From a virus (lineage: Duplodnaviria > Caudoviricetes), in the IMG/VR virus record IMGVR_UViG_3300038393_002038, positions 1-53,076 of that record: a stretch of DNA of 53,076 bases. One strand, 5' to 3'. Of the stretch, positions 1-53,076 are shown piece by piece. Both the position numbers and the translations under genes were made by a program. Positions within the stretch are counted from its first letter, which is position 1; each line of letters begins with the position of its first letter. The notes under the pieces were generated by a model. That model was not told where the DNA came from. It saw only the letters and a program-made list of their open reading frames with translations, and did not search any database.

Positions 1-510
1 TGCCGATTTGAGCGATGCCGATTTAAGCGATGCCAATTTGAGCGATGCCGATTTGAGCGATGCCAATTTGAGCGATGCCAATTTGAGAGGTGCCGATTTA
101 AGCGATGCCAATTTGAGCGATGCCGATTTGAGCGATGCTGATTTGAGAGGTGCCGATTTGAGCGATGCCAATTTGAGAGGTGCCAATTTGAGCGATGCTG
201 ATTTGAGAGGTGCCGATTTGAGCGATGCCAATTTGAGAGGTGCCAATTTGAGCGATGCTGATTTGAGAGGTGCCGATTTGAGCGATGCCGATTTAAGCGA
301 TGCCAATTTGAGCGATGCCGATTTGAGCGATGCCAATTTGAGCGATGCCAATTTGAGAGGTGCCGATTTAAGCGATGCCAATTTGAGCGATGCCGATTTG
401 AGCGATGCTGATTTGAGAGGTGCCGATTTGAGCGATGCCAATTTGAGAGGTGCCAATTTGAGCGATGCTGATTTGAGAGGTGCCGATTTGAGCGATGCCG
501 ATTTGAGCGA
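1..510 (+). repeat. 15-bp coding tandem repeat with 60-bp and 270-bp higher-order duplications
   Basis: Unit like TGCCGATTTGAGCGA; 1-229 equals 271-499; 151-210 equals 211-270. Confidence 0.95.
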
Positions 511-817
511 AATTAAAAAAGATTACTTCGATGTGCTTTTACGTGCAATTCCTGAAATTCCCAATTTTAAAAAGGCTTTATTAGATGGCAAAATTGATGG
601 TTCTACTTATTCAGGTGAATGCGCTTGTCTTTGTGGAACACTAATGAAATCTCACGTTGTTGAAATCTCTTGTCGTATTGATAAAATAAAAGACAGTTCA
701 CGCCCTATTGAAAGGTTCTTTCTGTGTATAAAACCAGGTATGACACCCGAAAATAGCCAACATTCAAAACTTGCTTTAGAATGGCTGGAAGAGTTTGAAA
801 GCTACATCAAAAATTAA
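1..817 (+). CDS. Pentapeptide-repeat protein (5' truncated) with Cys-containing C-terminal domain
   Basis: A(D/N)L(S/R)(D/G) repeats run from the window edge to ~510; unique C-terminus [15 protein letters not shown]. Confidence 0.9.
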
Positions 818-822
818 CTGCT

Positions 823-969
823 ATGCTGTACTTAATAATTCCTGTTGTGATCGTAATTATAGGAAGTGCGCTATATGTAAAAATAGATGCTGATTTAGAA
901 GTTAAGAAGGATATGGAATTGAAAAAGTATTGGGAAAGAATGGATTACGCGGATAGGTTAATAAATTAA
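823..969 (+). CDS. Small membrane protein (48 aa)
   Basis: Read by eye: MLYLIIPVVIVIIGSALYVK..., hydrophobic N-terminus. Confidence 0.55.
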   Translation: MLYLIIPVVIVIIGSALYVKIDADLEVKKDMELKKYWERMDYADRLIN

Positions 970-1014
970 TGTTTGAGTAAAATAGAATCAGAATAAGTTC
1001 TTTAAAATAATAAA

Positions 1015-1177
1015 TGGCGGTTGAAATCGGATGGATGCAAAACACGAAATAGCGAATCGCAGTAGCAGATGAAATCTAAAATAAACACCTAAGCATTATC
1101 GCCCTCAAATTAAAGCATAATGTTAAGCCGAAACACAAAGGAAGCAGCTTGACAGGCTGGAAAGACAGCCACTTTTT
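1015..1177 (+). ncRNA. Candidate structured ncRNA
   Basis: Intergenic, several hairpins, ends GGCTG-GAAAGA-CAGCC then a T-run. Confidence 0.4.
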
Positions 1178-1206
1178 AAATCAGATCATTGAAATAATTG
1201 TGTTTT

Positions 1207-1401
1207 GTGTATGTGGCGGAATAAAATCAATTACAGAAAATCTGGATAATGTTTTTAACAGACGCTGACGGTTTAGTAATCTATATAACCAAAATCCGTA
1301 AATCACGCAGATAAGAGAGGTACTTGAAAGCGGCTGACAGCAGATAACCAAGAGCGGGCAAAGAACAACTCTCGTGCAGGTAATCAATCCTGCCATACAC
1401 A
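1207..1401 (+). ncRNA. Expanded tRNA(Leu)-like RNA, no canonical anticodon loop
   Basis: Acceptor stem GTGTATG/CATACAC + A73; TGGCGGAA...AGACGC D-arm; GCAGG/CCTGC T-stem; large hairpin inserts. Confidence 0.7.
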
Positions 1402-1427
1402 GACACAATATTTAAAATTGAATCAGA

Positions 1428-1610
1428 ATGATAAAAACTATAAAATATTTAATGCTTGTCTTGTACTCAGCAGTTATGTTTTATGCGATAAACGTCGTAC
1501 ATGAAATAAAGGACGTGATAATTTTTTCTACCATAGGAATCGTATTCTTCATCCTTTTCTGTTTAATTGATTTGAAAGAATTTATTAACGACAAAATGAA
1601 CGATTTATGA
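1428..1610 (+). CDS. Small 2-TM membrane protein
   Basis: Two hydrophobic segments. Confidence 0.65.
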   Translation: MIKTIKYLMLVLYSAVMFYAINVVHEIKDVIIFSTIGIVFFILFCLIDLKEFINDKMNDL

Positions 1611-1759
1611 AAATAAAAATCTTCCGCCCCAAACCAAAAAATTCTGTTTACGAAACTATTGTGAATCCTAAGCCAAGAACCGGATTAATTCGGGTGATGA
1701 ATATAAAATAAAAGCCATGCTGTAAACATGGCAATTAAAGAACCTAAAAAACGAAGATA

Positions 1760-2344
1760 ATGGAAAAATCTCAAACACTTACAGAATTAGCAAAAGCCCT
1801 CATTGTGTTTCATGTAAAAGTTGGCAAAGTAACAAAGGATGCAAAAAACCCTTTCTTTCACTCTAATTACGCCACTTTAGAAAACATCTTAGAGGTAATT
1901 GAAACGCCTCTCAATGAAGCCGGATTAACATTCGCTCAATTTCCTTCCGGAAATTACGGACTTACTACTATTCTTATTCATGCTGAATCAGGCGAATATA
2001 TTTCCAGTGAATACTTTATGGAACCGGCAAAGAAAGATCCACAGGGCGCAGGAAGTGTAATAACTTATCAAAGAAGATATGCCCTTGCCGCGATACTTGG
2101 GCTTAACCAGGAAGATGATGATGCTAATGCTGGTACTCACGGCGGCAAAACACCCCAAGCGGCAGAAGAAAATAATAAACAATGGCTCAATAAAGACAGT
2201 AAAGAATTTGCAGGGGCGGTTAAAAAATTGGCTGCCGGACAAACTACGATTGCGAAAATTCGCACAGTGATGAAAGTTTCAAAAGAGGTAGAAACCTTAT
2301 TAAATAACGCCGTAAAAGAATTACAATATGCAAACGCAAACTGA
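1760..2344 (+). CDS. erf: ERF-family single-strand annealing protein
   Basis: KNPFFHSNYATL and GSVITYQRRYALAAILGL..EDDD motifs. Confidence 0.92.
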   Translation: MEKSQTLTELAKALIVFHVKVGKVTKDAKNPFFHSNYATLENILEVIETPLNEAGLTFAQFPSGNYGLTTILIHAESGEYISSEYFMEPAKKDPQGAGSVITYQRRYALAAILGLNQEDDDANAGTHGGKTPQAAEENNKQWLNKDSKEFAGAVKKLAAGQTTIAKIRTVMKVSKEVETLLNNAVKELQYANAN

Positions 2345-2810
2345 ATCAGCAATAGAAATATTTGAGCAAGGGTTAACCAAAAAGGATATTGCTCAAATGG
2401 TGGAAAATTCCATTGTCCATGTTTTAGAAACAGGCGATGTCTTAAAAGTAGCAGAAGCCGTTTCTTGTATGGAACATTTTATAAAAGGATTAAAAGAAGA
2501 TCCGCGCTTCAAAGAATATGTGAGAGAAGAAACCAGCAAATATCCCAAAGGCTTTGTTTCTAATTCCGGCGCTAAAATAGAATGTATTGAAGGTGGAGTA
2601 AAGTATAACTACAGCATGTGTAATGATTCGGTACTGAATGAACTCCTTAAAGACCAGGAATACCTGAAAATAAAAATTGAGGAAAGACAGAAATTCCTAA
2701 AAAATCTTCCGCTGGAAGGAATAGAAATAAGGAATGAAGACGAACTGATAAAAATATTTCCTCCTTCAAAACAAAGCACATCCACCTTTAAAGTGACCCT
2801 TGCAAAATGA
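2328..2810 (+). CDS. Phage hypothetical protein coupled to ERF
   Basis: Overlapping ORF, 160 aa. Confidence 0.75.
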   Translation: MQTQTESAIEIFEQGLTKKDIAQMVENSIVHVLETGDVLKVAEAVSCMEHFIKGLKEDPRFKEYVREETSKYPKGFVSNSGAKIECIEGGVKYNYSMCNDSVLNELLKDQEYLKIKIEERQKFLKNLPLEGIEIRNEDELIKIFPPSKQSTSTFKVTLAK

Positions 2811-3043
2811 CAAAGTACGAACAAATATTATCTCATTTGCCTGTAAAGTTTCCACGTCACGCTCCAATAAAGGTTGGCACTTTCAATCCGATAAGAATTT
2901 ATAGCCTTGAAAAAACAAACGACGGTGAAGTAATGGTACAAATCAATGATGGCTCTTTTCACAAGTTGGAAGAAACAGATCGTAATTATGATTTAGTAGC
3001 AGACCAAATATTAAACAGGTTACATGGAAACAACACACTATAA
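2807..3043 (+). CDS. Hypothetical protein
   Basis: ATGA coupling with upstream gene. Confidence 0.7.
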   Translation: MTKYEQILSHLPVKFPRHAPIKVGTFNPIRIYSLEKTNDGEVMVQINDGSFHKLEETDRNYDLVADQILNRLHGNNTL

Positions 3044-3215
3044 CCACAACACATTAGGAACAGAGTTAAAGCCCCTTATCCCGAACCTGGAGTTTAAACT
3101 TTTACACGAAAGTTTATTAAGGGGAGAAAAAGAGAAGTACGAAGAAGTAATGAGTAAATGGACGTTGGAAAGTTTTCAAAGACACATAGTTGAACCGCTT
3201 TATAAAAAATTATGA
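3024..3215 (+). CDS. Hypothetical protein
   Basis: Overlapping operon ORF. Confidence 0.6.
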   Translation: METTHYNHNTLGTELKPLIPNLEFKLLHESLLRGEKEKYEEVMSKWTLESFQRHIVEPLYKKL

Positions 3216-3607
3216 AAGAAATAATTGAAGAATTAACCGGCTACTTTTTAAAAGTGCAGGAATTTGATAAGGACGCAGCGCAGGACGGCGAAGCACTGCA
3301 CGCATATTTAGTGGAACTCACAAATATCATGTCAAGAGCCAATTTCCTAATGGCTGAATGGCAAAGAAAATTCCGCGAAGAAAAGAAAAATGCGTATGAA
3401 AAATTAGCCTTTAGCAGTAAAGCAAATGATAAATATTTCAGTCCATCACTCGCTAAAGATTACATAGACAGCCAATGCAATGAAACAGGATATGTGTATG
3501 ATTTAGCCGAAAGAGTAAGTAGACTGACAACCCACACCATCGATGCAATACGCACAATTATTTCTTCATTAAAAAGTGAACGAACTTTTGCTCAATACGC
3601 TCAATAA
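3212..3607 (+). CDS. Helical hypothetical protein
   Basis: ATGA coupling; 131 aa. Confidence 0.75.
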   Translation: MKEIIEELTGYFLKVQEFDKDAAQDGEALHAYLVELTNIMSRANFLMAEWQRKFREEKKNAYEKLAFSSKANDKYFSPSLAKDYIDSQCNETGYVYDLAERVSRLTTHTIDAIRTIISSLKSERTFAQYAQ

Positions 3608-3632
3608 TTTAAAACCTTCAATAATAGATTAA

Positions 3633-3920
3633 ATGGCACACACACAAGGTAAATGGTTAATAGGTAAAGGTGAAATTTTCAGACCTGCATCATCTGGCAG
3701 TATTTCTCCCTACTATGAACAGATTTGCGGTTTTGTAGAAACCGGAAGCAAAGAGTGTAAGGATAATGCAAAACTTATTGCCGCAGCTCCTGAATTACTG
3801 GAAGCGTGTAAAAAAATGATTCAGGCTTTTAATAATACACCCCAATATTGGTTAATAACAGACGATGTTATGCAAGCTGAAAATATAATGATTGAAGCAA
3901 TTAAAAAAGCAACAGAATAA
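3633..3920 (+). CDS. Phage protein with NAKLIAAAPELLEA motif
   Basis: Motif common in small phage early proteins. Confidence 0.8.
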   Translation: MAHTQGKWLIGKGEIFRPASSGSISPYYEQICGFVETGSKECKDNAKLIAAAPELLEACKKMIQAFNNTPQYWLITDDVMQAENIMIEAIKKATE

Positions 3921-4285
3921 TGTTATCTCAATACCTTATCCAACGCCAACAGCAAAAGCTCGGACTTGCAGTAAAAGAAGAAAAAAAGCAGAAACCTATT
4001 TCGATAAAAAGTGTGAAAAGAATTGCGGAAGATAAGTTGTATAAAAAGATAGTAAAAGAAATGCTTGCCTTAAAGCCTAATTGTAGAATTAAAAGTCCTG
4101 TATGCACCGGAAAGGCGCAAGGATTAGACCATTTACAAAAGAGAAGTCCTAAAAACTATTTAAAAAGAAGCAATCTTATTCCGGCCTGTAATGCTTGCCA
4201 ACTATACAAAGAGGAGCACCCAGAATGGAGCAATAAAAACGGTACTTCAATTTCAAGATTTAAAAAAATAAATCATGTTGACTAA
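3920..4285 (+). CDS. HNH-like zinc-binding nuclease
   Basis: C..C, DH, SNLIPACNACQ..H pattern. Confidence 0.65.
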   Translation: MLSQYLIQRQQQKLGLAVKEEKKQKPISIKSVKRIAEDKLYKKIVKEMLALKPNCRIKSPVCTGKAQGLDHLQKRSPKNYLKRSNLIPACNACQLYKEEHPEWSNKNGTSISRFKKINHVD

Positions 4286-4631
4286 AGAAGAAATACTGCA
4301 AAAGATAAAAAACTTCCCGTCTCTTTCATCACTAATAGGCGAGACAGGTGCATTACAGGAATTGTATAATGCAGTTGAAGAACACGCTAATCAGGATAAA
4401 TGGATGGTAATTAATTATGACAATCCACCAAAGGGCGAAGTTCTTTTGTTTTCCACAAGTGGCACTATTCTAAAAGGCGATTGGTATGAAAATAATTTAG
4501 TAACGGGATTTGGATGGAGAACAGAAAGAAGCCAATGGACTTGTACCGAAGATGGACGAAATTATTTAACGCTTAAACCTAAAGAAGATATTACCCACTG
4601 GCAACCAGTACCAACACCTCCAAAACAATAA
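4275..4631 (+). CDS. DUF551-like phage protein
   Basis: C-terminal ITHWQPVPTPP motif. Confidence 0.7.
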   Translation: MLTKEEILQKIKNFPSLSSLIGETGALQELYNAVEEHANQDKWMVINYDNPPKGEVLLFSTSGTILKGDWYENNLVTGFGWRTERSQWTCTEDGRNYLTLKPKEDITHWQPVPTPPKQ

Positions 4632-4634
4632 CCC

Positions 4635-4913
4635 ATGTTACAACAATTATCAATAGACTGGGAAAACGTAACCCACGTAAAAGAGAATAATAGTCATAGT
4701 GAGCAAATATTATTCGACCAATACGAAAGATTAAACCATAACTGTAAGATTATTTACGATGCCTTAAAACGTGGTGAAAAGTTAACCGGAAGGGATATAG
4801 TAAGAAGATTTGGAATGCTGGAATACCGCAGAAGAATCGCCGATTTGCGGGATGCAGGAATTGAGATTCAGGAAACAACTTTAAAAGGAGGCGCTAAACA
4901 GTGGTATTTATGA
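4635..4913 (+). CDS. Winged helix-turn-helix protein
   Basis: GEKLT...RRRIADLRDAGIEI pattern. Confidence 0.7.
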   Translation: MLQQLSIDWENVTHVKENNSHSEQILFDQYERLNHNCKIIYDALKRGEKLTGRDIVRRFGMLEYRRRIADLRDAGIEIQETTLKGGAKQWYL

Positions 4914-5155
4914 GCCAGCAAAAACAAAAATTAATTATCCAGTTTGCCTTACAGAATGAAAATAAAATTTCACTCGATGAAGCACTCTCAATAAAAGGAG
5001 TAGACACATATTATTGCAATGAAAGATTCCATGTAGGGAATATTCTTTCAAGAATGGTAAAGACTGGAATTTTAAAAAGATTGAAACCTGGAAAGTTTGA
5101 ATTGATAAGAACTAATAAAGTATCGGTAACCGTGGATCAACCTAAATTATTTTAA
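4901..5155 (+). CDS. Hypothetical, possibly winged-helix
   Basis: ILSRMVKTGILKRLKPGKF. Confidence 0.6.
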   Translation: MVFMSQQKQKLIIQFALQNENKISLDEALSIKGVDTYYCNERFHVGNILSRMVKTGILKRLKPGKFELIRTNKVSVTVDQPKLF

Positions 5156-5157
5156 TC

Positions 5158-5373
5158 ATGACAACAATTACAAAAGAATTATTTGAAGCACTGTCGGCTT
5201 TATGTGGAATGTGGGATCAGTACTGCGGCAGTGAATGGGGGCATGAATGTATGAGCGCCGGAGAAGCTACGCAAGACGTTTTAGATAAGTACCAATTACT
5301 TAAAATAGATACGGGCTTTGGCGGTAAAGTGGATTGGGAAAGATTAAATCAACTTGAAAAAGGAATTGCGTGA
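5158..5373 (+). CDS. Hypothetical protein
   Basis: Operon ORF. Confidence 0.6.
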   Translation: MTTITKELFEALSALCGMWDQYCGSEWGHECMSAGEATQDVLDKYQLLKIDTGFGGKVDWERLNQLEKGIA

Positions 5374-5573
5374 TCCCCAAAAAACTAATCATCCCTTCTG
5401 ATTCCAACGAGCTTGAATTAGTAAGAACTATAAAAGGAAAAGAGATTACTTACGAATACCAGTTTACAAAATCAGAGACTAAAAAGGGAATGTTGATGAC
5501 AATAAGTGAGGAGAATTTAAACAAGAATTTGAAGCAAAAAATATTTAAAGAATGGAGTACGTTGAATTTTTAA
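5370..5573 (+). CDS. Hypothetical protein
   Basis: GTGA coupling. Confidence 0.6.
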   Translation: MIPKKLIIPSDSNELELVRTIKGKEITYEYQFTKSETKKGMLMTISEENLNKNLKQKIFKEWSTLNF

Positions 5574-8269
5574 AAAGCAAAATAGTTATATCAGAAGATT
5601 TTGGTTTTGAAGTTGACGAAAAAAATATGACTTCAAAATTAAAACCTCACCAAAAAGATATTTGTCTTTGGGCGCTTAAAGGAGGCCGTAGAGCCGTGTT
5701 TGCAAATTTCGGATTGGGAAAAACTTTTATGCAACTCGAAATCGCTAAGCAGTGTATCAATAAAGAAAATAAACCCTTCCTTATTGTTTGTCCGTTGGCC
5801 GTTTCCGGTGAATTTAAAAGAGATAACCGAAAATTAAATACAGGTTATGATATCACTTACATAACTGATACTGATACAATCCAGGATTACAAACTGCAAA
5901 TTTATATAACCAATTATGAGCGGGTGCGCATGGGAGATATTGACGCCTCAAAATTTTGTGGTGTATCTTTTGACGAAGCAAGCATTTTAAGAAACTTAAA
6001 AACCGAAACAACGAATTACGTTCTTTCTCACTTCAAAAAAGTTCCTTACCGGTTTGTTGCCACTGCCACACCTACACCGAATGATTACATAGAAATCTTA
6101 AATTATGCTGACTATCTCGGAGTGATCAGTAGAGGTCACGCATTGACAAGATTCTTTCAAAGAGATTCTACCAAAGCCGGAAATCTTACCCTTTACCCAA
6201 ACAAGAAAAAAGAATTCTGGATGTGGGTTTCTACATGGGCCGTATTTGTAAATAAACCGTCCGATTTAGGCTATTCCGATGAAGGGTATGATTTGCCGGA
6301 AATGAATATAATAGAGCATTGTGTAAATATAGACAATGAAGAAAGCTATATTAATAAAGATGGAGAGCTGGTAATGTTCAAAGACATTTCAAAAAGTCTT
6401 ATTGAGGTTTCCCGTGAAAAAAGAGAATCGATAAAAAATAGATGTGATAAAGCATTTGAACTGGCAAAAGAAACTGATTCAGCTATTGTATGGCACCATT
6501 TGGAATCCGAAAGGCAATACCTGGAGAAATTATTTAAAGACGAAAGTTCAGAAGCTGTTTTCGGAGGTCAAATTAATCCGGTCAAAGAAGCTTTATTAAT
6601 CGGTTTTTCAGAAAATAAATACCAGTACCTTCTTACTAAAGCACGAATAGCAGGATCCGGATGTAATTTTCAGGACTACTGCCATACCGCAATCTTCGCA
6701 GGTATTGATTATAAGTTTAACGATTTTATACAGGCTATTCACAGGATTTATAGATTCGGTCAAACCAAACAAGTAAACATTCACATTATCTACACAGAAA
6801 ACGAATATGAAGTGCTTAAAGTGCTCTATAAGAAGTGGGAAAAACACAAAGAACTACAACTAAATATGATTGGACTGGTCAAAGAATACGGATTAAACAA
6901 AGACATAATAAAACAGCAAATGCAAAGACAACTTTTTAAAAACGGTAAAAAAATTATTATCGGTGGCGCGACACTGTATAATAATGATACGGTAATAGTA
7001 CACGCGGATAAAAAAGAAATGCCGGATAATTCAGTGCACATGATTTTAACCTCAATTCCTTTCGGTGATCATTATGAATACTCCGATAATTATAACGACA
7101 TGGGGCACAATCACGGTAATGGCAACTTCTTTAAACAGATGGAGTATTTAACTCCTAACTTATTGAGGGTTTTAAAGCCCGGCCGTATCGCTGCAATTCA
7201 TGTAAAAGATCGCATTCGTTATTCTTATCAAAATGGAACCAAATTCACTACAATAGATGATTTTTCAGGGCAAACGGTAGCACACTTTACAAAAGAGCAC
7301 GTGAAAAATAAGGTTATAATGCTGAAAGAAATTTTAGCAGGACTTAGAAAAAATAACCCAAGAAAAGAGCTGCTTTTAAAAAAGGAACTTGAAGCTGAAA
7401 TATCAGAACTGGAAGAGGATTATAAAAATAGATTCTACTTATTAGGAAAGATCACCGTTACCACCGATGTAGTAAGAGAAAACAATCAAACCTACCGTTT
7501 AGGATGGACAGAACAATGCAAGGATGCTACTAAAATGGGTTGTGGAATGCCTGAATATGTTCTACTATTCAGGAAAGCGCCAACTCAATTAAATAATGCT
7601 TATGCTGATGAACCTGTAGAAAAATCAAAAGAAGAGTACGATATCTCCACTTGGCAATTAGATGCACATGCTTATTACCGAAGTAATGGCGACCGGTTCC
7701 TAACCTATGAGGAATTAAAGTCCTTGGACTTTGATAAAATCTGTAAAACCTGGGCAAAGCGTAATAAAGAATCGATTTATTCTTACGATGAACATTTAAA
7801 AGCTTGTCAGGATTTAGAAGATTTGGGGAAGCTTTCAAAACTCTTTACTACCCTTCCGGTCCATTCAAATTCTGATTTGGTTTGGAGCGATGTAAACAGG
7901 ATGAACACATTAAACGCAAAACAAGTTTCTTCAAAGAAAGAGAAACATATTTGCCCCCTGCAGATCGATATTATCAAAAGACTGATCAATCGCTTTACCA
8001 TGAAAGGAGAGATTGTTGATGATCCTTTTGGAGGCTTATTTTCTACTCCTTACGTAGCAATGGAAATGGGGAGGAGGTCTGTATCTGTAGAACTTAATTC
8101 AGAATATTACGCAGACGGGTTAAGCTACATACACGCTATGCATCATAAAATGAACATTCCTACTCTGTTTGATTTAATAGAACAGCCAGAACCAACTACA
8201 GAAATAAGTATAGAATTAAAAGACACCATTTTAGGGAAATATATGGAAGAAAAAGGAATTAATATCTAA
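5552..8269 (+). CDS. SNF2-like helicase fused to N4/N6 DNA methyltransferase (beta-class motif order)
   Basis: GLGKT, DEAS, TATP, QAIHRIYRFGQ; TSIPF (motif IV) precedes DPFGG (motif I). Confidence 0.9.
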   Translation: MEYVEFLKSKIVISEDFGFEVDEKNMTSKLKPHQKDICLWALKGGRRAVFANFGLGKTFMQLEIAKQCINKENKPFLIVCPLAVSGEFKRDNRKLNTGYDITYITDTDTIQDYKLQIYITNYERVRMGDIDASKFCGVSFDEASILRNLKTETTNYVLSHFKKVPYRFVATATPTPNDYIEILNYADYLGVISRGHALTRFFQRDSTKAGNLTLYPNKKKEFWMWVSTWAVFVNKPSDLGYSDEGYDLPEMNIIEHCVNIDNEESYINKDGELVMFKDISKSLIEVSREKRESIKNRCDKAFELAKETDSAIVWHHLESERQYLEKLFKDESSEAVFGGQINPVKEALLIGFSENKYQYLLTKARIAGSGCNFQDYCHTAIFAGIDYKFNDFIQAIHRIYRFGQTKQVNIHIIYTENEYEVLKVLYKKWEKHKELQLNMIGLVKEYGLNKDIIKQQMQRQLFKNGKKIIIGGATLYNNDTVIVHADKKEMPDNSVHMILTSIPFGDHYEYSDNYNDMGHNHGNGNFFKQMEYLTPNLLRVLKPGRIAAIHVKDRIRYSYQNGTKFTTIDDFSGQTVAHFTKEHVKNKVIMLKEILAGLRKNNPRKELLLKKELEAEISELEEDYKNRFYLLGKITVTTDVVRENNQTYRLGWTEQCKDATKMGCGMPEYVLLFRKAPTQLNNAYADEPVEKSKEEYDISTWQLDAHAYYRSNGDRFLTYEELKSLDFDKICKTWAKRNKESIYSYDEHLKACQDLEDLGKLSKLFTTLPVHSNSDLVWSDVNRMNTLNAKQVSSKKEKHICPLQIDIIKRLINRFTMKGEIVDDPFGGLFSTPYVAMEMGRRSVSVELNSEYYADGLSYIHAMHHKMNIPTLFDLIEQPEPTTEISIELKDTILGKYMEEKGINI

Positions 8270-8334
8270 GGAGAATAAAATATTACGCAGAATAAGAATT
8301 AGAACTAATTGTTTGTTTACTGAATAAAAAAAAT

Positions 8335-8550
8335 ATGTCAAAATTTAACGACCACGAAAAGAACTTCATCCGCAACAACTACTTAAAATTAACTGAGCCT
8401 CAAATGGCGAGTATTTTAGGAACCACAAGATTTTTTATTCAGAAGTTTAAAAGAGAAGAAAACCTGGTAAAATACCCTTACAACCGGAAGAAAAAAGAAT
8501 CAGTGAAAGAAGGATTTTTTAATGTGGATGAATATTTAAAAATAGCGTAA
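8335..8550 (+). CDS. Small HTH-like protein
   Basis: LTEPQMASILGTT. Confidence 0.6.
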   Translation: MSKFNDHEKNFIRNNYLKLTEPQMASILGTTRFFIQKFKREENLVKYPYNRKKKESVKEGFFNVDEYLKIA

Positions 8551-8567
8551 ATGTTTGCTGAATAAAA

Positions 8568-8960
8568 ATGAAAAAGAAAATTATTTATGGGTGTGAGAGC
8601 CGCGGAGATTATGGCAGCAAATATCTTGTGAGGTACACTTTAATTGATACAAGGTTATTTCAGTTGTGCCTACACGTTTTTCACCGTTCAGACGCCGATG
8701 AACACCATGATCATCCGTGGCCGTTTATTTCCATAATTCTTTGGAGGGGATATTTTGAAGAAACGGTAAAAGGCAAAAAAAGAATGTGGCCTGGTATGAT
8801 CCTATTCCGAAAAGCAACGCACCGGCACCGGGTGGAATTAGTTAAAGAAAAGAAAGCGGTTACGCTGGTTATCATGGGAAAGCGCAAAAGGGAATGGGGT
8901 TTTTATACTTCAAAGGGCTGGCAATTATGGACGAAATATTTTAGAGAAAGAGGCTGTTAA
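8568..8960 (+). CDS. Cupin-fold metalloprotein
   Basis: HDHPW...GYFEE...HRHRVEL. Confidence 0.75.
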   Translation: MKKKIIYGCESRGDYGSKYLVRYTLIDTRLFQLCLHVFHRSDADEHHDHPWPFISIILWRGYFEETVKGKKRMWPGMILFRKATHRHRVELVKEKKAVTLVIMGKRKREWGFYTSKGWQLWTKYFRERGC

Positions 8961-9031
8961 CTCCTAAAGTAACCAGCATTATAACTGAATTTAGATTTTA
9001 TCCAATAATAATGAAAACACATAACTGATTT

Positions 9032-9823
9032 ATGGCTAAGAGATTCACTGACACCAATAAATATAAAAAACCGTTTTTAAGAAATTTACCAGGGGCTTAT
9101 AAATTACTTTGGGATTTCCTTTACCACGATTGCGACCACGCCGGAATATGGATTGTAGATTTTGAGATAGCTCAAACTTATGTAGGAAAAGATATGCCTA
9201 TTACACAGGCGGGAGCATTAACTCTTTTTAACGATGATGAAATCAGAATCGTAAAAATTGATGGCGGTAAAAAATGGTTTATTCCTTCTTTTATTTTGTT
9301 CCAATATGGGAAACTTTCAGAAAAAAACCGGGCGCACTTAAATGTTATTTCTGTTCTTAAAAAATATGATTTAATAAACTCTGATTTTTCATTGAAGCCC
9401 CTTACAAGCCCCTTACAAGGGGCTAAGGAAATGGAACAAGAAGAAGAAAAGGAAAAAGAACAAGAAAACGCGCGAATCGAAAATTTAATCCCTGCCATGT
9501 CAAAAATGTTTCTCGAAAAAAACGAAGGTTATCCTGAAGATCAAATTAAGGATTTTCAATCTCTTAGAAAAATTGCGGTTCATTTTGGGAAAATTCTCGG
9601 ATTTAAGGAGCAAACAATTTTTACAAACAAAGACGAACAGTACGCAATCAAACTTAGATGGGGAGAACTTGTGTCTTTTATCGGATCGGATAAGCATTTT
9701 TCAAGGTACTCACTAACCCAAATAGAAAAATATTTTCAATCAATCATACAAGCCAAAAATGGAAACTTTACTAAAAAGCACTCTCAATCGGTTGGGCAAG
9801 AAATGGATTTCGATAATCCCTGA
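9032..9823 (+). CDS. Replication initiator protein
   Basis: Lies upstream of DnaC-like ATPase; internal iterons; charged linker. Confidence 0.7.
   Translation: MAKRFTDTNKYKKPFLRNLPGAYKLLWDFLYHDCDHAGIWIVDFEIAQTYVGKDMPITQAGALTLFNDDEIRIVKIDGGKKWFIPSFILFQYGKLSEKNRAHLNVISVLKKYDLINSDFSLKPLTSPLQGAKEMEQEEEKEKEQENARIENLIPAMSKMFLEKNEGYPEDQIKDFQSLRKIAVHFGKILGFKEQTIFTNKDEQYAIKLRWGELVSFIGSDKHFSRYSLTQIEKYFQSIIQAKNGNFTKKHSQSVGQEMDFDNP
9395..9424. promoter_or_regulatory. Putative replication origin iterons
   Basis: AAGCCCCTTAC x2 tandem then inverted AAGGGGCT, followed by purine-rich tract. Confidence 0.6.
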
Positions 9824-10655
9824 AGAAAAAGAAATGATTCTTACAGAAAAAGAAAAGGACGAAGCTATAAACCATGCTATTGAAGCAGCTAAAAAACATT
9901 TAGTCTGGAAGATGTGGGATAAAGGAGAAAGTGCTGAAAATATTGAGAATAAAATAAAGTCGATTGATTGGAAAAAAGAAATTAGTTCGGATGAAGTTTT
10001 GAGAATAGCCAACGAAAATAAACACACTGGCATCGAGATTAAAGTAAAATTAAAACAGCTGGAAGAGCAAGAAAAAAAGAACTATGAAGAATTAAAAAAA
10101 GAATGTAATGCTAATTATTTTTTTAAAGTTATGGCAGAGGGCAGCCGGAATTATGGGAAGAAATTAATCCAAAATGAATTTAATAAACCGCTGATCAAAG
10201 CTATTTGTTTTTTTCTTTCAGAAGATCCGCGATTTGAAACAGAATTAAATTATTCTCTTAAAAAAGGTTTACTAATTCGTGGAGTTTCAGGTATCGGGAA
10301 AACCTACTTAGTCACTTGCGTTAAAGATAATAAGTTCAAGCCAATCTCTATTTACTCAATGATTGACATTTCAGACGAAGTCAGAGAATACGGAGGCTTC
10401 CAGACAAAAGGGAAAGTTGTCTATTTGGACGATGTGGGAAGCGAAGAAACGGTGAATCATTACGGCAGTAAAATTAATTGGTTTAAAGAATTTTTAGAAA
10501 GCTATTACCTAAACAGTACCGATTTTTCAAGACTGATACTTTCGACCAATTGCAATTTTGATCAGATTCAGGAAAAGTACGGATTCAGGGTAAGAAGCCG
10601 GATGAAAGAAATGTTCAACATTATAGACGTAAAAGGAAAAGATTTAAGAAAATGA
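9759..10655 (+). CDS. DnaC/IstB-like ATPase (helicase loader)
   Basis: Walker A GVSGIGKT, Walker B YLDDVG, STN, SRMKEM. Confidence 0.85.
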   Translation: METLLKSTLNRLGKKWISIIPEEKEMILTEKEKDEAINHAIEAAKKHLVWKMWDKGESAENIENKIKSIDWKKEISSDEVLRIANENKHTGIEIKVKLKQLEEQEKKNYEELKKECNANYFFKVMAEGSRNYGKKLIQNEFNKPLIKAICFFLSEDPRFETELNYSLKKGLLIRGVSGIGKTYLVTCVKDNKFKPISIYSMIDISDEVREYGGFQTKGKVVYLDDVGSEETVNHYGSKINWFKEFLESYYLNSTDFSRLILSTNCNFDQIQEKYGFRVRSRMKEMFNIIDVKGKDLRK

Positions 10656-10960
10656 TTGATCTCGAACTTGCTTCAAAGTTTGTCGGAATGTACAACCGCA
10701 ACAAATCTATGCTGGATTTTTTCATAGAAAGTGAAGTTCCTAAAAGAGTGCTACTAAGAACTTATGAATTACTTGTGAAGGAGAATTTAACCAAAATAGA
10801 AGATTTACCGGAATCTGAGAAAACAGATTTAGTCAGAGAATGCCGCGCCACCGGAATCAGATTTACGAACGAAACTTTAAGACAGGCGGCAAGGATATTA
10901 CATACTTTAAAATTTATAAATAATGAAACTACGGTCAGCTTATCGAATAATCAGGTTTAA
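10652..10960 (+). CDS. Hypothetical protein
   Basis: ATGA coupling. Confidence 0.7.
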   Translation: MIDLELASKFVGMYNRNKSMLDFFIESEVPKRVLLRTYELLVKENLTKIEDLPESEKTDLVRECRATGIRFTNETLRQAARILHTLKFINNETTVSLSNNQV

Positions 10961-11117
10961 CGAAAAGTACAGGTTAATAATGAGGAATCATTGGGCATCA
11001 AATTTTAACGATCAATTTTTATTTGTAGCTGATACCAAATGGCAAGGTTACGGAGTAAAAGTTTGGAGAATTGGAATATTAAATTTTGCGCTGTGTTTAA
11101 TAGTGAATTTAGATTGA
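10923..11117 (+). CDS. Hypothetical protein
   Basis: Operon ORF. Confidence 0.5.
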   Translation: MKLRSAYRIIRFNEKYRLIMRNHWASNFNDQFLFVADTKWQGYGVKVWRIGILNFALCLIVNLD

Positions 11118-11365
11118 GATTAGAAATCTACATAAGAACCCGCTTCTACATTTCCGAGGAGATAACTCTTCCAGAAAAGGAAGACTGGATGAATCTAAAG
11201 AATAAGGATGATTTTGAAGTGTACTGCCAGGGAAGGGAAGATTATGTAAAATTAATGATCAGAGGGTTATTGAATAAATACTCCCGCGCAATCGGAGAAT
11301 CAGAGTGGGAGATAAGACGAATTTTTGAAAGTAAAATAAATAAAGAAGTAGCACAATTAAATTAA
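11039..11365 (+). CDS. Hypothetical protein (start probably nearer 11114)
   Basis: Operon ORF. Confidence 0.55.
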   Translation: MARLRSKSLENWNIKFCAVFNSEFRLRLEIYIRTRFYISEEITLPEKEDWMNLKNKDDFEVYCQGREDYVKLMIRGLLNKYSRAIGESEWEIRRIFESKINKEVAQLN

Positions 11366-11381
11366 AAAACCGTAAAAAAAT

Positions 11382-11996
11382 ATGATAAAACCTATTTTGT
11401 TTTCATCTCCTATGGTTCAAGCCATACTGGAAGGTAGAAAAACAATGACAAGAAGAATAATAAAGTTGCCTAAAGGCTGGGCTCCGGAAGATGATTTATG
11501 GGATTGGGATGCCCTTCAAGACTTTTATCCTGAAGTATTTAAAAAATATTCTGTTGGAGATGTTCTTTGGGTAAGGGAAACTGTTTTATTTTATAGCGAT
11601 GAAAACGGCAACGATGCTGTTTTATATAAGGCAGATCCAGATGTAGATGAATTTTCAATAGGCTTATTTGAAGGTAAACCTAAATGGAAGCCTTCTATTT
11701 TCATGCCTAAAGCAGCTTGCAGAATATTTTTAGAAATAACTGATGTGAGAATAGAACGGTTGCAGGATATAAGCGAAGAAGATGCGAAAGCAGAAGGTGC
11801 TTTTAAAAGAAATGACAACGGATTTGATGTTTACCGTGATTCAGAGGATAAATACAACGAATTGCAAGGCTTTAGTTTCAAAACTGGATTCAAATTCCTT
11901 TGGCAAAAAATAAACGGCGCTGAATCATGGGAAGCAAATCCTTTCGTGTGGGTAATTGAATTTAAACAAACTGAAAAACCGCAAAACTTCAGCTAA
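11382..11996 (+). CDS. ASCH/PUA-like conserved phage protein
   Basis: PILFS.PMV.AIL.GRKTMTRR, WVRET, WKPSIFMP, NPFVWVIEF. Confidence 0.85.
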   Translation: MIKPILFSSPMVQAILEGRKTMTRRIIKLPKGWAPEDDLWDWDALQDFYPEVFKKYSVGDVLWVRETVLFYSDENGNDAVLYKADPDVDEFSIGLFEGKPKWKPSIFMPKAACRIFLEITDVRIERLQDISEEDAKAEGAFKRNDNGFDVYRDSEDKYNELQGFSFKTGFKFLWQKINGAESWEANPFVWVIEFKQTEKPQNFS

Positions 11997-12256
11997 TGCT
12001 CCGCACAGTCTTACAGAGACACGGCTTTTTAGAAGAGGAAAGAAACCTTTATTACCTCTCTGTTCTTGAAACCTTCCCTCAAAACGAATGGTTTTTACCA
12101 ACAGACGAAAAGAACGATGAATTCACTATCTGTTACTGGTTTGCCTCCAGAGGTATGATCTGTAAAAAAGATGTTCCCCTGTTTATTAACGGAAGTTACA
12201 TGGGGATGAAAAAATATTATTTATGGAATGAAAATCTAAATTATAAAGAAGTATGA
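11996..12256 (+). CDS. Hypothetical protein
   Basis: TAATG coupling. Confidence 0.65.
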   Translation: MLRTVLQRHGFLEEERNLYYLSVLETFPQNEWFLPTDEKNDEFTICYWFASRGMICKKDVPLFINGSYMGMKKYYLWNENLNYKEV

Positions 12257-12438
12257 AACAAAAACTTTGGTGCTGCGTAGATTATCACACTGGAAAACCT
12301 AACTATTATTTACAATCGTTACATCATAGAAAAAAGGATTCCATAGAAACAGTACGGCACTATTTTGTTGACTGGAAAACCGCCGAAAGTTTGGGATGGA
12401 AATGTATTAAAGTAGAAGTAGAAATTAAACAAATTTGA
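12253..12438 (+). CDS. Hypothetical protein
   Basis: ATGA coupling. Confidence 0.6.
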   Translation: MKQKLWCCVDYHTGKPNYYLQSLHHRKKDSIETVRHYFVDWKTAESLGWKCIKVEVEIKQI

Positions 12439-12638
12439 GAGCAAGAATAGTAAATATGGATAAGAATATCAGACAGTCTTTGGGCTTGTATCTATGGCAA
12501 ATATTTGAAGTTAAAAATATTGAAATAGTGCAGCAAGGAAGAAAATATCCACGTGAAACAAAGTGGGTTAATTGCCGTATGAAAAACGGGAAACCTGTGA
12601 GATTCTTATGGTATGAAGTTGAATTATTAAACCAATAA
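12435..12638 (+). CDS. Hypothetical protein
   Basis: TTGA coupling. Confidence 0.55.
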   Translation: MRARIVNMDKNIRQSLGLYLWQIFEVKNIEIVQQGRKYPRETKWVNCRMKNGKPVRFLWYEVELLNQ

Positions 12639-12648
12639 ATGAGGTAAA

Positions 12649-13155
12649 ATGAAAACAGAAATAAGGTTGTCTTATTGGGAGGATTTACTTCTTGATGATA
12701 TTGAAGGCGAAAAATGGATATATATTAAAGGATATGATTCATATATGTGTTCCAATTATGGTAGAATAAAATCAATGGAAAGATATTGTAGGTGCAGAAG
12801 CGGTTCTGAAAGATTGGTTCGTGAAAGAATCATGAAACAGCAAAAAAGAAAATTAAACTATGGCGGTAAATATAGGGCGGAGGTTATATTGCAAACGGGT
12901 AATCATAAGAAAGGAGGTTATCCTGTTTTATCGTTAGTTACATCGTCTTTCAACATTAAAAAGAAACCGAATGAAGTTTTTTTTCATAAAGACGGGAATT
13001 CTATGAATAACTCATTATATAATATATCGGTTGGTGACAAAAGCATTGTTCAAAAAAACGATATTAAAAAAAACGGAAGAGATTATTTTTCTAAATGGAT
13101 AAGGTACAACTATCCAGACCTTGTTAACGAACATAGAAAATATTTAAAATCGTAA
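12649..13155 (+). CDS. NUMOD4 protein with degenerate HNH domain
   Basis: EKW..IKGY..Y..SNYGRIKS; HKDGNSMNN..NI. Confidence 0.75.
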   Translation: MKTEIRLSYWEDLLLDDIEGEKWIYIKGYDSYMCSNYGRIKSMERYCRCRSGSERLVRERIMKQQKRKLNYGGKYRAEVILQTGNHKKGGYPVLSLVTSSFNIKKKPNEVFFHKDGNSMNNSLYNISVGDKSIVQKNDIKKNGRDYFSKWIRYNYPDLVNEHRKYLKS

Positions 13156-13166
13156 AATAACAATCA

Positions 13167-13316
13167 ATGAAACAACAAATAACAGGCTTTACTCAATTTG
13201 AAGAAAGTTGTAAAAAAGAAGTGAGAGGAGGCGTTACGATGTATGACATTAAAGGTTTTTATAAATGGTTAACAATAAAAGAATTAATCACTTATTATTT
13301 CTCAAAAATAATTTAA
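13167..13316 (+). CDS. Small hypothetical protein (49 aa)
   Basis: Read by eye; begins MKQQI like the next two genes. Confidence 0.55.
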   Translation: MKQQITGFTQFEESCKKEVRGGVTMYDIKGFYKWLTIKELITYYFSKII

Positions 13317-13325
13317 TCTTAATAA

Positions 13326-13559
13326 ATGAAACAACAAATAAACGAACCAGATTACAAGCAAATTGCTTTCAAACTTCAAAGCGACATCGACCATAAAAAG
13401 TGGGAGTATTCCACTCTTTGCAAAAAGGATATAAAGTTCTTAAAAGAAATGAAAGCACACGCTAAAAAAGCATTCGACCAAAAAGATGTAACCTCAAAGG
13501 AAATGCTTTTTACAATGATCAATGATTGGATTGATGAACTTAAAAAATTAGAGCTATGA
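13326..13559 (+). CDS. Hypothetical protein
   Basis: Operon ORF, MKQQI start. Confidence 0.65.
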   Translation: MKQQINEPDYKQIAFKLQSDIDHKKWEYSTLCKKDIKFLKEMKAHAKKAFDQKDVTSKEMLFTMINDWIDELKKLEL

Positions 13560-13975
13560 AACAACAAATCTTAAATCTAAAAAAGAAACTACTGATAGTA
13601 GAAATTGGTGGCGAACTCGGGGATGCGTTTGTCGAATTAATCAGAAAGCACGGAATGGCTGAAATTGTAGGTAAGCTAAATGACATTAAGGAGGGTGAAT
13701 TTGAGCAATGGGTTGCTGATAATGGCTTAGGATGCTACGATAATTATAAGGGCATTGTAGATAACAAATACACTTGTTTAACTGCTAAAGAATCTTTCTT
13801 CTCTTATTTAGAAGCACAGGGAATTTATTTTGAGAATCCATTAGGAGAAAAACCAAAAACAAAAACAACTCCCTATGTTATTAAAATAGCCGATGCTTCA
13901 GAACTTAAAGCATGGCAAGAAGCAGAAGAAAAAGTATGGAACCTGAATAACTGTTACATTTTTGAAATATTATGA
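13556..13975 (+). CDS. Hypothetical protein
   Basis: ATGA coupling, MKQQI start. Confidence 0.7.
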   Translation: MKQQILNLKKKLLIVEIGGELGDAFVELIRKHGMAEIVGKLNDIKEGEFEQWVADNGLGCYDNYKGIVDNKYTCLTAKESFFSYLEAQGIYFENPLGEKPKTKTTPYVIKIADASELKAWQEAEEKVWNLNNCYIFEIL

Positions 13976-14199
13976 TTAACTGGCAAGAAATAGGCGCGGA
14001 TGATTTTTCCGCAATGTCACCATGTAAAAAGTATTTTTTAAGAGCAGAATATATGGGTAATTATTGGTGGTGGTGCGTTTATTACAAGGGAGAAACAATA
14101 AGCAATAGTATGTTTTCAGGGGAACCTGCTACAACCAAAAAACAGGCTTTAAAGGCCGCTGAAAAATGTTATAAAAAACACGTAAATAAAACAAAATGA
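13972..14199 (+). CDS. Hypothetical protein
   Basis: ATGA coupling. Confidence 0.65.
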   Translation: MINWQEIGADDFSAMSPCKKYFLRAEYMGNYWWWCVYYKGETISNSMFSGEPATTKKQALKAAEKCYKKHVNKTK

Positions 14200-14462
14200 C
14201 AAACATTCCAAAAACAATATACCTGCAAATAGGTAAAGACTGCCCGATGGATGACGGCGAAGATTTTAAAAACCTTTCAGAAGTTACATGGTGTGCAGAA
14301 AGAATAAATGAAAATGACATTGAGTATGTACTGAAACTAAGTGATGAAGATTTGCGCATATTGAAGCAAATAAGAAATTATTTCGGTGAAAACGATGCAG
14401 CGGTTTTTAACCATGCCGCCTTTTCAGTAATTGATAAAATAATTCAATCACAATTAAAATAA
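14196..14462 (+). CDS. Hypothetical protein
   Basis: ATGA coupling; PKTIYLQIG..EVTWC. Confidence 0.7.
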   Translation: MTNIPKTIYLQIGKDCPMDDGEDFKNLSEVTWCAERINENDIEYVLKLSDEDLRILKQIRNYFGENDAAVFNHAAFSVIDKIIQSQLK

Positions 14463-14773
14463 AAACAGAATGAAAACCGGAGTTGAATTAATTGCCGAAG
14501 AAAGGCAAGAACAAATCGAAAAACATGGTTGGGATTTTGAGCATGACAAAAACCATGATGATGGAAGTCTTGTTGATGCAGCTATAGCAATCGCTTTTAA
14601 TGATGAGAATATTGAAGCAAGATTTGAGGCTCCATCTTGGGCGTGGGGCATTAGAAACCATAAGCGGCATAGTAAGCGGAAAGGGATTGAAAAAATTGAA
14701 AGATTAAAAGTAGCAGGCGCTTTACTTGCTGCGGAAATTGACCGTTTACAATCACAATTAAAATAAAAACAGA
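14445..14773 (+). repeat. 25-bp direct repeat pair flanking one gene
   Basis: CAATCACAATTAAAATAAAAACAGA at 14445-14469 and 14749-14773. Confidence 0.9.
14470..14766 (+). CDS. Conserved phage protein
   Basis: IAEERQEQIEKHGW..EHD..H, AGALLAAEIDRL. Confidence 0.8.
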   Translation: MKTGVELIAEERQEQIEKHGWDFEHDKNHDDGSLVDAAIAIAFNDENIEARFEAPSWAWGIRNHKRHSKRKGIEKIERLKVAGALLAAEIDRLQSQLK

Positions 14774-15207
14774 TGGACTTACAAACTTGTATTCAAAACT
14801 CACTCAAAGAAGCAAGAGAAAAAACCCTTGCAAATTCAGATCAGTTAACATTAGGAGAAATGATTTCAAAATTAGATGCTATCGAACAAAGAAACGAAGA
14901 GCCGGAAGTAGTTTATGATTTTGGGTATTTATTTCCTACTGAAATAGATAGTTGGCGCGGCAGTTACGATGAACTTGCCCTTAATTATAAAAGCGAAGGT
15001 GAAAAAATGAAATTGTCTGAATTTTTGTCTATGCTTAAAAATGCCGTAGGTAAAGAATATACAGGATATAAAGGCGGCGAATTTATTATGACCGAAAACA
15101 CGCCTGTATGGGTTTCTAATTATGGAGAAGCGTGTGATACTGCCGTTATTGATATTGTTGATGACGAATGGAGAGTAATAATTATCACAGCACTTAGAGA
15201 ATTTTGA
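14773..15207 (+). CDS. Conserved phage protein
   Basis: SWRGSYDELAL, GYKGGEF.M. Confidence 0.8.
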   Translation: MDLQTCIQNSLKEAREKTLANSDQLTLGEMISKLDAIEQRNEEPEVVYDFGYLFPTEIDSWRGSYDELALNYKSEGEKMKLSEFLSMLKNAVGKEYTGYKGGEFIMTENTPVWVSNYGEACDTAVIDIVDDEWRVIIITALREF

Positions 15208-15623
15208 ACCGTAACCCCACCATACAAGATATTCTGAACTCTCCTTGCGCTGGGAGAAATCAGCACCTCGTTGAAGCCAACGGGGTGGTCAAGAAAATAA
15301 TTAAAGCCCGCAATGATTGTAAAGAAGTGCAGTGGATTCACTGGCAATTAAAGTATTGGTGCGAAGAAAAAGGCTACGCTTTAGAAAAAGAATACCGATT
15401 CAGTAAACGAAGATTCAGGTTTGATTTTGCATTACCTGAATTTAAAATCGCTGTGGAATATGATGGGTTGAACAGTGAGAAGTCCGGCCACACAACTTTA
15501 ACCGGATTTACTAAGGACACCGAAAAAATTAATTTGGCAATAAGTTTAGGCTGGAAGGTTTTAAGATTTACTTGCATTAATTACCAAACAGTTTTACAGG
15601 AAGTTGAAAAAATAATAAAATAA
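15204..15623 (+). CDS. PD-(D/E)XK endonuclease (Vsr/DUF559-like)
   Basis: EYRF...RFRFDFA...KIAVEYDG...H...GWKVLRFT. Confidence 0.8.
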   Translation: MNRNPTIQDILNSPCAGRNQHLVEANGVVKKIIKARNDCKEVQWIHWQLKYWCEEKGYALEKEYRFSKRRFRFDFALPEFKIAVEYDGLNSEKSGHTTLTGFTKDTEKINLAISLGWKVLRFTCINYQTVLQEVEKIIK

Positions 15624-15659
15624 TGTCGAACTATCAAAATTTAAACGGAATAGAATAAT

Positions 15660-15911
15660 ATGGAACTACTTATGAAATTCACAGATGAAACCGAATCATT
15701 TTGCAATGGAGTGGAGTTTGGAAGGCTGCTTGAAAAAATGCAAAGGGGCGATGAAAATATTTCAAATTGTAACTTTCCAGTCAAGATAAAAAACAAAAAT
15801 GTCATTGAAAAGGCGTGCGCCGAGTATGGTTATATACCTTCATTTGGCGCTACATCTTTTGATGAATGGATAGAATTTACTGGCATAAAAAAATCATTCA
15901 CCTTAAATTAA
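15660..15911 (+). CDS. Hypothetical protein
   Basis: Operon ORF. Confidence 0.6.
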   Translation: MELLMKFTDETESFCNGVEFGRLLEKMQRGDENISNCNFPVKIKNKNVIEKACAEYGYIPSFGATSFDEWIEFTGIKKSFTLN

Positions 15912-16084
15912 TACATAATGAAAGCAGCACTATTAAAGATTGAACAATTAAAGAAACAAGGCCACGCCATATTTTCTTTCAACGAAAATGAAATATGGTA
16001 CACAGATAAGAATGATGGGAAATTAAGATGTATTTACAGGAAAATTTAATTGAAGTCTAAATACAACATTGAAATAATAGAAAA

Positions 16085-16300
16085 ATGATAAAACAAAAAC
16101 AACCTTACGGATGCGGACTATATGCCGTTGCTAATGCCTGTAATTTAAAAAATTTTATTACAGAAGAACGTCTTGAAGCAAGTAAAAAAGGAAACGTTAT
16201 CGGTCAACTATTTATGGACTTTTTATTTTTATGGGCGTTGAAGACGGATCTTATGTGTTCGTTTAAAAAGCCCCTTATAGAAATAAGGAGCCACAATTAA
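16085..16300 (+). CDS. Hypothetical, possibly a truncated papain-like peptidase remnant
   Basis: Q....CGLYAVAN N-terminus; ORF runs into the terminator. Confidence 0.4.
   Translation: MIKQKQPYGCGLYAVANACNLKNFITEERLEASKKGNVIGQLFMDFLFLWALKTDLMCSFKKPLIEIRSHN
16265..16292 (-). terminator. Intrinsic terminator ending the late transcript
   Basis: GGCTCCTTAT-TTCT-ATAAGGGGC + T5 on the minus strand at the convergence point. Confidence 0.75.
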
Positions 16301-16388
16301 ACTTAAACAAAGGTTTATTTTCCTGCTTTAAACTTAGCTATGAGTAACTTCTTCAGTAGTTTAATAAACTCGGTGTGGGGTTTGTAGA

Positions 16389-16697
16389 TCATCTTTTGGT
16401 TTTTTCGTATTCATACAGTCTTTTAGAGAATTCTTCTACAAAATCTTCATCCCATTTTAATTTGTGATCCATCGAGTGTAGAATCTGATGTACCAACTCA
16501 TGAAAGAATGTTTTCTCTTTGTCGGATTTTTTGACCACTCTGTTTTTCCAGTCTTTATGACAAAGTGTAATAATTCGCTCCGTAAAGTCAGCTTCTCCCC
16601 ATAATTTATCGTCACGGCAATAATCGTCATCTATAATAACGGTGACTTTTTTGCCACCCAACTTAAACAGGGACGGTATAATAAATGAGCCGTTCAT
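16389..16697 (-). CDS. Small zincin-like (HExxH) protein
   Basis: TFFHELVHQILH. Confidence 0.75.
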   Translation of the reverse strand: MNGSFIIPSLFKLGGKKVTVIIDDDYCRDDKLWGEADFTERIITLCHKDWKNRVVKKSDKEKTFFHELVHQILHSMDHKLKWDEDFVEEFSKRLYEYEKTKR

Positions 16698-16857
16698 TTA
16701 AGATAAAATTCATCTGGACGTTCTTCTGATAAATTTGGGGCTTCTTTGATCTGTTGCCTCAATTTCACCATTTCCATCTTCACCTGTTTTAATCTCGAGT
16801 GCCCTTCGGTGAACTCCTTTAATAATTTGTCGTACTTTTTTTGTAGTTGTGATTTTT

Positions 16858-17850
16858 TCATAAAACTTTGCCGTTTAAAATCCGTTTATTTCGGAACTCA
16901 TAATTTTTCCCATTGCTGTCTAAATCCACTATTGCAAAGCCGTGATTCCATTTATTTAGTGGCATATATTGTGGGTGGAGTTCGCTTAAACATCCCACTG
17001 AAAAAGTAGTTACCATTTTCCCTGTTAAAGTTGGTTCGGTGTGCTCTGATGTCTGATGATTGTGGCCTTGAAAGCAGGAAACTTTTGATCTTAAAAACAA
17101 CCCCCTTGCAGGATTAACAGGTGCTGAAATTCCGCCTATGTATTCGTGACCGTGTATTCCACATAATTCATTCATCTGCATATATCTTTTGTCTCCGATA
17201 ATGTCTACTCCCCTGGCTCTTGCTTTGATAATATTTTCAAAATCAAATTCCGTAACTCCTACCAATTCTTTGGCTTTCTCAAATAAAAAATGTTCATACC
17301 TCTCTTCATGGTTTCCAATCTTGAAATAAATTTTACACTTTAATTGTTTTTCAAAAACATCAAACAAGGATTTAAAAATATCCAGTTCGAGAGCAAAATT
17401 TCTTTTTCCTGGATCCTTCGTGTACCTGCTTAATTTGTGGCAATCTATTGTGTCTCCGTTTAATAAGAGTGCATCGGGCTTTTCTTTTTTTGAGTAAGAA
17501 ATAGCCGCTGTGAGTGCCGGAATATTGTGATAAGGTGCGTGAATGTCCGAAAGTATAACGATTCTCTTATGTCCTTTAAACACGAAAGGTGTGTAATCTG
17601 TTTCATCTGAAGCCGGTAGATTATACGGATTGCGCGGTCTTTCTTCCTTTAAGATAAATTCTGTTTTTTCGCCTAAATCCTTTAAAGCTGACTTCCCAAA
17701 TTTACCTTCGATATATCTAAGTCTGCTCCGCGCATCTTCCACATTTTTAAAAAGGAGTTTATTTTTGGAATACATAATCCTCGCGAGTTTCAAAGTAGGC
17801 ATATCAGGGTTCTTTTTGCGCCACTTTCGCGCTACGTCAGCTTTGTTCAT
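16858..17850 (-). CDS. Calcineurin-like metallophosphoesterase
   Basis: DIH, GD..D, GNHE, HGH, GHNH motifs. Confidence 0.9.
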   Translation of the reverse strand: MNKADVARKWRKKNPDMPTLKLARIMYSKNKLLFKNVEDARSRLRYIEGKFGKSALKDLGEKTEFILKEERPRNPYNLPASDETDYTPFVFKGHKRIVILSDIHAPYHNIPALTAAISYSKKEKPDALLLNGDTIDCHKLSRYTKDPGKRNFALELDIFKSLFDVFEKQLKCKIYFKIGNHEERYEHFLFEKAKELVGVTEFDFENIIKARARGVDIIGDKRYMQMNELCGIHGHEYIGGISAPVNPARGLFLRSKVSCFQGHNHQTSEHTEPTLTGKMVTTFSVGCLSELHPQYMPLNKWNHGFAIVDLDSNGKNYEFRNKRILNGKVL

Positions 17851-18308
17851 AATACAGGTTTAAAATATAAGTCCGCCTCCTCTTTTCTTCTTCTCACTAA
17901 ATCGTCTAAAATTTTCCCATCATTATAAATCCAGCGTCCGAATTGATTTCTGATATCAGGGTCATTGGGATTGTAACGGATTCTTTTTAGCAGAGTGGAA
18001 TTTTCAAAAGCGCCTATTCCGATATTGTACACGAGCGAGGAAATAGCATCGAATTGATTTTGATTGAGTTTAAGGTTCATGCCTCTTAAAACAGATGTTT
18101 TGTTTCCAACTTCCCACCTCAAAAGGTCTTCGGCTTGTTCTTTTGTGATCGTATCACCTAACTTGATTTTACTCCCATCCTTGTACATGGTAGAACCGTA
18201 ACCAATAGTTATAGGAAGCCCGTCTTTGCTTCCAGGGTCTTTGTAGGCATGAAGTACCAAGCCCTCAAAGTTTTTAATGATAGAGATGCCGTTTTCTGAT
18301 GCTGTCAT
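17847..18308 (-). CDS. Endolysin, GH24 lysozyme
   Basis: FEG...AY.D....TIGYG, NQNQFDA..S..YNIG, L..RR..E; start reassigned to MTASENG. Confidence 0.92.
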   Translation of the reverse strand: MTASENGISIIKNFEGLVLHAYKDPGSKDGLPITIGYGSTMYKDGSKIKLGDTITKEQAEDLLRWEVGNKTSVLRGMNLKLNQNQFDAISSLVYNIGIGAFENSTLLKRIRYNPNDPDIRNQFGRWIYNDGKILDDLVRRRKEEADLYFKPVL

Positions 18309-18725
18309 AATGTTGATGAAGTGGTTTTCCAAATTGTGAATCTGAAATAGCTTACATTCTTCCTTAATTCGGCTTTTCTCATTACAAGACGGATAAGAGA
18401 TACTTTTTCTTTTTTCATGCGTCAAAATTTGATTTTTCTGCCCACGTTATTTTTACGTGTCCGTTTTTACTTCGTTTTTGCCCCCCGAAGGGATTAAACC
18501 CGTCCTTGCCCGTCGGAATAAAGCAGCAAAACTTAATGCTCAAAATCACTTATCTCTCCATCAAACAACGCTACTGGCAATAGCTGTAATGTTGGTCATT
18601 GAATGTGTACGTGATGAATTAACCAAATTATACCTTCAGTAATCCCGTAAACGCACGTAAGCGCTCCGATACCAGCGAGCATAAAAACAATTTTTAAAAA
18701 TGTTTCAGACCATAGATTCATGTTA

Positions 18726-19214
18726 CTATTTTTTAAATAATAAAAACGTTAATCCACCGATTGCCAAAACTGAAAAAATACTTATCCCCACAATCCACCA
18801 TGTTTTCTTTGTGGAACCTGTTTGACTTGCTTTTAAATCGGTTTGTAATTGTGTGATTTGTCCGGTTGCTTTATTCAGGTCATCCTTAACTAAGTTTACC
18901 GCCCTTTGATCTGTGATATAAGTAACTAACGTGTCTGTCTTGTTCACTAATTTGGTAACCGTCTGGTAAACTGTTTTAATTTGTGTGATAGGATTAAAAA
19001 CCGTGTCAACGTTAAAAAGTGTGTCATAACGAACGACTTCTTTTCCGTTTATAAATTGTCTTACCGTATCAATAGAGCAAGGATTGGCAACCTGCCATTG
19101 TTTACCCACCTGATTAAACAGGGTAGGATTATATGTTACCCTTGCTACGGCATTGCGGTTTTTTGTTACCGTACAACTACACAAAATGAGGGATATGAGA
19201 ATAAGTTTTTTCAT
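18726..19214 (-). CDS. Lipoprotein with C-terminal TM, candidate unimolecular spanin
   Basis: Lipobox-like LCSC, coiled coil, C-terminal TM + KK; lies in the lysis cassette. Confidence 0.65.
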   Translation of the reverse strand: MKKLILISLILCSCTVTKNRNAVARVTYNPTLFNQVGKQWQVANPCSIDTVRQFINGKEVVRYDTLFNVDTVFNPITQIKTVYQTVTKLVNKTDTLVTYITDQRAVNLVKDDLNKATGQITQLQTDLKASQTGSTKKTWWIVGISIFSVLAIGGLTFLLFKK

Positions 19215-19240
19215 AATTAAAGGGGGACAAGCCCCCTATT

Positions 19241-19504
19241 TTAAAGCGTAATACCGTTTTTTGCTGCTGAATCTGCAAGCAATTTTTGCGCGGCTGCAAT
19301 AGTCTGATCGTCCAGAGAAGTAGCGCTTTTAGTGGCTGCTTCAGCGGCTTTTTTAAGCCCGTAATTAGCGAGAAACAGCAATGCTTTGTACTCGTCGGGA
19401 TCCTTCGTATAAAAGGATTGCAAAAAAGTAAGAATAGCGTCTTGTTCGCCTGCTACAATGGCGGCAATCAGAATTGAACCGATGGAATCTAAATTGAATT
19501 TCAT
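19241..19504 (-). CDS. Lysis-region hypothetical protein
   Basis: 87-aa helical ORF. Confidence 0.7.
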   Translation of the reverse strand: MKFNLDSIGSILIAAIVAGEQDAILTFLQSFYTKDPDEYKALLFLANYGLKKAAEAATKSATSLDDQTIAAAQKLLADSAAKNGITL

Positions 19505-19515
19505 ATTTGTTTGTT

Positions 19516-19713
19516 TTATTGATTTTTTTTTACTTGTGAACTATCGGCTGACTGCCTTGCTATCAGAGCAATAACAGCACTAAGGAGAATCTTTCCCCAA
19601 TTGGTTTGGCCGTTTTGGTACGCTTCTACAGAAGCTGTTACAATAAATTGAGCGTAGCCAAGAAGAGATGTTTTCCATGAATCCCCTAAGATGGCAGCTA
19701 AAATTTTGTTCAT
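19516..19713 (-). CDS. Holin candidate
   Basis: SWKTSLLG, two hydrophobic helices, basic C-terminus. Confidence 0.55.
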   Translation of the reverse strand: MNKILAAILGDSWKTSLLGYAQFIVTASVEAYQNGQTNWGKILLSAVIALIARQSADSSQVKKNQ

Positions 19714-19715
19714 GA

Positions 19716-20000
19716 TTATAATTTAAAGATGTGAGTTAAAATAAGCACCACAATTCCCGAAACGGCAGCCCAAATAATGTTGACATAGAGTTGTCTTTTG
19801 CTTTCCTTTGCTTCAACTTTTTCTATGCGTTCTTTGAGGCGTAAAATCTGTTTTTGTTGTCCGGCAATGTCAGCGACTAAACCGCCATCTTTGGAAATTT
19901 CATTCCCTACCAAACAGTTGTAAACCGATTCGAGCTTCTTGCCGAATTCGGATAAGTTGTTTTTTATCGACGATATATCCTGTTCTAAATTCTCTCCCAT
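19716..20000 (-). CDS. Coiled-coil + C-terminal TM protein (holin/XhlA-like)
   Basis: Architecture and location. Confidence 0.6.
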   Translation of the reverse strand: MGENLEQDISSIKNNLSEFGKKLESVYNCLVGNEISKDGGLVADIAGQQKQILRLKERIEKVEAKESKRQLYVNIIWAAVSGIVVLILTHIFKL

Positions 20001-20003
20001 CTC

Positions 20004-20186
20004 TTATTTCTTTCCTGGTTGAAAATTTAAAAGTCCAATTACTACTGCTACAACAAGGCTTATCACAGCAATTAAAGTGTGATTGCTCTGCAAAAAGTCC
20101 GGATTAACGGCAGGTTTTTCAATCGAAAAACAATAAAAAGAGAATAGAATTAAAGCGGCTGCTAAAACATTACTTAGAATTTTCAT
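20004..20186 (-). CDS. Small 2-TM protein
   Basis: Hydrophobic segments. Confidence 0.65.
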   Translation of the reverse strand: MKILSNVLAAALILFSFYCFSIEKPAVNPDFLQSNHTLIAVISLVVAVVIGLLNFQPGKK

Positions 20187-20193
20187 TTTGATT

Positions 20194-20571
20194 TTATTTA
20201 AAAGTGAATTTTAATATAATTGCGGTTAGTAGTAAACCAGCATAAACAAACCATTTTATTTTACCGATCTTATCAGTTTGGGCGGTTGTACCGTTGTAAT
20301 TCCATGCCACGCCCAAGTCAACAAGATTCACAAGAATATCCCACAGGATCACACAGATAACTCCCGATAAAAAGATGTCTTTCCATGCACTTGTAAAAAA
20401 GTGTTCGGCTACTACTCCGACAAAAAACATAACACGCATAAAAGCGCCCCACGGATGCCATTTTCGTTTAGCCGTTGCCCACGTAGATTTCATATCTTCA
20501 AATTGGTATTTTGTGTACATCACAAAAGCAAACGTGAACAGAATTGAGGTTAAATAAATTAAGTAGTTCAT
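20194..20571 (-). CDS. Multi-pass membrane protein
   Basis: About 4 TM; start reassigned to MNYLIY. Confidence 0.7.
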   Translation of the reverse strand: MNYLIYLTSILFTFAFVMYTKYQFEDMKSTWATAKRKWHPWGAFMRVMFFVGVVAEHFFTSAWKDIFLSGVICVILWDILVNLVDLGVAWNYNGTTAQTDKIGKIKWFVYAGLLLTAIILKFTFK

Positions 20572-20671
20572 AAATGTGTTTGAGTTATCATATACCCTAT
20601 TCCTACTGCCATTAAAATCATGATCAACCAATAAGCGGCAGAAATAAGAGTGTTTTTAAAATTGTGCTGTA

Positions 20672-21217
20672 TCATTGACTTATAAATTGAGTTGTTACAA
20701 AATCAAAATATCCCTCAAACGTCCCATAGTACACCCCGAAAACGTCCGGTTTCCGATCAAAAAAATCATTTACCCCGATATGAAGAGGAACGAGTTTTGA
20801 ACTTACCTTTCTGCCGGTCATATCATAAAGAGAATAAGTCATTAGTTGATCTCTCTGGCTTTCGATTGTATAATGAATCCGGTTAGATACGGACACTTTT
20901 ACGCTTAATGTTTGAATCGAAGTTTTCTTACCGTGTGCCGGTGGTGGATTTTTAACGACTTCTGCAACCAGTATTGCACACGTAGTGTCTTGGTCTGCTT
21001 TAATCCGGTAGTAATAGGTCGGCCCGGGAATCGTGAATTGATAGGTTGAAGAACTTAGTTGTCCTGCTACTGTTCCGATCGTAGTCCAATTAAGAGAATC
21101 CTTGCCTTGTTGCACCAGATAGAGAGAATGCCCCGCCCCTGTCCAGTTAGCCACGTAGGGTTGCGCTTCAAGTTTGAAGGAAATAAAAAGGGTTAGTATT
21201 GTAAGAAGGAATTTCAC
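20672..21217 (-). CDS. Secreted protein with T9SS type-A-like C-terminal domain
   Basis: Signal peptide ..LEA|Q; FN3-like YYYRIKA; LYDMTGRKV...GVYY C-terminus. Confidence 0.65.
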   Translation of the reverse strand: MKFLLTILTLFISFKLEAQPYVANWTGAGHSLYLVQQGKDSLNWTTIGTVAGQLSSSTYQFTIPGPTYYYRIKADQDTTCAILVAEVVKNPPPAHGKKTSIQTLSVKVSVSNRIHYTIESQRDQLMTYSLYDMTGRKVSSKLVPLHIGVNDFFDRKPDVFGVYYGTFEGYFDFVTTQFISQ

Positions 21218-22917
21218 TTATTGATATAAATTTTGTTTCCGTGAGTAACAAAATAATTTGAAAGCGATTTTACTGTGATCTGTACCGTATCAGTTGCTGT
21301 GGTTCCGTTATTATCGGTCACTGTAAGTTGAAAAACATAAGTACCCGCCGTAAGATTGGTAAGTGTCGGATTTGCGATACCCGAATTGCTTATTGTATAT
21401 GTACCGCCGCTTATTTTAGTCCAAGAATAACTTGCTATTGTTCCATCACTGTCTGTTCCGCTTCCTGATAATGTGACAGAATTTGTAGGAAGGGTAATGG
21501 TTTGATCAATTCCTGCATTAGCTGTGGGGGCAACATTAACTGTTACAGTTACTGTTCCGCTCGCTGTTTGACCGTCTGTTTGAGTTACTGTACATTGATA
21601 AGTTGAAGTACCAGCGAGACCTGTTAAACCTGTCGTGGAACTCGAAGGCGATGTGATTGTTCCTGTACCGCTTAACTTAGTCCACGAATAAGAAGTGATA
21701 CTTTCCCCCGATGCGGGAGTTCCAACTGCGGTAACACTGGTAGAGGTTGTGTTGATGACCTGACTGCCTGACATCGAGATTGTCGGAGCCGGTGAAGAAC
21801 TGGTATCGGTCAACGTGTAAACATTGAACCCTTCAGTCACTAAAGAATATTTTCTGCCACGTGCCAGTGAATCAGGATTAGTTATCCAATTTCTCCAATC
21901 GTATAGTCCACCAAACTTCACATAGTCGTCATAATATCCTGATCCTATTTGGGTATTTTTAAGATAGTAAACTGTTTGACCGTCCAGTTGTACTTTCATG
22001 AAAGCGCCTTGTCCCTGACCTTCTTTAATGGTGAATCTAAGCGTTCTGGAATGTGTAAAATCCGGTATATAACCAAGCGTCAAAGAATCTGTTTGAAATC
22101 CTGCATAAATATTACCTTTTACTCCTTCGTTCATCCCAAAAACAGTGGGTGTTTGTGAGAGTGAGTGAATCTGAAACATCGTTAGAATTTCAGCCCAATC
22201 CGGTGCGCCATTAGTATTTATCAAGTTGGTATCGCTTGGTAAATATCCCTTCCACTCGAAGGTGTAAATTTTAGATGTGTCGATAAGAAACTCTCCATCT
22301 GCGAGTGCTATTTCTGCGCGTGAGTAGTAGGTAGTTCCATCACTTGTTTCACCTGCATATCCATCTTCAATCGTACTGATTAACTTTCCTCTTTGAGCAT
22401 CTATTCTTAATCCATTTAAACGGTCTCTAAATAAGTACCATTTATGGCCGTTGCCGTCCGTTACCTGCCCAAGACTGTTTGACGGCGGGAAATAAGTAGT
22501 AGTATCGCTTCTGTTGTTTACAATGCTTAGAACATTTGCATCACTTAGAGGGAAATTAAAAATTAAAGTAGAGTTAGCTGGTGCAGTGGCATAATTTACT
22601 GTGATCTTTACAGTGTCAACACTTACCCTATCTACATTATCTGTAACTTGTAACTCAAAATAAAATACTCCCTGCGGCAAAGGTGAAACTGTTGCTGTTG
22701 CAGTATTTGCGTTTGTTATTGTTGCGACACTTGAATAATCTGTACTTACTTCCCGCCATTGATAAGAAAGTCCGGTTCCAGTACTTCCTGTGCCGTTTAA
22801 AGTCGCTGAGTTGGTTGAAGTCAGGTAAATGGTTTGATCTGCACCGGCATTGGCGATTGGTTGAGATATTGCTTTTAAGGAGAAGAAAAGAATAAATATG
22901 AATAGTAGTTTTTTCAT
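21214..22917 (-). CDS. Secreted PKD-repeat protein with polysaccharide-lyase-like core
   Basis: Signal peptide; P.ANAG.DQTI PKD repeats; RAE, FQIH, YVKFGGLY. Confidence 0.7.
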   Translation of the reverse strand: MKKLLFIFILFFSLKAISQPIANAGADQTIYLTSTNSATLNGTGSTGTGLSYQWREVSTDYSSVATITNANTATATVSPLPQGVFYFELQVTDNVDRVSVDTVKITVNYATAPANSTLIFNFPLSDANVLSIVNNRSDTTTYFPPSNSLGQVTDGNGHKWYLFRDRLNGLRIDAQRGKLISTIEDGYAGETSDGTTYYSRAEIALADGEFLIDTSKIYTFEWKGYLPSDTNLINTNGAPDWAEILTMFQIHSLSQTPTVFGMNEGVKGNIYAGFQTDSLTLGYIPDFTHSRTLRFTIKEGQGQGAFMKVQLDGQTVYYLKNTQIGSGYYDDYVKFGGLYDWRNWITNPDSLARGRKYSLVTEGFNVYTLTDTSSSPAPTISMSGSQVINTTSTSVTAVGTPASGESITSYSWTKLSGTGTITSPSSSTTGLTGLAGTSTYQCTVTQTDGQTASGTVTVTVNVAPTANAGIDQTITLPTNSVTLSGSGTDSDGTIASYSWTKISGGTYTISNSGIANPTLTNLTAGTYVFQLTVTDNNGTTATDTVQITVKSLSNYFVTHGNKIYINK

Positions 22918-23207
22918 CTTTTCAAATAAATTGTATCATGGATAAAAACAGTGTCTTTAATTTTTTGAATGTAGAATTTATTCGCGTCGCAAAAATTCAC
23001 ATATAGACTATCCCACGTAACATCAAAATCATTTTTTTGTTCATTATATCTGGCTCTTCCACCTTCAATTAATTGAATACTATCACACCCTGTTATTTGG
23101 CGCCATTCAGAAGGCATAGGAATACATTGTCCATCATGTATGAAATTCTCTTTTTGATTACATCCTATGAGGATTAAAAGGGATAATATGGTTAGAAGGG
23201 TTTTCAT
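22914..23207 (-). CDS. Lipoprotein
   Basis: MKTLLTILSLLILIG|C lipobox. Confidence 0.7.
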   Translation of the reverse strand: MKTLLTILSLLILIGCNQKENFIHDGQCIPMPSEWRQITGCDSIQLIEGGRARYNEQKNDFDVTWDSLYVNFCDANKFYIQKIKDTVFIHDTIYLKR

Positions 23208-26200
23208 GGAACAATCCAATTTGTACCGTTATAGAAAACCATTACAGTTGTACTTCCACCTCCGCTCACTGTTGCTAATGCCGTAGGACTTGAAGCATCG
23301 GTAACATAAGCAACATCTCCTACTGTTCCTGTTGGTAGTGTGGCCACTGTATAAGCCTTTAAATTGATTACATTTGATAGCGTTACCCGTCCATCATTTT
23401 TAACCTTTAGCACATCAGAATACGCGCCCGCAGCTAAACTTGTGGAAAGCTTCCATTCAGAGGTGCTTGTACCACCAATTGGAAAAACGCCGGCACGGTA
23501 ATCAACTTCCTGAGAGGCCGTTCCATTCCAAACATAACCTTGCCAAACTGCCATTAATGAATTTTGAGCCGTAACAGAAGAGGTTGCCTGCGAAAAGTCT
23601 CTTAGTAACAATCCTGTGAGAGTTCCGGATCCTCCATTAAATTGTGTAGAAGTAAACGAAGTTCCTGATACTGCGCCGTTAGCAGAAATTGTATTATTTG
23701 AGGTTATTGATGAACCAGCGGAAATAGTAGTTGCGCTCAAACTCGCGATTGCTGTAATATTGTGATTACCTACATTCCAGTTAGCCGTTAAGGGCACAGA
23801 ACCATCAGCAAGAAGAGGTGTACCACCACCACCTGAAACAACCTGTGAATCCAATCGGTACTGTGTGCCACCGATATTAAAATAAAGATGCTTTCCGCCT
23901 ATTGCAGTATCGTAAGATAAGTACCCATCTGAATTAGTTGCTTTTCCCGGTGCAAGATGAATTTGCCCCGTACTTCCACTTCCTGTTCCTGCCGGAATAT
24001 CTACATAAGCAACAGGGCTTACAATTCCACCAAAACCCGAATTCCCATTAGCCTTAATGGTCAACAAGTTAGTAGACGAAGTTGCTCCGGTTTGTTTCCA
24101 GAGTGAAAAACCTCCAAGTCCTGCTGTATTGGAATTTATAAAACTGACTTCACTTGTACCCGAATTAGCGCTGCTCACAATAGACAGTTTACTTTGACCT
24201 ATCGAACCATCCGATATGTAATTAGGAACATATCCGCCTGTAACGGCTCTTAAGTTAATAGCGGCCACAGATGAACTATCCTGAAATACTGAATTGCCGA
24301 TATGTACCGAATCTGTAAATTTCGCTAATAAATTTTTCGTTCCTAAAGCTACTCCTTCACCACTAATATTTGTGTTGGTGCCAGAATAATAAACAGGAAC
24401 ACCGTAGCTACTACTATAAGTATTACCCAGTATATTAGAGCTTGTTACACTTGTCATTTTTATGGCAGTGTCAATAGTACCCTTACTGAAAGTGTTTCCA
24501 ACAATATTTATATTTGAGATTCCATTAATATCAATAGCGGGAGCGGTTGCGTTTTGGAAATCACCAAACTCATTATTATTTATATTTACTAACGAGAAAC
24601 TACCTGTTGGTAATTTTTTGATTTTAATTGCTGAAACCTTGTAGTTTTCAAGTGAACTCATACCGGTGAACAAATCAGAAGTGCCGGATATGCTATCTGC
24701 CAAATAATTATAATTAAACCACCCTGTCGTGGTATGCCAGTTAAATTTACAGTTTGTAATTCTAAGCCCCCCTGAATTTAGTTGATGGATAGCCGCTACT
24801 GCGTTACTTGAAGATGGTAAAAATGTACATCCTGTAATATAAGAATCCCCTGCATCTGGAATAAAACGATTAGCAACGTCAACTCCGTAATTAAATATTC
24901 CTGAAAACCTACAATTAGAGAACCTGAAAAATACTGTTCCAGTAGCTTCGACGTTATTAAAGAACCCATTAACCGTTACATTCTGTAAAGTGAGACCCAC
25001 AATATATTGATGGCTTCTATAGTTGCTGTCTGCTTTAATTCCCACACTTCCACTTGTAGGTGTGGAACTCTGCAAATCATTAATCGTCAAATCTTTGAAA
25101 GTGACGTTATCTTCAACTACGTTAAACATAGCCCTGTTATAAGTAGTTATAAGCGTTGTAACTTTATTAAGGGCATCTACCATTCCATTACCTTCAAACA
25201 TGATAGGTTTATCAATTCTTATTGTAGTGTCTCCAAATAAATAAACGCCTGAACTCAAATGAACCTTACCGCCTCTTACCGGCATGGCATCAATCATAGC
25301 TTGGAAAGCACGAGCGTTCAGAGTGGAACTATCTGCCTTTGCTCCGTAAGATTCAGGGTAATACCAATCTAATTGTGAAGTTCCCCCACCCGTAGAACTG
25401 ATGACATAAGGGCTGCCGCTTGTACCACTTCCCGCTACTATTACATTTGTTCCGGGCGTTACAAGTCCTGTAATATTTGAGAGTTTACCCGCAATCGCAG
25501 TTGTATTAGAAGCAATATTTGAAGTATTGGTATTTTGCTGAGAAAGTGAGCCGTAATTAACATTATTCCATGCTGTACTGTGATATAAAGATGTATCAAA
25601 AGTAAAAGTCAGTGCATTAGAGTTTGACACACTGTCTATTCCAAGTGGCGATACAGCGAATATAGTTTTGATATTATTAGTAAAAGGAACTGCTAATCTA
25701 TATCCAGAGCCTATGTTGGAATTTGTTGCGCCACTTGCAGTTGAATTAAAAGTTATGTTTGGATAAATACCTGATAAGGTTACATTAGCTCCCGCTATAG
25801 GGTTAAATTGCAAAGGAATGGCACTTCTTATTGCAATCGCTGTATCTTGCAATTCACTTCTTGTTATGCCAGTTGCTGTAACTTCTGCTATTCTATCGTT
25901 TAAATACCCTTTAGGAATAAGTGTATTATCATCATAGGCAGAGCTGTCAATTCCTGAATATTTTAGAACACTGGTTAGTGAATCAGAGTGAAATTTTAAA
26001 GTATCATTATCAGAATAAAGCGGATTTTTTACATACTGAGTATCTTTCGGAAAAGATACTGTGTCTTTTCTTCCGTCTAATGTATTAAGGGTAAAGTAGT
26101 CTGATGCTTGTCCTATAGTGTGGTAAGCGGTGGAATCAGTAGCCAAACTAATAAGATGTTTTACTCCTTTTGTCCAGTAATAATAAGAGTTTGAAATTCT

Positions 26201-27295
26201 TGTAACTGAATCTACTTTATTTGAATTGTCAACCGGAGGTATCACAGGCGTTCCACCTTCCAGGCTTATGTAATCAATGTAATAAGTGCCTGTAGCTCCG
26301 TGACCTGTCATTGAAATAATTATCTTGTCATAAGCCGTTCCAGACCACGTAAAAGAGGAAAGCGGAATAGAAACATTCTGATAGGAACCAAACAGAGAAT
26401 TATTAACTGAAGCTGTAATTATATTACTTACGGCTGTTGTTCCGTTAAAAAACTGAAACTGAAAAGAATAATTCGAGTTATTTAGTCGGATAAAAGCCCG
26501 TAATGTTTTCGAGTTATCGACTGTTTGAGTAGTGGTAGTAAAAGTTAATGTAGAACCCTTTGAATAAGAGGACACATAAGCATCTTTGGTCCCGTGATAC
26601 GGTTGTGCAGTATTATTGAAGTCCACGGTCGCAGTTCCGCCTGTTGTCCATTCAGTATTCTCGTCATAGATTAAAGTCGAAGTAGTTCCGGTAGGTACAG
26701 TATCATTTGGATTCAAAGTAATCCCGGTCGTTAAAGCGAGTTGTGAAGCTGGGTCAACCTGTGGTGTAATCGGAGTTGAGGCGGCGATTCCTGTGATCTT
26801 CAAAGCCACACTATTGGTATCCACAGCGAATAAGTCAATTCTTGGATTGGTAGCATCTGCAGGATCAAGCGTTATCGTCGTAGCAGGTGAAGTGTAATAA
26901 ACTCCTCCTATAATGTACTGACAGGAAGAAACCAGGTAAGTAAGCCCTGAACCTGAGTAAGTTACTACGCCCCCAGAGATGATATGATTATACTGATAAG
27001 TGTTGACACCTGCAGCAGACAGTAAAGAATCTACCTGGTTTTTAGTATAACTACCCATTACCCACCTGTAACCATTCCACGCCCAAATATTTCCGTTCTT
27101 TATTGCAATAGCCCCGCTGTCGGCTACAGCTAAATGGACTGTGTCTGTTGGCTGAATGCTGGATGTGATAAATTTCGCGTTCTTCCAATCAAAGCCGTAA
27201 GCTCCTATTGTCTGGCGCAATTTTGTACTGTCATACTGGGCGGAAACGCTCGCTACAAAGGACACAGATAAAAGAAGTAAGAGTAATTTTCTCAT
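23204..27295 (-). CDS. Tail spike/fibre-like beta-helix protein with N-terminal signal peptide
   Basis: YGAKAD...AFQAMID pectate-lyase-like beta helix; fibre-like motifs; MRKLLLLLLSVSFVASVSA|Q. Confidence 0.8.
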   Translation of the reverse strand: MRKLLLLLLSVSFVASVSAQYDSTKLRQTIGAYGFDWKNAKFITSSIQPTDTVHLAVADSGAIAIKNGNIWAWNGYRWVMGSYTKNQVDSLLSAAGVNTYQYNHIISGGVVTYSGSGLTYLVSSCQYIIGGVYYTSPATTITLDPADATNPRIDLFAVDTNSVALKITGIAASTPITPQVDPASQLALTTGITLNPNDTVPTGTTSTLIYDENTEWTTGGTATVDFNNTAQPYHGTKDAYVSSYSKGSTLTFTTTTQTVDNSKTLRAFIRLNNSNYSFQFQFFNGTTAVSNIITASVNNSLFGSYQNVSIPLSSFTWSGTAYDKIIISMTGHGATGTYYIDYISLEGGTPVIPPVDNSNKVDSVTRISNSYYYWTKGVKHLISLATDSTAYHTIGQASDYFTLNTLDGRKDTVSFPKDTQYVKNPLYSDNDTLKFHSDSLTSVLKYSGIDSSAYDDNTLIPKGYLNDRIAEVTATGITRSELQDTAIAIRSAIPLQFNPIAGANVTLSGIYPNITFNSTASGATNSNIGSGYRLAVPFTNNIKTIFAVSPLGIDSVSNSNALTFTFDTSLYHSTAWNNVNYGSLSQQNTNTSNIASNTTAIAGKLSNITGLVTPGTNVIVAGSGTSGSPYVISSTGGGTSQLDWYYPESYGAKADSSTLNARAFQAMIDAMPVRGGKVHLSSGVYLFGDTTIRIDKPIMFEGNGMVDALNKVTTLITTYNRAMFNVVEDNVTFKDLTINDLQSSTPTSGSVGIKADSNYRSHQYIVGLTLQNVTVNGFFNNVEATGTVFFRFSNCRFSGIFNYGVDVANRFIPDAGDSYITGCTFLPSSSNAVAAIHQLNSGGLRITNCKFNWHTTTGWFNYNYLADSISGTSDLFTGMSSLENYKVSAIKIKKLPTGSFSLVNINNNEFGDFQNATAPAIDINGISNINIVGNTFSKGTIDTAIKMTSVTSSNILGNTYSSSYGVPVYYSGTNTNISGEGVALGTKNLLAKFTDSVHIGNSVFQDSSSVAAINLRAVTGGYVPNYISDGSIGQSKLSIVSSANSGTSEVSFINSNTAGLGGFSLWKQTGATSSTNLLTIKANGNSGFGGIVSPVAYVDIPAGTGSGSTGQIHLAPGKATNSDGYLSYDTAIGGKHLYFNIGGTQYRLDSQVVSGGGGTPLLADGSVPLTANWNVGNHNITAIASLSATTISAGSSITSNNTISANGAVSGTSFTSTQFNGGSGTLTGLLLRDFSQATSSVTAQNSLMAVWQGYVWNGTASQEVDYRAGVFPIGGTSTSEWKLSTSLAAGAYSDVLKVKNDGRVTLSNVINLKAYTVATLPTGTVGDVAYVTDASSPTALATVSGGGSTTVMVFYNGTNWIVP

Positions 27296-27306
27296 TTGTA
27301 AAAATT

Positions 27307-27351
27307 AAAAAGCCACACACCCTTAAAGTGCATGGCTTTCGTAGAAGCTCT
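27307..27351 (-). promoter_or_regulatory. Conserved leader attenuator copy 1
   Basis: AGAGCTTCTACGAAAGCC-stem-GGCTTTTT upstream of ATG 27295. Confidence 0.85.
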
Positions 27352-27367
27352 TTTTGATATTGTAAAA

Positions 27368-27384
27368 GTAATAAAATTTATTAC
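27368..27384. promoter_or_regulatory. 17-bp palindromic operator
   Basis: GTAATAAAATTTATTAC. Confidence 0.7.
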
Positions 27385-27403
27385 TTATTTTAAAATAATT
27401 TTT

Positions 27404-28798
27404 TTAGATTCTTCGTGCATAAATTACACCGATATTATCAACAATGTTTTTTGCTCCCTGATTCACTATGATATAGTCGGTTGGCTGAGGATTTGAAGCC
27501 TGACCTGGCGCCATCCTGTTCGTAGAAATAGCATGACCTGTATATCCATCGCCCTTATTAATAGCAACAGTAATCTGGCCTACCTGATTTGCCTGAAAAC
27601 CGCCCGGGTAATTCACCGGCCTTAAAACATCTGGCAATCCCTGAACATCAAAATTATTTAATCCTTTTTCGGACATATACCTGCTGTCAGGCATTCTAAA
27701 CTTTTTAAGCGTTGGGTCTAGCGCAAACTGTCCGGCCCTTGAAGAATCCACCGGATCCGTCGAAGATGCGGTATATCTGTGTGTAGCAGGAAGAACATTA
27801 TTGAGCCACCACCACATTCTTCCATATTCGTCACCATCATACCAGCCTGCAGATTCTGGTAGTACATTGGGGTGTGATAAATATCCTAGTGTCACTTTTT
27901 CTCCAACGTTCACTCCTTTGTAATCCCCGATAACTTCCCAATATGCCGTGCCACTATCATCCACAAATTTCCTGATTAACAAATGTTCCCCACGGCTTAC
28001 CCAAAACTCAGAAAACAAAATACTGGAACTGTTGAAGCCATTAAATCGAAGTGTATCTGTTCCGGAAAACAATATCTTTACCTGTACCGCTGTTCCGCCA
28101 ACAGAATTATCAAAATAATATCCTTTATCTGTTGAAATAGCCGAAAGACTGCAAACCGTGATAACCTGAGTACTTCCAGTGCCAAGGCACCTAATTCTTG
28201 TATTTATTTCATCAGTAGTGAGGGTTCTTGCCCCTTCAGTAACTGTAGTGATTCCGGTATATAGGCCTCCACCAGAGCTGCTTGTTGTCGAAATACCAGT
28301 ATCATAGGTAATCTCAATAATTATCTTTTCGCTCAGGGCAAAGGCTACATTATTAAGCATTGAAACTGTTCCAACGGTATTATCTGAAGAAAATTCAGTG
28401 CCCGGCTCATAATACCTGAAGGATTCTTTAAAAACGCCGGTAACATTTTTGCCAATAAGATAAGGGTCTGTAATTGACATCGCGCCCTCCACAGGATCAT
28501 ATGTGCCACCGCCACCACACGTGTAGAATCTTCGCTCCGCCTTCACTTCATTAGTTAATGCATCGACAATAAGCTGCGTTTGTAATGTGCCAAGAGAACT
28601 ATCATCAGGAGATTCATAATAAGAAACGTAATAATTTTCAGGATCCAAACCCGGAATAACAAAAGTGTAGCTTGTCTTTGGCATAGGAATCCATGTTTCC
28701 CACACAACCGTTGAGGGCGAAGAAACTTTTGCAGCAGTAACGTGTAGAAAATCTGTGTAGTTTACAGTTCCTAAAACAACTTTTAAATTTACAGACAT
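27404..28798 (-). CDS. Tail fibre/collar-domain protein
   Basis: C-terminal collar-like GQF...FRMPD.R...PGGFQ; position after hub genes. Confidence 0.7.
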   Translation of the reverse strand: MSVNLKVVLGTVNYTDFLHVTAAKVSSPSTVVWETWIPMPKTSYTFVIPGLDPENYYVSYYESPDDSSLGTLQTQLIVDALTNEVKAERRFYTCGGGGTYDPVEGAMSITDPYLIGKNVTGVFKESFRYYEPGTEFSSDNTVGTVSMLNNVAFALSEKIIIEITYDTGISTTSSSGGGLYTGITTVTEGARTLTTDEINTRIRCLGTGSTQVITVCSLSAISTDKGYYFDNSVGGTAVQVKILFSGTDTLRFNGFNSSSILFSEFWVSRGEHLLIRKFVDDSGTAYWEVIGDYKGVNVGEKVTLGYLSHPNVLPESAGWYDGDEYGRMWWWLNNVLPATHRYTASSTDPVDSSRAGQFALDPTLKKFRMPDSRYMSEKGLNNFDVQGLPDVLRPVNYPGGFQANQVGQITVAINKGDGYTGHAISTNRMAPGQASNPQPTDYIIVNQGAKNIVDNIGVIYARRI

Positions 28799-28808
28799 TT
28801 TATATTTT

Positions 28809-29801
28809 TTATTCGTTAGAAATATTATATACAGGAACTACGTTGGCACTTCCCTGGTTGCTCAGATCGCCAAATACCTTGGCTTCTACAATAACCGAAG
28901 TGACTAATTTTTTGGTAGGGTCCACATCCACGGTGAAGATTTGACTATTCCTGTTGAGGCCTGATTCAACCGTCACTTTCAGTCCACGTTTGGCATAGTT
29001 GCCGTCTCCGTCCGCTGTGGTGTATTCCAGTTTTGATCCATCTGCCATGCCGAAAGGATTTCCGTCTATAAGTACGTTATCACAGCTCCATATCTGATCT
29101 ATAAGGTTGATTATTTCGTCCGGTAATCCGTAAAACTCGCTCTTGGCTAAAACTCCATCCCCGGAAGTCCCAAAATATACGGGCCATTGCTTGGCGCTGC
29201 GACTGCTTAACAAAACAGGGTCGTATTTTTCGTCACGGTATCTTTCATCAGCCCTTACCTTGTCAATGTTGCCAAACATTCCTGTTACCCTGAGTTGAAA
29301 CTGAATACCGGTCTCAAAAATGACATCGTTATGATAACGGCTATTCCAATAATTTAAAAGAAGTGTGTTTTGAAGTTGATCTCCGCTGACATACTGAACT
29401 CCAGACATTAATATTTTTTGTTGCGCTCCCGATCCAAGAAGAACCTGAACATAATAAAGGCCCGCATCAAATTCACCGAGATTAATAGATACCTCATAAA
29501 CGTAGGTTCCCGCCTGGTATTTATTGGGGATTTTATTCAAAGCCGGGAAAGCCTGCACTACCGCGCCGTTTTCATTTAATAAGTTTACAACAATAGGATC
29601 GAAAGAGCTTTCAAATTGAAGATAGATAATGTCTGTCGTTTGCCAGATTTGAATATAATCATCTTGCTGTTGCCAGAAATAAAGTCGTTCCTTAAACGGA
29701 AAGGAACCGAAATGCTTTGTGAAGTAAGCAGGAAGATTTGCCCGGGCAACATCATAGAACCGGATTGGATTCAGCTCTGGTATTGAAAATTGATTAGCCA
29801 T
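28809..29801 (-). CDS. Minor tail protein
   Basis: Position; beta-rich sequence. Confidence 0.65.
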   Translation of the reverse strand: MANQFSIPELNPIRFYDVARANLPAYFTKHFGSFPFKERLYFWQQQDDYIQIWQTTDIIYLQFESSFDPIVVNLLNENGAVVQAFPALNKIPNKYQAGTYVYEVSINLGEFDAGLYYVQVLLGSGAQQKILMSGVQYVSGDQLQNTLLLNYWNSRYHNDVIFETGIQFQLRVTGMFGNIDKVRADERYRDEKYDPVLLSSRSAKQWPVYFGTSGDGVLAKSEFYGLPDEIINLIDQIWSCDNVLIDGNPFGMADGSKLEYTTADGDGNYAKRGLKVTVESGLNRNSQIFTVDVDPTKKLVTSVIVEAKVFGDLSNQGSANVVPVYNISNE

Positions 29802-32232
29802 AATAATCTATTAAATTTTGTAATTGATTTTCGGGAACCGACAACAACTGTAAGCTTTGAACGGCCCTGCTCGACGGCGCCGCGCTTACCGTATTAGCAA
29901 TACCAACATACATCGTACCCTGAAAGGGAAACCTGAATAATTGTAAAGGATTTGCGTCCAACAGATCTTCCATGTCATCGGGTACGCTTCCTTTAAAATC
30001 AAAGCGCACCGGCCAGAAAAAAGGAGCGTCCAGGTCTCCTATTGTTACATCCGCATTCTCAACAACACCACCGCAAATGAGTTTATTATTTTTGTCTGAA
30101 GAAATAAATTTAAAAACTTTTGAGTCGGATCTATACTGACACGACCTTATCCATGCACCATTATTGAGAAACATTCTTTTGGGCGATAAGGGAAGATTAA
30201 AAATTGTTGCCGCCTCTAAAATCCCTGTTGCAGATACATTCAATGAGCGGTCCAGATTATAATGATCCGGATCGTCTCCGAGTGCAGGCTGCAACTCATT
30301 CTCAATAGCTAAAACATAATTGTCGTTATCAGTAGGGTAGCTGGTTGTATCCTGACCGAGTTGCGTGATCCTTATCTTCTCAATCTCATAAGGCATAGCT
30401 TTTATTGGGCTTACCTTATCGACAGTAGCAGGATTGGAAGTTGTTCCCAATGAGAAAATCATCGTGTCGTTGGTTTCCTCGTTGGCATTAAGTACGCCGA
30501 CGTCACTGCTTATAGCAGGATAACCAAAATGAATCTCGTTGAAGAGAAAAGACTTGTCCAGAGAAACTTTTAAGGATTGCGAAACTATTTCAGGAAGATC
30601 AATTATATTATTGCGGTCTATCAGGTTTTGTTTTCTGTCGAAAAGAATCGAACTACCAACAAGTTGAATGCCTACACTGTCGAAAGAATCCCAGAATTTA
30701 TAAAAATCGGTAAAGGGAATTTTCATTGTGGCGCCGGCTATATTCCTGATAGCATTGGCTGAAGTGAAAACATTGTTTTTGTAGGTTTGAAAGTAGCTGC
30801 TTATGGCTGCTTTCAGGTTGCCTTCAGTTACCTTATTCATGAGTTGCTCAAACAGATATTGCCCTCTGAAGGCACGAACATATGTGGGAGCATACCGCGT
30901 TACGAGACCTATTTTGAACTTCGAATTTTCGGTGAACTCAAAGGCAGTTGTGTTGTCTGAGGCTTGTGCAAACTGGCCGCCCCTAAACAAGGATTCGCCG
31001 GCCTGCAAAGAAATATTTTTATTAAAAGTGGCTGTAAAGGTTTCGCCAATATCACTGACACTAAGTGAAGGAAGAGACAAAACAGTTTGGGCGTATTCAT
31101 TAAGCTCATCACTTTTACTTGAAATGAAGCCAAACTTTATACCGGCACCAAAAGGCCAAACGGCTGTAACCTTTATCTCAATGGTTCCGGAAACATTAAC
31201 CGTGATAGTGTTTATTCCTGCATTGGTAATAAGAACATTGAGGCTTGCCATCCTTGTTGCAAATGTGTCAGATTCTTTTTCGAGCTTTTCTGTTTGTGAA
31301 AAAACACCTGTACTGTCACCATCAGAAGAGACAAAAGCACAGGGACCAAAGAAATTCCTTCCATAATCGCCGGCACTGATTGGAAGTTGATCAACATCCT
31401 TGTAATTCAAACTGTCATGCATGTTAATGCCATCCATCTTGACCCAAATAGCATCCGGAACTTCCATAGGAAATTCGAATACCGTGCTTTCGTTTGCCTT
31501 AAGATACTTGGGAAGTCCATCTTCAAGGCACGTGCACGCCACCTTACTGCCTGTATGAGCAAACGTTGTAAGGTCCAACTGAGAGCGAAAAATCTGCTTA
31601 TACCAAAATCCGTAGGTGGTCTCAATGTTTCCGTCACTGGTGCACATTTGTGCCGTCACATCGATTGCAGGATTTGAGACAATTAATTTAAGGATCCCTG
31701 AAGATGGAATGACGAAAGGAAAAACTTTTGATTGCCCCGGTTCCAAATAAGGCAACACATTGCCTGAGTAATAATAAGAGCCATCGGAATTTTTTATTAC
31801 AAGATATACGACGGTGGCGTCATCTGTTGGAGTTAACTTTACATATACTGTGGTGCCAGGATTACCGGTAAGAGTGATACTATTGTCCACTCCTGCCACA
31901 ATCGTGGACAAATTGATCGTTCCTTTTACAGTATCATAATTAAGACGTTGTGCAGCAATTGAAAGGAAGGTATCTTCAACACCGAGAACATAAAAAATAT
32001 ATTTCAGGATAGCAGCCCCATCTTCAACGAAGGATAGTGAATTGCTAACACTCCGGTCCACGCCCCAATAGTTTTTATTGCGGACATTTTTGATCATAAT
32101 GTCAAGCCATCCTGCAGGAGCAAAATTGAGGAAATAAGGTTGAGCGCTCTTTGATACACCCTTACTATCCACTTTGTAAAAGTTGTAGTTACTATCCTGG
32201 ATCGCAAAAATGAAGTCTCTACCGGCTGGCAT
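29794..32232 (-). CDS. Minor tail / baseplate hub protein
   Basis: 812 aa, downstream of tape measure. Confidence 0.65.
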   Translation of the reverse strand: MPAGRDFIFAIQDSNYNFYKVDSKGVSKSAQPYFLNFAPAGWLDIMIKNVRNKNYWGVDRSVSNSLSFVEDGAAILKYIFYVLGVEDTFLSIAAQRLNYDTVKGTINLSTIVAGVDNSITLTGNPGTTVYVKLTPTDDATVVYLVIKNSDGSYYYSGNVLPYLEPGQSKVFPFVIPSSGILKLIVSNPAIDVTAQMCTSDGNIETTYGFWYKQIFRSQLDLTTFAHTGSKVACTCLEDGLPKYLKANESTVFEFPMEVPDAIWVKMDGINMHDSLNYKDVDQLPISAGDYGRNFFGPCAFVSSDGDSTGVFSQTEKLEKESDTFATRMASLNVLITNAGINTITVNVSGTIEIKVTAVWPFGAGIKFGFISSKSDELNEYAQTVLSLPSLSVSDIGETFTATFNKNISLQAGESLFRGGQFAQASDNTTAFEFTENSKFKIGLVTRYAPTYVRAFRGQYLFEQLMNKVTEGNLKAAISSYFQTYKNNVFTSANAIRNIAGATMKIPFTDFYKFWDSFDSVGIQLVGSSILFDRKQNLIDRNNIIDLPEIVSQSLKVSLDKSFLFNEIHFGYPAISSDVGVLNANEETNDTMIFSLGTTSNPATVDKVSPIKAMPYEIEKIRITQLGQDTTSYPTDNDNYVLAIENELQPALGDDPDHYNLDRSLNVSATGILEAATIFNLPLSPKRMFLNNGAWIRSCQYRSDSKVFKFISSDKNNKLICGGVVENADVTIGDLDAPFFWPVRFDFKGSVPDDMEDLLDANPLQLFRFPFQGTMYVGIANTVSAAPSSRAVQSLQLLSVPENQLQNLIDYYG

Positions 32233-32941
32233 CTGAATAGTATTTAATTGTAGTAGTGTTTTTTATTTGTCCACACAGCATGTTTCTTAGTTTGCCATAT
32301 TTAATATTAATATCTCTTGCTGCGTCTTTTATACAACCATATACTTTCCCATTATTAACATCAACAACTTTCCGTGCTAAGTTTGTTTTATCTCCCAAAA
32401 GTCTCTCTCTCGCTGCCTTTTTATGAGCTTCTGTTGGTATATAAACAATCACACCTTTCATTCTTTCGCTTTGCCTTTTCTTAGATTCCGCTGACCATTT
32501 TTTACCAAGGTTAAACTTTTTACCTTTCATAAAATCGCTGTGGCTTTTCCTGAATTCATCGCTTTTTTTGTGGCCTAAAGCATAATGATTACCAAGAGCT
32601 TTTTGTCTATTTGCCTCACGGAGCTCTTTGGTCATTCTGTAACCCAATACACTGCCTGCTTTTTTAAGAATATTGAACGAAGGTTTTATTGTATCAATAA
32701 AATGTTGCTCTTTTTCGATAAGTCTACTTTTGTCAGAAACTATTTCTAAAACATCAAAATACAGATCATCTATTCCGTACTTATTTATGTGCGATTGCAG
32801 ACGAATGTTTACATGTTTCTGCAATCTTAAATCACTGAGATGTTGCCTTTTTCTGGCAGCAAGATTAATAGCGCTGCCAACATAGCATCTATCTGGCTTA
32901 CTTTTGCTTTTTATGATATAAATGCAACTTATCTTGTCCAT
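32219..32941 (-). CDS. GIY-YIG homing endonuclease with NUMOD3-like repeats
   Basis: CIY.I.......CYVGSA..R...H, E..EQ, FNI. Confidence 0.9.
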   Translation of the reverse strand: MDKISCIYIIKSKSKPDRCYVGSAINLAARKRQHLSDLRLQKHVNIRLQSHINKYGIDDLYFDVLEIVSDKSRLIEKEQHFIDTIKPSFNILKKAGSVLGYRMTKELREANRQKALGNHYALGHKKSDEFRKSHSDFMKGKKFNLGKKWSAESKKRQSERMKGVIVYIPTEAHKKAARERLLGDKTNLARKVVDVNNGKVYGCIKDAARDINIKYGKLRNMLCGQIKNTTTIKYYSDASR

Positions 32942-32954
32942 CGTTGTATAAAAT

Positions 32955-33001
32955 AAAAAAGCCCGATTCCATTGCTGAAATCAGGCTTTCGTTGAAGCTC
33001 T
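32955..33001 (-). promoter_or_regulatory. Conserved leader attenuator copy 2
   Basis: AGAGCTTCAACGAAAGCC-stem-GGCTTTTTT upstream of ATG 32941. Confidence 0.85.
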
Positions 33002-33021
33002 TTTGTTATGTAAAAGTAATA

Positions 33022-33546
33022 TTAAAAATTCATTGTCTCGTCTGGTTTATTCATGGCTTCCTTCAAGCTACTGATGGTGTTTAAAATTTCATCATTCACC
33101 GCAACAAGCATTCTTTGGTAGTATTTTTTCTCAAATCCTGGCGCTTGGTTTTGTATGGGTACCTGAATTCTTCCACCATCATAATATTCTCCGGAAAGGC
33201 CCGTGATCTCATACTTGTATTTACCGTTTTTGAAATAAAGTTTTACCGTGTGGCTAACATATAACCTCTGTCCGTCTGAAAAGAAACCTGGAACATAAGG
33301 AACATCAAAAACTCCCTTTCCAATTAGTATCCCTGCATCTTTGTCCTGCATTTGAATAACATCATTCGCTGACTTATATTCACTCACAAACCAAGCTTTT
33401 GCACGATCAAATAATTCTGCTTTACTTACGGTAGAATCCAACATTACAACATCAGTGTACATTACGGTACCTTCTTTTTCAGGCAATATTTTCTGAGCAG
33501 AAGTCAAAAAAGGCAAAAAGAATAAGAGCGTAAAATATTTTTTCAT
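33022..33546 (-). CDS. DUF4468-like exported protein (moron)
   Basis: Signal peptide; SK.ELF.RAK.WF...YKSANDVIQ..DK..G.LIGKG. Confidence 0.75.
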   Translation of the reverse strand: MKKYFTLLFFLPFLTSAQKILPEKEGTVMYTDVVMLDSTVSKAELFDRAKAWFVSEYKSANDVIQMQDKDAGILIGKGVFDVPYVPGFFSDGQRLYVSHTVKLYFKNGKYKYEITGLSGEYYDGGRIQVPIQNQAPGFEKKYYQRMLVAVNDEILNTISSLKEAMNKPDETMNF

Positions 33547-33579
33547 TTTTTCAGGAAAGATAATCACATTTTTAAAAAA

Positions 33580-36500
33580 TTACCAATTTGTGTTTTCCTC
33601 AACATATTTAGTTTGACTACTTCCCCATTTCCAAATTGCTTCCATGCCAACATTTGAACTTCTCAGGCTCAGTTCCTTTTTGTTGGCAATTGAAGATAAC
33701 AACGGCCGCAAAATGTTTGTCTGCCTCTGTAAAGCAAGTTCTATCTGATCGGCGCTATTATCTCGCACTGATCCTACATTTAAAACAGGCATTGCAAGTG
33801 CCTTCATCATTGAAAAGAAGTTTGGATAGATCACGTCATTTTTCTTCACATAGGTAAGCGTGTCAGTTGAAGGTGTTTTTTCAATGGTTCCATCTTCTCG
33901 TTTAATATATTCCGGAACGCCGCCATCCCCAACTATCGCAGGTCCCTCATAGTTGTCCTTAAGATTTTTACCATGCTTATATTTTGGAACCGGTGTAGCA
34001 ATAGCAACGGCAAGTTGTGCAGCGCCAAGAGCTCCGATTAAAACCGATAATGGAATATTCGGAAGTGCTTTAACTACGGCCACGGCTGTTGCCAAAACTA
34101 TATTAAATATGGCTGTTGCTTTTTGCGCCCTCGCATTCTCTTCATCTGCCTGCTTTTGTTTTAAGGCTATCTCATCTTTTTGCGCTTGTACTCTTGCATT
34201 TAAAATCGTAATCTTATCTGCTTTTTCCTGCTCAGCAAGACCGGACGCGTTGATCAACTCAATTTGTCTGGCAGAATAAGCGTCTAATGCGTCGCTTTGA
34301 TCCTGCAAAGCGTTCTTTTGCCTTGTAACCATTCCATTGATTGCTCCCTCAATAACTGAAAAAACCTGTGTTCCAATATCTTTAATTTTATTAAATGCAT
34401 CAACCAGGGCATTTAATGAATCATCGGTAATTTTCTTATCCTGGTTTGACAGATCTGCTTTTAATTTACTAAGCTGTCTGTATAAATCGCTTTCCTTTCC
34501 AACGGCTTCCTGCACGGCTTTTAACTCATCCGTAACCTGTTTGATCCTGTCGTCATGAACTTTTAATTCAGAGTCTGAAAGACCTGCAACGCTTTGTCCT
34601 TTGAGATCGTTTAGCTCTTTTTGTAACTCAATCTCAACTTCAGCAGCAGATTTGGACGCGGCCAAAGACTTTTCGATGTTTTCGATCTGTATTTGCAGGC
34701 TATTCTTTGCATAATCATCGTCAAGTTTTAATTTTTCCTTATTGTAATTACCGGCAGCAATCTCTCCGTTTTTGTACATTTCATTGAGGTCAACAACCTG
34801 CTTACTATAACTTTCTTCCAAGCTTGCATTGCTAGCAGCGGTTTCTTCAGCAATCTTCTTTAGCGCCTTGTCGCTTTCGAAAGCATATTGCTCATAATAA
34901 TCCTTAACGATTTTTATTTGCTGCAGGCTGGCATCTTTAGAAAGATCGATAACAGCATTATTAAAGTCAGCAATAAGCTTCTTAAGCTCTTCATCTGTGA
35001 TTTTTTTATTACTGATTTCAAAAAAACCTTCTTGTTTGATCCGTTCAATATCCGGATCACTGATACCCGCCGATGAAAGATCGCTGGTATATTGAGCTTC
35101 CAGCGATTGTTTTCTAGCTTCAATAGATTTTTTTAAAGCTTCTAGTCGTTGCGCTTCTGTAAGAGCATCATTGTTATAAATATCCTGATTGGTTTGGGAA
35201 ATACGGTCGTAAATAGCTTTTTGAACGGCTGTGACGGCTGCAAGATCCTTTAATCTGAAATCTTCTTTTTCCTTATAAATTGCTTCATCAGAATCTTTTT
35301 GGGCTGAAGCAATATCGGCTGCTGCTTTTTTGGCCGCAATTAACTTATCTGTGGTGCTAACAGTAGGATCGTTTTGAGTGGAAATATTCTCAGCATTGAT
35401 AACCTTGATCTTTCCAGCGAGATTGCTCTTCAAGGCATCCAGCCTTTGGGCAAGTGTGGACCTGTCATTGTTTAAGATACGTTCATTGGCCGCAGTTTGA
35501 GCATCTGATTCGATCTGGACCATAGATAACTTATATTTCCTTAAATCATCATCGGAAAGTTTTATCTTTTGGTTTTTAAGGTTTTCAACTTGTGCTTCTG
35601 CGTCTGCGGATTCATTGAGGGCAGAAAGTCCTAAGTCTAAATTTGCTTTTCTGGCATCATAATCATCCTTATAAGCCTGAATTCTGTCATTATATCCTTC
35701 AAGAATTTTGTCATATTTTGGATTTCCTTTGTTGGCGGCATTATCCTCAAATTCTTTTTTAAACTGTTGCTCTATTCGTAACTGATTAGCCGCTTCAAGT
35801 GCTTGTTGTTGAGCTAAAGCAACTTTTTCTTTGGTAACGCCAAGTGTTTTTACATCATCAGCCGCATTCTTTGCTCTCAGTTCAGCAACTTTTAAATCCA
35901 ATGCAAGACTCTCTGATTGTGTTACTCCTAAAGCTTTTCTTTTGTCTACTATTTTCTGCAGGTCGGCAAGCTCTTCCTGAGAAGTTAGTTTACGAATATC
36001 GTCATACTGTTTGGTGGCATCAATAAGGTCTTTTATGGTTTTAACCAGATCTTTATTGGCTTTTTCTACTGAATCGATAGCGTTATTCCAGTTGGTGATT
36101 GCCTTGTAAATCTCATAAATAGCAACAGCTAATCCGACAATTACCAAACCTATACCAGTGGCCGCAATAGCTGTGGCCATAGTACTTGCACCAGCAGCAA
36201 CGGCCCCTTCAGAAGCGGCAACTGTATCCAGTCCCTCTGCGAGCGCTACAGCTCCAACTGCCTGTGCTTCCATACCTGCGGCTGCGGGAGCGCTGGCAGC
36301 GGCAAGCTCGGTACTTGCTGTAGCTGACGCCTGTTCAGCAGCGGCAGCCTCGCCAAGCGGAGCAACAGAAGCCCCCGCGGCGGCTCCAAGCTCTGCCTTG
36401 GCACCTGCAGCCGCTTCAGTTAAGGCGGCGTCCTTCGACACAGCGGCAGCATTTGTATTGACAGCAGTTGTATTTTCAATCGCTGCTTTTGTTGCTTTTT

Positions 36501-37923
36501 CAGAAGCGTTGACATCTTTTATTAAAGCATTGTTTTTATTAAGAACCGCGGTATTTACAGCAGCAATACCGTCGGCAACTTTATCCTGAACATCAGATAA
36601 TCCACTGTCAGCATCCGCGGCCGCACCTGTAGCAACAGTTCCTGCAACCTTCGCGGCAGCGTTTTTTATTTGAGCCGCCGTGTTTAAATCGAGTGCCGCT
36701 GTTGATTCGCCGGTAACTTTTGCCACAAGCGACTCAGCAGCTGCAAGAAAAGAGGTTTTTACGGTATTGAGTGCTGTGGCAATGGCACTCTTCTCACTTA
36801 TTAACTTATTAAACTCAGCTAACCCCTGTAACACGTTCATTATTGCTACTAACTTGTAAAGTTCCTTTTCTACTTTTTCATTCCCATCTGCAAATAAGGC
36901 TGCTGCTCCGGCTCCTACGGCATACGCTCCGCCTAATCCCCTTGCAGCAGCGGTTAATCCGGCCAGTACCGGCGAATCACTTTGTAATAAAGCCTGCTGT
37001 TCTTTAAAATTCTTTACATCACGTGCAGCATTGTTTACACTGGTTTGCAGCTCCTGAAAAGTCTTTGTTCCTCCAAGGCCGGCCTCATACATCGTACGCA
37101 GGGCGTTTTCGCTTTGCCTTAATTCTGATGTTAATGTAGAGAATCCTTTCGTTTGCTGGGCACTTAGATTGCCTAATATTTCAACTTCTTTTTGAAGTTG
37201 CTGGCCTGAAGTGGTATTTTCTCTTTGTGCCTGTGTGAGTTGATCTAGTTGAGTTTTAGCTTCGGCAAATCCTTTTTGCAAGATACCGACTGCGCCTGTA
37301 TAGTTTCCTACATTCCTTTGGAACTGGCCCACGGAGGCGTCAATAGTTTTTAAAACGGTAGCAAGGTCATTAGCCTTTTCGGCAGCGGCAGTAGCCTGTT
37401 CTTTAAATTCTGGATTGATAAGTGCCTGAGCGGACAACGCTTTGGCTGTTTTTTGCGCATTCTGGTATTCCTGGTTAAGCAGCTGATATGAATCCCGAAG
37501 GCCAAGCGTATTGATAGCGGCTTCCTTGTTGGCGGCATTCTGTTGTGTCTGTTGCACCTTTAGTTCGGCTATTTGTTTTGCCTCATCGGTACTCAGTGAA
37601 GCAAGTTTTTCCTTTTCTTTTTGAAGCTGTTTGGCTGATGCTGATAAATCGTTTTGTGCCGTCACATTTTGTTTTGTAGCATCCGTGCTTTGCTTTAGTG
37701 TTGAGGTTTGAGCAGCAATAGTATTGTTAAGGTTTTGAATTATTGGAGCGGCCTGTGATACACTCGAAACAAAATCTTTTATTCCGGATACCCCCTGCAT
37801 ACCAATTTTTATATCTTTTAGCTTATCAAAAGCAGATTCCAGTTGTTCAAGTTCACCAAGGGCAAACTGTGTATCATCAGCGAAGCCTTGACGGTCAATA
37901 TATTTACTTAATAGTTCATCCAT
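33580..37923 (-). CDS. Tape measure protein
   Basis: 1447 aa helical, Ala/Gln/Lys-rich, QRNVGNY motif, hydrophobic segments. Confidence 0.85.
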   Translation of the reverse strand: MDELLSKYIDRQGFADDTQFALGELEQLESAFDKLKDIKIGMQGVSGIKDFVSSVSQAAPIIQNLNNTIAAQTSTLKQSTDATKQNVTAQNDLSASAKQLQKEKEKLASLSTDEAKQIAELKVQQTQQNAANKEAAINTLGLRDSYQLLNQEYQNAQKTAKALSAQALINPEFKEQATAAAEKANDLATVLKTIDASVGQFQRNVGNYTGAVGILQKGFAEAKTQLDQLTQAQRENTTSGQQLQKEVEILGNLSAQQTKGFSTLTSELRQSENALRTMYEAGLGGTKTFQELQTSVNNAARDVKNFKEQQALLQSDSPVLAGLTAAARGLGGAYAVGAGAAALFADGNEKVEKELYKLVAIMNVLQGLAEFNKLISEKSAIATALNTVKTSFLAAAESLVAKVTGESTAALDLNTAAQIKNAAAKVAGTVATGAAADADSGLSDVQDKVADGIAAVNTAVLNKNNALIKDVNASEKATKAAIENTTAVNTNAAAVSKDAALTEAAAGAKAELGAAAGASVAPLGEAAAAEQASATASTELAAASAPAAAGMEAQAVGAVALAEGLDTVAASEGAVAAGASTMATAIAATGIGLVIVGLAVAIYEIYKAITNWNNAIDSVEKANKDLVKTIKDLIDATKQYDDIRKLTSQEELADLQKIVDKRKALGVTQSESLALDLKVAELRAKNAADDVKTLGVTKEKVALAQQQALEAANQLRIEQQFKKEFEDNAANKGNPKYDKILEGYNDRIQAYKDDYDARKANLDLGLSALNESADAEAQVENLKNQKIKLSDDDLRKYKLSMVQIESDAQTAANERILNNDRSTLAQRLDALKSNLAGKIKVINAENISTQNDPTVSTTDKLIAAKKAAADIASAQKDSDEAIYKEKEDFRLKDLAAVTAVQKAIYDRISQTNQDIYNNDALTEAQRLEALKKSIEARKQSLEAQYTSDLSSAGISDPDIERIKQEGFFEISNKKITDEELKKLIADFNNAVIDLSKDASLQQIKIVKDYYEQYAFESDKALKKIAEETAASNASLEESYSKQVVDLNEMYKNGEIAAGNYNKEKLKLDDDYAKNSLQIQIENIEKSLAASKSAAEVEIELQKELNDLKGQSVAGLSDSELKVHDDRIKQVTDELKAVQEAVGKESDLYRQLSKLKADLSNQDKKITDDSLNALVDAFNKIKDIGTQVFSVIEGAINGMVTRQKNALQDQSDALDAYSARQIELINASGLAEQEKADKITILNARVQAQKDEIALKQKQADEENARAQKATAIFNIVLATAVAVVKALPNIPLSVLIGALGAAQLAVAIATPVPKYKHGKNLKDNYEGPAIVGDGGVPEYIKREDGTIEKTPSTDTLTYVKKNDVIYPNFFSMMKALAMPVLNVGSVRDNSADQIELALQRQTNILRPLLSSIANKKELSLRSSNVGMEAIWKWGSSQTKYVEENTNW

Positions 37924-37936
37924 TTTCGTTTAAATT

Positions 37937-37983
37937 AAAAAAGCCACTACAACTTTCGCTGTAATGGCTTTCGATGAAGCTCT
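37937..37983 (-). promoter_or_regulatory. Conserved leader attenuator copy 3
   Basis: AGAGCTTCATCGAAAGCC-stem-GGCTTTTTT upstream of ATG 37923. Confidence 0.85.
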
Positions 37984-38007
37984 TATTTTTAAAAGTTAAC
38001 TTATAGG

Positions 38008-38391
38008 TTAACTTTCCTGCAATTCTTTTATTTCAAGCTCTTCGCCGGTTAAAGCATAATGAAGATTCTGCAGCTGGTGAACGTACTTCACTTTTACTTT
38101 AGTGATACCGTTATAGATAACGGTAAACTCGCTATATATAAAATCTTCTCCATCCAATCCGATAATAAAATCTCCCAACCCCCAGCAAGTCTTTTTACTA
38201 AAGCCAAGCTTATTAAAAGCTTCATCACTCAAAGGAATAAATTCCATGCACCACCCATCGGGCAATGGATATTTATCTCTATTGATGAGAATAGCACCTA
38301 TATTTTCTCCGATTTCATCAACAATCATCCACTCTCCCGAAACTTTGTCCATTACATAATTACCAATTCTTAATTCACTTTCTTTTATCAT
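38008..38391 (-). CDS. Conserved phage protein
   Basis: ELRIGNYV...YVHQLQNL.YALTGEEL. Confidence 0.8.
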   Translation of the reverse strand: MIKESELRIGNYVMDKVSGEWMIVDEIGENIGAILINRDKYPLPDGWCMEFIPLSDEAFNKLGFSKKTCWGLGDFIIGLDGEDFIYSEFTVIYNGITKVKVKYVHQLQNLHYALTGEELEIKELQES

Positions 38392-38562
38392 TTTTTATAG
38401 TTTTATTTCTTGATTTAAAACGGATGAATCAGCAAGCGTTACATTATATTTAATACGACTTCCCTTTAAAATAGTCTTTCTTATCGCTTCCTCCATCCCG
38501 TATTTTTTTACAAGATATTTGCTTACAAAAATAACTCCTGAAAATTTCATTTTAAAATGTTT

Positions 38563-39309
38563 TTAATATCTTGGAATCTCCTTTGGTTTACGCTTGTTGG
38601 CTTCTTCTGCTTCAGTTGCTGCCTGTCTGTAATACTCACAATACTCATTCATCATTATATCCTTATTAAGCTTATAACCAAGAGATAAAACCCTGGAAAG
38701 AGTAATCAACATCGAAGAAAAATAGTTTTTGTCAATCTTCTTTCCATTACCGCCTTCAACCTTTTTTTTGATTTCCTCAAATTCGATAAGTTTCAGGTCA
38801 AGATTCATTTTTAATCCACCGATCCTGCGCTCACATTTATCTAGTTCCGAAAAATAAGTCTTCAAATCCCTGGGGTTAAATTTACAGGTGAGATAAAGCA
38901 TGGCATTAAGCTCCCCGGCAAATTTCTTAGAATAATTTTTTCTTAAAACCGCAATGCATATCTTGATCATCTCAATATTGAGCTTCAACAATTCAACCTG
39001 TTTAAACAAACTATAGTACAGCCTGAATTCTGAATTTCCTAGTATCTCTGAATATTCCTGTAAGATACTTTCCCATGCCAAAGACAATTCCTTTTCTGTT
39101 GGGAACCCTGAAATGATAAGTGAAGAAAGATTATTATTTAAAAGACATTCTTCAAAACGGTAAAGAGTAGTATCATAAATACTTTTGCAATACTTAGGCG
39201 TATTTTGAGATAAGTTCGATAATGTCGTATCCGTTAGATCTTGCTGTGGCGGCTTCGCTGTAAGCAACCGAGTTTTTCCCCTCTTTGTATAACGCATACG
39301 TTTTTTCAT
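38563..39309 (-). CDS. Tail-region protein (chaperone-like position; start uncertain)
   Basis: Long ORF between tail tube and TMP, overlaps upstream gene. Confidence 0.7.
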   Translation of the reverse strand: MKKRMRYTKRGKTRLLTAKPPQQDLTDTTLSNLSQNTPKYCKSIYDTTLYRFEECLLNNNLSSLIISGFPTEKELSLAWESILQEYSEILGNSEFRLYYSLFKQVELLKLNIEMIKICIAVLRKNYSKKFAGELNAMLYLTCKFNPRDLKTYFSELDKCERRIGGLKMNLDLKLIEFEEIKKKVEGGNGKKIDKNYFSSMLITLSRVLSLGYKLNKDIMMNEYCEYYRQAATEAEEANKRKPKEIPRY

Positions 39310-39406
39310 TCTGAACTGCTAATTTTTTGGCTTCTGATCGGGCCTTATCAATATCAAAATAAACTTTCTTTTTTCTTAGTCGGCATTCCGGACACGGTGT
39401 TGGCAT
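39194..39406 (-). CDS. Small CxxC tail-region protein
   Basis: MPTPCPEC start. Confidence 0.65.
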   Translation of the reverse strand: MPTPCPECRLRKKKVYFDIDKARSEAKKLAVQNEKTYALYKEGKNSVAYSEAATARSNGYDIIELISKYA

Positions 39407-39416
39407 TTTATTACTT

Positions 39417-39866
39417 TTATCTCGAAAAAGAAAGCCCTGTGAAGTTAGTAATTTTTTCAAATACAGCTGGACCTAATTTATTTTTTAGCCAATCTTTTTT
39501 ATAATCTCCGCCGAGTCCAAAAATATCATCATATTTCTTTTCGAGCATGGGTCCTTTTTGATCATTGGAAAATTCTTTAATTGTGTCCCCTTCGAGTTGT
39601 GCATTGATCTGAGACTGAAAAGCACCTGTCAATAATAAATCAGGAGTTCCAAATCCTGGTGCTGCATTCATCGCAAATTTCTTAGCTGCATAAGCGCTGT
39701 TTTTATACTTTGGCTGTATCTTTTTACCCTTATTAGTCAACCCGGCTTTCATCTGACTGATGTTCTGCTGCTCAAAATCACTCTTCGTTTCATAGAAACT
39801 ATCATCAATGATTGTATCTGTATTGAGTGTACGAAACTTTTCAGTTAATCCTTTTATCGTAAGCAT
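39417..39866 (-). CDS. Neck/tail-completion protein
   Basis: PDLLLTGAF..I, KY..IFGL; start reassigned to MLTIK. Confidence 0.65.
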   Translation of the reverse strand: MLTIKGLTEKFRTLNTDTIIDDSFYETKSDFEQQNISQMKAGLTNKGKKIQPKYKNSAYAAKKFAMNAAPGFGTPDLLLTGAFQSQINAQLEGDTIKEFSNDQKGPMLEKKYDDIFGLGGDYKKDWLKNKLGPAVFEKITNFTGLSFSR

Positions 39867-39918
39867 GGCAATGGTTTGAAAAATAAAGGCGGCGTTTCTG
39901 CCGCCCTTATCGCTTTGG

Positions 39919-40104
39919 TTAATCTTCAAAGTCATCCTCTGGCTCTGTTTTCTCCTCTTCTTCGCTTGATTGAGGATTAAGTAAGTCGAAAGCCTCGTTT
40001 AGTTGCTTTTCACTCAGGGAATGGTGCCTCTCGTGTGCAATAAACTCAGCCCTCGACTTTCCTTTCCAAAAGGATTCATTGAAACTGACTGATTCGAATT
40101 TCAT
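39919..40104 (-). CDS. Small acidic tail-region protein
   Basis: Directly after the major tail gene. Confidence 0.65.
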   Translation of the reverse strand: MKFESVSFNESFWKGKSRAEFIAHERHHSLSEKQLNEAFDLLNPQSSEEEEKTEPEDDFED

Positions 40105-40106
40105 AC

Positions 40107-41069
40107 TTATGCTGTTTTGGTTAAAATCAGCGGAGTTCCTTCAATACCGGTTACATCGGCAGCGTCCAAAGTTGGAGCGTCTACCAGTGCAAGCTCGATC
40201 TGTGCGCCTGTAGTGAGAGCAGTATATGCTGTGGCGTCAAAAGTCACAGTCCAGCACTTGTTTGTTGTGTCATAAGCAACACTGGTAATGGCCAGTGGTG
40301 TTGCAAATGAAGCGCCTGTCTTTGCAGTCCAAAGTGACGAATCAGCCAGTAATGCCTGGAACACAGTAGTGTCTGCCACGTTAAGGAAGCTAAGGATGTT
40401 TGAAGTGCTTATTTTCAAACCAATACTCTTAACGTTGGTGGTGGAAGCAACAGCCTCGTACAAAAGAACATCATTCAATCCAACAATATCTGAAGCGTTG
40501 AATGAAGTGCCGGCAAACTCGGCATTTTCAACGAAATCACGGCTATCAATGATAGAGAGCGATATTTTTGTTGTTTTTGCGCTGTTGCCGTCCTCGAATC
40601 CTTTCGGCTCAACACCTACGAGATATTTGGCTGCTTTAAAATTCTTATCACTGTCCAACACTCCCCATATTTTACTCTTGTCATCCATGATGAAGCACGG
40701 AACGATAAGACCATCAAAAGCAATGAGCTTCTTTTCTAAGGAAGACCCCGCCAGTACATCAAATTCATACCCTGCTTTTGAACGAAGCAATTTCAGCTGC
40801 AGGCCATAGCCTAATGTTGCCATTTTAGCGGCAGTGGTCTTATCGGTATTACCCTGAATTACAGGAAAGGGAAAAAGCTTATCTGAAGAGCCTGTTGCCT
40901 GTTTCAACTTGCTCTGAAAAGCCGCCTCGAATGTAGCATTGGTAGCATAATCGGACGGAGCAAAGGATGCTGAACCGGCGATGATTTGCACCGGAAGCCC
41001 CCTGGTTGGATCGCAATCAATAGCGCCAGTGTTGGCACCGATTGAACTGCATATTGAAAATCCTGTCAT
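40107..41069 (-). CDS. Major tail tube protein
   Basis: Position, size, high-expression codon style. Confidence 0.7.
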   Translation of the reverse strand: MTGFSICSSIGANTGAIDCDPTRGLPVQIIAGSASFAPSDYATNATFEAAFQSKLKQATGSSDKLFPFPVIQGNTDKTTAAKMATLGYGLQLKLLRSKAGYEFDVLAGSSLEKKLIAFDGLIVPCFIMDDKSKIWGVLDSDKNFKAAKYLVGVEPKGFEDGNSAKTTKISLSIIDSRDFVENAEFAGTSFNASDIVGLNDVLLYEAVASTTNVKSIGLKISTSNILSFLNVADTTVFQALLADSSLWTAKTGASFATPLAITSVAYDTTNKCWTVTFDATAYTALTTGAQIELALVDAPTLDAADVTGIEGTPLILTKTA

Positions 41070-41100
41070 GTTTTGTTATTTAAATTTGATTTAAAATTGT

Positions 41101-41616
41101 TTAGCAATTAAGGTTGTTTTGGATCTTAAGGTTTTGGACTTTTAGCTGCAAAACATCAACAACGTCACTTAATACATTCTGCTGGTTTTCGCCCCAATAA
41201 GGATATTTGGTTTCCAGTGTTCTCAATTGACTTCTATAACCAAGAATAGCCGGATGAAGTGCAATCTGATTCTTAAGCTCGGTAACAATAGGATCCACGA
41301 TGGGAGTGTAAGTATTATCTTCACGCTCTTTTCGTTTATAAGTCGGATCGCTACCTGTTATGATAAATAACGTAAGCTCGGGAACCTCTGCGTAAAGTGT
41401 CGGCCATTTGCTTGAAGTTACTGTTACCGGTTGTTTTAAAAGAACCAGCGGATACTTTTTATCGAAGCTTGCCGGATCTTCATTGTATTGCTTCAGTGTC
41501 TGGTTTAGCTCCCTGATTTCTTCATAATGAGAATAAACAGGACGACCAAGGACCGTGGCCACCGCTGCAACCCAATCGGTAAAAATATTTTCAATTGTAT
41601 ATGGAGGATTGTTCAC
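41101..41616 (-). CDS. Tail terminator-like protein
   Basis: Position; KYPLV.L. Confidence 0.6.
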   Translation of the reverse strand: MNNPPYTIENIFTDWVAAVATVLGRPVYSHYEEIRELNQTLKQYNEDPASFDKKYPLVLLKQPVTVTSSKWPTLYAEVPELTLFIITGSDPTYKRKEREDNTYTPIVDPIVTELKNQIALHPAILGYRSQLRTLETKYPYWGENQQNVLSDVVDVLQLKVQNLKIQNNLNC

Positions 41617-42197
41617 GTAAATGCATTTATGGTTTGTAAAAACTTGTTTGCATTATTTCTGTGGTAAGCTCCATACATGCCAGAAATGCGAAAAACAGAA
41701 TTCAACCAGTCGCTGTAAGTGTCTTTATTATTATAAAGGAAATCAAACAGCTCGCGGTTGATGTACACCATGTTATTCCACGCTTTCACCATCTTATCTA
41801 TGGGGGTTGCGGATATTGCATTTTCGGACTGCATAACACCTTCTCCTGTACCTCCGGTATTCGTAACATTTGTTTTTTGATACTGGTAATACACATAATT
41901 AGCAATTAAACTGCCTTTGTACGTGCCGGTGGTGTAAATAAGCCCCCGCCATTTTCTGACTACTCCGTTAACATCTGTGTACTCTTTCCCATCTCTAAGG
42001 TCTGTCCACATTGGATCAATAGGAATTACTTTAAGTCCTGCTGTAAACGCAGTATAAGTCTCATATCCGAGCAACCCGAGCAAGATTTCCGGCTCATACT
42101 GATTGATAAGCCAGTTTAATTTCCCTTGCACCGATTGCTCAGATAATTGACCAATGGAACAGTCACCAAAAAAATAAGATGTGTCTATTAATGACAT
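41613..42197 (-). CDS. Head-tail adaptor
   Basis: Position after capsid; LID.SYF, IANYVYY, AWN.MV. Confidence 0.65.
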   Translation of the reverse strand: MSLIDTSYFFGDCSIGQLSEQSVQGKLNWLINQYEPEILLGLLGYETYTAFTAGLKVIPIDPMWTDLRDGKEYTDVNGVVRKWRGLIYTTGTYKGSLIANYVYYQYQKTNVTNTGGTGEGVMQSENAISATPIDKMVKAWNNMVYINRELFDFLYNNKDTYSDWLNSVFRISGMYGAYHRNNANKFLQTINAFT

Positions 42198-42203
42198 TTT
42201 TGT

Positions 42204-42494
42204 TTATTTTATGCTCCCTATTCCAAGCGAAGCAAAGTGTTTTGCGCTTTCTTTTGAAACGACAATAACTCCTTCGGGCATCGTTTTTTCACCCTTCCAG
42301 CCGTCGGGGTATTTCACCTGAAACTTCACATCGTTAGGATGTGCGCTAACTGGATCGCCTTTTTTGGAGATTCTCTCCACGGTAACGGTGCCTACTTCAA
42401 GTGTTTTTTGTTCAGTTTTTGCGGCGCCGCTTTGATCAGAGCTGTTTGGCTGTTCAGCGCTTTCGGGTTTCGTTTCTTTTGTTGCTTTTGCCAT
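42204..42494 (-). CDS. Small head-region protein
   Basis: Directly after capsid. Confidence 0.7.
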   Translation of the reverse strand: MAKATKETKPESAEQPNSSDQSGAAKTEQKTLEVGTVTVERISKKGDPVSAHPNDVKFQVKYPDGWKGEKTMPEGVIVVSKESAKHFASLGIGSIK

Positions 42495-42522
42495 AACCTT
42501 AATTTTTATATTTTATAATTTA

Positions 42523-43824
42523 TTAGGTAGTGATGGCAGTTTTAATAGCAGCAAAGGTTTGTCCTTTCACGATTGCAGCAGCCCTGATAGAACTGATATA
42601 ATCGAAGTAGTACTGCTCAAGTACAGTACTGAACATATTCTGCGCGAAGTCTGTTCCGTTGTAACCAACACGAACGATTAAGCCACCACGCAAAATGATG
42701 TTATACTGCTTAAAGTCACCTACCAACAGGTCATCTGTTGCCATTGCCGGATTACCTACCATTGCAATACCACCAAGTGAGGCAGGAGGCATTAAGAAGC
42801 GGCCCTGTGAATCCATCTGGGTATTTACTCTGTGGTTTTTAAAGGTGCTCATTACAGCAGCGTTTGCACCCTGTCCGAAAGTAGCATTGTCAACCTGAGC
42901 CGCAGCAGCATCAATAGCGAGATAATCATTGTAGGCAGTTAAAGCGGCGCCATTTTTATACTCGGTACCGGTATTGTAGGCTGTAGCAGCAGAGATAATA
43001 TCAGCAAGTACAGCTGTGTTAATCCTGTTGACAAGATCCACGCGGCCTTTACCCATGATATCGGATTGCAAACGAGCGAAGTCTAAAGAAAACTCTTCAG
43101 TAAATCCTATCAGTGTTGCTTCTTTTTTGTAGGTAGAGCTCTTTAGTGTGTATGCATACTGGCTTAAAGGTTTTGATCCACCTTCAGCAACATTTGCAGA
43201 AGAGCCTGTTTTGGCAACCTCTTCATACCACATTGCCATCATGGTGTCATAAGAAGCGTTAATGATGTTGCAGAGGTCAAATACCCATGCTGAATTACGG
43301 TACTGGCTTATGATTGTTGAATCGCCACCTAAACGAAGCAGGGAAGCGGCATCAATAGTCTGGAAAATAGAAGCAGCGGTGCCGCCGTTAATTCCGGATA
43401 TTGAAGCAACAGGTCCAACAGTTTTAGTGCTGTCAAAAGGCTTCATCACAAATTCGCCCTTCTCTCCAACGTTGATCATGTAGGTTTTGTTCCCGGCCCT
43501 GGCAGAGTAAATCTGTCTAAGGTCGTTTTCGTCCTCCTTAAGCACTTCACTTATTGACTTGGTGCCGATCTCCTGAGTTTTCAACTTGGCGTTGATCTCG
43601 GTAAGTGTGGTACCTTGTTTTTCTGCGATTTCTTTTACTGCTGCAAGAGCTTCTTCGCTTGATTTTTTAAATGAGTTGAAAGTTTCTTCCGAAATCTTTC
43701 CTTTGGCTGCCTCATTAGCAAAGGCCTTCGCCTTTTCCTCGTAGGCATCCAATTCTTTTTTTATTGCTTCCTTGGCATCTGCGCCAACTTTTGCCTGCAA
43801 CGCGGCTAATTCTTCTGGTGTCAT
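42523..43824 (-). CDS. Major capsid protein (HK97-type with N-terminal coiled-coil domain)
   Basis: VAEGGSKP, LLVGDF motifs; follows protease. Confidence 0.88.
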   Translation of the reverse strand: MTPEELAALQAKVGADAKEAIKKELDAYEEKAKAFANEAAKGKISEETFNSFKKSSEEALAAVKEIAEKQGTTLTEINAKLKTQEIGTKSISEVLKEDENDLRQIYSARAGNKTYMINVGEKGEFVMKPFDSTKTVGPVASISGINGGTAASIFQTIDAASLLRLGGDSTIISQYRNSAWVFDLCNIINASYDTMMAMWYEEVAKTGSSANVAEGGSKPLSQYAYTLKSSTYKKEATLIGFTEEFSLDFARLQSDIMGKGRVDLVNRINTAVLADIISAATAYNTGTEYKNGAALTAYNDYLAIDAAAAQVDNATFGQGANAAVMSTFKNHRVNTQMDSQGRFLMPPASLGGIAMVGNPAMATDDLLVGDFKQYNIILRGGLIVRVGYNGTDFAQNMFSTVLEQYYFDYISSIRAAAIVKGQTFAAIKTAITT

Positions 43825-43833
43825 TGTTTTTAA

Positions 43834-44697
43834 TTAATAATTGATAAATTTTGTTTCCTTGATCGCTCTGAGTAGATCAAAACTCTTTCGTTCATTCTCA
43901 GTTTGAAGAGTGCTTTTGGGCGGCTCAGTCTCAGTGTCTTCAGACGGCTGATCAGTTGAATAAACAGGGGTAAGTATATTGGCGCCGAATAGTACGGCTG
44001 ATACTTCAAAAATTTTGCATTCTGTCACGGCCCAGAAATAGCCTTTTGAATCAACGCTGTCTTTGTTGATCACCTGCGGATAGTATTTATCCCAATTCTT
44101 TTTTTCCTGCGCATCTTCCTCGTTCTTACTATCCAGGCAAAGGGAAATAGCCACGTATTGCAGGCCGATGGAATGCTGCTTTATTTGTCCATCTTCATAG
44201 AGATTATAAGCCTTACAATCATAATCTTCACATACCACGCTGGACATCATTAATGCCTGTGCTTTCTTTATGTCGCTTTGGAAGTTAAACATTGACAGAT
44301 CAATGTCTTTTGTGTACAGCACAGGATCCCTGCCGATGATATCATCTAAGGTGTAGCCGTGATTCTTTAAGTGGTAAACCAGTTTCTGACCTGAAGCTCC
44401 GATGTCTGCGATTGATTTTTTCCAGCAATCTTTGATCATTACGTCTCTTTGGCTGTCGCACCAACCGGACATGTTTCCTATGATGTCAACAGCAATTTCT
44501 TTTGTATCGCTGTCGACCTCTCCCGCGTTCTTAGCCTTTTTTCCTGTCTTCACAGGCGTGGACTTGCTGTATCCGAATTCTAAATCATCAGTCGTCGTAG
44601 GCATGGCCTTTTTTTGAGCAATCAACTTGCTTTTGTTTTTCCTTAAAAAAGAAAACAATTCTTCCTGAGATTCAAACTTTGGTACAAGGTTTTTCAT
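43834..44697 (-). CDS. Prohead maturation protease
   Basis: DS..D, H..NH, QHSIG, EVSAVLFGAN..TP. Confidence 0.85.
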   Translation of the reverse strand: MKNLVPKFESQEELFSFLRKNKSKLIAQKKAMPTTTDDLEFGYSKSTPVKTGKKAKNAGEVDSDTKEIAVDIIGNMSGWCDSQRDVMIKDCWKKSIADIGASGQKLVYHLKNHGYTLDDIIGRDPVLYTKDIDLSMFNFQSDIKKAQALMMSSVVCEDYDCKAYNLYEDGQIKQHSIGLQYVAISLCLDSKNEEDAQEKKNWDKYYPQVINKDSVDSKGYFWAVTECKIFEVSAVLFGANILTPVYSTDQPSEDTETEPPKSTLQTENERKSFDLLRAIKETKFINY

Positions 44698-44794
44698 TTC
44701 TGAATGATTTTATTTTCGCTTAATGATTTTTGCTTTTCAGCGTTAATTTTTTTTGCTTCCTTTACGTTTACTTCTTTTTTTTCTGTATTCATAA

Positions 44795-46225
44795 TTAATT
44801 ATTGTTGTTTCCGGAACTGCTTGAATTATCCGCAACAGTTATCTGCGCCGGTGAATTAAATTTTTTACCAAGGGCAACCCATTGATAGTAATACATGTCT
44901 CCATCAGGTATAGGATCCATCTGGTTAATCGCCAGCCATTGATTAGCTGTGATGATATTATTTTGCCACTCAATAAGTAATCCCTGATTTAAATAAAGCC
45001 TTGCACGGCCGCTGTTGATTTTGTCTTCCTGAAGAACAGGAATATGGCTAAAATCTTTTTTAATCGATACTCCATAATCAGCGGCGCCAAAGAATTCACT
45101 AATTTGTTCATACACCATATTCGAAAAGGGAATTACAAAATCCTGATACAGTTGTTTTTTGAAGGCTTCTGCCTCAGTACCTGATATTGATGTTGTATTT
45201 GCAGCAGCAAGAAGTCTGTAGGGATAATTCAGGGCGTCTGCTATTACCATTGTATCATCTTCGGCCCACTCAGTTAGCATAAGGTCCCTGTAAGGCATCC
45301 CCATTTGTTGCCATTTTAAAGCGCTGTTGGATACGATGAACTTCCATTGATTACTCTTTAATCCGTACCTGAGAAGATCGGTCTGTATCTCCTCTTTCTC
45401 ATCCTCATCCAACGGAATAACACCGGCCGGATCTTTTTCGGGTGTGAGAATTCCAAGTGCCCCACGGTAATGAATCAATGCTCCCTTACTGTTGTAAATC
45501 CCTATAACATTCGAGATATTTTGTTGGATAGACTTTATGGGACTGTTAGGTAGAAACAAGTGATTAAAGCCCGGCGTAATATCTTTGATAATGATTACGT
45601 CATCCTGACTCAGTGTAGTGATTTCGTTTCCATAACGGACCACTATCGATTCGATATAATTCCCTTTATCACTGAAGAAAGTTTTTTTGCTGGTGGTGAT
45701 TTCGCACATGTAGGGCGGAATGTTCCACATCGCAGTAGCGTCTTCATTTTTAAAGCCAACAGGCTTCACAGGAAGCCACACAGCGTAACCAAATAGGCGG
45801 AGATAAATCGCCGTTTGTGCGTCAAACTGTTTACCGTTTTGCATAGGATTCGGCCTGAGCAGTAATTTTTGAATCTTCTTGGTGTACGGATTGGTTACAT
45901 CTTTGTCTTTGGCATCAGCAAATCTTATTTTTCCATTCACATAAGCATAAGCCTGTTTATTAACTATAGAGTAAATAGGAGCGCAGCATTCATAAGCTTT
46001 GACAATATCTTTGAGACCGCCATAAGAAAAGAAAACATCAAAGGATCCCGCTCCGCCAAAATTCCATCCTTCATTTCCAAAAGCAATACCACCAGAGCGG
46101 TAATTTATAGGATTGATAACGTCTGACTGGATCGTGCCGCCAAGCCCCATGTCAAGCCCGAAAAAAGACTTTGCAGCGTTTCCGCTTATCCTTGCGATTT
46201 TATTAAATGCTTTCTCTTTTGTCAT
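44795..46225 (-). CDS. Portal protein
   Basis: LL.RPNPMQ...F, LFGYA; HK97-like portal size and position. Confidence 0.88.
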   Translation of the reverse strand: MTKEKAFNKIARISGNAAKSFFGLDMGLGGTIQSDVINPINYRSGGIAFGNEGWNFGGAGSFDVFFSYGGLKDIVKAYECCAPIYSIVNKQAYAYVNGKIRFADAKDKDVTNPYTKKIQKLLLRPNPMQNGKQFDAQTAIYLRLFGYAVWLPVKPVGFKNEDATAMWNIPPYMCEITTSKKTFFSDKGNYIESIVVRYGNEITTLSQDDVIIIKDITPGFNHLFLPNSPIKSIQQNISNVIGIYNSKGALIHYRGALGILTPEKDPAGVIPLDEDEKEEIQTDLLRYGLKSNQWKFIVSNSALKWQQMGMPYRDLMLTEWAEDDTMVIADALNYPYRLLAAANTTSISGTEAEAFKKQLYQDFVIPFSNMVYEQISEFFGAADYGVSIKKDFSHIPVLQEDKINSGRARLYLNQGLLIEWQNNIITANQWLAINQMDPIPDGDMYYYQWVALGKKFNSPAQITVADNSSSSGNNNN

Positions 46226-46235
46226 TTCATAAAAT

Positions 46236-46283
46236 AAAAAAGCCGTAATACGTTTTAAGTATTACGGCTTTCGATGAAGCTCT
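46236..46283 (-). promoter_or_regulatory. Conserved leader attenuator copy 4
   Basis: AGAGCTTCATCGAAAGCC-GTAATAC/GTATTAC-GGCTTTTTT upstream of portal ATG. Confidence 0.85.
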
Positions 46284-46368
46284 TCGGGTGCCCTATCCTG
46301 CTGTACACTTAGGAAATTATCATAAACGTCGCTTCATGTGAAATTGCGCAATCGCTATTCCGCAACGT

Positions 46369-46710
46369 TTAAAAAACTTTCAAGCACCCTTTTTCTATGT
46401 GTGTTGTAGCGAGAGCCGGATTCGAACCGGCGGCCTTCGGGTTATGAGCCCAACGAGCTAACCGCTGCTCTACCTCGCGATGTTTGAATTTACATGGCAC
46501 CATTTCTCTTTTACATTCTGCATGAACTCTGCAAATTTTAGGCGTGATGTCAATTGCTATCAATCCTTGTTTGAACTCAAATACATTTCTATGCCTGCAT
46601 TGAGAATTCGTGCAGTTCATAGAAATAGAAAAAGTTCCATCACCTATATCAACAAAGAGCAAAGTTTTATTGCAGTTCCTGCACTTCAGTTTTGTGTAAT
46701 TTTCCGGCAT
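46369..46710 (-). CDS. Mu Com-like zinc-finger regulator
   Basis: LKCRNCNKTLL...I...C....C..N, resembles the Com zinc ribbon. Confidence 0.7.
   Translation of the reverse strand: MPENYTKLKCRNCNKTLLFVDIGDGTFSISMNCTNSQCRHRNVFEFKQGLIAIDITPKICRVHAECKREMVPCKFKHREVEQRLARWAHNPKAAGSNPALATTHIEKGCLKVF
46407..46479 (-). tRNA. Initiator tRNA-fMet (CAT), CCA not encoded
   Basis: Cloverleaf; C1xU72 mismatch; GGG/CCC anticodon stem; GGTTCGAATCC. Confidence 0.93.
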
Positions 46711-46718
46711 AAAAATAA

Positions 46719-46735
46719 GTAATAAATTTTATTAC
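46719..46735. promoter_or_regulatory. 17-bp palindromic operator
   Basis: GTAATAAATTTTATTAC just upstream of the Com-like gene. Confidence 0.7.
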
Positions 46736-46858
46736 CAAGTAATTATTTTTATTGGTCAGTTATTTTATAGAAAACCCCTCGTAAAAACGAAGGGTGATTT
46801 TAAACTTTTATTCCTAAATTATTACCAATGAAATAACTATTGCTTTTCGATAGTAAAA

Positions 46859-46875
46859 GTAATATTATTTATTAC
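46859..46875. promoter_or_regulatory. 17-bp palindromic operator
   Basis: GTAATATTATTTATTAC. Confidence 0.65.
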
Positions 46876-46908
46876 TATTTGCTGGCATAATTATTAACAG
46901 GATGTGTA

Positions 46909-47133
46909 TTACTCAGCTTTCTTTCTTTTCAGGTAACGCTGCCTTAGTTCATAAAGCAAGTTCTCGTAACCTACAAAGCATGGTATATAAACCAACAACC
47001 AAACAAGTGGATTTTGAGTATAAAACGGAAGGCTTGGATTGTACCAGTGAAGTCCAGACGCTAGTATCAGGGACAAAATAGAAAATTTTATAGTGAAGGC
47101 TATTGCGTAAGTTATTATTTTCATGATTTCCAC
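46909..47133 (-). CDS. Small 2-TM protein
   Basis: Hydrophobic segments. Confidence 0.65.
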   Translation of the reverse strand: MEIMKIITYAIAFTIKFSILSLILASGLHWYNPSLPFYTQNPLVWLLVYIPCFVGYENLLYELRQRYLKRKKAE

Positions 47134-47136
47134 AGG

Positions 47137-47346
47137 TTATAAATTCTGTAATGTCTCTGGAAGTTTTTTCTGCTGGTTTTCAAAGTGCGCACTATAAATA
47201 TCTTTCATGTAAAGTAGACATTTTTCTGTTTCTGCATGGCGGGACTGAAGCGAAACTTCAAATGCTTTTTTAAGTTCGGTGAAAATTTCAAGCCGTTCCT
47301 CTGTGGAAGCATTCATGAAGTATCCCAAAAATTTATTTATATCCAT
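47137..47346 (-). CDS. Hypothetical protein
   Basis: Operon ORF. Confidence 0.6.
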   Translation of the reverse strand: MDINKFLGYFMNASTEERLEIFTELKKAFEVSLQSRHAETEKCLLYMKDIYSAHFENQQKKLPETLQNL

Positions 47347-47396
47347 AGTTTTATTTATTTAATTTTTAGTTAGGTAAATCATTTACTGCGCATTGC

Positions 47397-47681
47397 TTAT
47401 AAATTTGGAAGCTTATTAATCCTATCGATATAATCTGAACAACCTCTGAAACCTTTCTTCTTCCATGCTTTTTTTAAAGCTCTGTAATGATTTAGGGCAA
47501 CTTGTACAGGGTATTTAAAAAGGTACTTGCCGTCGGGGAGTTTTTCAGCATCCACATATCCCCATTCTTCAAGTTCTTCCTGAGTATAGATGTGTTTTTC
47601 GTGTGAATTGCGTAAGACAATCGGCATTCGTTTGGCAAGGTCTCTAAGTTGGTTTTCGGTTTCTTTATCGAGCGGAAACAT
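47397..47681 (-). CDS. Hypothetical protein
   Basis: TAATG coupling at 47681. Confidence 0.65.
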   Translation of the reverse strand: MFPLDKETENQLRDLAKRMPIVLRNSHEKHIYTQEELEEWGYVDAEKLPDGKYLFKYPVQVALNHYRALKKAWKKKGFRGCSDYIDRINKLPNL

Positions 47682-47974
47682 TAGAAAGTTGGTTTTTGAG
47701 TTAATATCATCATTGGCTGGAAGTTGTTTCCAAAAAGACATTGACGGTACCATATTTTTCTCGTAGCTATAATTTCCGCAATCTCATCATCTGTTAGTTC
47801 GAAACAGGCCGTCATTGTCCATGGAATTTGCTTAGTAGGGACCGGGAGCAGAGGGTCATAAGGCTTTTCATTGTCAATTACCTCTTTTACTTCACAAAAA
47901 ACAGGAAGTGTTTCATATTCAGGTTGGTCTTCTGCAAGCATTACGTTCCGTTGTGGAAAATCTATTGCTTTCAT
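47681..47974 (-). CDS. Conserved phage protein
   Basis: F.Q.NV..AEDQPEY..LP, FQPM. Confidence 0.75.
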   Translation of the reverse strand: MKAIDFPQRNVMLAEDQPEYETLPVFCEVKEVIDNEKPYDPLLPVPTKQIPWTMTACFELTDDEIAEIIATRKIWYRQCLFGNNFQPMMILTQKPTF

Positions 47975-47993
47975 TTGTTAAGTTTTTTCAAAA

Positions 47994-48010
47994 GTAATAA
48001 AAAATATTAC
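47994..48010. promoter_or_regulatory. 17-bp palindromic operator overlapping a TACTTTTG -7 box
   Basis: GTAATAAAAAATATTAC. Confidence 0.7.
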
Positions 48011-48087
48011 TTAAAATAAATTAATTGTACATTTGTGTACTCATAAGTTAGTTTTGGTGACGGCCTTTGTTTCTACAGGGGCCTTTT

Positions 48088-49347
48088 TTATGCAGCATGA
48101 TTAAAGCCTTTTATCAGTCCTCTTCTCACTGCATGAGTAAATGATGCATATCTGGCAGCGTCCATTAGATGATTATACCTGTCTTCAGGGGTATTGGAGT
48201 TTGTTCCGTCATCTTTTATTTTAAACGAATACCTGCGGCGCTCAAATTCTAAGTTTGAGCATTCCCCCGTTTCCGGAGGTAGTTGACACTTTGTAGTGTA
48301 GGCCACTTTCTTTGTTCTAAGATGTAATACTCCAGCATCTAAATCTTTAATTGCTTTAACAGCCACAATTCTTAATGCCCTGAGATCCCGCTGCATGGAA
48401 CTGTCATGATCAATATATACCGGTTGCCCAAACTTGTATCCCGCGTCAAGAAGTATTTGCTTGATCATCCCGGGGGGGATGCCAGGTTGATAGCTTAATT
48501 CTTCGAAAATGTAATCATAAAACACACCATTAATTCTTTGGTTAATTGCACATTTTACTATGGCTGTCGGATCATTAGTGTATCCGAAATCTATTCCCCA
48601 AATTACATCATCTGTGACAGGAAACGGATCAAGTATTTTAATAAAGTTCGGAAACACAAGGCCTGAAACTTGCGCTGTCAACCCCCTGGCGTAAGCTTTC
48701 CATAGTTCTCTATCGGAGATATTCTCAATTGAATCGTGCATTTCCTGTGTGATAAAATGATTATGTATATGCCAGGATCTGATCACTTTTACAGACGGAA
48801 ATTCTTTTGTGCCACTTTTTGGATTGATCGGGCAATTAATGATTTTATCATGAACCCAGAAAGAAGCTACAGGGTTATAATCTATGAAAACTTTTTGTTT
48901 GGTTCTTTTTATTAACTGATAAGCGCAAGGCCATTCAAAATTTCTTGCTTCTGAGATATATAGAATGTCCCTTTTGGGGCCGTCGGCGTCCTTAGCTTTT
49001 TCGTAAGATTTAAAGAGAATTTTACTCCCATTTTTAAAAAAGAAAGTATGCGTGCTTATATTGTATCTCTTGACAGAGTTCTTTATGTGTAAATTATAAG
49101 TTGCAAGACCTTCAGCTATTTCGAGCGTATCGCCTGTTAGTTTTGGGACAGTAGCGCCAACAACTTCAATCTTTATGTTCGGATTGTAGATTGCATAAAG
49201 AAATAAAACCCGTATGATTGCCTGCGATTTTCCTGAGCTGGTACCTCCCTGGTGGACAACGATCTTTTCTTTGGCTGCTATTGTTGCCCAAAATAACGGC
49301 ATTTTCGCTGCTTCCGGAAATAATTCAACGGATTCAATTACGTCCAT
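48088..49347 (-). CDS. terL: Terminase large subunit (PBSX-like)
   Basis: QGGTSSGKS, YISEA, DYNP, GIDFGYTNDP, NHLMDAARY. Confidence 0.95.
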   Translation of the reverse strand: MDVIESVELFPEAAKMPLFWATIAAKEKIVVHQGGTSSGKSQAIIRVLFLYAIYNPNIKIEVVGATVPKLTGDTLEIAEGLATYNLHIKNSVKRYNISTHTFFFKNGSKILFKSYEKAKDADGPKRDILYISEARNFEWPCAYQLIKRTKQKVFIDYNPVASFWVHDKIINCPINPKSGTKEFPSVKVIRSWHIHNHFITQEMHDSIENISDRELWKAYARGLTAQVSGLVFPNFIKILDPFPVTDDVIWGIDFGYTNDPTAIVKCAINQRINGVFYDYIFEELSYQPGIPPGMIKQILLDAGYKFGQPVYIDHDSSMQRDLRALRIVAVKAIKDLDAGVLHLRTKKVAYTTKCQLPPETGECSNLEFERRRYSFKIKDDGTNSNTPEDRYNHLMDAARYASFTHAVRRGLIKGFNHAA

Positions 49348-49491
49348 TTTTTAATAATAAAATTTATTGCGAGCATGTATAATCCGGTCGCTAAAAATTT
49401 AACTGCAATACCGGTAAAACCCCAAATAAACAGGATAGGAGCAAAAAATAAAAGAAGCCATGCGAGAAGATACAAATAAGGTAAAGCAGTT

Positions 49492-50031
49492 TTAATCATC
49501 ACCTTCAGTGTTTGATGGTAATTCGATATTGATTCCTTTAGGCAGGGAAAGCTTTAAGAATGATACATCGTTTCCATTTTTGTCTGTTTGAGCAATTTTG
49601 GCCGGTGCGTAATCGCCTTCCATTTTATTAAGCTCGGCGATAGCGTTAATTCTCGCTATATGGCCGGCTAGTTCCACAAATTCAATTGTTTCAAATGATT
49701 TTAAGGCAGGATTATATTTTACTTCCGTATAAGGAACTTGTATCTCTCCCTTGATTATTTGAGTTAAATATTCTTTCCTTTCATCTGCCGTCATTATGGC
49801 CTTTTTACGGGCTTCAATAGCGGCTTCCTTATCAACCTCAGCTAACTCTTTTTTTATGGCTTGTTGCTTAATCAAATATTGTTCTTGTGCAGATTTCCAG
49901 TACGTGTCGATAGTTCTTGTGGATTTTTGAAATTTTTTGCAATATTTTGCAATTACCTTATTCCTTTCGGTACCCTGTTCAATCTCTTTTACGATTGCAT
50001 CAATGATTATCTGTTTTGCAGCTTTCGGCAT
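49492..50031 (-). CDS. terS: Terminase small subunit
   Basis: Upstream of terL; ER.EYLTQII.G, AIAELNKM.G.YAP. Confidence 0.8.
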   Translation of the reverse strand: MPKAAKQIIIDAIVKEIEQGTERNKVIAKYCKKFQKSTRTIDTYWKSAQEQYLIKQQAIKKELAEVDKEAAIEARKKAIMTADERKEYLTQIIKGEIQVPYTEVKYNPALKSFETIEFVELAGHIARINAIAELNKMEGDYAPAKIAQTDKNGNDVSFLKLSLPKGINIELPSNTEGDD

Positions 50032-50043
50032 TTAATGTCAAAA

Positions 50044-50060
50044 GTAATAAAAATTATTAC
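50044..50060. promoter_or_regulatory. 17-bp palindromic operator overlapping a TACTTTTG -7 box of terS
   Basis: GTAATAAAAATTATTAC. Confidence 0.7.
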
Positions 50061-50103
50061 TTAAATAATATAATCGCATTCAATTCGTATATTCTCTTAA
50101 CTT

Positions 50104-50376
50104 GTGATTAAAAAACTTATGTCTCTTTATTCTGTTTCTGATGCCGATTATCTAATCGGTTATTATTCAAAACTTGTTATCGGTAAACCAATCGAGGCTT
50201 CTATGCCTTCGAAGATTAAAAAAGTTGATAAAGAAGATTATGGACTTGGGAAATACAGAGTTAATGCCTATGCAATAAGTGAAACAGTTTTACAATTAAG
50301 GAGAAGCATAGATAAAGTTGCTTTTGATCTAAACCTGCCTTCACCTGATGAGGTTTTAAAGAATCGGGAACAATAA
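50104..50376 (+). CDS. Hypothetical protein
   Basis: ORF divergent from terS. Confidence 0.6.
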   Translation: MIKKLMSLYSVSDADYLIGYYSKLVIGKPIEASMPSKIKKVDKEDYGLGKYRVNAYAISETVLQLRRSIDKVAFDLNLPSPDEVLKNREQ

Positions 50377-50432
50377 CCTGCCCTCCCATACTGTCAATTA
50401 ATATTTTATTGACAAATATCAATAATTATTTT

Positions 50433-50473
50433 GTCCAAATATTTGGACGTTTCAAAATAATAACTTAGCTTTG
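50433..50473 (+). promoter_or_regulatory. Promoter with perfect 16-bp palindrome
   Basis: GTCCAAATATTTGGAC then TAGCTTTG -7 box. Confidence 0.6.
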
Positions 50474-50530
50474 TTCTATCAATTTAATCGAACCGTTAAG
50501 GAATTATTTAACAATCTAAAATTTATTACA

Positions 50531-50734
50531 ATGAGCACAAAAGTATCAAACAAAACAGCCAAAAGAGGTTATTCTTTCATTATTGACGGCAAGCACTTTC
50601 AAAAAGAAGAAATTTTTGAAGGCAGAAACGATTCGAATTTCTTTAATGATATTGAAGAAGAAGTAAAAGACAAATATGGCAACAGGTTAAAGAAAATAGA
50701 TCATACATCACGGATTATACATCTTGAATATTAA
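50531..50734 (+). CDS. Hypothetical protein
   Basis: Start reassigned to MSTKVS. Confidence 0.6.
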   Translation: MSTKVSNKTAKRGYSFIIDGKHFQKEEIFEGRNDSNFFNDIEEEVKDKYGNRLKKIDHTSRIIHLEY

Positions 50735-50802
50735 TTCTTTTTTAATCGCACCAACGCCCCGAAAGGGGTAAGGAATTTATAAACCTTAAAAAATTATTAG
50801 TT

Positions 50803-51030
50803 ATGGAAACTTTGGAATTAAACACATTAGCGGCTTTTAATCAAGAAGGAAAAGTAATAAAAACATGGAATTATAAAATGGTAGAAAATAACGGCAGCTT
50901 TGCGAAGCTCTATACAATGTGCTTTGAAAAAGGCTGTAATCTTCGGGTTTGTTTTAACAATGATCCTGAAGTTGAAAAGTATGGTGAGGAACTTTTGAAA
51001 AAGCAGTTGGAAAATTTTAAAGAAGATTAA
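50803..51030 (+). CDS. Hypothetical protein
   Basis: AT-rich leader, followed by a terminator. Confidence 0.65.
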   Translation: METLELNTLAAFNQEGKVIKTWNYKMVENNGSFAKLYTMCFEKGCNLRVCFNNDPEVEKYGEELLKKQLENFKED

Positions 51031-51031
51031 C

Positions 51032-51068
51032 AAGCCAAACCTGTAAAATTAATTACAGGCTTGGCTTT
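51032..51068 (+). terminator. Intrinsic terminator
   Basis: AAGCCAAACCTGTAA/TTACAGGCTTGGCTT hairpin. Confidence 0.65.
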
Positions 51069-51231
51069 AGTTCCTTTGCGGTCTACTAAAGACAGATTAT
51101 TCCGCTGGTTCGATTAAAACTGAAGTCAATGTTTGTAACACTGAAAACAATCATATTTCAATAAGCGATTTTAATCGGCTTTTCACCGAACCTAAAAAGG
51201 CAACCTTGCGAAACCAGACAAAAATACAACT

Positions 51232-51573
51232 ATGCAAGAAAAATACAGCAACATAATAACCGACTTCTTAAAATCCCATTCTCTCATTTCTGTAAAGGCT
51301 TTGGAAGAAGCTTTAAAAATCCCCCAAAGCACAATCTGGAAAGCAGTGCAGGGCGAAAGGTTGATTCCTGAAAAACACATTTTTCCTCTTATTTGTTTTC
51401 TCGCTGATTATGGTTTAAGAATCGACGGACACACATTAGAATATGATCATTCAGACGGCACTATTATTGGTCGCAAAGCAATAGAAGTTGAAACACAGGA
51501 AGACGGCGACGGTTTTATTTATCTTGTAAAAGAATACCGGTTTATTGTGAGTGATTATTTTGATTTACTTTAA
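51232..51573 (+). CDS. XRE/Cro-like HTH protein
   Basis: ISVKALEEALKIPQSTIWKAVQGER.IP. Confidence 0.7.
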   Translation: MQEKYSNIITDFLKSHSLISVKALEEALKIPQSTIWKAVQGERLIPEKHIFPLICFLADYGLRIDGHTLEYDHSDGTIIGRKAIEVETQEDGDGFIYLVKEYRFIVSDYFDLL

Positions 51574-51574
51574 G

Positions 51575-52774
51575 TCAAAAAACATTCTTCAATTTATTAG
51601 CCTCACTTACTAATTTACTTTGCTTTAAATGCATGTACGTCTTTATCACTTTATTACTTTTTACTCCAAGTATTGACATAGCCGCCTTTTCCTCAACTCC
51701 TCCGTCCACCAAAAAAGACCCCATCGTATGCCGACCAACATGTGAAGTAAGATTGATGTTTACGCCTGCTTTGGCTGCGAGTATTTTTAGATGAATATTA
51801 AAAGTTGTCCTGAAATTTTTCGGACTGGTTATTTCAAAATTATCCCGCAAGGACCATTCGAAGTATCTTCTTTGTCTTTCAGTTGTGATCGGTATTTGAG
51901 CGGTGTTATCATGCCTGATAGTCTTGTGTGGTTTAAACTCAAGATAGCCGGCATCATTAAACATGTACTGATCCAGTATCATCGCGTCTGATATTCTCAT
52001 TCCTGAAACACACATGCATAAAAATCTTCGTCCTACTTTTTTTGTTAGTTCCGGAAGATCTTCTGAAAGCGTGCGTTCAATTTTTTCAATGTCTGAAAGT
52101 TCGAGAAATCTTATCTTACTTTCGTCGGTTTCATAGCTGCCGACCTTAAATTGTTTAAACGGATTTCCTTCAGGTAAGATTATTTCGTTTGCAACGGCCT
52201 CGTTATAAACCATGCGAATAAATCCAAGCGCCTTCCATATGCTGTTTTTGTTTAATTCGGACTTATCTTTTTTCTTGTAGTCGTTTTGCATCCAAAATTT
52301 GTAAGAAGAGAGAAAAGAAACAGTGATGTGATTGAAATTAAGCTCTGGCTTAAAATGCATCAGCCTTTTTATTTCGTCTCTGTATCTTCGTTTGGTATCG
52401 GGCGAGTATCCTTTACCGTCTTTGAGTTTTTTATTCTCAATCACTGATTCTGCGTACTCATAAAAATTCTCATAAGCCGAATTTGATTTCAGGTACTGCT
52501 TAATGATTTCTTTGGTTAGTGGTAGTCCGAATGCCTGGCGTTTTACTATGAAGTTACTATGCCTGTTTAGTATGTTCTCAATTATGTTATTGATCAGCGA
52601 ATAATTAGGGCATTTCGGTTTTACTCTTTTTAAATCTTTGTCCCAGAATTCTGGCTTTACTTTTTGCTTTGTGTTGTCACTTCCGATATGCTTTCTTTTA
52701 AGATCAAACCGGATGATAATTGTTGATAGCCCCTGTTTGTTGGGTATCATTAAATCGGGATAGATGTTTACCAT
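51575..52774 (-). CDS. int: Tyrosine integrase
   Basis: GMRISD, K, SHVGRHT, catalytic Y; arm-binding N-terminus. Confidence 0.93.
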   Translation of the reverse strand: MVNIYPDLMIPNKQGLSTIIIRFDLKRKHIGSDNTKQKVKPEFWDKDLKRVKPKCPNYSLINNIIENILNRHSNFIVKRQAFGLPLTKEIIKQYLKSNSAYENFYEYAESVIENKKLKDGKGYSPDTKRRYRDEIKRLMHFKPELNFNHITVSFLSSYKFWMQNDYKKKDKSELNKNSIWKALGFIRMVYNEAVANEIILPEGNPFKQFKVGSYETDESKIRFLELSDIEKIERTLSEDLPELTKKVGRRFLCMCVSGMRISDAMILDQYMFNDAGYLEFKPHKTIRHDNTAQIPITTERQRRYFEWSLRDNFEITSPKNFRTTFNIHLKILAAKAGVNINLTSHVGRHTMGSFLVDGGVEEKAAMSILGVKSNKVIKTYMHLKQSKLVSEANKLKNVF

Positions 52775-52793
52775 GTTTATAAGTTTTTAAAAT

Positions 52794-52825
52794 TTATGGA
52801 GCAGCTGTGGAGCATTTATGGAGCA
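52794..52825. repeat. Three 11-bp-period direct repeats, probable integrase arm sites
   Basis: TTATGGAGCA / CTGTGGAGCA / TTATGGAGCA. Confidence 0.75.
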
Positions 52826-52951
52826 AACCATGTTTTTTAATGCTATTTACTACCGTTTATTGCCGTCAAAATATGGGGGAGCACCTTCCCTTAAAAGCAG
52901 AAAAGACGCTGAAAGTAGCGTCTTTATTAAGTTTCGTGAATCTTGTGAGTG

Positions 52952-53025
52952 CGGACCGGACGGGACTCGAACCCGCGACCTCCGCCGTGACAGGGCGGCA
53001 TTCTAACCAACTGAACTACCGATCC
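52952..53025 (-). tRNA. tRNA-Asp (GTC), likely integration site
   Basis: GGATCGGTAGTTCAGTTGGTTAGAATGCCGCCCTGTCACGGCGG...GGTTCGAGTCCCGTCCGGTCCG. Confidence 0.97.
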
Positions 53026-53076
53026 GTTTAATTGGGAGCGCGAAGATAATAAAATTTGAACTTTGCCAAACATCTT

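What the first reader, a model, noticed from the sequence alone, without database searches (positions are those of the whole stretch)
1197..1409. Giant tRNA-like RNA with hairpin insertions in D-loop, anticodon and variable arms
Seen: perfect 7-bp acceptor GTGTATG(1207)/CATACAC(1400), discriminator A, Leu-type TGGCGGAA...AGACGC D-arm, T-stem GCAGG/CCTGC with atypical loop TAATCAAT. Inserts fold as hairpins (CAGA-AAA-TCTG within ATTA/TAAT; ACGG..CCGT; GAGAG..CTCTC). Flanks extend the stem (ATTGTGT/ACACAAT). It is 195 nt with no standard anticodon loop, so unlikely to decode. Inference: a tRNA mimic or decoy, e.g. for tRNA-targeting defences, or a processing signal in the early transcript.
Basis: partly seen in the sequence, partly recalled or inferred. 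Interest (0 to 1): 0.7.

Follow-up and report, generated by a model that had tools for sequence, protein, structure and literature searches.

The report
Leucine-tRNA-framed phage RNA with inserts
A soil phage of Chitinophagaceae bacteria carries a 195-base RNA gene that keeps the outer frame of a leucine tRNA but holds three folded inserts where the working parts should be, so it belongs to a little-studied class of non-decoding tRNA look-alikes and also weakly resembles the cage-forming manA RNAs.

Summary
Every stem lies at the stated coordinates. The D-arm flanks (UGGCGGAAU…AGACGC) and the T-arm (GUGCAGGU…UCCUG) match the tRNA-Leu(CAA) of the likely host lineage.

The element cannot decode:
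- The tRNA covariance model and ARAGORN both reject it.
- G18G19 are missing.
- The anticodon loop has 24 nt.
- The T-loop has 8 nt.

Architectural relatives with the same D-arm, a D-loop hairpin insert, covarying acceptor stems and a T-arm occur in IMG/VR phages (L182, L184, L187, L191, L196). Contigs from soil metagenome runs keep this RNA's 5' and 3' frame but continue with different interiors.

The closest described things are the "tRNA-like stable RNAs" RNA1 and RNA2 annotated in phage T5. Earlier notes of this scan reported the same class on other DNA (e1-6107528, e1-5677029, e1-5841181).

New here:
- The carrier is a temperate soil Bacteroidota phage.
- There are three insert slots.
- There is a full-length but sub-threshold match to Rfam manA (25.9 bits; the best score in two samples of 151 Bacteroidota genomes was 20.9).

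My reading is a tRNA frame serving as a processing and stability chassis for swappable RNA modules. The decoy and processing-signal ideas are untested.

The parts
1155..1177 (+). Terminator-like hairpin GGCTG-GAAAGA-CAGCC followed by a T-run, directly upstream of the RNA
   Evidence: A 31-nt block 1150-1180 is 97% identical in the closest relative L003. It is also seen in Chitinophagaceae genomes L095 and L090, in L090 with a compensatory change.
1191..1206 (+). 5' leader. It is either the manA-type P0 hairpin (GAAAUA-AUUG-UGUUUU), or 1197-1203 forms the 5' half of a stem extension with 1403-1409.
   Evidence: The manA model aligns it as P0. Thermodynamics favour the extension (0.71-1.0) over P0 (0.0). 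A soil contig diverges upstream of 1192 (loose ends).
1207..1213 (+). Acceptor-like stem, 5' strand GUGUAUG (the closing stem P1 in the manA reading)
   Evidence: L119, a tRNA-Leu(UAA) with an insert, carries GCGUAUG; the one difference is compensated on the 3' side.
1214..1222 (+). U8 G9, D-stem 5' strand GCG(G), then A14 A15 U16: the block UGGCGGAAU is identical to host-type tRNA-Leu(CAA)
1223..1259 (+). Insert 1, in the D-loop in place of G18G19: AAAAUCAAU, a hairpin (core CAGA-AAA-UCUG), then UAAUGU. The manA model aligns it to AAUAAA-P3-UAAG-GU.
1260..1266 (+). AGA plus D-stem 3' strand CGC plus U26, as in host tRNA-Leu(CAA)
1267..1300 (+). Anticodon-arm position: weak 4-bp stem ACGG/CCGU around a 24-nt loop that begins UUUAGUA (insert 2)
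   Evidence: Pair probability is only 0.16-0.17. There is no standard 5-bp stem with a 7-nt loop.
1301..1375 (+). Variable-arm position: long branched hairpin closed by GAGAG/CUCUC (insert 3), then G and U1375 directly before the T-stem
   Evidence: The manA model aligns it to the long hairpin P8.
1376..1393 (+). T-arm GCAGG-UAAUCAAU-CCUGC. The stem and the preceding GU match host tRNA-Leu(CAA). The 8-nt loop is identical to that of relative L182.
1394..1401 (+). Acceptor 3' strand CAUACAC plus discriminator A. No CCA is encoded.
1403..1409 (+). 3' half of the stem extension (ACACAAU)
1428..1610 (+). Downstream 60-aa ORF; its sequence looks like two membrane-spanning segments (my reading, no tool run). 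It is not an obligate partner of the RNA.
   Evidence: No Pfam or PHROG family. No relative in viral contigs. A soil contig joins 1417 to 1604 with 5 other letters between, so it lacks this ORF (table 5).

Best explanation
Positions 1207-1401 (+) are the gene of a non-decoding RNA built on the frame of a class II leucine tRNA.

What is kept of the frame: a 7-bp acceptor stem stacked on a 5-bp T-stem, U8, G9, the D-stem, A14-A15, the U before the T-stem, and A73.

What is inserted: three folded modules, in the D-loop, in the anticodon loop and at the variable arm.

Proposed working (inferred): the frame serves as a chassis. It lets the RNA be recognised and trimmed by the cell's tRNA-maturation enzymes and makes it stable. 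The inserts carry the still unknown activity and are exchanged between related phages. It acts in trans, not as a codon reader.

The D-loop module and the overall five-helix layout are of the manA type. Loop-loop self-association, as reported for manA RNAs, is therefore a possible activity.

Shown: the frame, its Leu-type origin, the loss of decoding features, architectural relatives with covarying stems, and contigs that share the frame but continue with different interiors. Inferred: processing, stability, action in trans, and any activity of the inserts.
For: Frame and origin:
- The D-arm blocks and the T-arm are identical to tRNA-Leu(CAA) of the probable host lineage. The host was assigned through an exact 100-nt match of the window's tRNA-Asp region in a Ginsengibacter MAG. 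The D-arm occurs in 31 of 41 family genomes, and 7 of 7 places examined are tRNA-Leu(CAA).
- Both blocks are unique in the window and occur in 0 of 100 shuffles.
- Against that host tRNA, 6 of the 7 acceptor pairs are changed on both strands and all still pair.

Not a decoder: no tRNA call. True tRNA-Leu genes score 45-58 bits on the same model, one of them with a 28-nt insert.

Architectural relatives:
- The D-arm pattern scan returned 28 loci.
- L184, L187, L191 and L196 have an acceptor of at least 6/7 pairs, an adjacent 5/5 T-stem, a U before it, related T-loops (UGAAAAU twice, UGAAAGU, UGCAAAU) and a stable hairpin in the D-loop. L182 has the window's own T-loop UAAUCAAU.

Swappable interior: soil contigs match 1192/1195-1266 without a difference and then run on unlike, others diverge after 1224, and one enters at 1376 from unlike sequence (tables 7 and 8).

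Precedent: the phage T5 record annotates RNA1 and RNA2 as 'tRNA-like stable RNA with unknown functions'. RNA1 has a Leu-type D-arm and RNA2 has the T-stem GCAGG/CCUGU.

manA-type features:
- RF01745 matches positions 1-192 of 192 at 25.9 bits: E 1.1e-4 on 601 nt, 0.0095 on the whole window against all families, 2.2e-6 for one family.
- Two samples of 151 Bacteroidota genomes gave at best 19.2 and 20.9 bits.
- True tRNA-Leu genes give no manA hit at E<=10.
Against: - No close homologue of the whole RNA could be fetched, so there is no covariation test for the inserts.
- The relatives found share a D-arm that the search pattern itself imposed. By my estimate about 3 of 28 loci would pass the stem criteria by chance, and one passer (L185) is doubtful.
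- Those relatives give neither a tRNA nor a manA hit at E<=5.
- The MFE z-score is only -1.88.
- The flanks extend the acceptor stem (0.71-1.0), which is unusual for an RNase P substrate.
- No promoter was found between the terminator-like hairpin and the RNA.
- The manA score is below Rfam's threshold (55.2). The manA-type 2-bp P2 and the P0 hairpin have probability 0.0, and a manA-constrained fold is 9.4 kcal/mol worse than the MFE.
- The manA middle domain (P4-P7) does not align.
Confidence: 0.55

Rival explanations
1. It is simply a divergent member of the manA family (RF01745) and works as manA RNAs do, as a self-assembling RNA or a cis-acting leader. On this view the tRNA-Leu look reflects manA's own architecture.
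For: - Full-length model match with significant E-values.
- Shared unpaired motifs: UG-RC-KGAAUAAA, hairpin, UAAN-GU, U before the last hairpin, GGUA…AAUCC.
- The original manA seed alignment holds variants such as GGGUAUG.ACGGAAUAAA and loops GGUAA.UCGCAAA.UCC (supplement file 5, part 119).
- Accepted or near members span a wide score range: L042 at 63.7 bits, and the 295-nt variant L035 at 30.0 bits.
- The element lies 24 nt upstream of an ORF.
Against: - 25.9 bits against a gathering score of 55.2.
- The P4-P7 domain is not aligned, and P2 and P0 are not supported by folding.
- The D- and T-arm blocks are identical to a real host-type tRNA-Leu(CAA), which canonical manA RNAs are not.
- The architectural relatives give no manA hit.
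- The downstream ORF is missing in a related contig.
Confidence: 0.2
2. It is a decaying tRNA-Leu pseudogene that has accumulated insertions and has no function.
For: - The T-loop, the G18G19 region and the anticodon arm are degenerate.
- The tRNA models fail.
- The z-score is weak.
- No RNA data are available.
Against: - The acceptor is fully compensated at 6 changed pairs against host tRNA-Leu(CAA).
- The inserts fold.
- The same frame-plus-insert layout recurs in unrelated phage contigs.
- The frame ends are kept without a difference in contigs of other soil runs whose interiors differ.
Confidence: 0.1
3. It is a cis-acting element of the early transcript: a tRNA-like cleavage signal or a leader that controls ORF60 and the erf operon.
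For: - It lies on the same strand as the early genes, between a terminator-like hairpin and ORF60.
- manA RNAs were first proposed to be cis-regulatory (PMC2864571, passages read).
Against: - ORF60 is absent from a related contig that keeps the RNA's 3' end.
- manA-type RNAs often lie flush in tRNA arrays and not before ORFs: 5 of 19 canonical loci and 7 of 7 copies of the 295-nt variant.
- The T5 counterparts are annotated as stable RNAs.
Confidence: 0.1
4. It is an interrupted but functional tRNA-Leu(UAG) whose inserts are removed after transcription.
For: - The loop begins UUUAGUA, which can be read as U33 followed by the anticodon UAG.
- L119 is a tRNA-Leu(UAA) with a 28-nt insert in its anticodon loop.
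Against: - Three separate inserts would have to be removed, one of them in the D-loop.
- To my knowledge (recalled) bacteria have no splicing route for such short inserts.
- The T-loop has 8 nt.
- ARAGORN with introns up to 200 nt finds nothing.
Confidence: 0.03

Closest known systems
Phage T5 RNA1 and RNA2 (misc_RNA in AY543070.1, 30501-30644 and 32959-33083, annotated 'tRNA-like stable RNA with unknown functions')
   Same: - Phage-encoded and non-decoding.
- They keep an acceptor-like closing stem and a T-arm.
- RNA1 has a Leu-type D-arm (GCCGGAAUUGGUAGACGG) and a long body where the anticodon arm should be.
- RNA2 has the T-stem GCAGG/CCUGU.
   Different: - The T5 RNAs lie in the tRNA cluster of a virulent coliphage; this one lies in the early region of a temperate Chitinophagaceae phage, far from its tRNAs.
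- T5 RNA1 keeps an intact D-loop, while here the D-loop holds a 37-nt insert.
- I detected no sequence homology beyond the frame; the comparison was made by eye, not by a model.
manA RNA motif (Rfam RF01745; Weinberg et al. 2010, PMC2864571; cryo-EM preprint 10.64898/2026.07.01.735769)
   Same: - A five-helix junction closed by a terminal stem.
- UG, then a short helix, then GAAUAAA, a hairpin and UAAN-GU.
- A long hairpin, then a U, then a last hairpin with a GGUA…AAUCC loop that runs straight into the closing stem.
- Phage-borne.
- End-to-end model match.
   Different: - The score is less than half of the gathering score.
- The three-hairpin middle domain is not recognisable.
- The closing stem has 7 bp plus an extension, not 5 bp.
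- The host range is new: soil Bacteroidota phage against marine cyanophages and gamma-proteobacteria.
- Oligomerisation was not tested.
Host-type tRNA-Leu(CAA) of Chitinophagaceae (for example L169 from the Ginsengibacter MAG)
   Same: UGGCGGAAU…AGACGC, GUGCAGGU…UCCUG, A15 with a U before the T-stem, a class II layout and discriminator A.
   Different: - 195 nt against 85 nt.
- 6 of the 7 acceptor pairs are different.
- No G18G19.
- A 24-nt loop on a 4-bp stem in place of the anticodon arm.
- A variable arm about five times longer.
- An 8-nt T-loop.
tmRNA (a tRNA-like domain with a large body inserted)
   Same: An acceptor and T-arm frame kept around a large inserted body; a non-canonical tRNA derivative.
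   Different: ARAGORN's tmRNA search finds nothing. There is no tag reading frame and there are no pseudoknot rings. The Leu-type D-arm is retained.
Engineered tRNA scaffolds for expressing recombinant RNA (recalled from the literature, not looked up here)
   Same: What it works like: a tRNA frame that gives processing and nuclease resistance to a cargo inserted in the anticodon arm.
   Different: The scaffolds are man-made. Here the arrangement is natural and has three slots. The resemblance is a lead, not a test.

Membership tests
tRNA (Rfam RF00005) / decoding tRNA-Leu | Score at or above 29 bits on the tRNA covariance model, or a call by ARAGORN | tested here: not met
   No hit at E<=10. 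ARAGORN finds nothing, also with introns up to 200 nt. Real tRNA-Leu genes score 45-58 bits.
tRNA (Rfam RF00005) / decoding tRNA-Leu | 7-bp acceptor stem continuous with a 5-bp T-stem, and discriminator A73 | tested here: met
   1207-1213/1394-1400 and 1376-1380/1389-1393, with A1401
tRNA (Rfam RF00005) / decoding tRNA-Leu | Leu-type D-arm (U8 G9 GCGG AAU … AGA CGC) with G18G19 in the loop | tested here: inconclusive
   The flanking blocks are identical to host-type tRNA-Leu(CAA). The UGGU segment that holds G18G19 is replaced by a 37-nt insert.
tRNA (Rfam RF00005) / decoding tRNA-Leu | 5-bp anticodon stem with a 7-nt loop | tested here: not met
   A 4-bp stem ACGG/CCGU with a 24-nt loop; pair probability 0.16-0.17
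tRNA (Rfam RF00005) / decoding tRNA-Leu | 7-nt T-loop of the UUCRANY type | tested here: not met
   The loop is UAAUCAAU, 8 nt
manA RNA (Rfam RF01745) | Score at or above the gathering score of 55.2 bits | tested here: not met
   25.9 bits
manA RNA (Rfam RF01745) | End-to-end match that stands out from background | tested here: met
   Model positions 1-192 of 192, E 0.0095 for the window against all 4227 families. The best scores in two samples of 151 Bacteroidota genomes were 19.2 and 20.9 bits, obtained with stricter filters. Five related phage records gave none.
manA RNA (Rfam RF01745) | Conserved junction letters: UG, 2-bp P2, GAAUAAA, P3 hairpin, UAAN, GU; U before P9; GGUA…AAUCC loop; P9 running into P1 | tested here: inconclusive
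   All the letters are present (compared with the consensus). However, P2 has probability 0.0, and the competing tRNA-type D-stem has 0.64.
manA RNA (Rfam RF01745) | Middle domain P4 enclosing three hairpins (P5-P7) | tested here: not met
   The model deletes P4 and aligns P5-P7 with low posterior probability and non-standard pairs.
manA RNA (Rfam RF01745) | Homo-oligomers through kissing loops (preprint, sections 7 and 8 read) | not testable with these tools
   describe the property; there is no RNA structure tool here.
Leu-tRNA-framed phage RNAs (T5 RNA1 type; class also noted earlier in this scan) | tRNA-Leu upper body (acceptor, D-stem, T-arm) kept, no usable anticodon arm, folded inserts | tested here: met
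   T5 RNA1 for comparison
Leu-tRNA-framed phage RNAs (T5 RNA1 type; class also noted earlier in this scan) | Frame conserved while inserts differ between relatives | tested here: met
   Loose ends of soil contigs after 1224 and 1266 and before 1376 and 1192. IMG/VR members of 122-255 nt with different inserts.
Leu-tRNA-framed phage RNAs (T5 RNA1 type; class also noted earlier in this scan) | Accumulates as a stable processed RNA | not testable with these tools
   No RNA run is listed for this DNA.
tmRNA | Call by ARAGORN's tmRNA search, with a tag peptide frame | tested here: not met
   (option -m): nothing found

The most novel reading that the evidence does not exclude
The cage-forming manA RNAs and the Leu-tRNA-framed phage RNAs are one lineage. 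On this reading manA is a heavily remodelled class II (leucine-type) tRNA, and this RNA is a transitional form that still carries host-type D- and T-arm sequences.

The correspondence would be: manA's terminal stem is the acceptor, P2/P3 an expanded D-arm, P4-P7 an expanded anticodon arm, P8 the variable arm and P9 the T-arm.

The manA consensus keeps letters at the places of the tRNA core contacts: U8, A14, A15, A21, a U before the T-stem, U54 and A58. The numbering and the contacts are recalled knowledge. The consensus often has ACC after the closing stem.

If this is right, manA RNAs would be cut out by tRNA-maturation enzymes. That would explain why they so often lie flush in phage tRNA arrays.
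Probability: 0.3. Interest if true: 0.75.

Novelty: new variant of a known kind. Interest (0 to 1): 0.5.

Why it matters
Phages of very different hosts carry RNAs that keep a leucine-tRNA frame but cannot read codons. The T5 examples are annotated as stable RNAs of unknown function and I know of no explanation for them.

This case extends the class in three ways:
- It is found in a temperate soil Bacteroidota phage.
- It shows three insert slots in one molecule.
- It gives a sequence-level bridge to the manA RNAs, whose only known property is assembly into RNA-only cages in vitro.

If the bridge holds, two open questions become one testable question: what manA RNAs do, and what the tRNA-like stable RNAs do. 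The tests would be ordinary tRNA biochemistry, namely RNase P cleavage, CCA addition and charging.

Tried and rejected
Searches for close homologues of the whole RNA all failed:
- phages collection, megablast and blastn;
- Viral contigs patterns (one search gave one chance hit in a coding region; two searches gave none);
- Metagenome contigs pattern (14 loci, none with the fold, and the three tested gave no manA hit);
- BLAST in 401 Chitinophagaceae genomes (31 genomes with only short matches of about 20-50 nt, read as chance after inspection);
- the genome contigs Erf scan found nothing.

Other dead ends:
- Neighbour route: 32 Erf loci hold no copy. The closest, L003, has the shared hairpin directly before erf.
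- The pattern for the T-stem plus acceptor 3' strand gave 62 loci. Seven loci with a shared GCAGG…ATACACA motif, five of them with a matching 5' heptamer, turned out to be a conserved coding region.
- An own covariance model was not built. The canonical manA set in hand is too uniform, and MAFFT misaligned L042.
- Minus-strand ORF 1181-1408 (75 aa): no PHROG family and a Cys/Leu-rich translation. Rejected as a gene.
- Sequencing runs: no RNA holder is listed.
- Read laying: the four runs gave no cover of 1270-1350. This is not used as evidence.
- The joint 1214->1386 rests on one contig with a 23-letter side at 80% likeness and is left uninterpreted.
- Terminase look-up in the protein atlas gave no host.
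- Earlier-findings look-ups by sequence found nothing.
- Not in print as far as searched: a link between manA and tRNA ancestry. The manA preprint has 0 occurrences of 'tRNA'. PMC10690425 was read in passages only. The bioRxiv supplements, which hold the secondary-structure figures of the manA monomers, could not be seen.
Full report
**What the window is.** The window is a whole IMG/VR virus record of 53,076 bases, estimated 98% complete.
- It encodes an integrase next to a tRNA-Asp at its right end, plus terminase, portal, an Erf-type recombinase and a helicase.
- The last 127 bases (tRNA-Asp and its upstream flank) are 99.2% identical to a contig of a Ginsengibacter MAG, and the likeness stops at the tRNA's 3' end.
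- It is therefore a temperate phage of Chitinophagaceae (Bacteroidota), cut out with a little host DNA.
- The stretch 600-2600 is held by soil and rhizosphere metagenome runs. Leaving out possible source samples, 8 runs from 8 studies hold half or more of its sampled words.

**The observation.** In the partition function the acceptor (0.87-1.0), T-stem (0.91-0.92), D-stem (0.64), the core of the D-loop hairpin (0.68-0.90), the GAGAG/CUCUC stem (0.53-0.54) and the flank extension (0.71-1.0) are favoured. ACGG/CCGU is weak (0.16-0.17).

The geometry alone is not remarkable. A perfect 7-bp stem next to a 5-bp hairpin occurs 14 times in the window, against 10.5 on average in 100 shuffles. The MFE z-score is -1.88.

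The sequence is what makes it real:
- TGGCGGAAT…AGACGC and GTGCAGGT…TCCTG each occur once in the window, here, and in none of 100 shuffles.
- TGGCGGAAT(TGGT)AGACGC is present in 31 of 41 Chitinophagaceae genomes, with one hit of the reversed control pattern. All 7 places I examined, one of them in the Ginsengibacter MAG, are tRNA-Leu(CAA).
- That host-type tRNA also has GU-GCAGG-UUCGAUU-CCUGU as its T-arm and A as discriminator.
- Against it, the window RNA keeps the D-stem, A14-A15-U16, AGA-CGC, the GU before the T-stem and the T-stem. It changes 6 of the 7 acceptor pairs on both strands, and all seven still pair.

**It is not a tRNA that can decode.**
- ARAGORN calls nothing here, even with introns up to 200 nt, and finds no tmRNA.
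- The Rfam tRNA model gives no hit at E<=10. The same model scores the host tRNA-Leu at 58.5 bits, three phage tRNA-Leu genes at 49-53, a phage tRNA-Leu with a 28-nt insert at 45.5, and a tRNA-like gene with a 53-nt insert at 51.2.
- The segment that holds G18G19 is replaced by a 37-nt insert. The anticodon position is a 24-nt loop on a weak 4-bp stem. The variable-arm position holds about 70 nt. The T-loop has 8 nt.

**The manA match.** The only Rfam family that matches is manA (RF01745).
- The match covers model positions 1-192 of 192 at 25.9 bits. E is 1.1e-4 on 601 nt and 0.0095 on the whole window against all 4227 families; the single-family search of the window's own record gives 2.2e-6.
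- This is under the gathering score of 55.2.
- The well-aligned parts are the 5' 60 nt and the 3' 35 nt. They cover a leader hairpin, the closing stem, UG, GC, GGAAUAAA, a hairpin, UAAU, GU, and later a long hairpin, U, and GCAGG-UAAUC..AAU-CCUGC running into the closing stem.
- The middle domain is deleted or poorly aligned.

As background for that score:
- Two samples of 151 Bacteroidota genomes gave best scores of 19.2 and 20.9 bits. Those hits do not look like the RNA. The searches used stricter filters.
- Five related phage records gave none.
- True tRNA-Leu genes give no manA hit at E<=10. The match is therefore not a by-product of the Leu frame alone.

The family itself is wide:
- In IMG/VR, three canonical manA RNAs that I scored reach 147-179 bits and a divergent one (L042) 63.7.
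- A 295-nt variant present in 7 identical copies (L035 and others) scores 30.0.
- The original seed alignment holds members with GGGUAUG.ACGGAAUAAA and with last-hairpin loops GGUAA.UCGCAAA.UCC.

Against membership: folding gives the manA-type 2-bp helix and the leader hairpin probability 0.0, and a manA-constrained fold is 9.4 kcal/mol worse than the MFE, which is the tRNA-like cloverleaf with inserts.

**Relatives.** I could not fetch any close homologue of the whole RNA (see Tried and rejected). Three kinds of relative were found.

1. *Contigs of soil runs*.
   - Some match 1192-1266 or 1195-1266 without a single difference and then run on with unlike sequence.
   - Others diverge after 1224.
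   - One comes from unlike sequence into 1376-1413.
   - One carries different sequence up to 1192, which is where the manA model places the RNA's start (1191).
   - One joins 1417 to 1604, so the 60-aa ORF downstream is not an obligate partner.

2. *The closest phage by its Erf protein* (L003, 71% identity). It shares the terminator-like hairpin 1150-1180 but has erf directly behind it. About 130 nt upstream of that hairpin it carries a 120-nt tRNA-like gene. Its acceptor and T stems (UGCGUAU/AUACGCA, GCAGG/CCUGC) are those of the window RNA but for one compensated pair.
   - The same signature searched in IMG/VR gave 62 loci. Only 4 of them have a tRNA-type context. The three that ARAGORN calls are all tRNA-Leu, one with a 28-nt insert in its anticodon loop.
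   - None of 101 host-family genomes carries the signature.

3. *IMG/VR loci with the D-arm pattern* TGGCGGAATAAA-N(15-45)-AGACGC: 28 loci.
   - With the test 'acceptor at least 6/7 pairs and an adjacent T-stem of 5/5', L184, L185, L187, L191 and L196 pass. L182 passes with 7/7 and 4/5.
   - By my own estimate about 3 of 28 would pass by chance, so I rely on further shared features.
   - L184, L191 and L196 have GG-UGAAA(A/G)U-CC T-arms, L187 has UGCAAAU, and L182 has the window's own UAAUCAAU.
   - All have a U before the T-stem.
   - All but L185 have a stable hairpin right after AAUAAA (-3.0 to -15.0 kcal/mol).
   - Their MFE folds are cloverleaves with inserts, 122-255 nt long. L185 is doubtful.
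   - The D-arm itself was imposed by the pattern.
   - None of the four of these I tested (L182, L184, L187, L196) gives a tRNA or manA hit at E<=5. L191 and L185 were not among the sources of that search.

**What is known.** The GenBank record of phage T5 annotates RNA1 and RNA2 as 'tRNA-like stable RNA with unknown functions' inside its tRNA region. RNA1 has a Leu-type D-arm and a long body in place of the anticodon arm. RNA2 has the T-stem GCAGG/CCUGU (read by eye).

Earlier notes of this scan describe the same class on other DNA and name T5 RNA1 as the closest known thing (e1-6107528, e1-5677029, e1-5841181). I took the T5 lead from them and checked it in the record.

manA was described as a riboswitch candidate of cyanophages, marine metagenomes and two gamma-proteobacteria (PMC2864571, passages and supplement part read). 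A 2026 preprint reports decamers and a 60-mer cage held by kissing loops (10.64898/2026.07.01.735769, passages and section 8 read).

**How it most likely works.** Shown: the frame, its origin, the loss of decoding parts and the exchange of interiors. Inferred: the frame is kept because it is what the cell's tRNA-maturation enzymes recognise and what makes a small RNA stable, and the inserts are the working cargo.

I put 0.55 on this chassis-and-cargo reading. It includes the possibility that the cargo mediates self-association as in manA.

Points against it:
- The flanks extend the acceptor stem.
- No promoter was found between the upstream hairpin and the RNA.
- There are no RNA data.

**The boldest reading** is that manA RNAs and these Leu-framed RNAs are one lineage. 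In favour:
- The helix order and the lengths of the junction strands are the same.
- The manA consensus has U-G after the closing stem, A-A at the places of A14-A15, UAA before the 3' strand of the short helix, one U before the last hairpin, a loop that starts with U and has A three places before its end, and often ACC after the closing stem (consensus lines; alignment). The tRNA contacts to which I compare these are recalled knowledge.
- manA-type RNAs lie flush in tRNA arrays. In 5 of 19 canonical loci a tRNA-Asn starts 7-10 nt behind the closing stem. All 7 copies of the 295-nt variant fill the gap between tRNA-Thr and tRNA-Gly with spacers of 1 and 2 nt. Earlier notes of the scan saw this too (e1-6017216).

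Against: the match is weak, the Leu-framed relatives do not hit manA, and convergence on a five-helix junction is possible. I give it 0.3.

**Verdict.** This is a real, tRNA-Leu-derived, non-decoding phage RNA gene. It is a new variant of a known but unexplained kind. Its interest is moderate, raised by the possible bridge to manA.

Noticed in passing
window 1-817: A 15-nt tandem repeat (26 copies in register, 1-612) lies inside an ORF that is a pentapeptide-repeat protein (PF00805, E 1e-61). The ORF is open at the record's left end.
   Followed up: partly
L003 2125-2244 (IMGVR_UViG_3300038412_000083): The only tRNA-type gene of the closest relative phage scores 51.2 bits on the tRNA model. 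It has 53 nt where the 7-nt anticodon loop should be. ARAGORN calls it only as an intron-bearing tRNA with an implausible anticodon.
   Followed up: partly
L119 314-426: A phage tRNA-Leu(UAA) carries a 28-nt hairpin insert in its anticodon loop and sits in a tRNA array.
   Followed up: partly
L035 502-796 (-) and six identical copies (L039, L043, L046, L048, L052, L054): A 295-nt manA-like RNA (30.0 bits) closed by a 9-bp stem fills the gap between tRNA-Thr and tRNA-Gly in a four-tRNA array. It holds a second internal hairpin of the GGUAAGCAAUCC type.
   Followed up: partly
L040, L049, L056, L060, L062: In these loci canonical manA RNAs are followed after 7-10 nt by tRNA-Asn on the same strand. 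This holds for 5 of 19 canonical loci with 600-nt flanks.
   Followed up: partly
window 1150-1180; L003 2378-2408; L090; L095: The terminator-like hairpin upstream of the RNA recurs in the relative phage and in two Chitinophagaceae genomes, once with a compensatory change (GGCTG/CAGCC to GCCTG/CAGGC).
   Followed up: partly
window 984-993 and 1420-1429: GAATCAGAAT occurs on both sides of the hairpin-plus-RNA segment. In one soil contig a near copy of the first site is joined directly to 1192.
   Followed up: no
window 27334-27400, 32984-33021, 37966-37984, 46266-46284, 46850-46876, 47985-48026, 50035-50076, 51297-51315: Two repeated motifs (GGCTTTCGATGAAGCTCTT and AAAAGTAATAAAATTTATTACTT) recur in or near the gaps between the large minus-strand ORFs (portal and terminase among them). 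They are probably terminator and promoter cassettes.
   Followed up: no
L184 flanks of 344-505: By eye, the sequences just outside the acceptor stem of this relative also pair with each other (…GAAGTTGG / CAACTC…), as in the window RNA. This was not computed.
   Followed up: no
L201 (phage T5 AY543070.1, 30284-30500, 31808-31979, 32838-32940): Besides RNA1-3 the T5 record lists RNAI, RNAIII, RNAIV and RNA2H as stable RNAs of unknown function in the tRNA region.
   Followed up: no

What the first reader, a model, noticed from the sequence alone, without database searches (positions are those of the whole stretch)
27307..46283. Four late-operon leaders share a conserved protein-binding-like motif fused to a terminator: candidate multi-site antitermination regulon
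Seen: on the minus strand, AGAGCTTC-WWC-GAAAGCC-[stem-loop]-GGCTTTTT(T)-short AT-rich spacer-ATG occurs at 46236-46283 (portal), 37937-37983 (tape measure), 32955-33001 (GIY-YIG/hub) and 27307-27351 (tail spike). The inner stems differ completely (GTAATAC/GTATTAC, ATTACAGC/GTTGTAGT, TGATTTC/GGAATCG, ATGCAC/GTGTGT) yet all pair, some with G-U. The 18-nt 5' block is almost invariant and overlaps the terminator's 5' arm. GCTTC could also pair with GAAAGC as a small competing hairpin. Inference: each structural module is off by default through leader termination and is switched on by a factor binding the AGAGC element. This differs from lambda Q/N processive antitermination or Ogr-type activation.
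Basis: partly seen in the sequence, partly recalled or inferred. Interest (0 to 1): 0.9.

Follow-up and report, generated by a model that had tools for sequence, protein, structure and literature searches.

The report
Com-type zinc-finger switch on late terminators
Four late-gene leaders of this soil phage carry the RNA hairpin that phage Mu's Com zinc-finger protein recognises, fused to a transcription stop signal, and the phage encodes a Com-like protein beside the first copy, so this protein family probably switches virion genes on here, a job not described for it.

Summary
AGAGCTTC-WWC-GAAAGCC occurs exactly four times, all on the minus strand. Each copy is fused to a different 14-15 bp hairpin plus U-tract, 56-60 nt before the start codons of portal, tape measure, GIY-YIG endonuclease and a 1363-aa tail protein.

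The block has the architecture of the phage Mu Com RNA site: GA, a 4-bp stem, a C-N2-3-GA loop, then C, close to the published GAG(N)2CC x2 motif. Its 3' arm is also the base of the terminator's 5' arm, so the two folds exclude each other.

A divergent Com-like zinc ribbon is encoded upstream of site 1 (hhalign 97% against Com, but no Pfam hit).

- Of 92 loci chosen only by a Com peptide, 41 carry a fully paired site of this frame downstream. None does upstream or on the reverse strand. The stems take 22 different sequences.
- Terminator-fused copies with an adjacent Com gene occur in many phage contigs and in prophages of several phyla.
- Relatives at 50-67% protein identity keep sites 1, 2 and 4 in place.

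Best reading (0.6): the Com-like protein holds the small hairpin and blocks the terminator. No RNA data exist, and translational control is not excluded. No Rfam family and no paper were found. Earlier notes of this scan report the same kind of system on other DNA.

The parts
46369..46710 (-). Com-like zinc-ribbon ORF. The domain is roughly residues 8-45 (46540-46710). The ORF as listed has 113 aa, and its tail runs through the tRNA gene, so its true 3' end is uncertain.
   Evidence: Translation. Cys at residues 10, 13, 33 and 38 in alignment A1. hhalign of A1 against the Com alignment A2, which includes Mu Com: probability 97%, E 1.1e-10. BLASTP against Mu Com: E 2e-4 over 17 residues. No PF10122 hit.
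46406..46479 (-). tRNA-Met (CAT) lying between the Com-like gene and site 1.
   Evidence: ARAGORN and Rfam at 60.6 bits. tRNA-Met also occurs at L052, between the Com-like gene and the motif, and at L035 about 400 nt upstream of the motif.
46236..46284 (-). Site 1: Com-type hairpin (GA-GCUU-CAUCGA-AAGC-C) overlapping the terminator (GAAAGCC-GUAAUAC...GUAUUAC-GGCUUUUUU), ahead of the portal gene.
   Evidence: -18.8 kcal/mol; 62.2 bits.
44795..46225 (-). Portal gene, the first gene after site 1.
   Evidence: PHROG portal families, E 8e-16.
37937..37984 (-). Site 2: the same element with a different inner stem, ahead of the tape measure gene.
   Evidence: -21.5 kcal/mol; 62.8 bits. The same position is kept in relative L032.
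37991..37998 (-). TAACTTTT box, 7 nt upstream of AGAGC at site 2. Candidate Bacteroidota-type -7 promoter box; this is an inference.
   Evidence: Sequence. The consensus TAnnTTTG is recalled from memory, not tested here.
33580..37923 (-). Tape measure-like gene (1447 aa) after site 2.
   Evidence: PHROG 26705 and the tape measure family phrog_167.
32955..33002 (-). Site 3: the same element, ahead of the GIY-YIG homing endonuclease gene and the 812-aa virion protein gene that overlaps it.
   Evidence: -20.4 kcal/mol; 59.9 bits.
33011..33018 (-). TACTTTTA box, 9 nt upstream of AGAGC at site 3. Candidate -7 promoter box; this is an inference.
   Evidence: Sequence.
32219..32941 (-). GIY-YIG-type homing endonuclease gene after site 3.
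   Evidence: PHROG homing endonuclease families, E 5e-27.
27307..27352 (-). Site 4: the same element, ahead of the 1363-aa tail protein gene.
   Evidence: -18.7 kcal/mol; 52 bits. The same position is kept in L243, from a Ferruginibacter MAG.
27364..27384 (-). Palindromic promoter-like repeat GTAATAAATTTTATTACTTTT, containing the TACTTTTA box, upstream of site 4.
   Evidence: There are 8 matches of this 21-mer with up to 3 mismatches: 5 minus-strand copies plus 3 palindromic plus-strand readings. 0 of 100 shuffles reach this. The same repeat lies upstream of the orthologous site in L243.
23204..27295 (-). 1363-aa tail protein gene after site 4.
   Evidence: ORF list. The N-terminus is 60% identical to the gene after the L243 site. 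PHROG gives only a weak hit.

Best explanation
The 18-nt block is the RNA docking site of a phage Mu Com-type zinc-finger protein. It consists of a GA dinucleotide, a 4-bp stem (GCUU/AAGC), a C-NN-C-GA loop and a closing C.

The 3' arm of that small hairpin (AAGC-C) is also the bottom of the 5' arm of a strong intrinsic terminator (GAAAGCC...GGCUUUU followed by U-tract). Only one of the two folds can exist at a time.

Without protein the terminator wins, at about -19 to -21 kcal/mol against -1.2. Transcripts entering the portal, tape measure, hub and tail-protein modules would then stop about 10-16 nt before the start codon.

The Com-like protein is encoded just upstream of site 1, with a tRNA-Met between the gene and the site. 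When it has accumulated, it binds and holds the small hairpin. That leaves only a 7-8 bp inner hairpin, separated from the U-tract by three unpaired bases, which should no longer terminate, so RNA polymerase reads into the module.

Sites 2-4 each follow a promoter-like box by 7-11 nt. The Com site would therefore lie at the very 5' end of those transcripts.

Shown here: the sequence anatomy, the homology of the protein, the covariation of both hairpins, and the linkage of site and gene across many phages. Inferred: RNA binding by this protein, termination at the U-tracts, and the direction of the effect.
For: 1. Anatomy.
- Four copies, with exclusive alternative folds and the energies given above.
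- The generic frame GA-N4-C-N2-3-GA-N4'-C with four complementary pairs occurs 4 times in the 53-kb window on both strands, all at these sites.

2. Match to the known Com target.
- In Mu the mom leader reads GA-AUGC-CUGCGA-GCAU-CC. The register is the same, and all four stem pairs differ from the window's yet remain paired.
- SELEX with a Com zinc finger gave GAG(N)2CC twice, spaced by 2-3 nt, around a 3-4 bp stem (PMC6483171, passages and section 14).
- The window has GAGCUUC-N3-GAAAGCC, which meets 4 of the 5 specified positions in each half.

3. The factor.
- The ORF at 46710 is a four-Cys zinc ribbon, homologous to Com by profile comparison at 97% probability, E 1.1e-10.

4. Linkage and covariation in a sample not chosen by RNA.
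- 92 distinct viral loci were picked by the peptide EIKCPRCK alone. 41 have a fully paired site within 300 nt downstream, 0 of 92 upstream and 0 of 92 on the reverse strand.
- Of 76 frame matches downstream, 53 have 4/4 pairs. The figure is 0 of 10 upstream, 0 of 6 on the reverse strand, and 0.2 expected from shuffles. The stems take 22 different sequences.

5. The terminator-fused form is widespread.
- The pattern GCTTC-N2-3-GAAAGCC-N12-30-GGCTTTTT gives 70 viral loci and 55 distinct cores.
- 38 of the 55 are preceded by GA, which was not part of the pattern.
- 20 of 36 GA-type loci with enough upstream sequence have a zinc-ribbon ORF ending within 160 nt upstream, against 1 of 16 others.
- 6 of 10 such ORFs tested pass the Pfam cutoff for PF10122 Zn_ribbon_Com.

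6. Cross-phylum occurrence.
- There are 31 loci in bacterial and archaeal genome contigs. 11 have a zinc-ribbon ORF upstream, one of them doubtful. They include Ferruginibacter, Bacteroidales, Nitrospirota, Clostridia, PVC and Dehalococcoidia MAGs.

7. Positional conservation.
- Relatives with 50-67% identical portal, terminase and tail proteins keep the element before the portal gene (L094, L013, L228, L052), before the tape measure gene (L032) and before the big tail protein gene (L243). The block is unchanged and the inner stems differ.

8. Terminator stems.
- In the 18-sequence alignment, all 8 variable pairs show compensatory changes. 92.5% of cells are paired, against 73.9% when shuffled, and 0 of 500 shuffles reach the covariation score.

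9. More than one site per phage elsewhere.
- Seen in L053/L063, L068/L097, L082, L062 and contig 3300038393_000976. Some second sites have different stems, whose terminator bases change to match.

10. Position of the start codon.
- In the GA-type loci the start codon always lies outside the hairpin, and where a Shine-Dalgarno sequence can be seen it does too. This fits termination better than sequestration of the start site.
Against: - No RNA evidence of any kind exists. No RNA run holds the phage, and the reads laid were DNA contigs.
- The window's ORF does not reach any Pfam Com score. Its second Cys pair is Cx4C rather than CxxC. It has no stop codon before the tRNA gene.
- Each half-site departs from the SELEX consensus at one position: U for C, and A for G.
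- Mu Com is known only as a translational activator. Antitermination by a Com protein has never been shown.
- 16 of 36 GA-type loci have no adjacent zinc-ribbon ORF, though some of these are secondary sites.
- 20 of 31 genome hits have none, so the sequence alone is not diagnostic and can arise in plain terminators.
- The outer 7 terminator pairs and the small stem are invariant in my alignment because the search pattern fixed them.
- The U-tract ends only 8-16 nt before the ATG, so an effect on ribosome access cannot be separated from one on termination.
- The promoter boxes rest on a consensus recalled from memory.
Confidence: 0.6

Rival explanations
1. Translational activation, as in Mu. 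The Com-like protein binds the same hairpin, but what it controls is ribosome access. Opening the lower stem frees the A/U-rich tract just upstream of the ATG as a landing site in a host that does not use Shine-Dalgarno pairing. Termination would be incidental or constitutive.
For: Com's only demonstrated activity is translational activation of mom, by remodelling an adjacent hairpin (PMC6483171 passages; PMC3299994 passages). In the window the U-tract ends 8-16 nt before the ATG, and 3-4 of its U residues are paired in the terminator fold. One phage contig (L062) has both a terminator-type site and a site whose downstream hairpin covers the SD and ATG.
Against: The hairpin never includes the start codon at the window's four sites or in the 38 GA-type loci. 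In SD-using hosts the SD lies clear of the hairpin. A G-C-rich stem abutting 5-9 U is the canonical terminator signal, and Mu-type start-sequestering hairpins have no U-tract (listing).
Confidence: 0.17
2. Constitutive terminators or insulators. The hairpins simply end or attenuate the upstream units. The conserved block is kept for another reason, such as transcript 3'-end stability, an RNase site, or autoregulation of the com gene only at site 1.
For: 20 of 31 genome-contig hits lack any Com-like ORF nearby, so terminators of this sequence exist without Com. AAAGCC...GGCUUU is a favourable terminator base.
Against: The 5' extension AGAGCUUC-NN(N) lies outside the terminator stem, yet it is invariant at four sites whose inner stems share nothing. 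It is also kept in relatives whose flanking proteins are only 50-67% identical. The GA flank is present in 38 of 55 cores although it was not searched for. Sites 2-4 follow promoter-like boxes, and a promoter followed directly by an unregulated terminator would make little sense.
Confidence: 0.1
3. Com as a termination enhancer or repressor. The protein binds the first half-site together with the duplex base of the terminator and stabilises termination, giving negative feedback on late transcription.
For: One earlier study, cited in PMC6483171, reported that Com prefers a duplex form of its target (passages). In the terminator fold the second half-site is double-stranded.
Against: PMC6483171 itself found a preference for the hairpin and weak duplex binding. 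A repressor encoded directly upstream of the portal gene, with sites before every virion module, would leave no evident way to switch late genes on. In Mu, binding opens the adjacent structure rather than closing it.
Confidence: 0.06
4. A DNA-level operator for a dimeric DNA-binding protein (GCTTC-N3-GAAGC-like dyad), or part of a phage-specific promoter.
For: The block has partial dyad symmetry and lies near promoter-like boxes.
Against: All copies are on the coding strand. In Com-linked loci the site never appears on the reverse strand (0 of 92). The stems covary with G-U pairs allowed, which points to RNA. Spacing to downstream elements varies with hairpin length.
Confidence: 0.03

Closest known systems
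Phage Mu Com / mom mRNA translational switch
   Same: A small four-Cys zinc-ribbon protein, homologous by profile comparison. The RNA target has the same register: GA, a 4-bp stem, a C-N2-3-GA loop, then C. The target abuts an inhibitory hairpin just upstream of the regulated gene, and the regulator gene lies immediately upstream on the same strand.
   Different: In Mu the inhibitory hairpin hides the SD and start codon of a single DNA-modification gene and has no U-tract. Here the hairpin is a canonical terminator that shares bases with the Com hairpin. The start codon lies outside it, there are four sites, and the genes are virion genes. The window's protein falls below the Pfam threshold.
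Com-like gene / DNA methyltransferase pairs of FluMu-type prophages (PMC3299994)
   Same: These show that com homologues travel with genes other than mom, in the mom position (passages).
   Different: They are still one gene and a DNA-modification function. That paper describes no terminator and no link to structural genes in the passages read.
BglG/SacY/LicT-RAT and ANTAR-type antitermination (mechanisms recalled from memory, not read here)
   Same: It works alike: a protein stabilises a small RNA hairpin whose 3' part overlaps the 5' arm of a terminator, so that the terminator cannot form. Several leaders can share one regulator.
   Different: The protein fold is unrelated. No CAT/PRD or ANTAR domain was found in the 30 window proteins scanned with Pfam. 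The RNA motif is different, with no Rfam match. The regulator is phage-encoded, with no evident ligand or phosphorylation input.
Lambda Q / N processive antitermination
   Same: Phage late genes lie behind a promoter-proximal terminator that a phage protein overcomes.
   Different: Q and N modify RNA polymerase once, and it then ignores all terminators. Here every module carries its own copy of the site fused to its own terminator, which is what a local, hairpin-competition mechanism predicts. No Q- or N-like family was seen in the proteins scanned, but not all proteins were scanned.

Membership tests
Mu Com family (Zn_ribbon_Com, PF10122) with cognate RNA site | Small protein with four zinc-binding cysteines in two pairs | tested here: met
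   Cys at 10, 13, 33 and 38 are invariant in alignment A1 of 5 relatives. The second pair is Cx4C in the window and CxxC in the other four.
Mu Com family (Zn_ribbon_Com, PF10122) with cognate RNA site | Scores above the Pfam PF10122 gathering cutoff (22.9 bits) | tested here: not met
   The window ORF has no PF10122 hit at E up to 1, either whole or as its N-terminal 57 aa. 6 of 10 zinc-ribbon ORFs next to the same RNA motif in other loci pass, at 29.3-39.6 bits.
Mu Com family (Zn_ribbon_Com, PF10122) with cognate RNA site | Homology to Mu Com detectable by profile comparison | tested here: met
   hhalign of A1 (window subfamily) against A2 (12 Com-type ORFs plus Mu Com): probability 97%, E 1.1e-10, 39 columns. 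BLASTP against Mu Com: E 2e-4 over 17 residues.
Mu Com family (Zn_ribbon_Com, PF10122) with cognate RNA site | RNA target: short hairpin with a GA flank and C(N)2-3GA loop, equivalent to the bipartite GAG(N)2CC motif | tested here: met
   The window has GA-GCUU-C(NN)CGA-AAGC-C four times. Compare Mu GA-AUGC-CUGCGA-GCAU-CC and the SELEX motif. There is one departure from the consensus in each half-site.
Mu Com family (Zn_ribbon_Com, PF10122) with cognate RNA site | Inhibitory hairpin next to the site sequesters the SD and start codon (translation inhibition structure) | tested here: not met
   At all four sites the start codon lies 8-16 nt beyond the U-tract, outside the hairpin.
Mu Com family (Zn_ribbon_Com, PF10122) with cognate RNA site | The protein binds the RNA | not testable with these tools
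   The complex predictor takes no RNA chains. EMSA or ITC with purified protein is needed.
Intrinsic (Rho-independent) terminator | G-C-rich stem-loop immediately followed by a U-tract | tested here: met
   14-15 bp stems with a GCC/GGC base and 5-6 U, at -18.7 to -21.5 kcal/mol. The inner stems show compensatory changes.
Intrinsic (Rho-independent) terminator | RNA 3' ends at the U-tract | not testable with these tools
   No RNA run holds the phage.
RAT/ANTAR-type hairpin-competition antiterminators | Protein-bound hairpin overlaps the 5' arm of the terminator | tested here: met
   AAGC-C of the small hairpin equals positions 3-7 of the terminator arm GAAAGCC. Holding it leaves a 7-8 bp hairpin 3 nt away from the U-tract.
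RAT/ANTAR-type hairpin-competition antiterminators | CAT/PRD or ANTAR domain protein and the RAT or dual-hexaloop RNA motif | tested here: not met
   No such Pfam family in the 30 window proteins scanned. No Rfam match at the sites, even at E up to 10.
Lambda Q/N processive antitermination | Q- or N-type protein and a single loading site upstream of many terminators | tested here: inconclusive
   No Q or N family in the 30 proteins scanned with Pfam, but many small ORFs were not scanned. Four site-terminator fusions argue against a single loading site.

The most novel reading that the evidence does not exclude
Com-family zinc fingers are a widespread, cross-phylum class of phage late-gene antiterminators, not merely regulators of DNA-modification genes. 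They would act locally by capturing a 14-nt hairpin that shares bases with a terminator.

In this phage the system is a four-site regulon in which three sites sit at the extreme 5' end of their own promoter-driven transcripts. Each late promoter would then first produce a roughly 48-nt terminated leader carrying a Com site. These short RNAs would titrate the protein, making the early-to-late switch a sharp threshold.
Probability: 0.3. Interest if true: 0.85.

Novelty: new variant of a known kind. Interest (0 to 1): 0.7.

Why it matters
How most non-model phages time their virion genes is unknown, especially phages of Bacteroidota and of soil bacteria. Here a 40-60 residue protein and a 17-nt RNA site would be enough to gate whole structural modules.

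The same pair is found next to portal genes in phage contigs and prophages from many phyla. That would give the Com family a general role in late-gene control. It would also explain many unannotated zinc-ribbon ORFs lying between terminase and portal genes.

It offers a very small, portable protein-RNA antitermination switch for engineering.

The hypothesis is directly testable with a purified small protein, short RNAs and leader-reporter fusions.

Tried and rejected
- **Exact 18-mer in viral contigs.** It gave only 10 single-copy loci. I judged this to be about chance level from a rough estimate of my own, with no control scan, so it was uninformative.
- **Megablast of 27200-47000 against isolate phages.** No match.
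- **tblastn of the Com-like ORF against isolate phages.** No match.
- **tblastn of the portal protein.** 21 records, best identity 30.5%; 17 are Polaribacter phages. No close cultured relative, and so no published transcriptome to use.
- **Five portal relatives from viral contigs.** Only one, G004, has the motif, in the form ACAGCTTCATGAAAGCC following a tRNA. The other four have other sequences before the portal gene, so the element is not universal in the clade.
- **Rfam.** At gathering thresholds and at E up to 10 on 10 loci there was nothing at the motif.
- **A simple CxxC...CxxC regular expression.** It missed the window's Com-like ORF because its second pair is Cx4C. I found the ORF by reading translations.
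- **No RNA holder listed.** 18 runs were listed for window 37000-46999, none on record as RNA.
- **Read laying on four DNA runs.** It gave contigs only. It showed identical cover of the sites and one diverged contig aligning across site 2 with a 1-nt shorter spacer. It says nothing about transcription.
- **Literature.** Five searches found no paper describing Com-type proteins acting on terminators or on late or structural genes. Only CC-licensed PMC papers and bioRxiv were searched, and supplements were closed.
- **Papers read.** PMC6483171: listing, abstract start, passages and section 14. PMC3299994: listing, abstract start and passages. All other papers were seen only as search listings.
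- **Small RNA genes rejected as the main reading.** I considered that the elements are small RNA genes with a conserved 5' seed. Their position is fixed immediately before start codons and is conserved in relatives, which argues against that.
- **Pfam scan of 30 window proteins.** No other transcription regulator was found. The hits were an integrase, an ERF recombinase, an SNF2-methylase fusion, a NUMOD4 protein, a lysozyme, a phosphoesterase and a pentapeptide-repeat protein.

Full report
**What is there**

On the minus strand the 18-mer AGAGCTTC-WWC-GAAAGCC occurs exactly four times: 46283-46266, 37983-37966, 33001-32984 and 27351-27334. Chance expectation for the 3-mismatch search is 0.12, and 0 of 100 shuffles reach the observed six matches. 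The other two matches carry two mismatches each and have no hairpin.

The window is a complete virus record of 53,076 bases (CheckV 98%), and the motif is on one strand only.

Each copy runs straight into a different stem-loop, closed by GAAAGCC/GGCUUUU and followed by five or six U. These are the four strongest terminator-like sites on that strand of the late region and fold at -18.7 to -21.5 kcal/mol.

The start codons of four genes follow 56-60 nt after the element begins:
- the portal gene;
- a 1447-aa tape-measure-like gene;
- a GIY-YIG homing endonuclease gene, which overlaps an 812-aa virion protein gene;
- a 1363-aa tail protein gene.

A covariance model built from the four copies and 14 relatives finds only these four in the window, at 52-63 bits. 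The next hit, at 19.9 bits, is the reverse strand of site 1.

**What the conserved block is**

Read as RNA, the block is GA-GCUU-C(NN)CGA-AAGC-C: a 4-bp stem with a six-base loop, flanked by GA and C.

The phage Mu mom leader at the Com binding site reads GA-AUGC-CUGCGA-GCAU-CC. The register is the same, and all four stem pairs differ but stay paired.

The only recent biochemical study I could read (PMC6483171; abstract, passages and section 14) reports three relevant things:
- Com binds a short hairpin proximal to the translation inhibition structure.
- SELEX with a Com zinc finger gives GAG(N)2CC twice, 2-3 nt apart, around a 3-4 bp stem.
- The GA dinucleotides are protected on binding.

The window's GAGCUUC-N3-GAAAGCC meets four of the five specified positions in each half. 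No Rfam family matches, at gathering scores or at E up to 10.

**The factor**

The ORF starting at 46710 begins with a four-cysteine zinc ribbon. It does not reach any Pfam Com score. With four relatives from other motif-bearing loci it forms a subfamily. That subfamily aligns to Com proper, an alignment of 12 Com-type ORFs plus Mu Com, with hhalign probability 97% and E 1.1e-10.

It lies upstream of site 1, with a tRNA-Met between the gene and the site. In the closer relative L094 the order is large terminase, small ORFs, Com-like gene (67 aa, stop codon 3 nt before the motif), element, portal. tRNA-Met genes also occur upstream of the motif in L052 and L035.

**Is the link between site and gene general?**

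Two independent samples say yes.

First sample, chosen by RNA. The pattern GCTTC-N2-3-GAAAGCC-N12-30-GGCTTTTT finds 70 viral loci with 55 distinct cores.
- 38 of the 55 are preceded by GA and 41 of 55 have A at -3, although neither was in the pattern.
- Of the 36 GA-type loci with at least 250 nt held upstream, 20 have a zinc-ribbon ORF ending within 160 nt. Among the others the figure is 1 of 16, and that one is the window's relative G004.
- 6 of 10 such ORFs tested pass the PF10122 cutoff.

Second sample, chosen by protein only.
- 41 of the 92 have a fully paired GA-N4-C-N2-3-GA-N4'-C site within 300 nt downstream. 0 of 92 have one upstream and 0 of 92 on the reverse strand.
- Without demanding pairing, 76 frame matches occur downstream, and 53 of them have 4/4 complementary pairs. 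The figure is 0 of 10 upstream, 0 of 6 on the reverse strand, and 0.2 expected from shuffles.
- The stems take 22 different sequences.

This is covariation for the small hairpin that does not depend on my choice of stems. Most of this second sample is Mu-like, with a downstream hairpin over the SD and start codon. Three loci (L031, L041, L106) are terminator-fused (listing).

**How it most likely works**

The 3' arm of the small hairpin (AAGC-C) is also the bottom of the terminator's 5' arm. The small hairpin alone is worth -1.2 kcal/mol, so the terminator forms by default.

If the small hairpin and its flanks are held, only a 7-8 bp inner hairpin remains, giving a total of -7 to -10 kcal/mol. 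It ends three bases before the U-tract. By established knowledge of intrinsic termination, a hairpin that does not abut the U-tract is not a competent terminator.

I therefore read the protein as a local antiterminator that works by hairpin capture. This resembles LicT/RAT or ANTAR systems in logic (a comparison recalled from memory), but uses a Com-type protein and site.

The inner terminator stems are under structural selection. In an 18-sequence alignment all 8 variable pairs show compensatory changes, 92.5% of cells pair, and 0 of 500 shuffles reach the covariation score. The outer 7 pairs are invariant because the search pattern fixed them.

**Promoters**

Sites 4 and 3, and less clearly site 2, are preceded at 7-11 nt by TACTTTTA or TAACTTTT boxes. 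At site 4 the box is part of a 21-nt palindromic repeat, GTAATAA-N-TTATTAC-TTTT. That repeat has five minus-strand copies in the window, and 0 of 100 shuffles reach the count.

The boxes resemble the Bacteroidota -7 consensus TAnnTTTG. That consensus is recalled from memory and was not tested here. If they are promoters, the Com site lies at the extreme 5' end of those transcripts. A promoter followed at once by a terminator only makes sense if the terminator is regulated.

The same palindrome, site and terminator are kept before the orthologous tail gene in L243.

**Conservation in relatives and host**

- L094, L013, L052 and L228 (portal 53-67% identical) keep the element before the portal gene.
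- L032 keeps it before the tape measure gene (45% identity over residues 598-1259 of the tape measure protein, and 77% for the 320-aa protein upstream).
- L243 keeps it between homologues of the 464-aa and 1363-aa proteins.
- In all of them the inner stems differ.

L228 and L243 are two contigs of one Ferruginibacter MAG. Three other observations fit with that:
- the integrase carries Arm-DNA-bind_5 and SAM_5 domains;
- there are no Shine-Dalgarno sequences before the late genes;
- the DNA is held by soil and rhizosphere runs.

Together these suggest a soil Bacteroidota host. This is an inference, and MAG binning of phage contigs can err.

The terminator-fused form with an adjacent Com gene also occurs in contigs assigned to Bacteroidales, Nitrospirota, Clostridia, Peptococcaceae, PVC, Deltaproteobacteria and Dehalococcoidia: 11 of 31 genome hits, one of them doubtful. 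The other 20 hits have no such ORF and may be ordinary terminators.

Other phage contigs also carry two sites, some with different small stems whose terminator bases change to match. One contig has a terminator-type site and a start-sequestering site together.

**What is not shown**

- There is no RNA evidence. No RNA run holds the phage, and the laid runs are DNA contigs.
- Binding, termination and the direction of the effect are all inferred.
- Com is known only as a translational activator, and the U-tract ends 8-16 nt from the ATG. A translational effect (rival, 0.17) cannot be excluded.
- Against that rival, the start codon, and the SD where one exists, always lies outside the hairpin.
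- Constitutive terminators (0.10), a termination-enhancing role (0.06) and a DNA operator (0.03) fit the data less well.

**Known or new**

- Com with its mom hairpin is textbook.
- Com-like genes next to methyltransferases are published (PMC3299994, passages).
- Five literature searches found no report of Com-type proteins coupled to terminators or to virion genes.
- Earlier notes of this scan describe the same kind of system on other genomes, with other stem sequences. They agree with my reading, which I had stated before seeing them. They are AI notes and not independent evidence.
- I class this as a new variant of a known kind: the same protein-RNA pair as Mu Com, wired to intrinsic terminators at several late-gene leaders.

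Noticed in passing
window 46369-46710 (-) and 46406-46479 (-): The Com-like ORF has no stop codon before the tRNA-Met gene and reads through it, giving 113 aa against 52-67 aa in relatives. If the tRNA is cut out of the transcript, the com message would lose its stop codon. It is not clear whether this matters for Com levels.
   Followed up: partly
window 27364-27384, 46715-46735, 46855-46875, 47990-48010, 50040-50060 (all -): There are five minus-strand copies of a 21-nt palindromic repeat, GTAATAA-N-TTATTAC-TTTT, ending in a Bacteroidota -7-like box. They lie before site 4, before the Com-like gene, and before the small-terminase and post-terminase genes. This is a candidate phage promoter with an operator for an unknown dimeric regulator. 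The repeat is also present before the orthologous site in L243.
   Followed up: partly
window 32219-32941 (-): A GIY-YIG homing endonuclease gene sits directly behind site 3 and overlaps the start of the 812-aa virion protein gene by 14 nt. It looks like a mobile gene that has landed between a regulated leader and its original target gene. A second nuclease-associated protein, with a NUMOD4 motif, is at 12649-13155 (+).
   Followed up: no
window 51575-52774 (-) and 52951-53025 (-): A tyrosine integrase with Bacteroidota-type arm-binding and SAM-like domains lies next to a tRNA-Asp gene at the end of the record. This suggests a temperate phage that integrates at tRNA-Asp.
   Followed up: partly
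window 5552-8269 (+): A 905-aa fusion of an SNF2-type helicase with an N6/N4 DNA methylase lies in the early region. In Mu and FluMu-type prophages, Com-like proteins control DNA-modification genes. Here the methylase is on the other strand, with no Com site near it.
   Followed up: no
window 2-817 (+): A pentapeptide-repeat protein (Pfam E 5e-63) lies at the left end of the record, next to the early genes.
   Followed up: no
L062 (IMGVR_UViG_3300007776_000031): One phage contig has two Com sites with the same small stem. One is fused to a terminator. The other is followed by a hairpin that covers the Shine-Dalgarno sequence and ATG of the next gene. One Com protein may therefore control both transcription and translation in the same phage.
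   Followed up: no
L047 / L056: Two Com-type sites lie in tandem, GAGCGCC-TTC-GAGCGCC and then, 31 nt later, GAGCTTC-AC-GAAAGCC with its terminator. They sit between a 39-aa Com gene and a 541-545 aa gene.
   Followed up: no

Follow-up and report, generated by a model that had tools for sequence, protein, structure and literature searches.

The window analysed here comprises an entire IMG/VR virus record (53,076 bp, completeness estimate 98%); it belongs to a soil phage and has the gene set of a temperate tailed phage. A small zinc-ribbon gene stands ahead of its portal gene, and an earlier reading of the letters alone (the sequence-only reading) had taken it for a relative of Mu Com, acting in trans as a switch on attenuators before the morphogenesis genes. 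This raises the question of what the gene encodes and what, if anything, its product acts on. The features around it and the landmarks of the phage are as follows.

51575-52774, minus strand: integrase gene, adjoining a tRNA-Asp
49492-50031, minus strand: small terminase gene
48088-49347, minus strand: large terminase gene
46774-46795, minus strand: terminator-like hairpin, end of the small-ORF unit upstream of the Com-like gene
46719-46735, no strand assigned: perfect 17-bp palindrome GTAATAAAWTTTATTAC, 8 nt 5′ of the ATG of the Com-like ORF
46369-46710, minus strand: Com-like ORF, 113 aa
46480-46710, minus strand: conserved coding part of the Com-like ORF, codons 1-77 (ORF list and homologues)
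46369-46479, minus strand: tail of the Com-like ORF, codons 78-113, overlapping the tRNA-Met gene
46406/7-46479, minus strand: tRNA-Met(CAT) (ARAGORN and Rfam, 60.6 bits)
44795-46225, minus strand: portal gene
33580-37923, minus strand: tape-measure-like gene, 1447 aa
17847-18425, minus strand: endolysin gene

A zinc-ribbon gene that runs into a tRNA

The zinc ribbon of the Com-like ORF reads K9-C10-R-N-C13-N-K-T-L-L and C33-TNSQ-C38, i.e. C10-x2-C13-x19-C33-x4-C38; the ORF boundaries (46369-46710, minus strand) and the C-x2-C and C-x4-C knuckles were those given by the sequence-only reading. A second Cys/His cluster (C60, H63, C66, C73 and H77) follows, of which C60, H63, C66 and C73 are conserved across the window subfamily in a four-sequence alignment. 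No stop codon precedes the tRNA-Met gene: the tRNA opens with codon 78, and the remainder of the ORF, codons 78-113, translates the tRNA and 37 nt beyond it. The ORF had been read as a single zinc-ribbon gene over its whole length, which stands for the conserved codons 1-77 and overlooked that the last 36 codons are tRNA-Met and what lies beyond. Those codons are probably not a functional protein segment. The tail beyond codon 77 is not conserved protein, since the proteins of P0003 and L032 end before the tRNA; P0002 and P0004 also run in frame into a tRNA. The tRNA itself has a C1/U72 mismatch, three G-C pairs in the anticodon stem and A11, and we take it (46406-46479) to be initiator-like by the identity rules of initiator tRNAs.

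By their conservation, codons 1-77 are a real gene family. The close relatives obtained by protein searches (P0002-P0004) share 49-64% identity in the four-sequence alignment, with invariant cysteines and indels of whole codons, and a family HMM matched the syntenic ORFs of L032, L039, L021 and L048 with E-values of 1e-17 to 1e-23. It is scarcely credible, then, that the ORF is untranslated and that its 231 nt are the 5′ leader of the phage tRNA-Met. The lack of a stop before the tRNA would suit a leader, but the conservation of the protein, its invariant cysteines and its whole-codon indels argue against one, as does the retention of the ORF in L039, L021 and L048 without any tRNA. The position of the ATG, 8 nt after the promoter-like palindrome, leaves little or no leader before the ORF and is counted in favour of the tRNA-leader reading.

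Relatives of the ORF came from protein databases only and, with their DNA, through portal homology. Searches with the protein or small alignments found no direct relatives among viral, genome and metagenome contigs, tblastn found none among deposited phages, and PHROGs gave no named family. The AlphaFold (AF2) model, built from 8 sequences, has five strands and one short helix (mean pLDDT 73.7); Foldseek against the PDB returned no match below an E-value of 1.5, and a PDB sequence search with the ORF returned noise only (E ≥ 0.42).

The proposed homology with Mu Com was to be checked with the Mu-like Com HMM, and that search came back empty. Pfam PF10122 (Zn_ribbon_Com, curated cut-off 22.9 bits) gave no match at E ≤ 10 for the 113-aa form, the 77-aa form or the 8 closest relatives of the window ORF, and none in a six-frame scan of the whole window record; Mu Com itself scored 36.8 bits. 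BLASTP of the window ORF against Mu Com aligned the first knuckle only (8/17 identities). Profile-profile comparison by hhalign against 14 Mu Com homologues gave probabilities of 88% (family alignment A6) and 92% (A8), over 30 columns across both knuckles. The A8 score against the Mu Com family was 38.3, which was reached by 1 of 200 shuffles (mean 17.1, sd 4.5) in which the non-cysteine columns were permuted between fixed Cys columns. Among the element-linked ORFs in the same position in other phages, 7 of the 8 tested passed the PF10122 cut-off (24.2-41.6 bits; L109 scored 22.6), and their profile matched the Mu Com family with a probability of 98.5% (E 2.7e-15). The narrow four-member subfamily of the window (A3) matched these element-linked Com proteins with an hhalign probability of only 56.7%. 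In the second knuckle, the window subfamily spaces its cysteines as C-x4-C; L032, L039, L021 and L048 have the C-x2-C of the Com family there.

Homology to Mu Com was therefore lost at the level of the Pfam model and moderately supported by profile alignment and by the ORFs in the same position elsewhere: the window ORF is probably a remote relative of Mu Com. The Pfam Com model would then miss a whole branch of the family. Like Mu Com, the 77-aa conserved product is a small protein with a four-cysteine N-terminal zinc ribbon, a feature of the Com family, and a variable tail; unlike Mu Com, the window ORF fails the Pfam model, has a C-x4-C second knuckle, bears a further Cys/His cluster and continues into a tRNA. 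Pfam and PHROG searches gave no match of the window ORF to the lambda Q or N families. A single 'Antiterm' line (E 0.2) for a distant protein, P0008, was rejected as noise.

A repeated block over predicted terminators

A block, AGAGCTTC-N2-3-GAAAGCC, was found in four copies in the window, each overlapping a terminator hairpin of 14-15 bp on its 5′ arm. The elements were scored with a covariance model, R1, that includes the hairpin and the T-run.

46231-46283, minus strand: element c4 (block 46266-46283, hairpin 46238-46272, U-run; R1 82.4 bits), before the portal gene with its ATG at 46225
37932-37983, minus strand: element c3 (block 37966-37983, hairpin 37939-37972, U-run; R1 78.6 bits), before the 1447-aa tape-measure-like gene with its ATG at 37923
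32950-33001, minus strand: element c2 (block 32984-33001, hairpin 32957-32990, U-run; R1 74.3 bits), before a GIY-YIG homing-endonuclease-like gene with its ATG at 32941
27301-27351, minus strand: element c1 (block 27334-27351, hairpin 27308-27340, U-rich tail; R1 73.7 bits), before a 1363-aa structural gene with its ATG at 27295

The first block copy begins at 46283, 85 nt from the stop of the Com-like ORF at 46369, the distance given before. The string AGAGCTTCNNCGAAAGCC has four exact copies in the window, on the minus strand only; with up to 3 mismatches it has 6 sites (0.24 expected), a number reached by none of 100 shuffles, and the looser pattern AGAGNNYC-N2-3-GARNNCC returned the same four copies (0.07 expected).

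Each hairpin has a perfect stem of 14-15 bp (-18.7 to -21.5 kcal/mol, z-scores -3.35 to -6.1). Behind the stem comes a run of 5-6 T, and 12-15 nt separate the end of this run from the downstream ATG. This stem is the centroid structure of c1-c4 and also the minimum free energy (MFE) fold of c1-c3; a consensus terminator scan also picked up c4. GAAAGCC, with which the block ends, also makes up the 5′ arm of the terminator stem, 7 nt in length. With a stable hairpin and a U-run, c1-c4 are predicted to be intrinsic terminators. The elements had been described as attenuators, and the alternative structure that this implied was not borne out: no competing antiterminator helix appeared in any MFE or centroid fold, and all folds kept the terminator. 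Part of the block pairs in weak extra helices in the MFE folds of c4 and L032, and these were dropped or weakened in the centroids. The elements are predicted terminators with a conserved 5′ flank and not classical RNA-only attenuators.

Across 17 copies from the window and other phages, 95.2% of the cells in the stem are paired and 7 of the 14 pairs show compensatory changes; none of 500 shuffles was as good. The lower 7 stem pairs and the 5′ block are nearly invariant and the upper stem varies freely, where the invariance of the block holds by construction for contigs found by its exact pattern. An unbroken run of at least 4 T follows GGC in 16 of the 17 copies (L094 reads GGCTTCTTT), and no copy has a start codon inside the hairpin. 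In L094 and L107, the next ORF of at least 50 aa starts approximately 100 nt downstream.

Elements c1-c3 stand 7-11 nt downstream of TTACTTTTA-type boxes, which resemble the TAnnTTTG -7 box of Bacteroidota promoters; because of this resemblance, transcripts may begin at the element in these three cases. The palindrome GTAATAAAWTTTATTAC is a candidate promoter or operator. It is exact at 46719 and at 27368, where it stands upstream of c1, and has 1-2 mismatches at 50044, 47994, 49354 and 46859, with 9 sites in total against 1.12 expected.

The sequence-only reading had also pointed to a related string inside the Com-like gene and thought it possibly autoregulatory. The string, AGAGTTCATGCAGAA, is there (46516-46530, minus strand), and the autoregulatory role found no support: it encodes the conserved C-R-V-H-A-E of the second cluster, needs an indel to match the block, was not found by R1 at E ≤ 10, is not followed by a terminator and has a local fold z-score of -0.22. 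A tRNA-sensing, T-box-like reading of the block was rejected; the block is only 18 nt long, and the 5-nt complementarity to the tRNA acceptor strand seen by eye has no counterpart in G004.

Taken alone, the block folds in all four window copies into a mini-hairpin with a 4-bp stem, GCUU/AAGC, and a C-N-N-C-G-A loop (-2.2 kcal/mol). The mini-hairpin is weak and absent from the MFE fold of every copy; it is the sole competitor of the terminator and would depend on a bound factor. When it was enforced, the residual terminator stem was 8-9 bp and no longer abutted the U-run, with a fold energy of -11 to -13 kcal/mol versus -18.7 to -21.5 kcal/mol for the full fold. Two variant sites, and only these, show covariation in the mini-stem: the second copy in G004, which follows a TTACTTTTG box, has GCAC/GUGC, and L164 has GAAC/GUUC, each a compensatory change. 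In L164, the next hairpin hides an AGGAG just before the ATG.

In a published SELEX study with a Com zinc finger (PMC6483171), the selected RNAs had the core GAG(N)2CC, mostly in bipartite form. Com was proposed there to recognise a short hairpin with CC(N)2-3GAG in its loop; this hairpin adjoins and partly overlaps the translation-inhibition structure, which binding melts. Of the 10 specified positions of the bipartite motif, the window block, GAG-CU-UC / N3 / GAA-AG-CC, agrees with 8, and the second G004 copy and the L164 site agree with 10 of 10. The block thus resembles the bipartite GAG(N)2CC-like site reported there and is a predicted recognition site. The arrangement is also like that reported for Mu com-mom: a short hairpin with GA in the loop, beside and overlapping the 5′ side of a larger inhibitory hairpin (c4 and 13 other contigs).

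It is conceivable that the block is bound and that the action is on translation or mRNA fate, as in Mu: melting of the hairpin would open a ribosome landing site without a Shine-Dalgarno sequence, and the U-run would simply belong to an AU-rich leader. In Mu, Com activates translation by melting an inhibitory hairpin (PMC6483171), the Com-type site of L164 with its hidden AGGAG is a translational design of the same logic, and all four window copies have the hairpin base 12-15 nt away from the ATG. This reading is nevertheless unlikely in our judgement. Termination is favoured over purely translational control because the T-run is kept in 16 of 17 copies, as in intrinsic terminators (the exception being GGCTTCTTT of L094), because the hairpin contains the start codon in none of the 17, and because the next ORF is approximately 100 nt away in L094 and L107.

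Very unlikely, in turn, is binding of the block as double-stranded DNA by a classical transcription factor at promoter-proximal copies. The NCBI name of family members, 'Com family DNA-binding transcriptional regulator', and the boxes ahead of c1-c3 would suit it, but c4 and the copies of other phages have no promoter-like box (apart from the second G004 copy with its TTACTTTTG box), all copies in the window and in 13 other contigs are oriented with the downstream gene, and RNA binding has been shown experimentally for Com (PMC6483171).

Co-occurrence of gene and element among phages

The relation between gene and element was followed in two comparisons. The first used relatives whose portal proteins share 46-65% identity. 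Five phages (the window, G004/L032, L039, L021/L040 and L048) have the order zinc-ribbon ORF, element, portal gene; a tRNA-Met lies between gene and element in the window and G004, and there is no tRNA in L039, L021 and L048. Neither gene nor block was present in any of the 6 informative portal relatives: G001 (100% complete), G005 (99%), G002, G003, L043 and L046. Two contigs that begin at the portal gene (L049 and L050) were left out as uninformative. In L046, a terminator with an AAAAGCC base precedes the portal gene, but without the AGAGCTTC flank and without a zinc-ribbon ORF. In related phages that lack the Com-like gene, a hairpin nonetheless precedes the portal gene, so read-through is not strictly dependent on a Com-like protein. 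A portal-profile search of genome contigs gave no matches.

In the second comparison, viral contigs were scanned for AAGAGCTTC-N2-3-GAAAGCC, which gave 73 loci, 12 of them (in 11 contigs) also matching R1. A Com-like ORF was present in all 11 R1-matching contigs, directly upstream of a copy in 10 and 3.4 kb away in L066. The other 61 block loci (531,009 bp) served as the control and contained no Com-like ORF with the A8 HMM and one weak match with the Mu-Com HMM (A5). With the window, G004 and L123/G008, the last of which was found through its protein and not by the block scan, a Com-like ORF was present in 14 of 14 block-bearing contigs and adjoined a copy in 13. The case that would have spoken against the switch, the motif in phages lacking the gene, was looked for and not found: the 14 block-bearing contigs carry the ORF, and the 6 informative portal relatives lack both. 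An initial exact-motif scan had given 27 single matches, approximately at chance level by our own estimate, of which one, L021, was real.

In the reverse direction, with a 5-sequence alignment as the query, the element was present in 4 of the 80 Com-like loci fetched and thus belongs to a subset of the family. In the high-GC Com-like loci, com overlaps DPPY-type methyltransferase genes, an overlap that is the known arrangement of Mu-like phages as described in PMC3299994. Downstream of the element in other contigs stood head protease genes, major head regions and genes for a tail assembly chaperone. Every copy in the window lies on the coding strand, and the copies in 13 other contigs share the strand of the downstream gene.

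Since gene and one element copy are adjacent, part of the co-occurrence could be cassette linkage. The element would then do no more than terminate the transcript of a mobile cassette, which contains the com-like gene and may or may not include the tRNA; extra copies would have arisen by recombination, and the zinc ribbon would act elsewhere or on nothing in this phage. One copy stands directly 3′ of the gene in 13 of 14 contigs, the complete relative G008 has a single strong copy, and Com-like genes are known before varied cargo genes (PMC6240691), all of which would fit a cassette. We consider it improbable. Linkage is weakened by copies that are not linked to the gene and precede others, of which the window has three and G006, G004 and L066 have one apiece, and by the conserved 18-nt single-stranded flank, which a plain terminator does not need, beside an upper stem that is free to vary; in L046, where the gene is absent, the terminator is kept without the flank, and the flank matches the Com recognition motif. 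The single strong copy in G008 means that a regulon with several targets is seen only in the lineage of the window. A weak R1 match in G008 (23.7 bits) was rejected as a plain terminator without the bipartite block.

A proposed switch for the morphogenesis genes

The Com-like gene is accompanied by a conserved RNA motif, which overlaps terminator hairpins ahead of the portal, tape-measure and tail genes; for this reason the gene probably switches them on. The earlier idea of a switch is in this sense largely supported, by association. As to how it would work, we infer that the protein binds at the block, that its effect is one of relief and that the step it regulates is termination, and give about even credence to a divergent Com-family RNA-binding protein that acts at the block to relieve the terminators.

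On this proposal, codons 1-77 would encode a divergent Com-family zinc-ribbon RNA-binding protein whose cognate site would be the 18-nt block AGAGCUUC-N3-GAAAGCC. The 3′ half of the block would be shared between two structures, the mini-hairpin and the 5′ arm of the intrinsic terminator. Without the protein, the terminator would form and transcripts would stop, at c4 after the Com-like gene and tRNA-Met and at c1-c3 right after the promoter-like boxes. As the protein accumulated, it would bind and stabilise the mini-hairpin; with the mini-hairpin held, the lower stem pairs beside the U-run would be lost, and RNA polymerase would read into the portal, tape-measure, GIY-YIG and 1363-aa structural genes. 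The leader before each start codon would be opened as well.

This design has parallels in known antitermination systems. RAT sites, the RNA targets of proteins of the BglG, SacY and LicT type, extend into the 5′ arm of an intrinsic terminator, and binding and terminator formation are mutually exclusive. The window site likewise overlaps the 5′ arm of the terminator; unlike BglG, SacY and LicT, the window protein has no CAT or PRD domain and would be a zinc ribbon of approximately 60-77 aa with an 18-nt mini-hairpin site. In phage lambda, Q and N are made first, and terminators before the late genes are then read through. The proposed order, first a phage factor and then read-through of late-gene terminators, is similar, although there is no sequence relation and the predicted action is local at each terminator and not a processive modification of RNA polymerase.

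Compared with Mu, the gene is again directly upstream of a proposed target gene. The inhibitory hairpin of the window differs from that of mom in being a predicted intrinsic terminator that does not cover the start codon, its proposed targets are morphogenesis genes and not a DNA-modification gene, and the window has four proposed sites in trans versus one in Mu. Com has so far been a one-off textbook case, that of Mu mom, and its many relatives ahead of cargo genes are unannotated.

Pairs of a com-like gene and a cargo gene have been described for the methyltransferases of FluMu and Pnm1 in Mu-like prophages (PMC3299994), and com-like genes precede LlpA bacteriocin and lysis genes in Pseudomonas tailocin clusters (PMC6240691), where their general role before tailocin cargo was stated to be unexplored. 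The window shares with these the portable pair of a com-like gene and a downstream gene. The cargo-linked genes, from Proteobacteria, are paired with single cargo genes, and no terminator-coupled or multi-copy site is known to have been described for them. Searches of the literature outside subscription journals returned no account that links Com-type genes to morphogenesis genes or to sites overlapping terminators.

A broader proposal is tentative, and we hold it to be rather doubtful as a whole: that a Com-type zinc ribbon which activated the translation of one gene has become a sequence-specific antiterminator, with a regulon of at least four intrinsic terminators before the portal, tape-measure and tail genes in soil phages that look like phages of Bacteroidota, and that, in the window subfamily, its mRNA is fused in frame to an initiator-like tRNA, where RNase P processing would leave a stop-less message that could couple the output of the regulator to tRNA maturation.

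The analysis ties a Com-like gene to a defined 18-nt RNA site, over predicted intrinsic terminators, before several structural genes. If the link holds, it would give this phage group a simple protein-RNA switch for the timing of late genes, and Com action would extend from translation to termination. It would also provide a compact orthogonal regulator, approximately 60-77 aa with an 18-nt site, for hosts without Shine-Dalgarno-led initiation.

The tRNA-Met beside the com-like gene

In the window, the com-like gene, encoding a zinc ribbon probably distantly related to phage Mu Com, is accompanied by a tRNA gene, which has a counterpart in L032 (G004), a portal relative with a com-like ORF.

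Window 46406-46479, minus strand: tRNA-Met
L032 (G004) 4630-4703: counterpart of the tRNA-Met

Read from its sequence, the window tRNA-Met has a C1/U72 mismatch, three anticodon-stem pairs (G29-G31:C39-C41) and A11 with U24. By the usual identity rules, it looks like an initiator tRNA. The G004 tRNA has C1/A72, but its anticodon stem differs from that of the window tRNA-Met. In the window and in two close protein relatives (P0002 and P0004), the com-like ORF continues in frame into the tRNA. Because of this fusion, 5' processing of the tRNA would yield a com-like message without a stop codon in all three.

Candidate operator, neighbouring genes and integration

The 17-bp palindrome GTAATAAAWTTTATTAC had nine window sites at ≤3 mismatches, compared with 1.12 expected. 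It overlapped TTACTTTT(G/A) boxes that precede both terminase genes (small and large), the com-like gene, two small ORFs and c1, a copy of the block (a conserved RNA motif overlapping the 5' arm of a terminator hairpin). The palindrome is a candidate operator common to the late promoters.

Window 27368-27384 and 46719-46735: palindrome GTAATAAAWTTTATTAC
Window 50044, 47994, 49354 and 46859: near-copies of the palindrome
Window 46909-47974, minus strand: four small ORFs (69-118 aa) between the large terminase and com-like genes
Window 32219-32941, minus strand: GIY-YIG homing-endonuclease-like gene after element copy c2 (PHROG 314, E 4.8e-27)
L032 (G004) 1822-2505: 227-aa ORF between the two terminase genes
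Window 51575-52774, minus strand: integrase, adjoining tRNA-Asp
Window 52951-53025, minus strand: tRNA-Asp, at the record's end

None of the four small ORFs had a PHROG match (0/4). The 227-aa ORF was read as GIY-YIG-like by eye, not by family scan. The integrase adjoining tRNA-Asp suggests a temperate phage that would integrate at this tRNA gene.

Sites near other Com-like genes and age of the pre-portal hairpin

Downstream of low-GC Com-like ORFs in L128, L132, L135, L140 and L151, two to four tandem mini-hairpins were observed, with variable stems of 3-4 bp and a constant, AGAGAA-type loop. These are probably the cognate sites of their own Com proteins. L164, another locus fetched via its Com-like ORF, has a bipartite site that matches GAG(N)2CC (the published Com RNA core motif) perfectly; it is followed by a hairpin pairing an AGGAG just 5' of the ATG, and this stretch lies about 20-80 nt past the ORF. 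This is the same design as block plus hairpin, in a translational version, and the host of this phage appears to use Shine-Dalgarno sequences.

Three portal relatives (L031, L033 and L046) had no com-like gene, yet carried a hairpin directly before the portal start codon. The pre-portal hairpin itself seems to be older than both the com-like gene and the block.

What the first reader, a model, noticed from the sequence alone, without database searches (positions are those of the whole stretch)
46407..46479. Intact initiator tRNA-fMet nested on the same strand inside the Com-like ORF
Seen: the 113-aa ORF has no stop before the tRNA and reads through it (HREVEQRLARWAHNPKAAGSNPALAT). The tRNA keeps initiator hallmarks (C1xU72, three G-C pairs in the anticodon stem). 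Inference: RNase P cleavage would leave a stop-less regulator mRNA, a tmRNA substrate. 3' processing would create a new 5' end for the portal leader. tRNA maturation and regulator translation may therefore compete. The tRNA could also offset host fMet-tRNA-cleaving defences. A recent loss of a stop codon is the mundane alternative.
Basis: partly seen in the sequence, partly recalled or inferred. Interest (0 to 1): 0.75.

Follow-up and report, generated by a model that had tools for sequence, protein, structure and literature searches.

The report
Initiator tRNA nested in phage gene
A prophage from soil carries a complete start-type methionine tRNA gene at the tail end of a small conserved zinc-binding gene that has no stop codon of its own, a rare layout that several relatives share but whose use as a switch is unproven.

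Summary
A tRNA-Met(CAU) with initiator marks lies at 46407-46479 on the minus strand. The 113-aa ORF 46369-46710 on the same strand runs through it; tRNA bases 1-3 are codon 78. Contigs from other soil and rhizosphere runs show the same letters, so an assembly error is unlikely.

The ORF is a real gene. Six distinct proteins share its start, four invariant zinc-ribbon Cys, a second Cys/His cluster and in-frame indels. After the core, 4 of 6 continue into tRNA-derived residues without a stop. The other 2 end at or just before the junction. A recent stop loss is therefore unlikely, but the tail length varies and looks unselected. I could not fetch the relatives' DNA.

Among 25 other viral loci with similar tRNAs, none has an ORF running through.

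"Com-like" is not supported by Pfam PF10122.

The proposed mechanism (RNase P cleavage leaving a non-stop mRNA) matches the published model for selC nested in selB (PMC8124441). It remains untested here.

This scan noted nested tRNAs in phage ORFs before, on other DNA.

The parts
46407..46479 (-). tRNA-Met(CAU) of initiator type, 73 nt, no encoded CCA
   Evidence: ARAGORN; Rfam 60.6 bits; cloverleaf is the MFE fold; C1.U72, 3 G:C in the anticodon stem and A11:U24 read
46369..46710 (-). 113-aa ORF that runs through the tRNA (codons 78-101 plus one base are the tRNA; codons 102-113 are the trailer; TAA stop at 46371-46369)
46480..46710 (-). Conserved 77-aa core: zinc ribbon (C10, C13, C33, C38) plus a C-terminal Cys/His cluster (C60, H63, C66, C73). 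It ends 4 residues before the tRNA.
   Evidence: Six-member alignment with 26 invariant columns and in-frame indels; homologues; AlphaFold2 model, mean pLDDT 74.7, mostly beta
46774..46795 (-). Terminator-like hairpin with a T run upstream of the ORF; 5' border of the ORF-tRNA cassette
   Evidence: consensus scan only
46535..46563 (-). Sigma-70-like promoter match (TTGATA-17-TAAAAT) inside the ORF, about 55 nt upstream of the tRNA; possible separate tRNA promoter
   Evidence: Weak: 7 promoter-like sites were found against 7.4 expected in shuffles
46238..46284 (-). Conserved leader motif AAGAGCTTCATCGAAAGCC fused to a 14-bp hairpin and a T run, 13 nt before the portal ATG; 3' border of the cassette
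   Evidence: one of four exact copies on the minus strand
44795..46225 (-). Portal protein gene downstream
   Evidence: Pfam PF04860, E 3.7e-19

Best explanation
A provirus, probably of a Bacteroidota host, carries a compact cassette between two terminator-like hairpins, just upstream of the portal gene. The cassette holds a small, conserved, two-cluster zinc-binding gene followed directly by a functional-looking initiator tRNA-Met gene. The protein gene has no stop codon of its own. Its conserved core ends 4 codons before tRNA base 1, and translation stops wherever the tRNA or its trailer first offers a stop. In this phage the D-loop (GGUUA rather than the commoner GGUA, which gives an in-frame UAG) leaves the frame open, so the ORF runs through the whole tRNA and gains a 36-residue tail. 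The stop-less junction is inherited within the family, not a recent accident, but the tail itself is not selected. Inferred consequence: any transcript that starts at the gene's promoter carries both products. Ribosomes can translate it while the tRNA is unfolded or uncut. Once RNase P cuts at the tRNA's 5' end (U at -1), the upstream piece is an mRNA without a stop, whose products would be handled by ribosome rescue. Protein output per transcript is therefore limited by tRNA processing. I regard this as a tolerated or mildly useful by-product of tight packing rather than a proven switch.
For: Shown:
- tRNA and ORF anatomy.
- The ORF is a gene: six distinct proteins share the start MPE/MAE, 26 invariant columns including C10, C13, C33, C38, C60, H63 and C73, and indels in whole codons.
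- Four of six (window/P0001, P0002, P0006, P0083) carry tRNA-derived residues (REV..., EVEQ...AHNPK) right after the core, without a stop.
- Tail length differs: 4 residues in P0083 and 36 in the window. P0004 and P0084 end at or before the junction.
- D-loop effect: frame 0 is closed in 17 of 20 other distinct similar tRNAs.
- A more distant phage (L005, portal 58% identical) has a related 61-aa zinc-ribbon gene ending in TAA 6 nt before a tRNA-Met, then a hairpin, then the portal gene. The gene-tRNA pairing is therefore older than the overlap.
- Flanking hairpins.
- Sequence identical in other runs.
Inferred from general knowledge: RNase P cleavage, the fate of the non-stop mRNA, and co-transcription.
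Against: - No RNA data: no RNA run holds the stretch, so co-transcription, processing and translation are all unobserved.
- The relatives' DNA could not be read (searches found none). The presence of a tRNA in them is inferred from peptide tails only.
- The ends of P0002 and P0006 (contigs of 1.0 and 1.1 kb) may be contig ends, as P0001's certainly is. The ends of P0004, P0083 and P0084 could not be confirmed as stops.
- If all six really lack a stop before the tRNA, a selected design becomes more likely than I rate it.
- A stop could arise by one change in the linker (for example AAA to TAA), yet it is absent in at least four diverged members. That is weak evidence for constraint.
Confidence: 0.6

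Rival explanations
1. Selected switch. The stop-less junction is kept so that tRNA maturation and regulator synthesis exclude each other. RNase P cleavage yields a non-stop mRNA, and the regulator made from it is tmRNA-tagged and degraded. This keeps the zinc-ribbon protein low or transient, and the 3' cut sets the 5' end of the portal leader.
For: - The junction without a stop is shared by at least 4 of 6 diverged homologues.
- 0 of 25 other viral loci with similar tRNAs have such a layout, so it is not a common accident.
- The cassette sits directly before the first of four conserved late-gene leader elements, where a dose-limited regulator would make sense.
- The same model is in print for selC in selB (PMC8124441).
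Against: - P0004 and P0084 end at or before the junction, and L005's gene has TAA TAA before its tRNA. The family therefore works with a stop too.
- Tail length varies from 4 to 36 residues.
- There is no expression data.
- Inheritance alone can keep the junction, because only about 4 linker codons are free to mutate to a stop.
Confidence: 0.2
2. Recent loss of a stop codon, or an assembly or sequencing error, in this one phage.
For: It is the simplest reading of a single genome. The window's tail is the longest in the family.
Against: - Contigs of runs X6 and X7 cover the tRNA, the junction and the ORF with 0 differences and no indel.
- Four runs of four studies hold all sampled words.
- Homologues 49-64% identical over the core also read into the tRNA.
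Confidence: 0.05
3. The ORF is not a gene: a spurious reading frame called across a tRNA gene. Such frames are common in protein databases.
For: 75 of the 81 hits of the whole-library search match only residues 55-110, which is the translated tRNA. The 17 whose sequences I read all carry ...AHN... and have no zinc ribbon. Gene callers therefore often call ORFs over tRNA-Met genes.
Against: The 77 residues upstream are conserved as protein in six members, with invariant Cys/His and whole-codon indels. The start codon position is shared. The AlphaFold2 model reaches mean pLDDT 74.7.
Confidence: 0.03
4. The overlap is irrelevant and the tRNA is the point. The phage supplies its own initiator tRNA to keep initiation going when the host pool is depleted or cleaved (for example by VapC-type nucleases), or to boost late-gene initiation.
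For: - The tRNA has all the initiator marks.
- Phage tRNAs as a counter to host tRNA nucleases have been proposed (PMC10264068, passages read).
- At least 25 other IMG/VR contigs carry similar initiator-like tRNAs.
Against: - The anticodon loop is the ordinary CUCAUAA with no change near the known cleavage site.
- The same paper reports that phages generally avoid encoding tRNA-fMet where VapC targets it.
- Nothing in the window points to such a host nuclease.
- This reading concerns the tRNA's role and does not explain the stop-less junction.
Confidence: 0.12

Closest known systems
selC (tRNA-Sec) nested inside the selB ORF of Alphaproteobacteria (Mukai 2021, Int J Mol Sci 22:4605, PMC8124441; abstract and sections 2.6 and 3 read)
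   Same: A whole tRNA gene lies on the same strand in the 3' part of a protein ORF and encodes a C-terminal extension. Relatives carry shorter extensions or partial overlaps. The proposed consequence is the same: RNase P processing gives a non-stop mRNA, so protein and tRNA are alternatives. That case is also bioinformatic only.
   Different: Here the setting is a phage, the tRNA is an initiator tRNA-Met, and the protein is a 77-aa zinc-binding protein of unknown function with no known link to the tRNA (SelB binds tRNA-Sec). The downstream ORF's start is not overlapped. The family is tiny, with six proteins found.
tRNA genes overlapping or nested in protein genes of animal mitochondria (tRNA-Lys inside cox1 of Armadillidium vulgare, as cited in PMC8124441 section 3) and the mitochondrial tRNA-punctuation model (recalled)
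   Same: tRNA excision defines mRNA ends, and coding sequence and tRNA share the same bases.
   Different: Mitochondria complete stop codons by polyadenylation. Here the last codon before the cut is CAU, and added A's would give no stop (read). This is a bacterial host with tmRNA rescue.
Phage Mu Com (Pfam PF10122 Zn_ribbon_Com), translational activator of mom
   Same: A small phage protein with a four-Cys zinc ribbon near its N-terminus, placed before late genes that have structured leaders. The resemblance of the first motif (KCxNCNK) to Com is recalled, not from a call.
   Different: No PF10122 match at E up to 10. It has a second Cys/His cluster that I do not recall in Com. There is no PDB sequence or fold match. 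RNA binding is untested.
Phage-encoded tRNAs, including tRNA-Met (van den Berg et al. 2023, eLife 12:e85183, PMC10264068; passages read)
   Same: A phage-borne tRNA that may top up or replace a host tRNA.
   Different: Those tRNAs are free-standing genes or arrays. Escape mutations in the anticodon loop are their hallmark, and none is seen here.

Membership tests
Bacterial initiator tRNA (tRNA-fMet) | CAU anticodon in a complete cloverleaf | tested here: met
   ARAGORN; Rfam 60.6 bits; MFE cloverleaf
Bacterial initiator tRNA (tRNA-fMet) | [quoted passage not shown] | tested here: met
   C1.U72 (flagged as a non-standard pair), G2:C71 and C3:G70 read. E. coli has C1.A72; whether C.U serves equally well is not tested here.
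Bacterial initiator tRNA (tRNA-fMet) | Three consecutive G:C pairs at 29:41, 30:40 and 31:39 (PMC5389676) | tested here: met
   GGG/CCC in the anticodon stem
Bacterial initiator tRNA (tRNA-fMet) | Purine 11 : pyrimidine 24 (A11:U24); this feature is recalled, not from a call | tested here: met
   D stem GAGC/GCUC
Bacterial initiator tRNA (tRNA-fMet) | Is charged, formylated and used in the P site | not testable with these tools
   Needs biochemistry or tRNA sequencing
Mu Com family (PF10122 Zn_ribbon_Com) | Match to the family profile | tested here: not met
   No PF10122 hit for the ORF or its N-terminal 50 or 77 aa at E up to 10. No hit in a six-frame search of the window.
Mu Com family (PF10122 Zn_ribbon_Com) | Four-Cys zinc ribbon | tested here: met
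   C10, C13, C33 and C38 are invariant in 6 of 6
Mu Com family (PF10122 Zn_ribbon_Com) | Binds a leader RNA and activates translation of a downstream gene | not testable with these tools
[quoted passage not shown] | Entire tRNA on the same strand inside the ORF | tested here: met
[quoted passage not shown] | The host ORF is a real, conserved gene | tested here: met
[quoted passage not shown] | Overlap kept in relatives | tested here: inconclusive
   4 of 6 proteins run into tRNA-derived residues and 2 of 6 end at or before the junction. The relatives' DNA was not obtainable.
[quoted passage not shown] | Protein and tRNA expression are alternatives | not testable with these tools
   No RNA run holds the stretch

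The most novel reading that the evidence does not exclude
The zinc-binding protein and the initiator tRNA are a working pair, kept together across phages whose portals are only 58% identical (the window family and L005). In the window family they are fused into one transcript without a stop, so that RNase P processing of the tRNA acts as a built-in timer. Each transcript makes regulator only until it is cut. Product made after the cut is tagged for degradation, and the cut also releases the leader of the portal operon. That would be the first phage example of a tRNA used at once as a tRNA, as coding sequence and as an mRNA-processing switch for a late-gene regulator.
Probability: 0.15. Interest if true: 0.75.

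Novelty: new variant of a known kind. Interest (0 to 1): 0.45.

Why it matters
Whole tRNA genes nested in bacterial protein genes have been predicted in print only for selC in selB. This case adds an unrelated one, with a phage, an initiator tRNA and a small zinc-binding gene, in which the stop-less junction is shared by diverged relatives. If tRNA processing really limits synthesis of the upstream protein, it would be a simple and general way to couple a tRNA's maturation to the dose of a regulator. It would also be a natural source of non-stop mRNAs. If not, the case is a caution for annotation. Gene callers both invent ORFs over tRNAs (75 of 81 database hits here) and may wrongly discard real genes that overlap one.

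Tried and rejected
**Relatives' DNA**
- The search for related loci found no relative with the 77-aa core or with alignments A1 and A3: viral contigs, genome contigs and metagenome contigs.
- A degenerate DNA pattern for a conserved peptide found nothing in viral contigs.
- One search was my own error (D-loop gap one base too long) and found nothing. It was corrected.
- L005's zinc-ribbon gene has no other relative in viral contigs.
- blastn against the phage collection matched only the tRNA part, in 279 records.

**Function of the protein**
- Pfam, PHROGs and NCBIfam gave nothing above noise.
- A profile search against PDB sequences gave 0 hits at E up to 10.
- Foldseek against the PDB gave no match at E up to 0.001.
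- VIA-align gave a best Z of 3.7 (NusG domain, 53 residues, rmsd 3.3), which is within noise.

**Expression**
- No RNA holder is listed for the stretch.

**Host**
- tblastn of the portal found only distant hits (25-30% identity), mostly Polaribacter phages. The Bacteroidota host is a guess.

**Other checks and rejected ideas**
- Other tRNA-Met loci with a zinc-ribbon neighbour: 0 of 25.
- Scan notes searched by sequence: nothing.
- Rejected: completion of a stop by polyadenylation after RNase P cleavage. The mRNA would end ...AAA CAU, and added A's give Lys codons.
- Rejected: my own first thought that this frame is open in tRNA-Met genes generally. One search shows it closed in 17 of 20 similar tRNAs.

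Full report
**What is there**

The window is an IMG/VR virus record of 53,076 bases, estimated 98% complete. It has an integrase (51575-52774, minus strand; PHROG 1) next to a tRNA-Asp at its end. It also has terminase subunits and a portal gene (44795-46225, minus strand; PF04860). It is therefore a provirus.

ARAGORN finds a tRNA-Met(CAT) at 46406-46479 on the minus strand. Rfam's tRNA model matches 46407-46479 at 60.6 bits, full length. The cloverleaf is the minimum-free-energy fold alone and inside 335 nt of context.

Read from the alignment and the sequence, the tRNA has these features:
- C1.U72, which flags as a non-standard pair.
- G2:C71 and C3:G70.
- A11:U24.
- GGG/CCC at 29-31:39-41.
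- A73, and no encoded CCA.

The 1:72 mismatch with the 2:71 and 3:70 pairs, and the three G:C pairs, are the marks of bacterial initiators (PMC5389676, introduction). A11:U24 as an initiator mark is recalled.

On the same strand, the ORF 46369-46710 (113 aa) has no stop before the tRNA. Codon 77 (CAT) ends at 46480 and codon 78 (CGC) is tRNA bases 1-3. The frame stays open through the tRNA and 12 trailer codons to TAA.

**Is it an error or chance?**

Logan contigs from other soil and rhizosphere runs cover 46200-46480 (X6), 46468-46618 (X6), 46436-46720 (X7) and 46569-46800 (X5). They show no differing letter and no indel. Four runs from four studies hold all sampled words.

As a control, I fetched 25 IMG/VR loci with a similar initiator-like tRNA:
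- None has an ORF running through the tRNA.
- Four have an ORF with at least 30 upstream codons that enters it. These are L007 and L018, which are identical, and L011 and L017. The latter two are translations of a neighbouring tRNA.
- None has a small zinc-ribbon-like ORF within 300 nt.

The ORF's frame is stop-free across the tRNA in only 3 of 20 other distinct tRNAs. The common D-loop ...GGTAGCTC puts TAG in that frame, and the window's GGTTAGCTC does not.

**Is the ORF a gene?**

A full HMMER search of 1.84 billion representatives gave 81 hits at E up to 0.001. Of these, 75 match only residues 55-110, which is the translated tRNA. The 17 whose sequences I read all carry ...AHN... (the CAU anticodon region) and have no zinc ribbon. 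They are frames called over tRNA genes, some over whole tRNA arrays (P0003, P0007).

True relatives of the first 77 residues do exist:
- P0001: the window's own sequence, cut at a contig end.
- P0002, P0004 and P0006.
- P0083 and P0084.

The six-member alignment (49-64% identity to the window) has 26 invariant columns. These include the start M-x-E, the ribbon C10, C13, C33 and C38, and a second cluster of C60, H63 and C73. Its indels are in whole codons. That is protein-level conservation right up to 4 residues before the tRNA. An AlphaFold2 model on this alignment is mostly beta with mean pLDDT 74.7.

No family could be assigned:
- Pfam, PHROGs and NCBIfam gave nothing above noise.
- PF10122 (Com) gave no match, including in a six-frame search.
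- No PDB sequence or fold match stands out.

'Com-like' is thus a resemblance, not a membership.

**What the relatives say about the junction**

After the conserved ...PCK(F/Y)... the proteins continue as follows:

| Protein | Contig | Continuation after the core |
|---|---|---|
| window | 53,076 bases (whole record) | K-H-REVEQRLARWAHNPK... to 113 aa |
| P0002 | 1.0 kb | KNKH-REVEHH, then ends |
| P0083 | 19.1 kb | KN-REVV, then ends |
| P0006 | 1.1 kb | S-EVEQLAARRAHNPKV..., then ends |
| P0084 | 22.1 kb | RR, then ends |
| P0004 | 8.7 kb, JGI | G, then ends |

So 4 of 6 run from the core into residues that are the translation of a tRNA-Met 5' part in the same frame, without a stop. The other 2 of 6 end at or just before the junction.

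Caveats:
- I could not read any of these contigs.
- P0001 shows that Logan contigs break at this tRNA, so the ends of P0002 and P0006 may be contig ends.
- P0083's end after 4 tRNA codons would fit a UAG or UAA at tRNA positions 13-15. That is an inference.
- The stops of P0004 and P0084 are unconfirmed.

A more distant phage also bears on this. L005 has a portal 58% identical to the window's. It has a 61-aa zinc-ribbon gene that is weakly but specifically similar (BLASTP E 3e-4 over the second Cys pair). That gene ends TAA-TAA 6 nt before a tRNA-Met, which is followed by a hairpin and the portal gene. The gene-tRNA pairing is therefore older than the overlap, and the module also works with a stop.

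**Reading**

The stop-less junction is inherited in this small family, which removes the 'recent stop loss' alternative. The tail varies from 4 to 36 residues, and two members plus L005 seem to stop before the tRNA. This argues that neither the tail peptide nor an obligatory non-stop design is under strong selection.

The cassette lies between a terminator-like hairpin (46795-46774) and a leader motif fused to a hairpin (46284-46238), which sits 13 nt before the portal ATG. This suggests a unit of its own.

The following steps are inferred, not shown:
1. A transcript from the gene's promoter carries both products.
2. RNase P cuts after U(-1) at 46480.
3. The upstream fragment is then a non-stop mRNA, subject to ribosome rescue.
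4. Protein is therefore made only before the cut.

This is exactly the model proposed for selC nested in selB (PMC8124441, sections 2.6 and 3). That paper calls its case the first nested tRNA in a bacterial ORF. A sigma-70-like site inside the ORF (46563-46535) could give the tRNA a separate transcript. Such sites are no more frequent here than in shuffles.

I rate the readings as follows:
- Inherited, tolerated overlap: 0.6.
- Selected switch: 0.2.
- Stop loss or assembly error: 0.05.
- Spurious ORF: 0.03.
- The anti-defence role of the tRNA: 0.12. It has no sequence support (ordinary anticodon loop; PMC10264068 passages) and does not explain the overlap.

**Novelty and score**

The kind, a tRNA nested in an ORF, is in print as a prediction. 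This scan has also noted nested tRNAs in other phage ORFs (I did not re-test those).

New here are the phage setting, the initiator tRNA, the unrelated zinc-binding host gene, and the evidence that the stop-less junction is shared by diverged relatives.

The case is limited by a very small family, no DNA for the relatives and no RNA data. I score interest at 0.45 and class it as a new variant of a known kind.

Noticed in passing
window 46266-46284, 37966-37984, 32984-33002, 27334-27352 (all minus strand): Four exact copies of AAGAGCTTCNNCGAAAGCC (0.01 expected by chance). Each is fused to a hairpin whose inner stem differs between copies but still pairs, then GGCTTTTT(T), then the ATG of portal, tape measure, hub-like and spike-like genes. 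L005 has a similar ...CAGCTTCATGAAAGCC-hairpin-T run before its portal gene. This looks like a shared late-gene leader or terminator element.
   Followed up: partly
L005 3863-3936 (+): The tRNA-Met of the related phage has C1.A72 and R11:Y24 but lacks the three G:C pairs (A29:U41 and a U31.U39 mismatch in the anticodon stem). It is not a canonical initiator, although it sits in the same slot.
   Followed up: no
proteins P0003 (1148 aa, 18 matched stretches) and P0007 (400 aa, 7 stretches): Public protein collections hold long 'proteins' that are translations of tandem tRNA arrays. 75 of 81 hits to this ORF were such tRNA-derived frames.
   Followed up: partly
window 46286-46389 (minus strand): The roughly 120 nt between the tRNA and the leader motif fold into a nested stem structure in the MFE of a 335-nt context (z -2.3). 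L005 has only about 12 nt there. No covariation test was possible.
   Followed up: partly
window 51575-53025 (minus strand): A tyrosine-type integrase lies directly beside a tRNA-Asp at the window's end. This is the likely attachment site of the provirus.
   Followed up: no
run X8, contig record 25 (tables 5 and 5c): A 129-nt contig of another organism carries two tRNA-like matches to 46406-46479 separated by 33 other letters. This is probably a tandem pair of initiator tRNA genes in some soil bacterium and is unrelated to the phage.
   Followed up: no
L007 1478-1735 and L018 1767-2024 (+): An identical 85-aa ORF runs 12 codons into a U1-type initiator-like tRNA. It has no zinc ribbon, and its upstream part looks like the translation of another structured RNA or tRNA. 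It is probably spurious.
   Followed up: no
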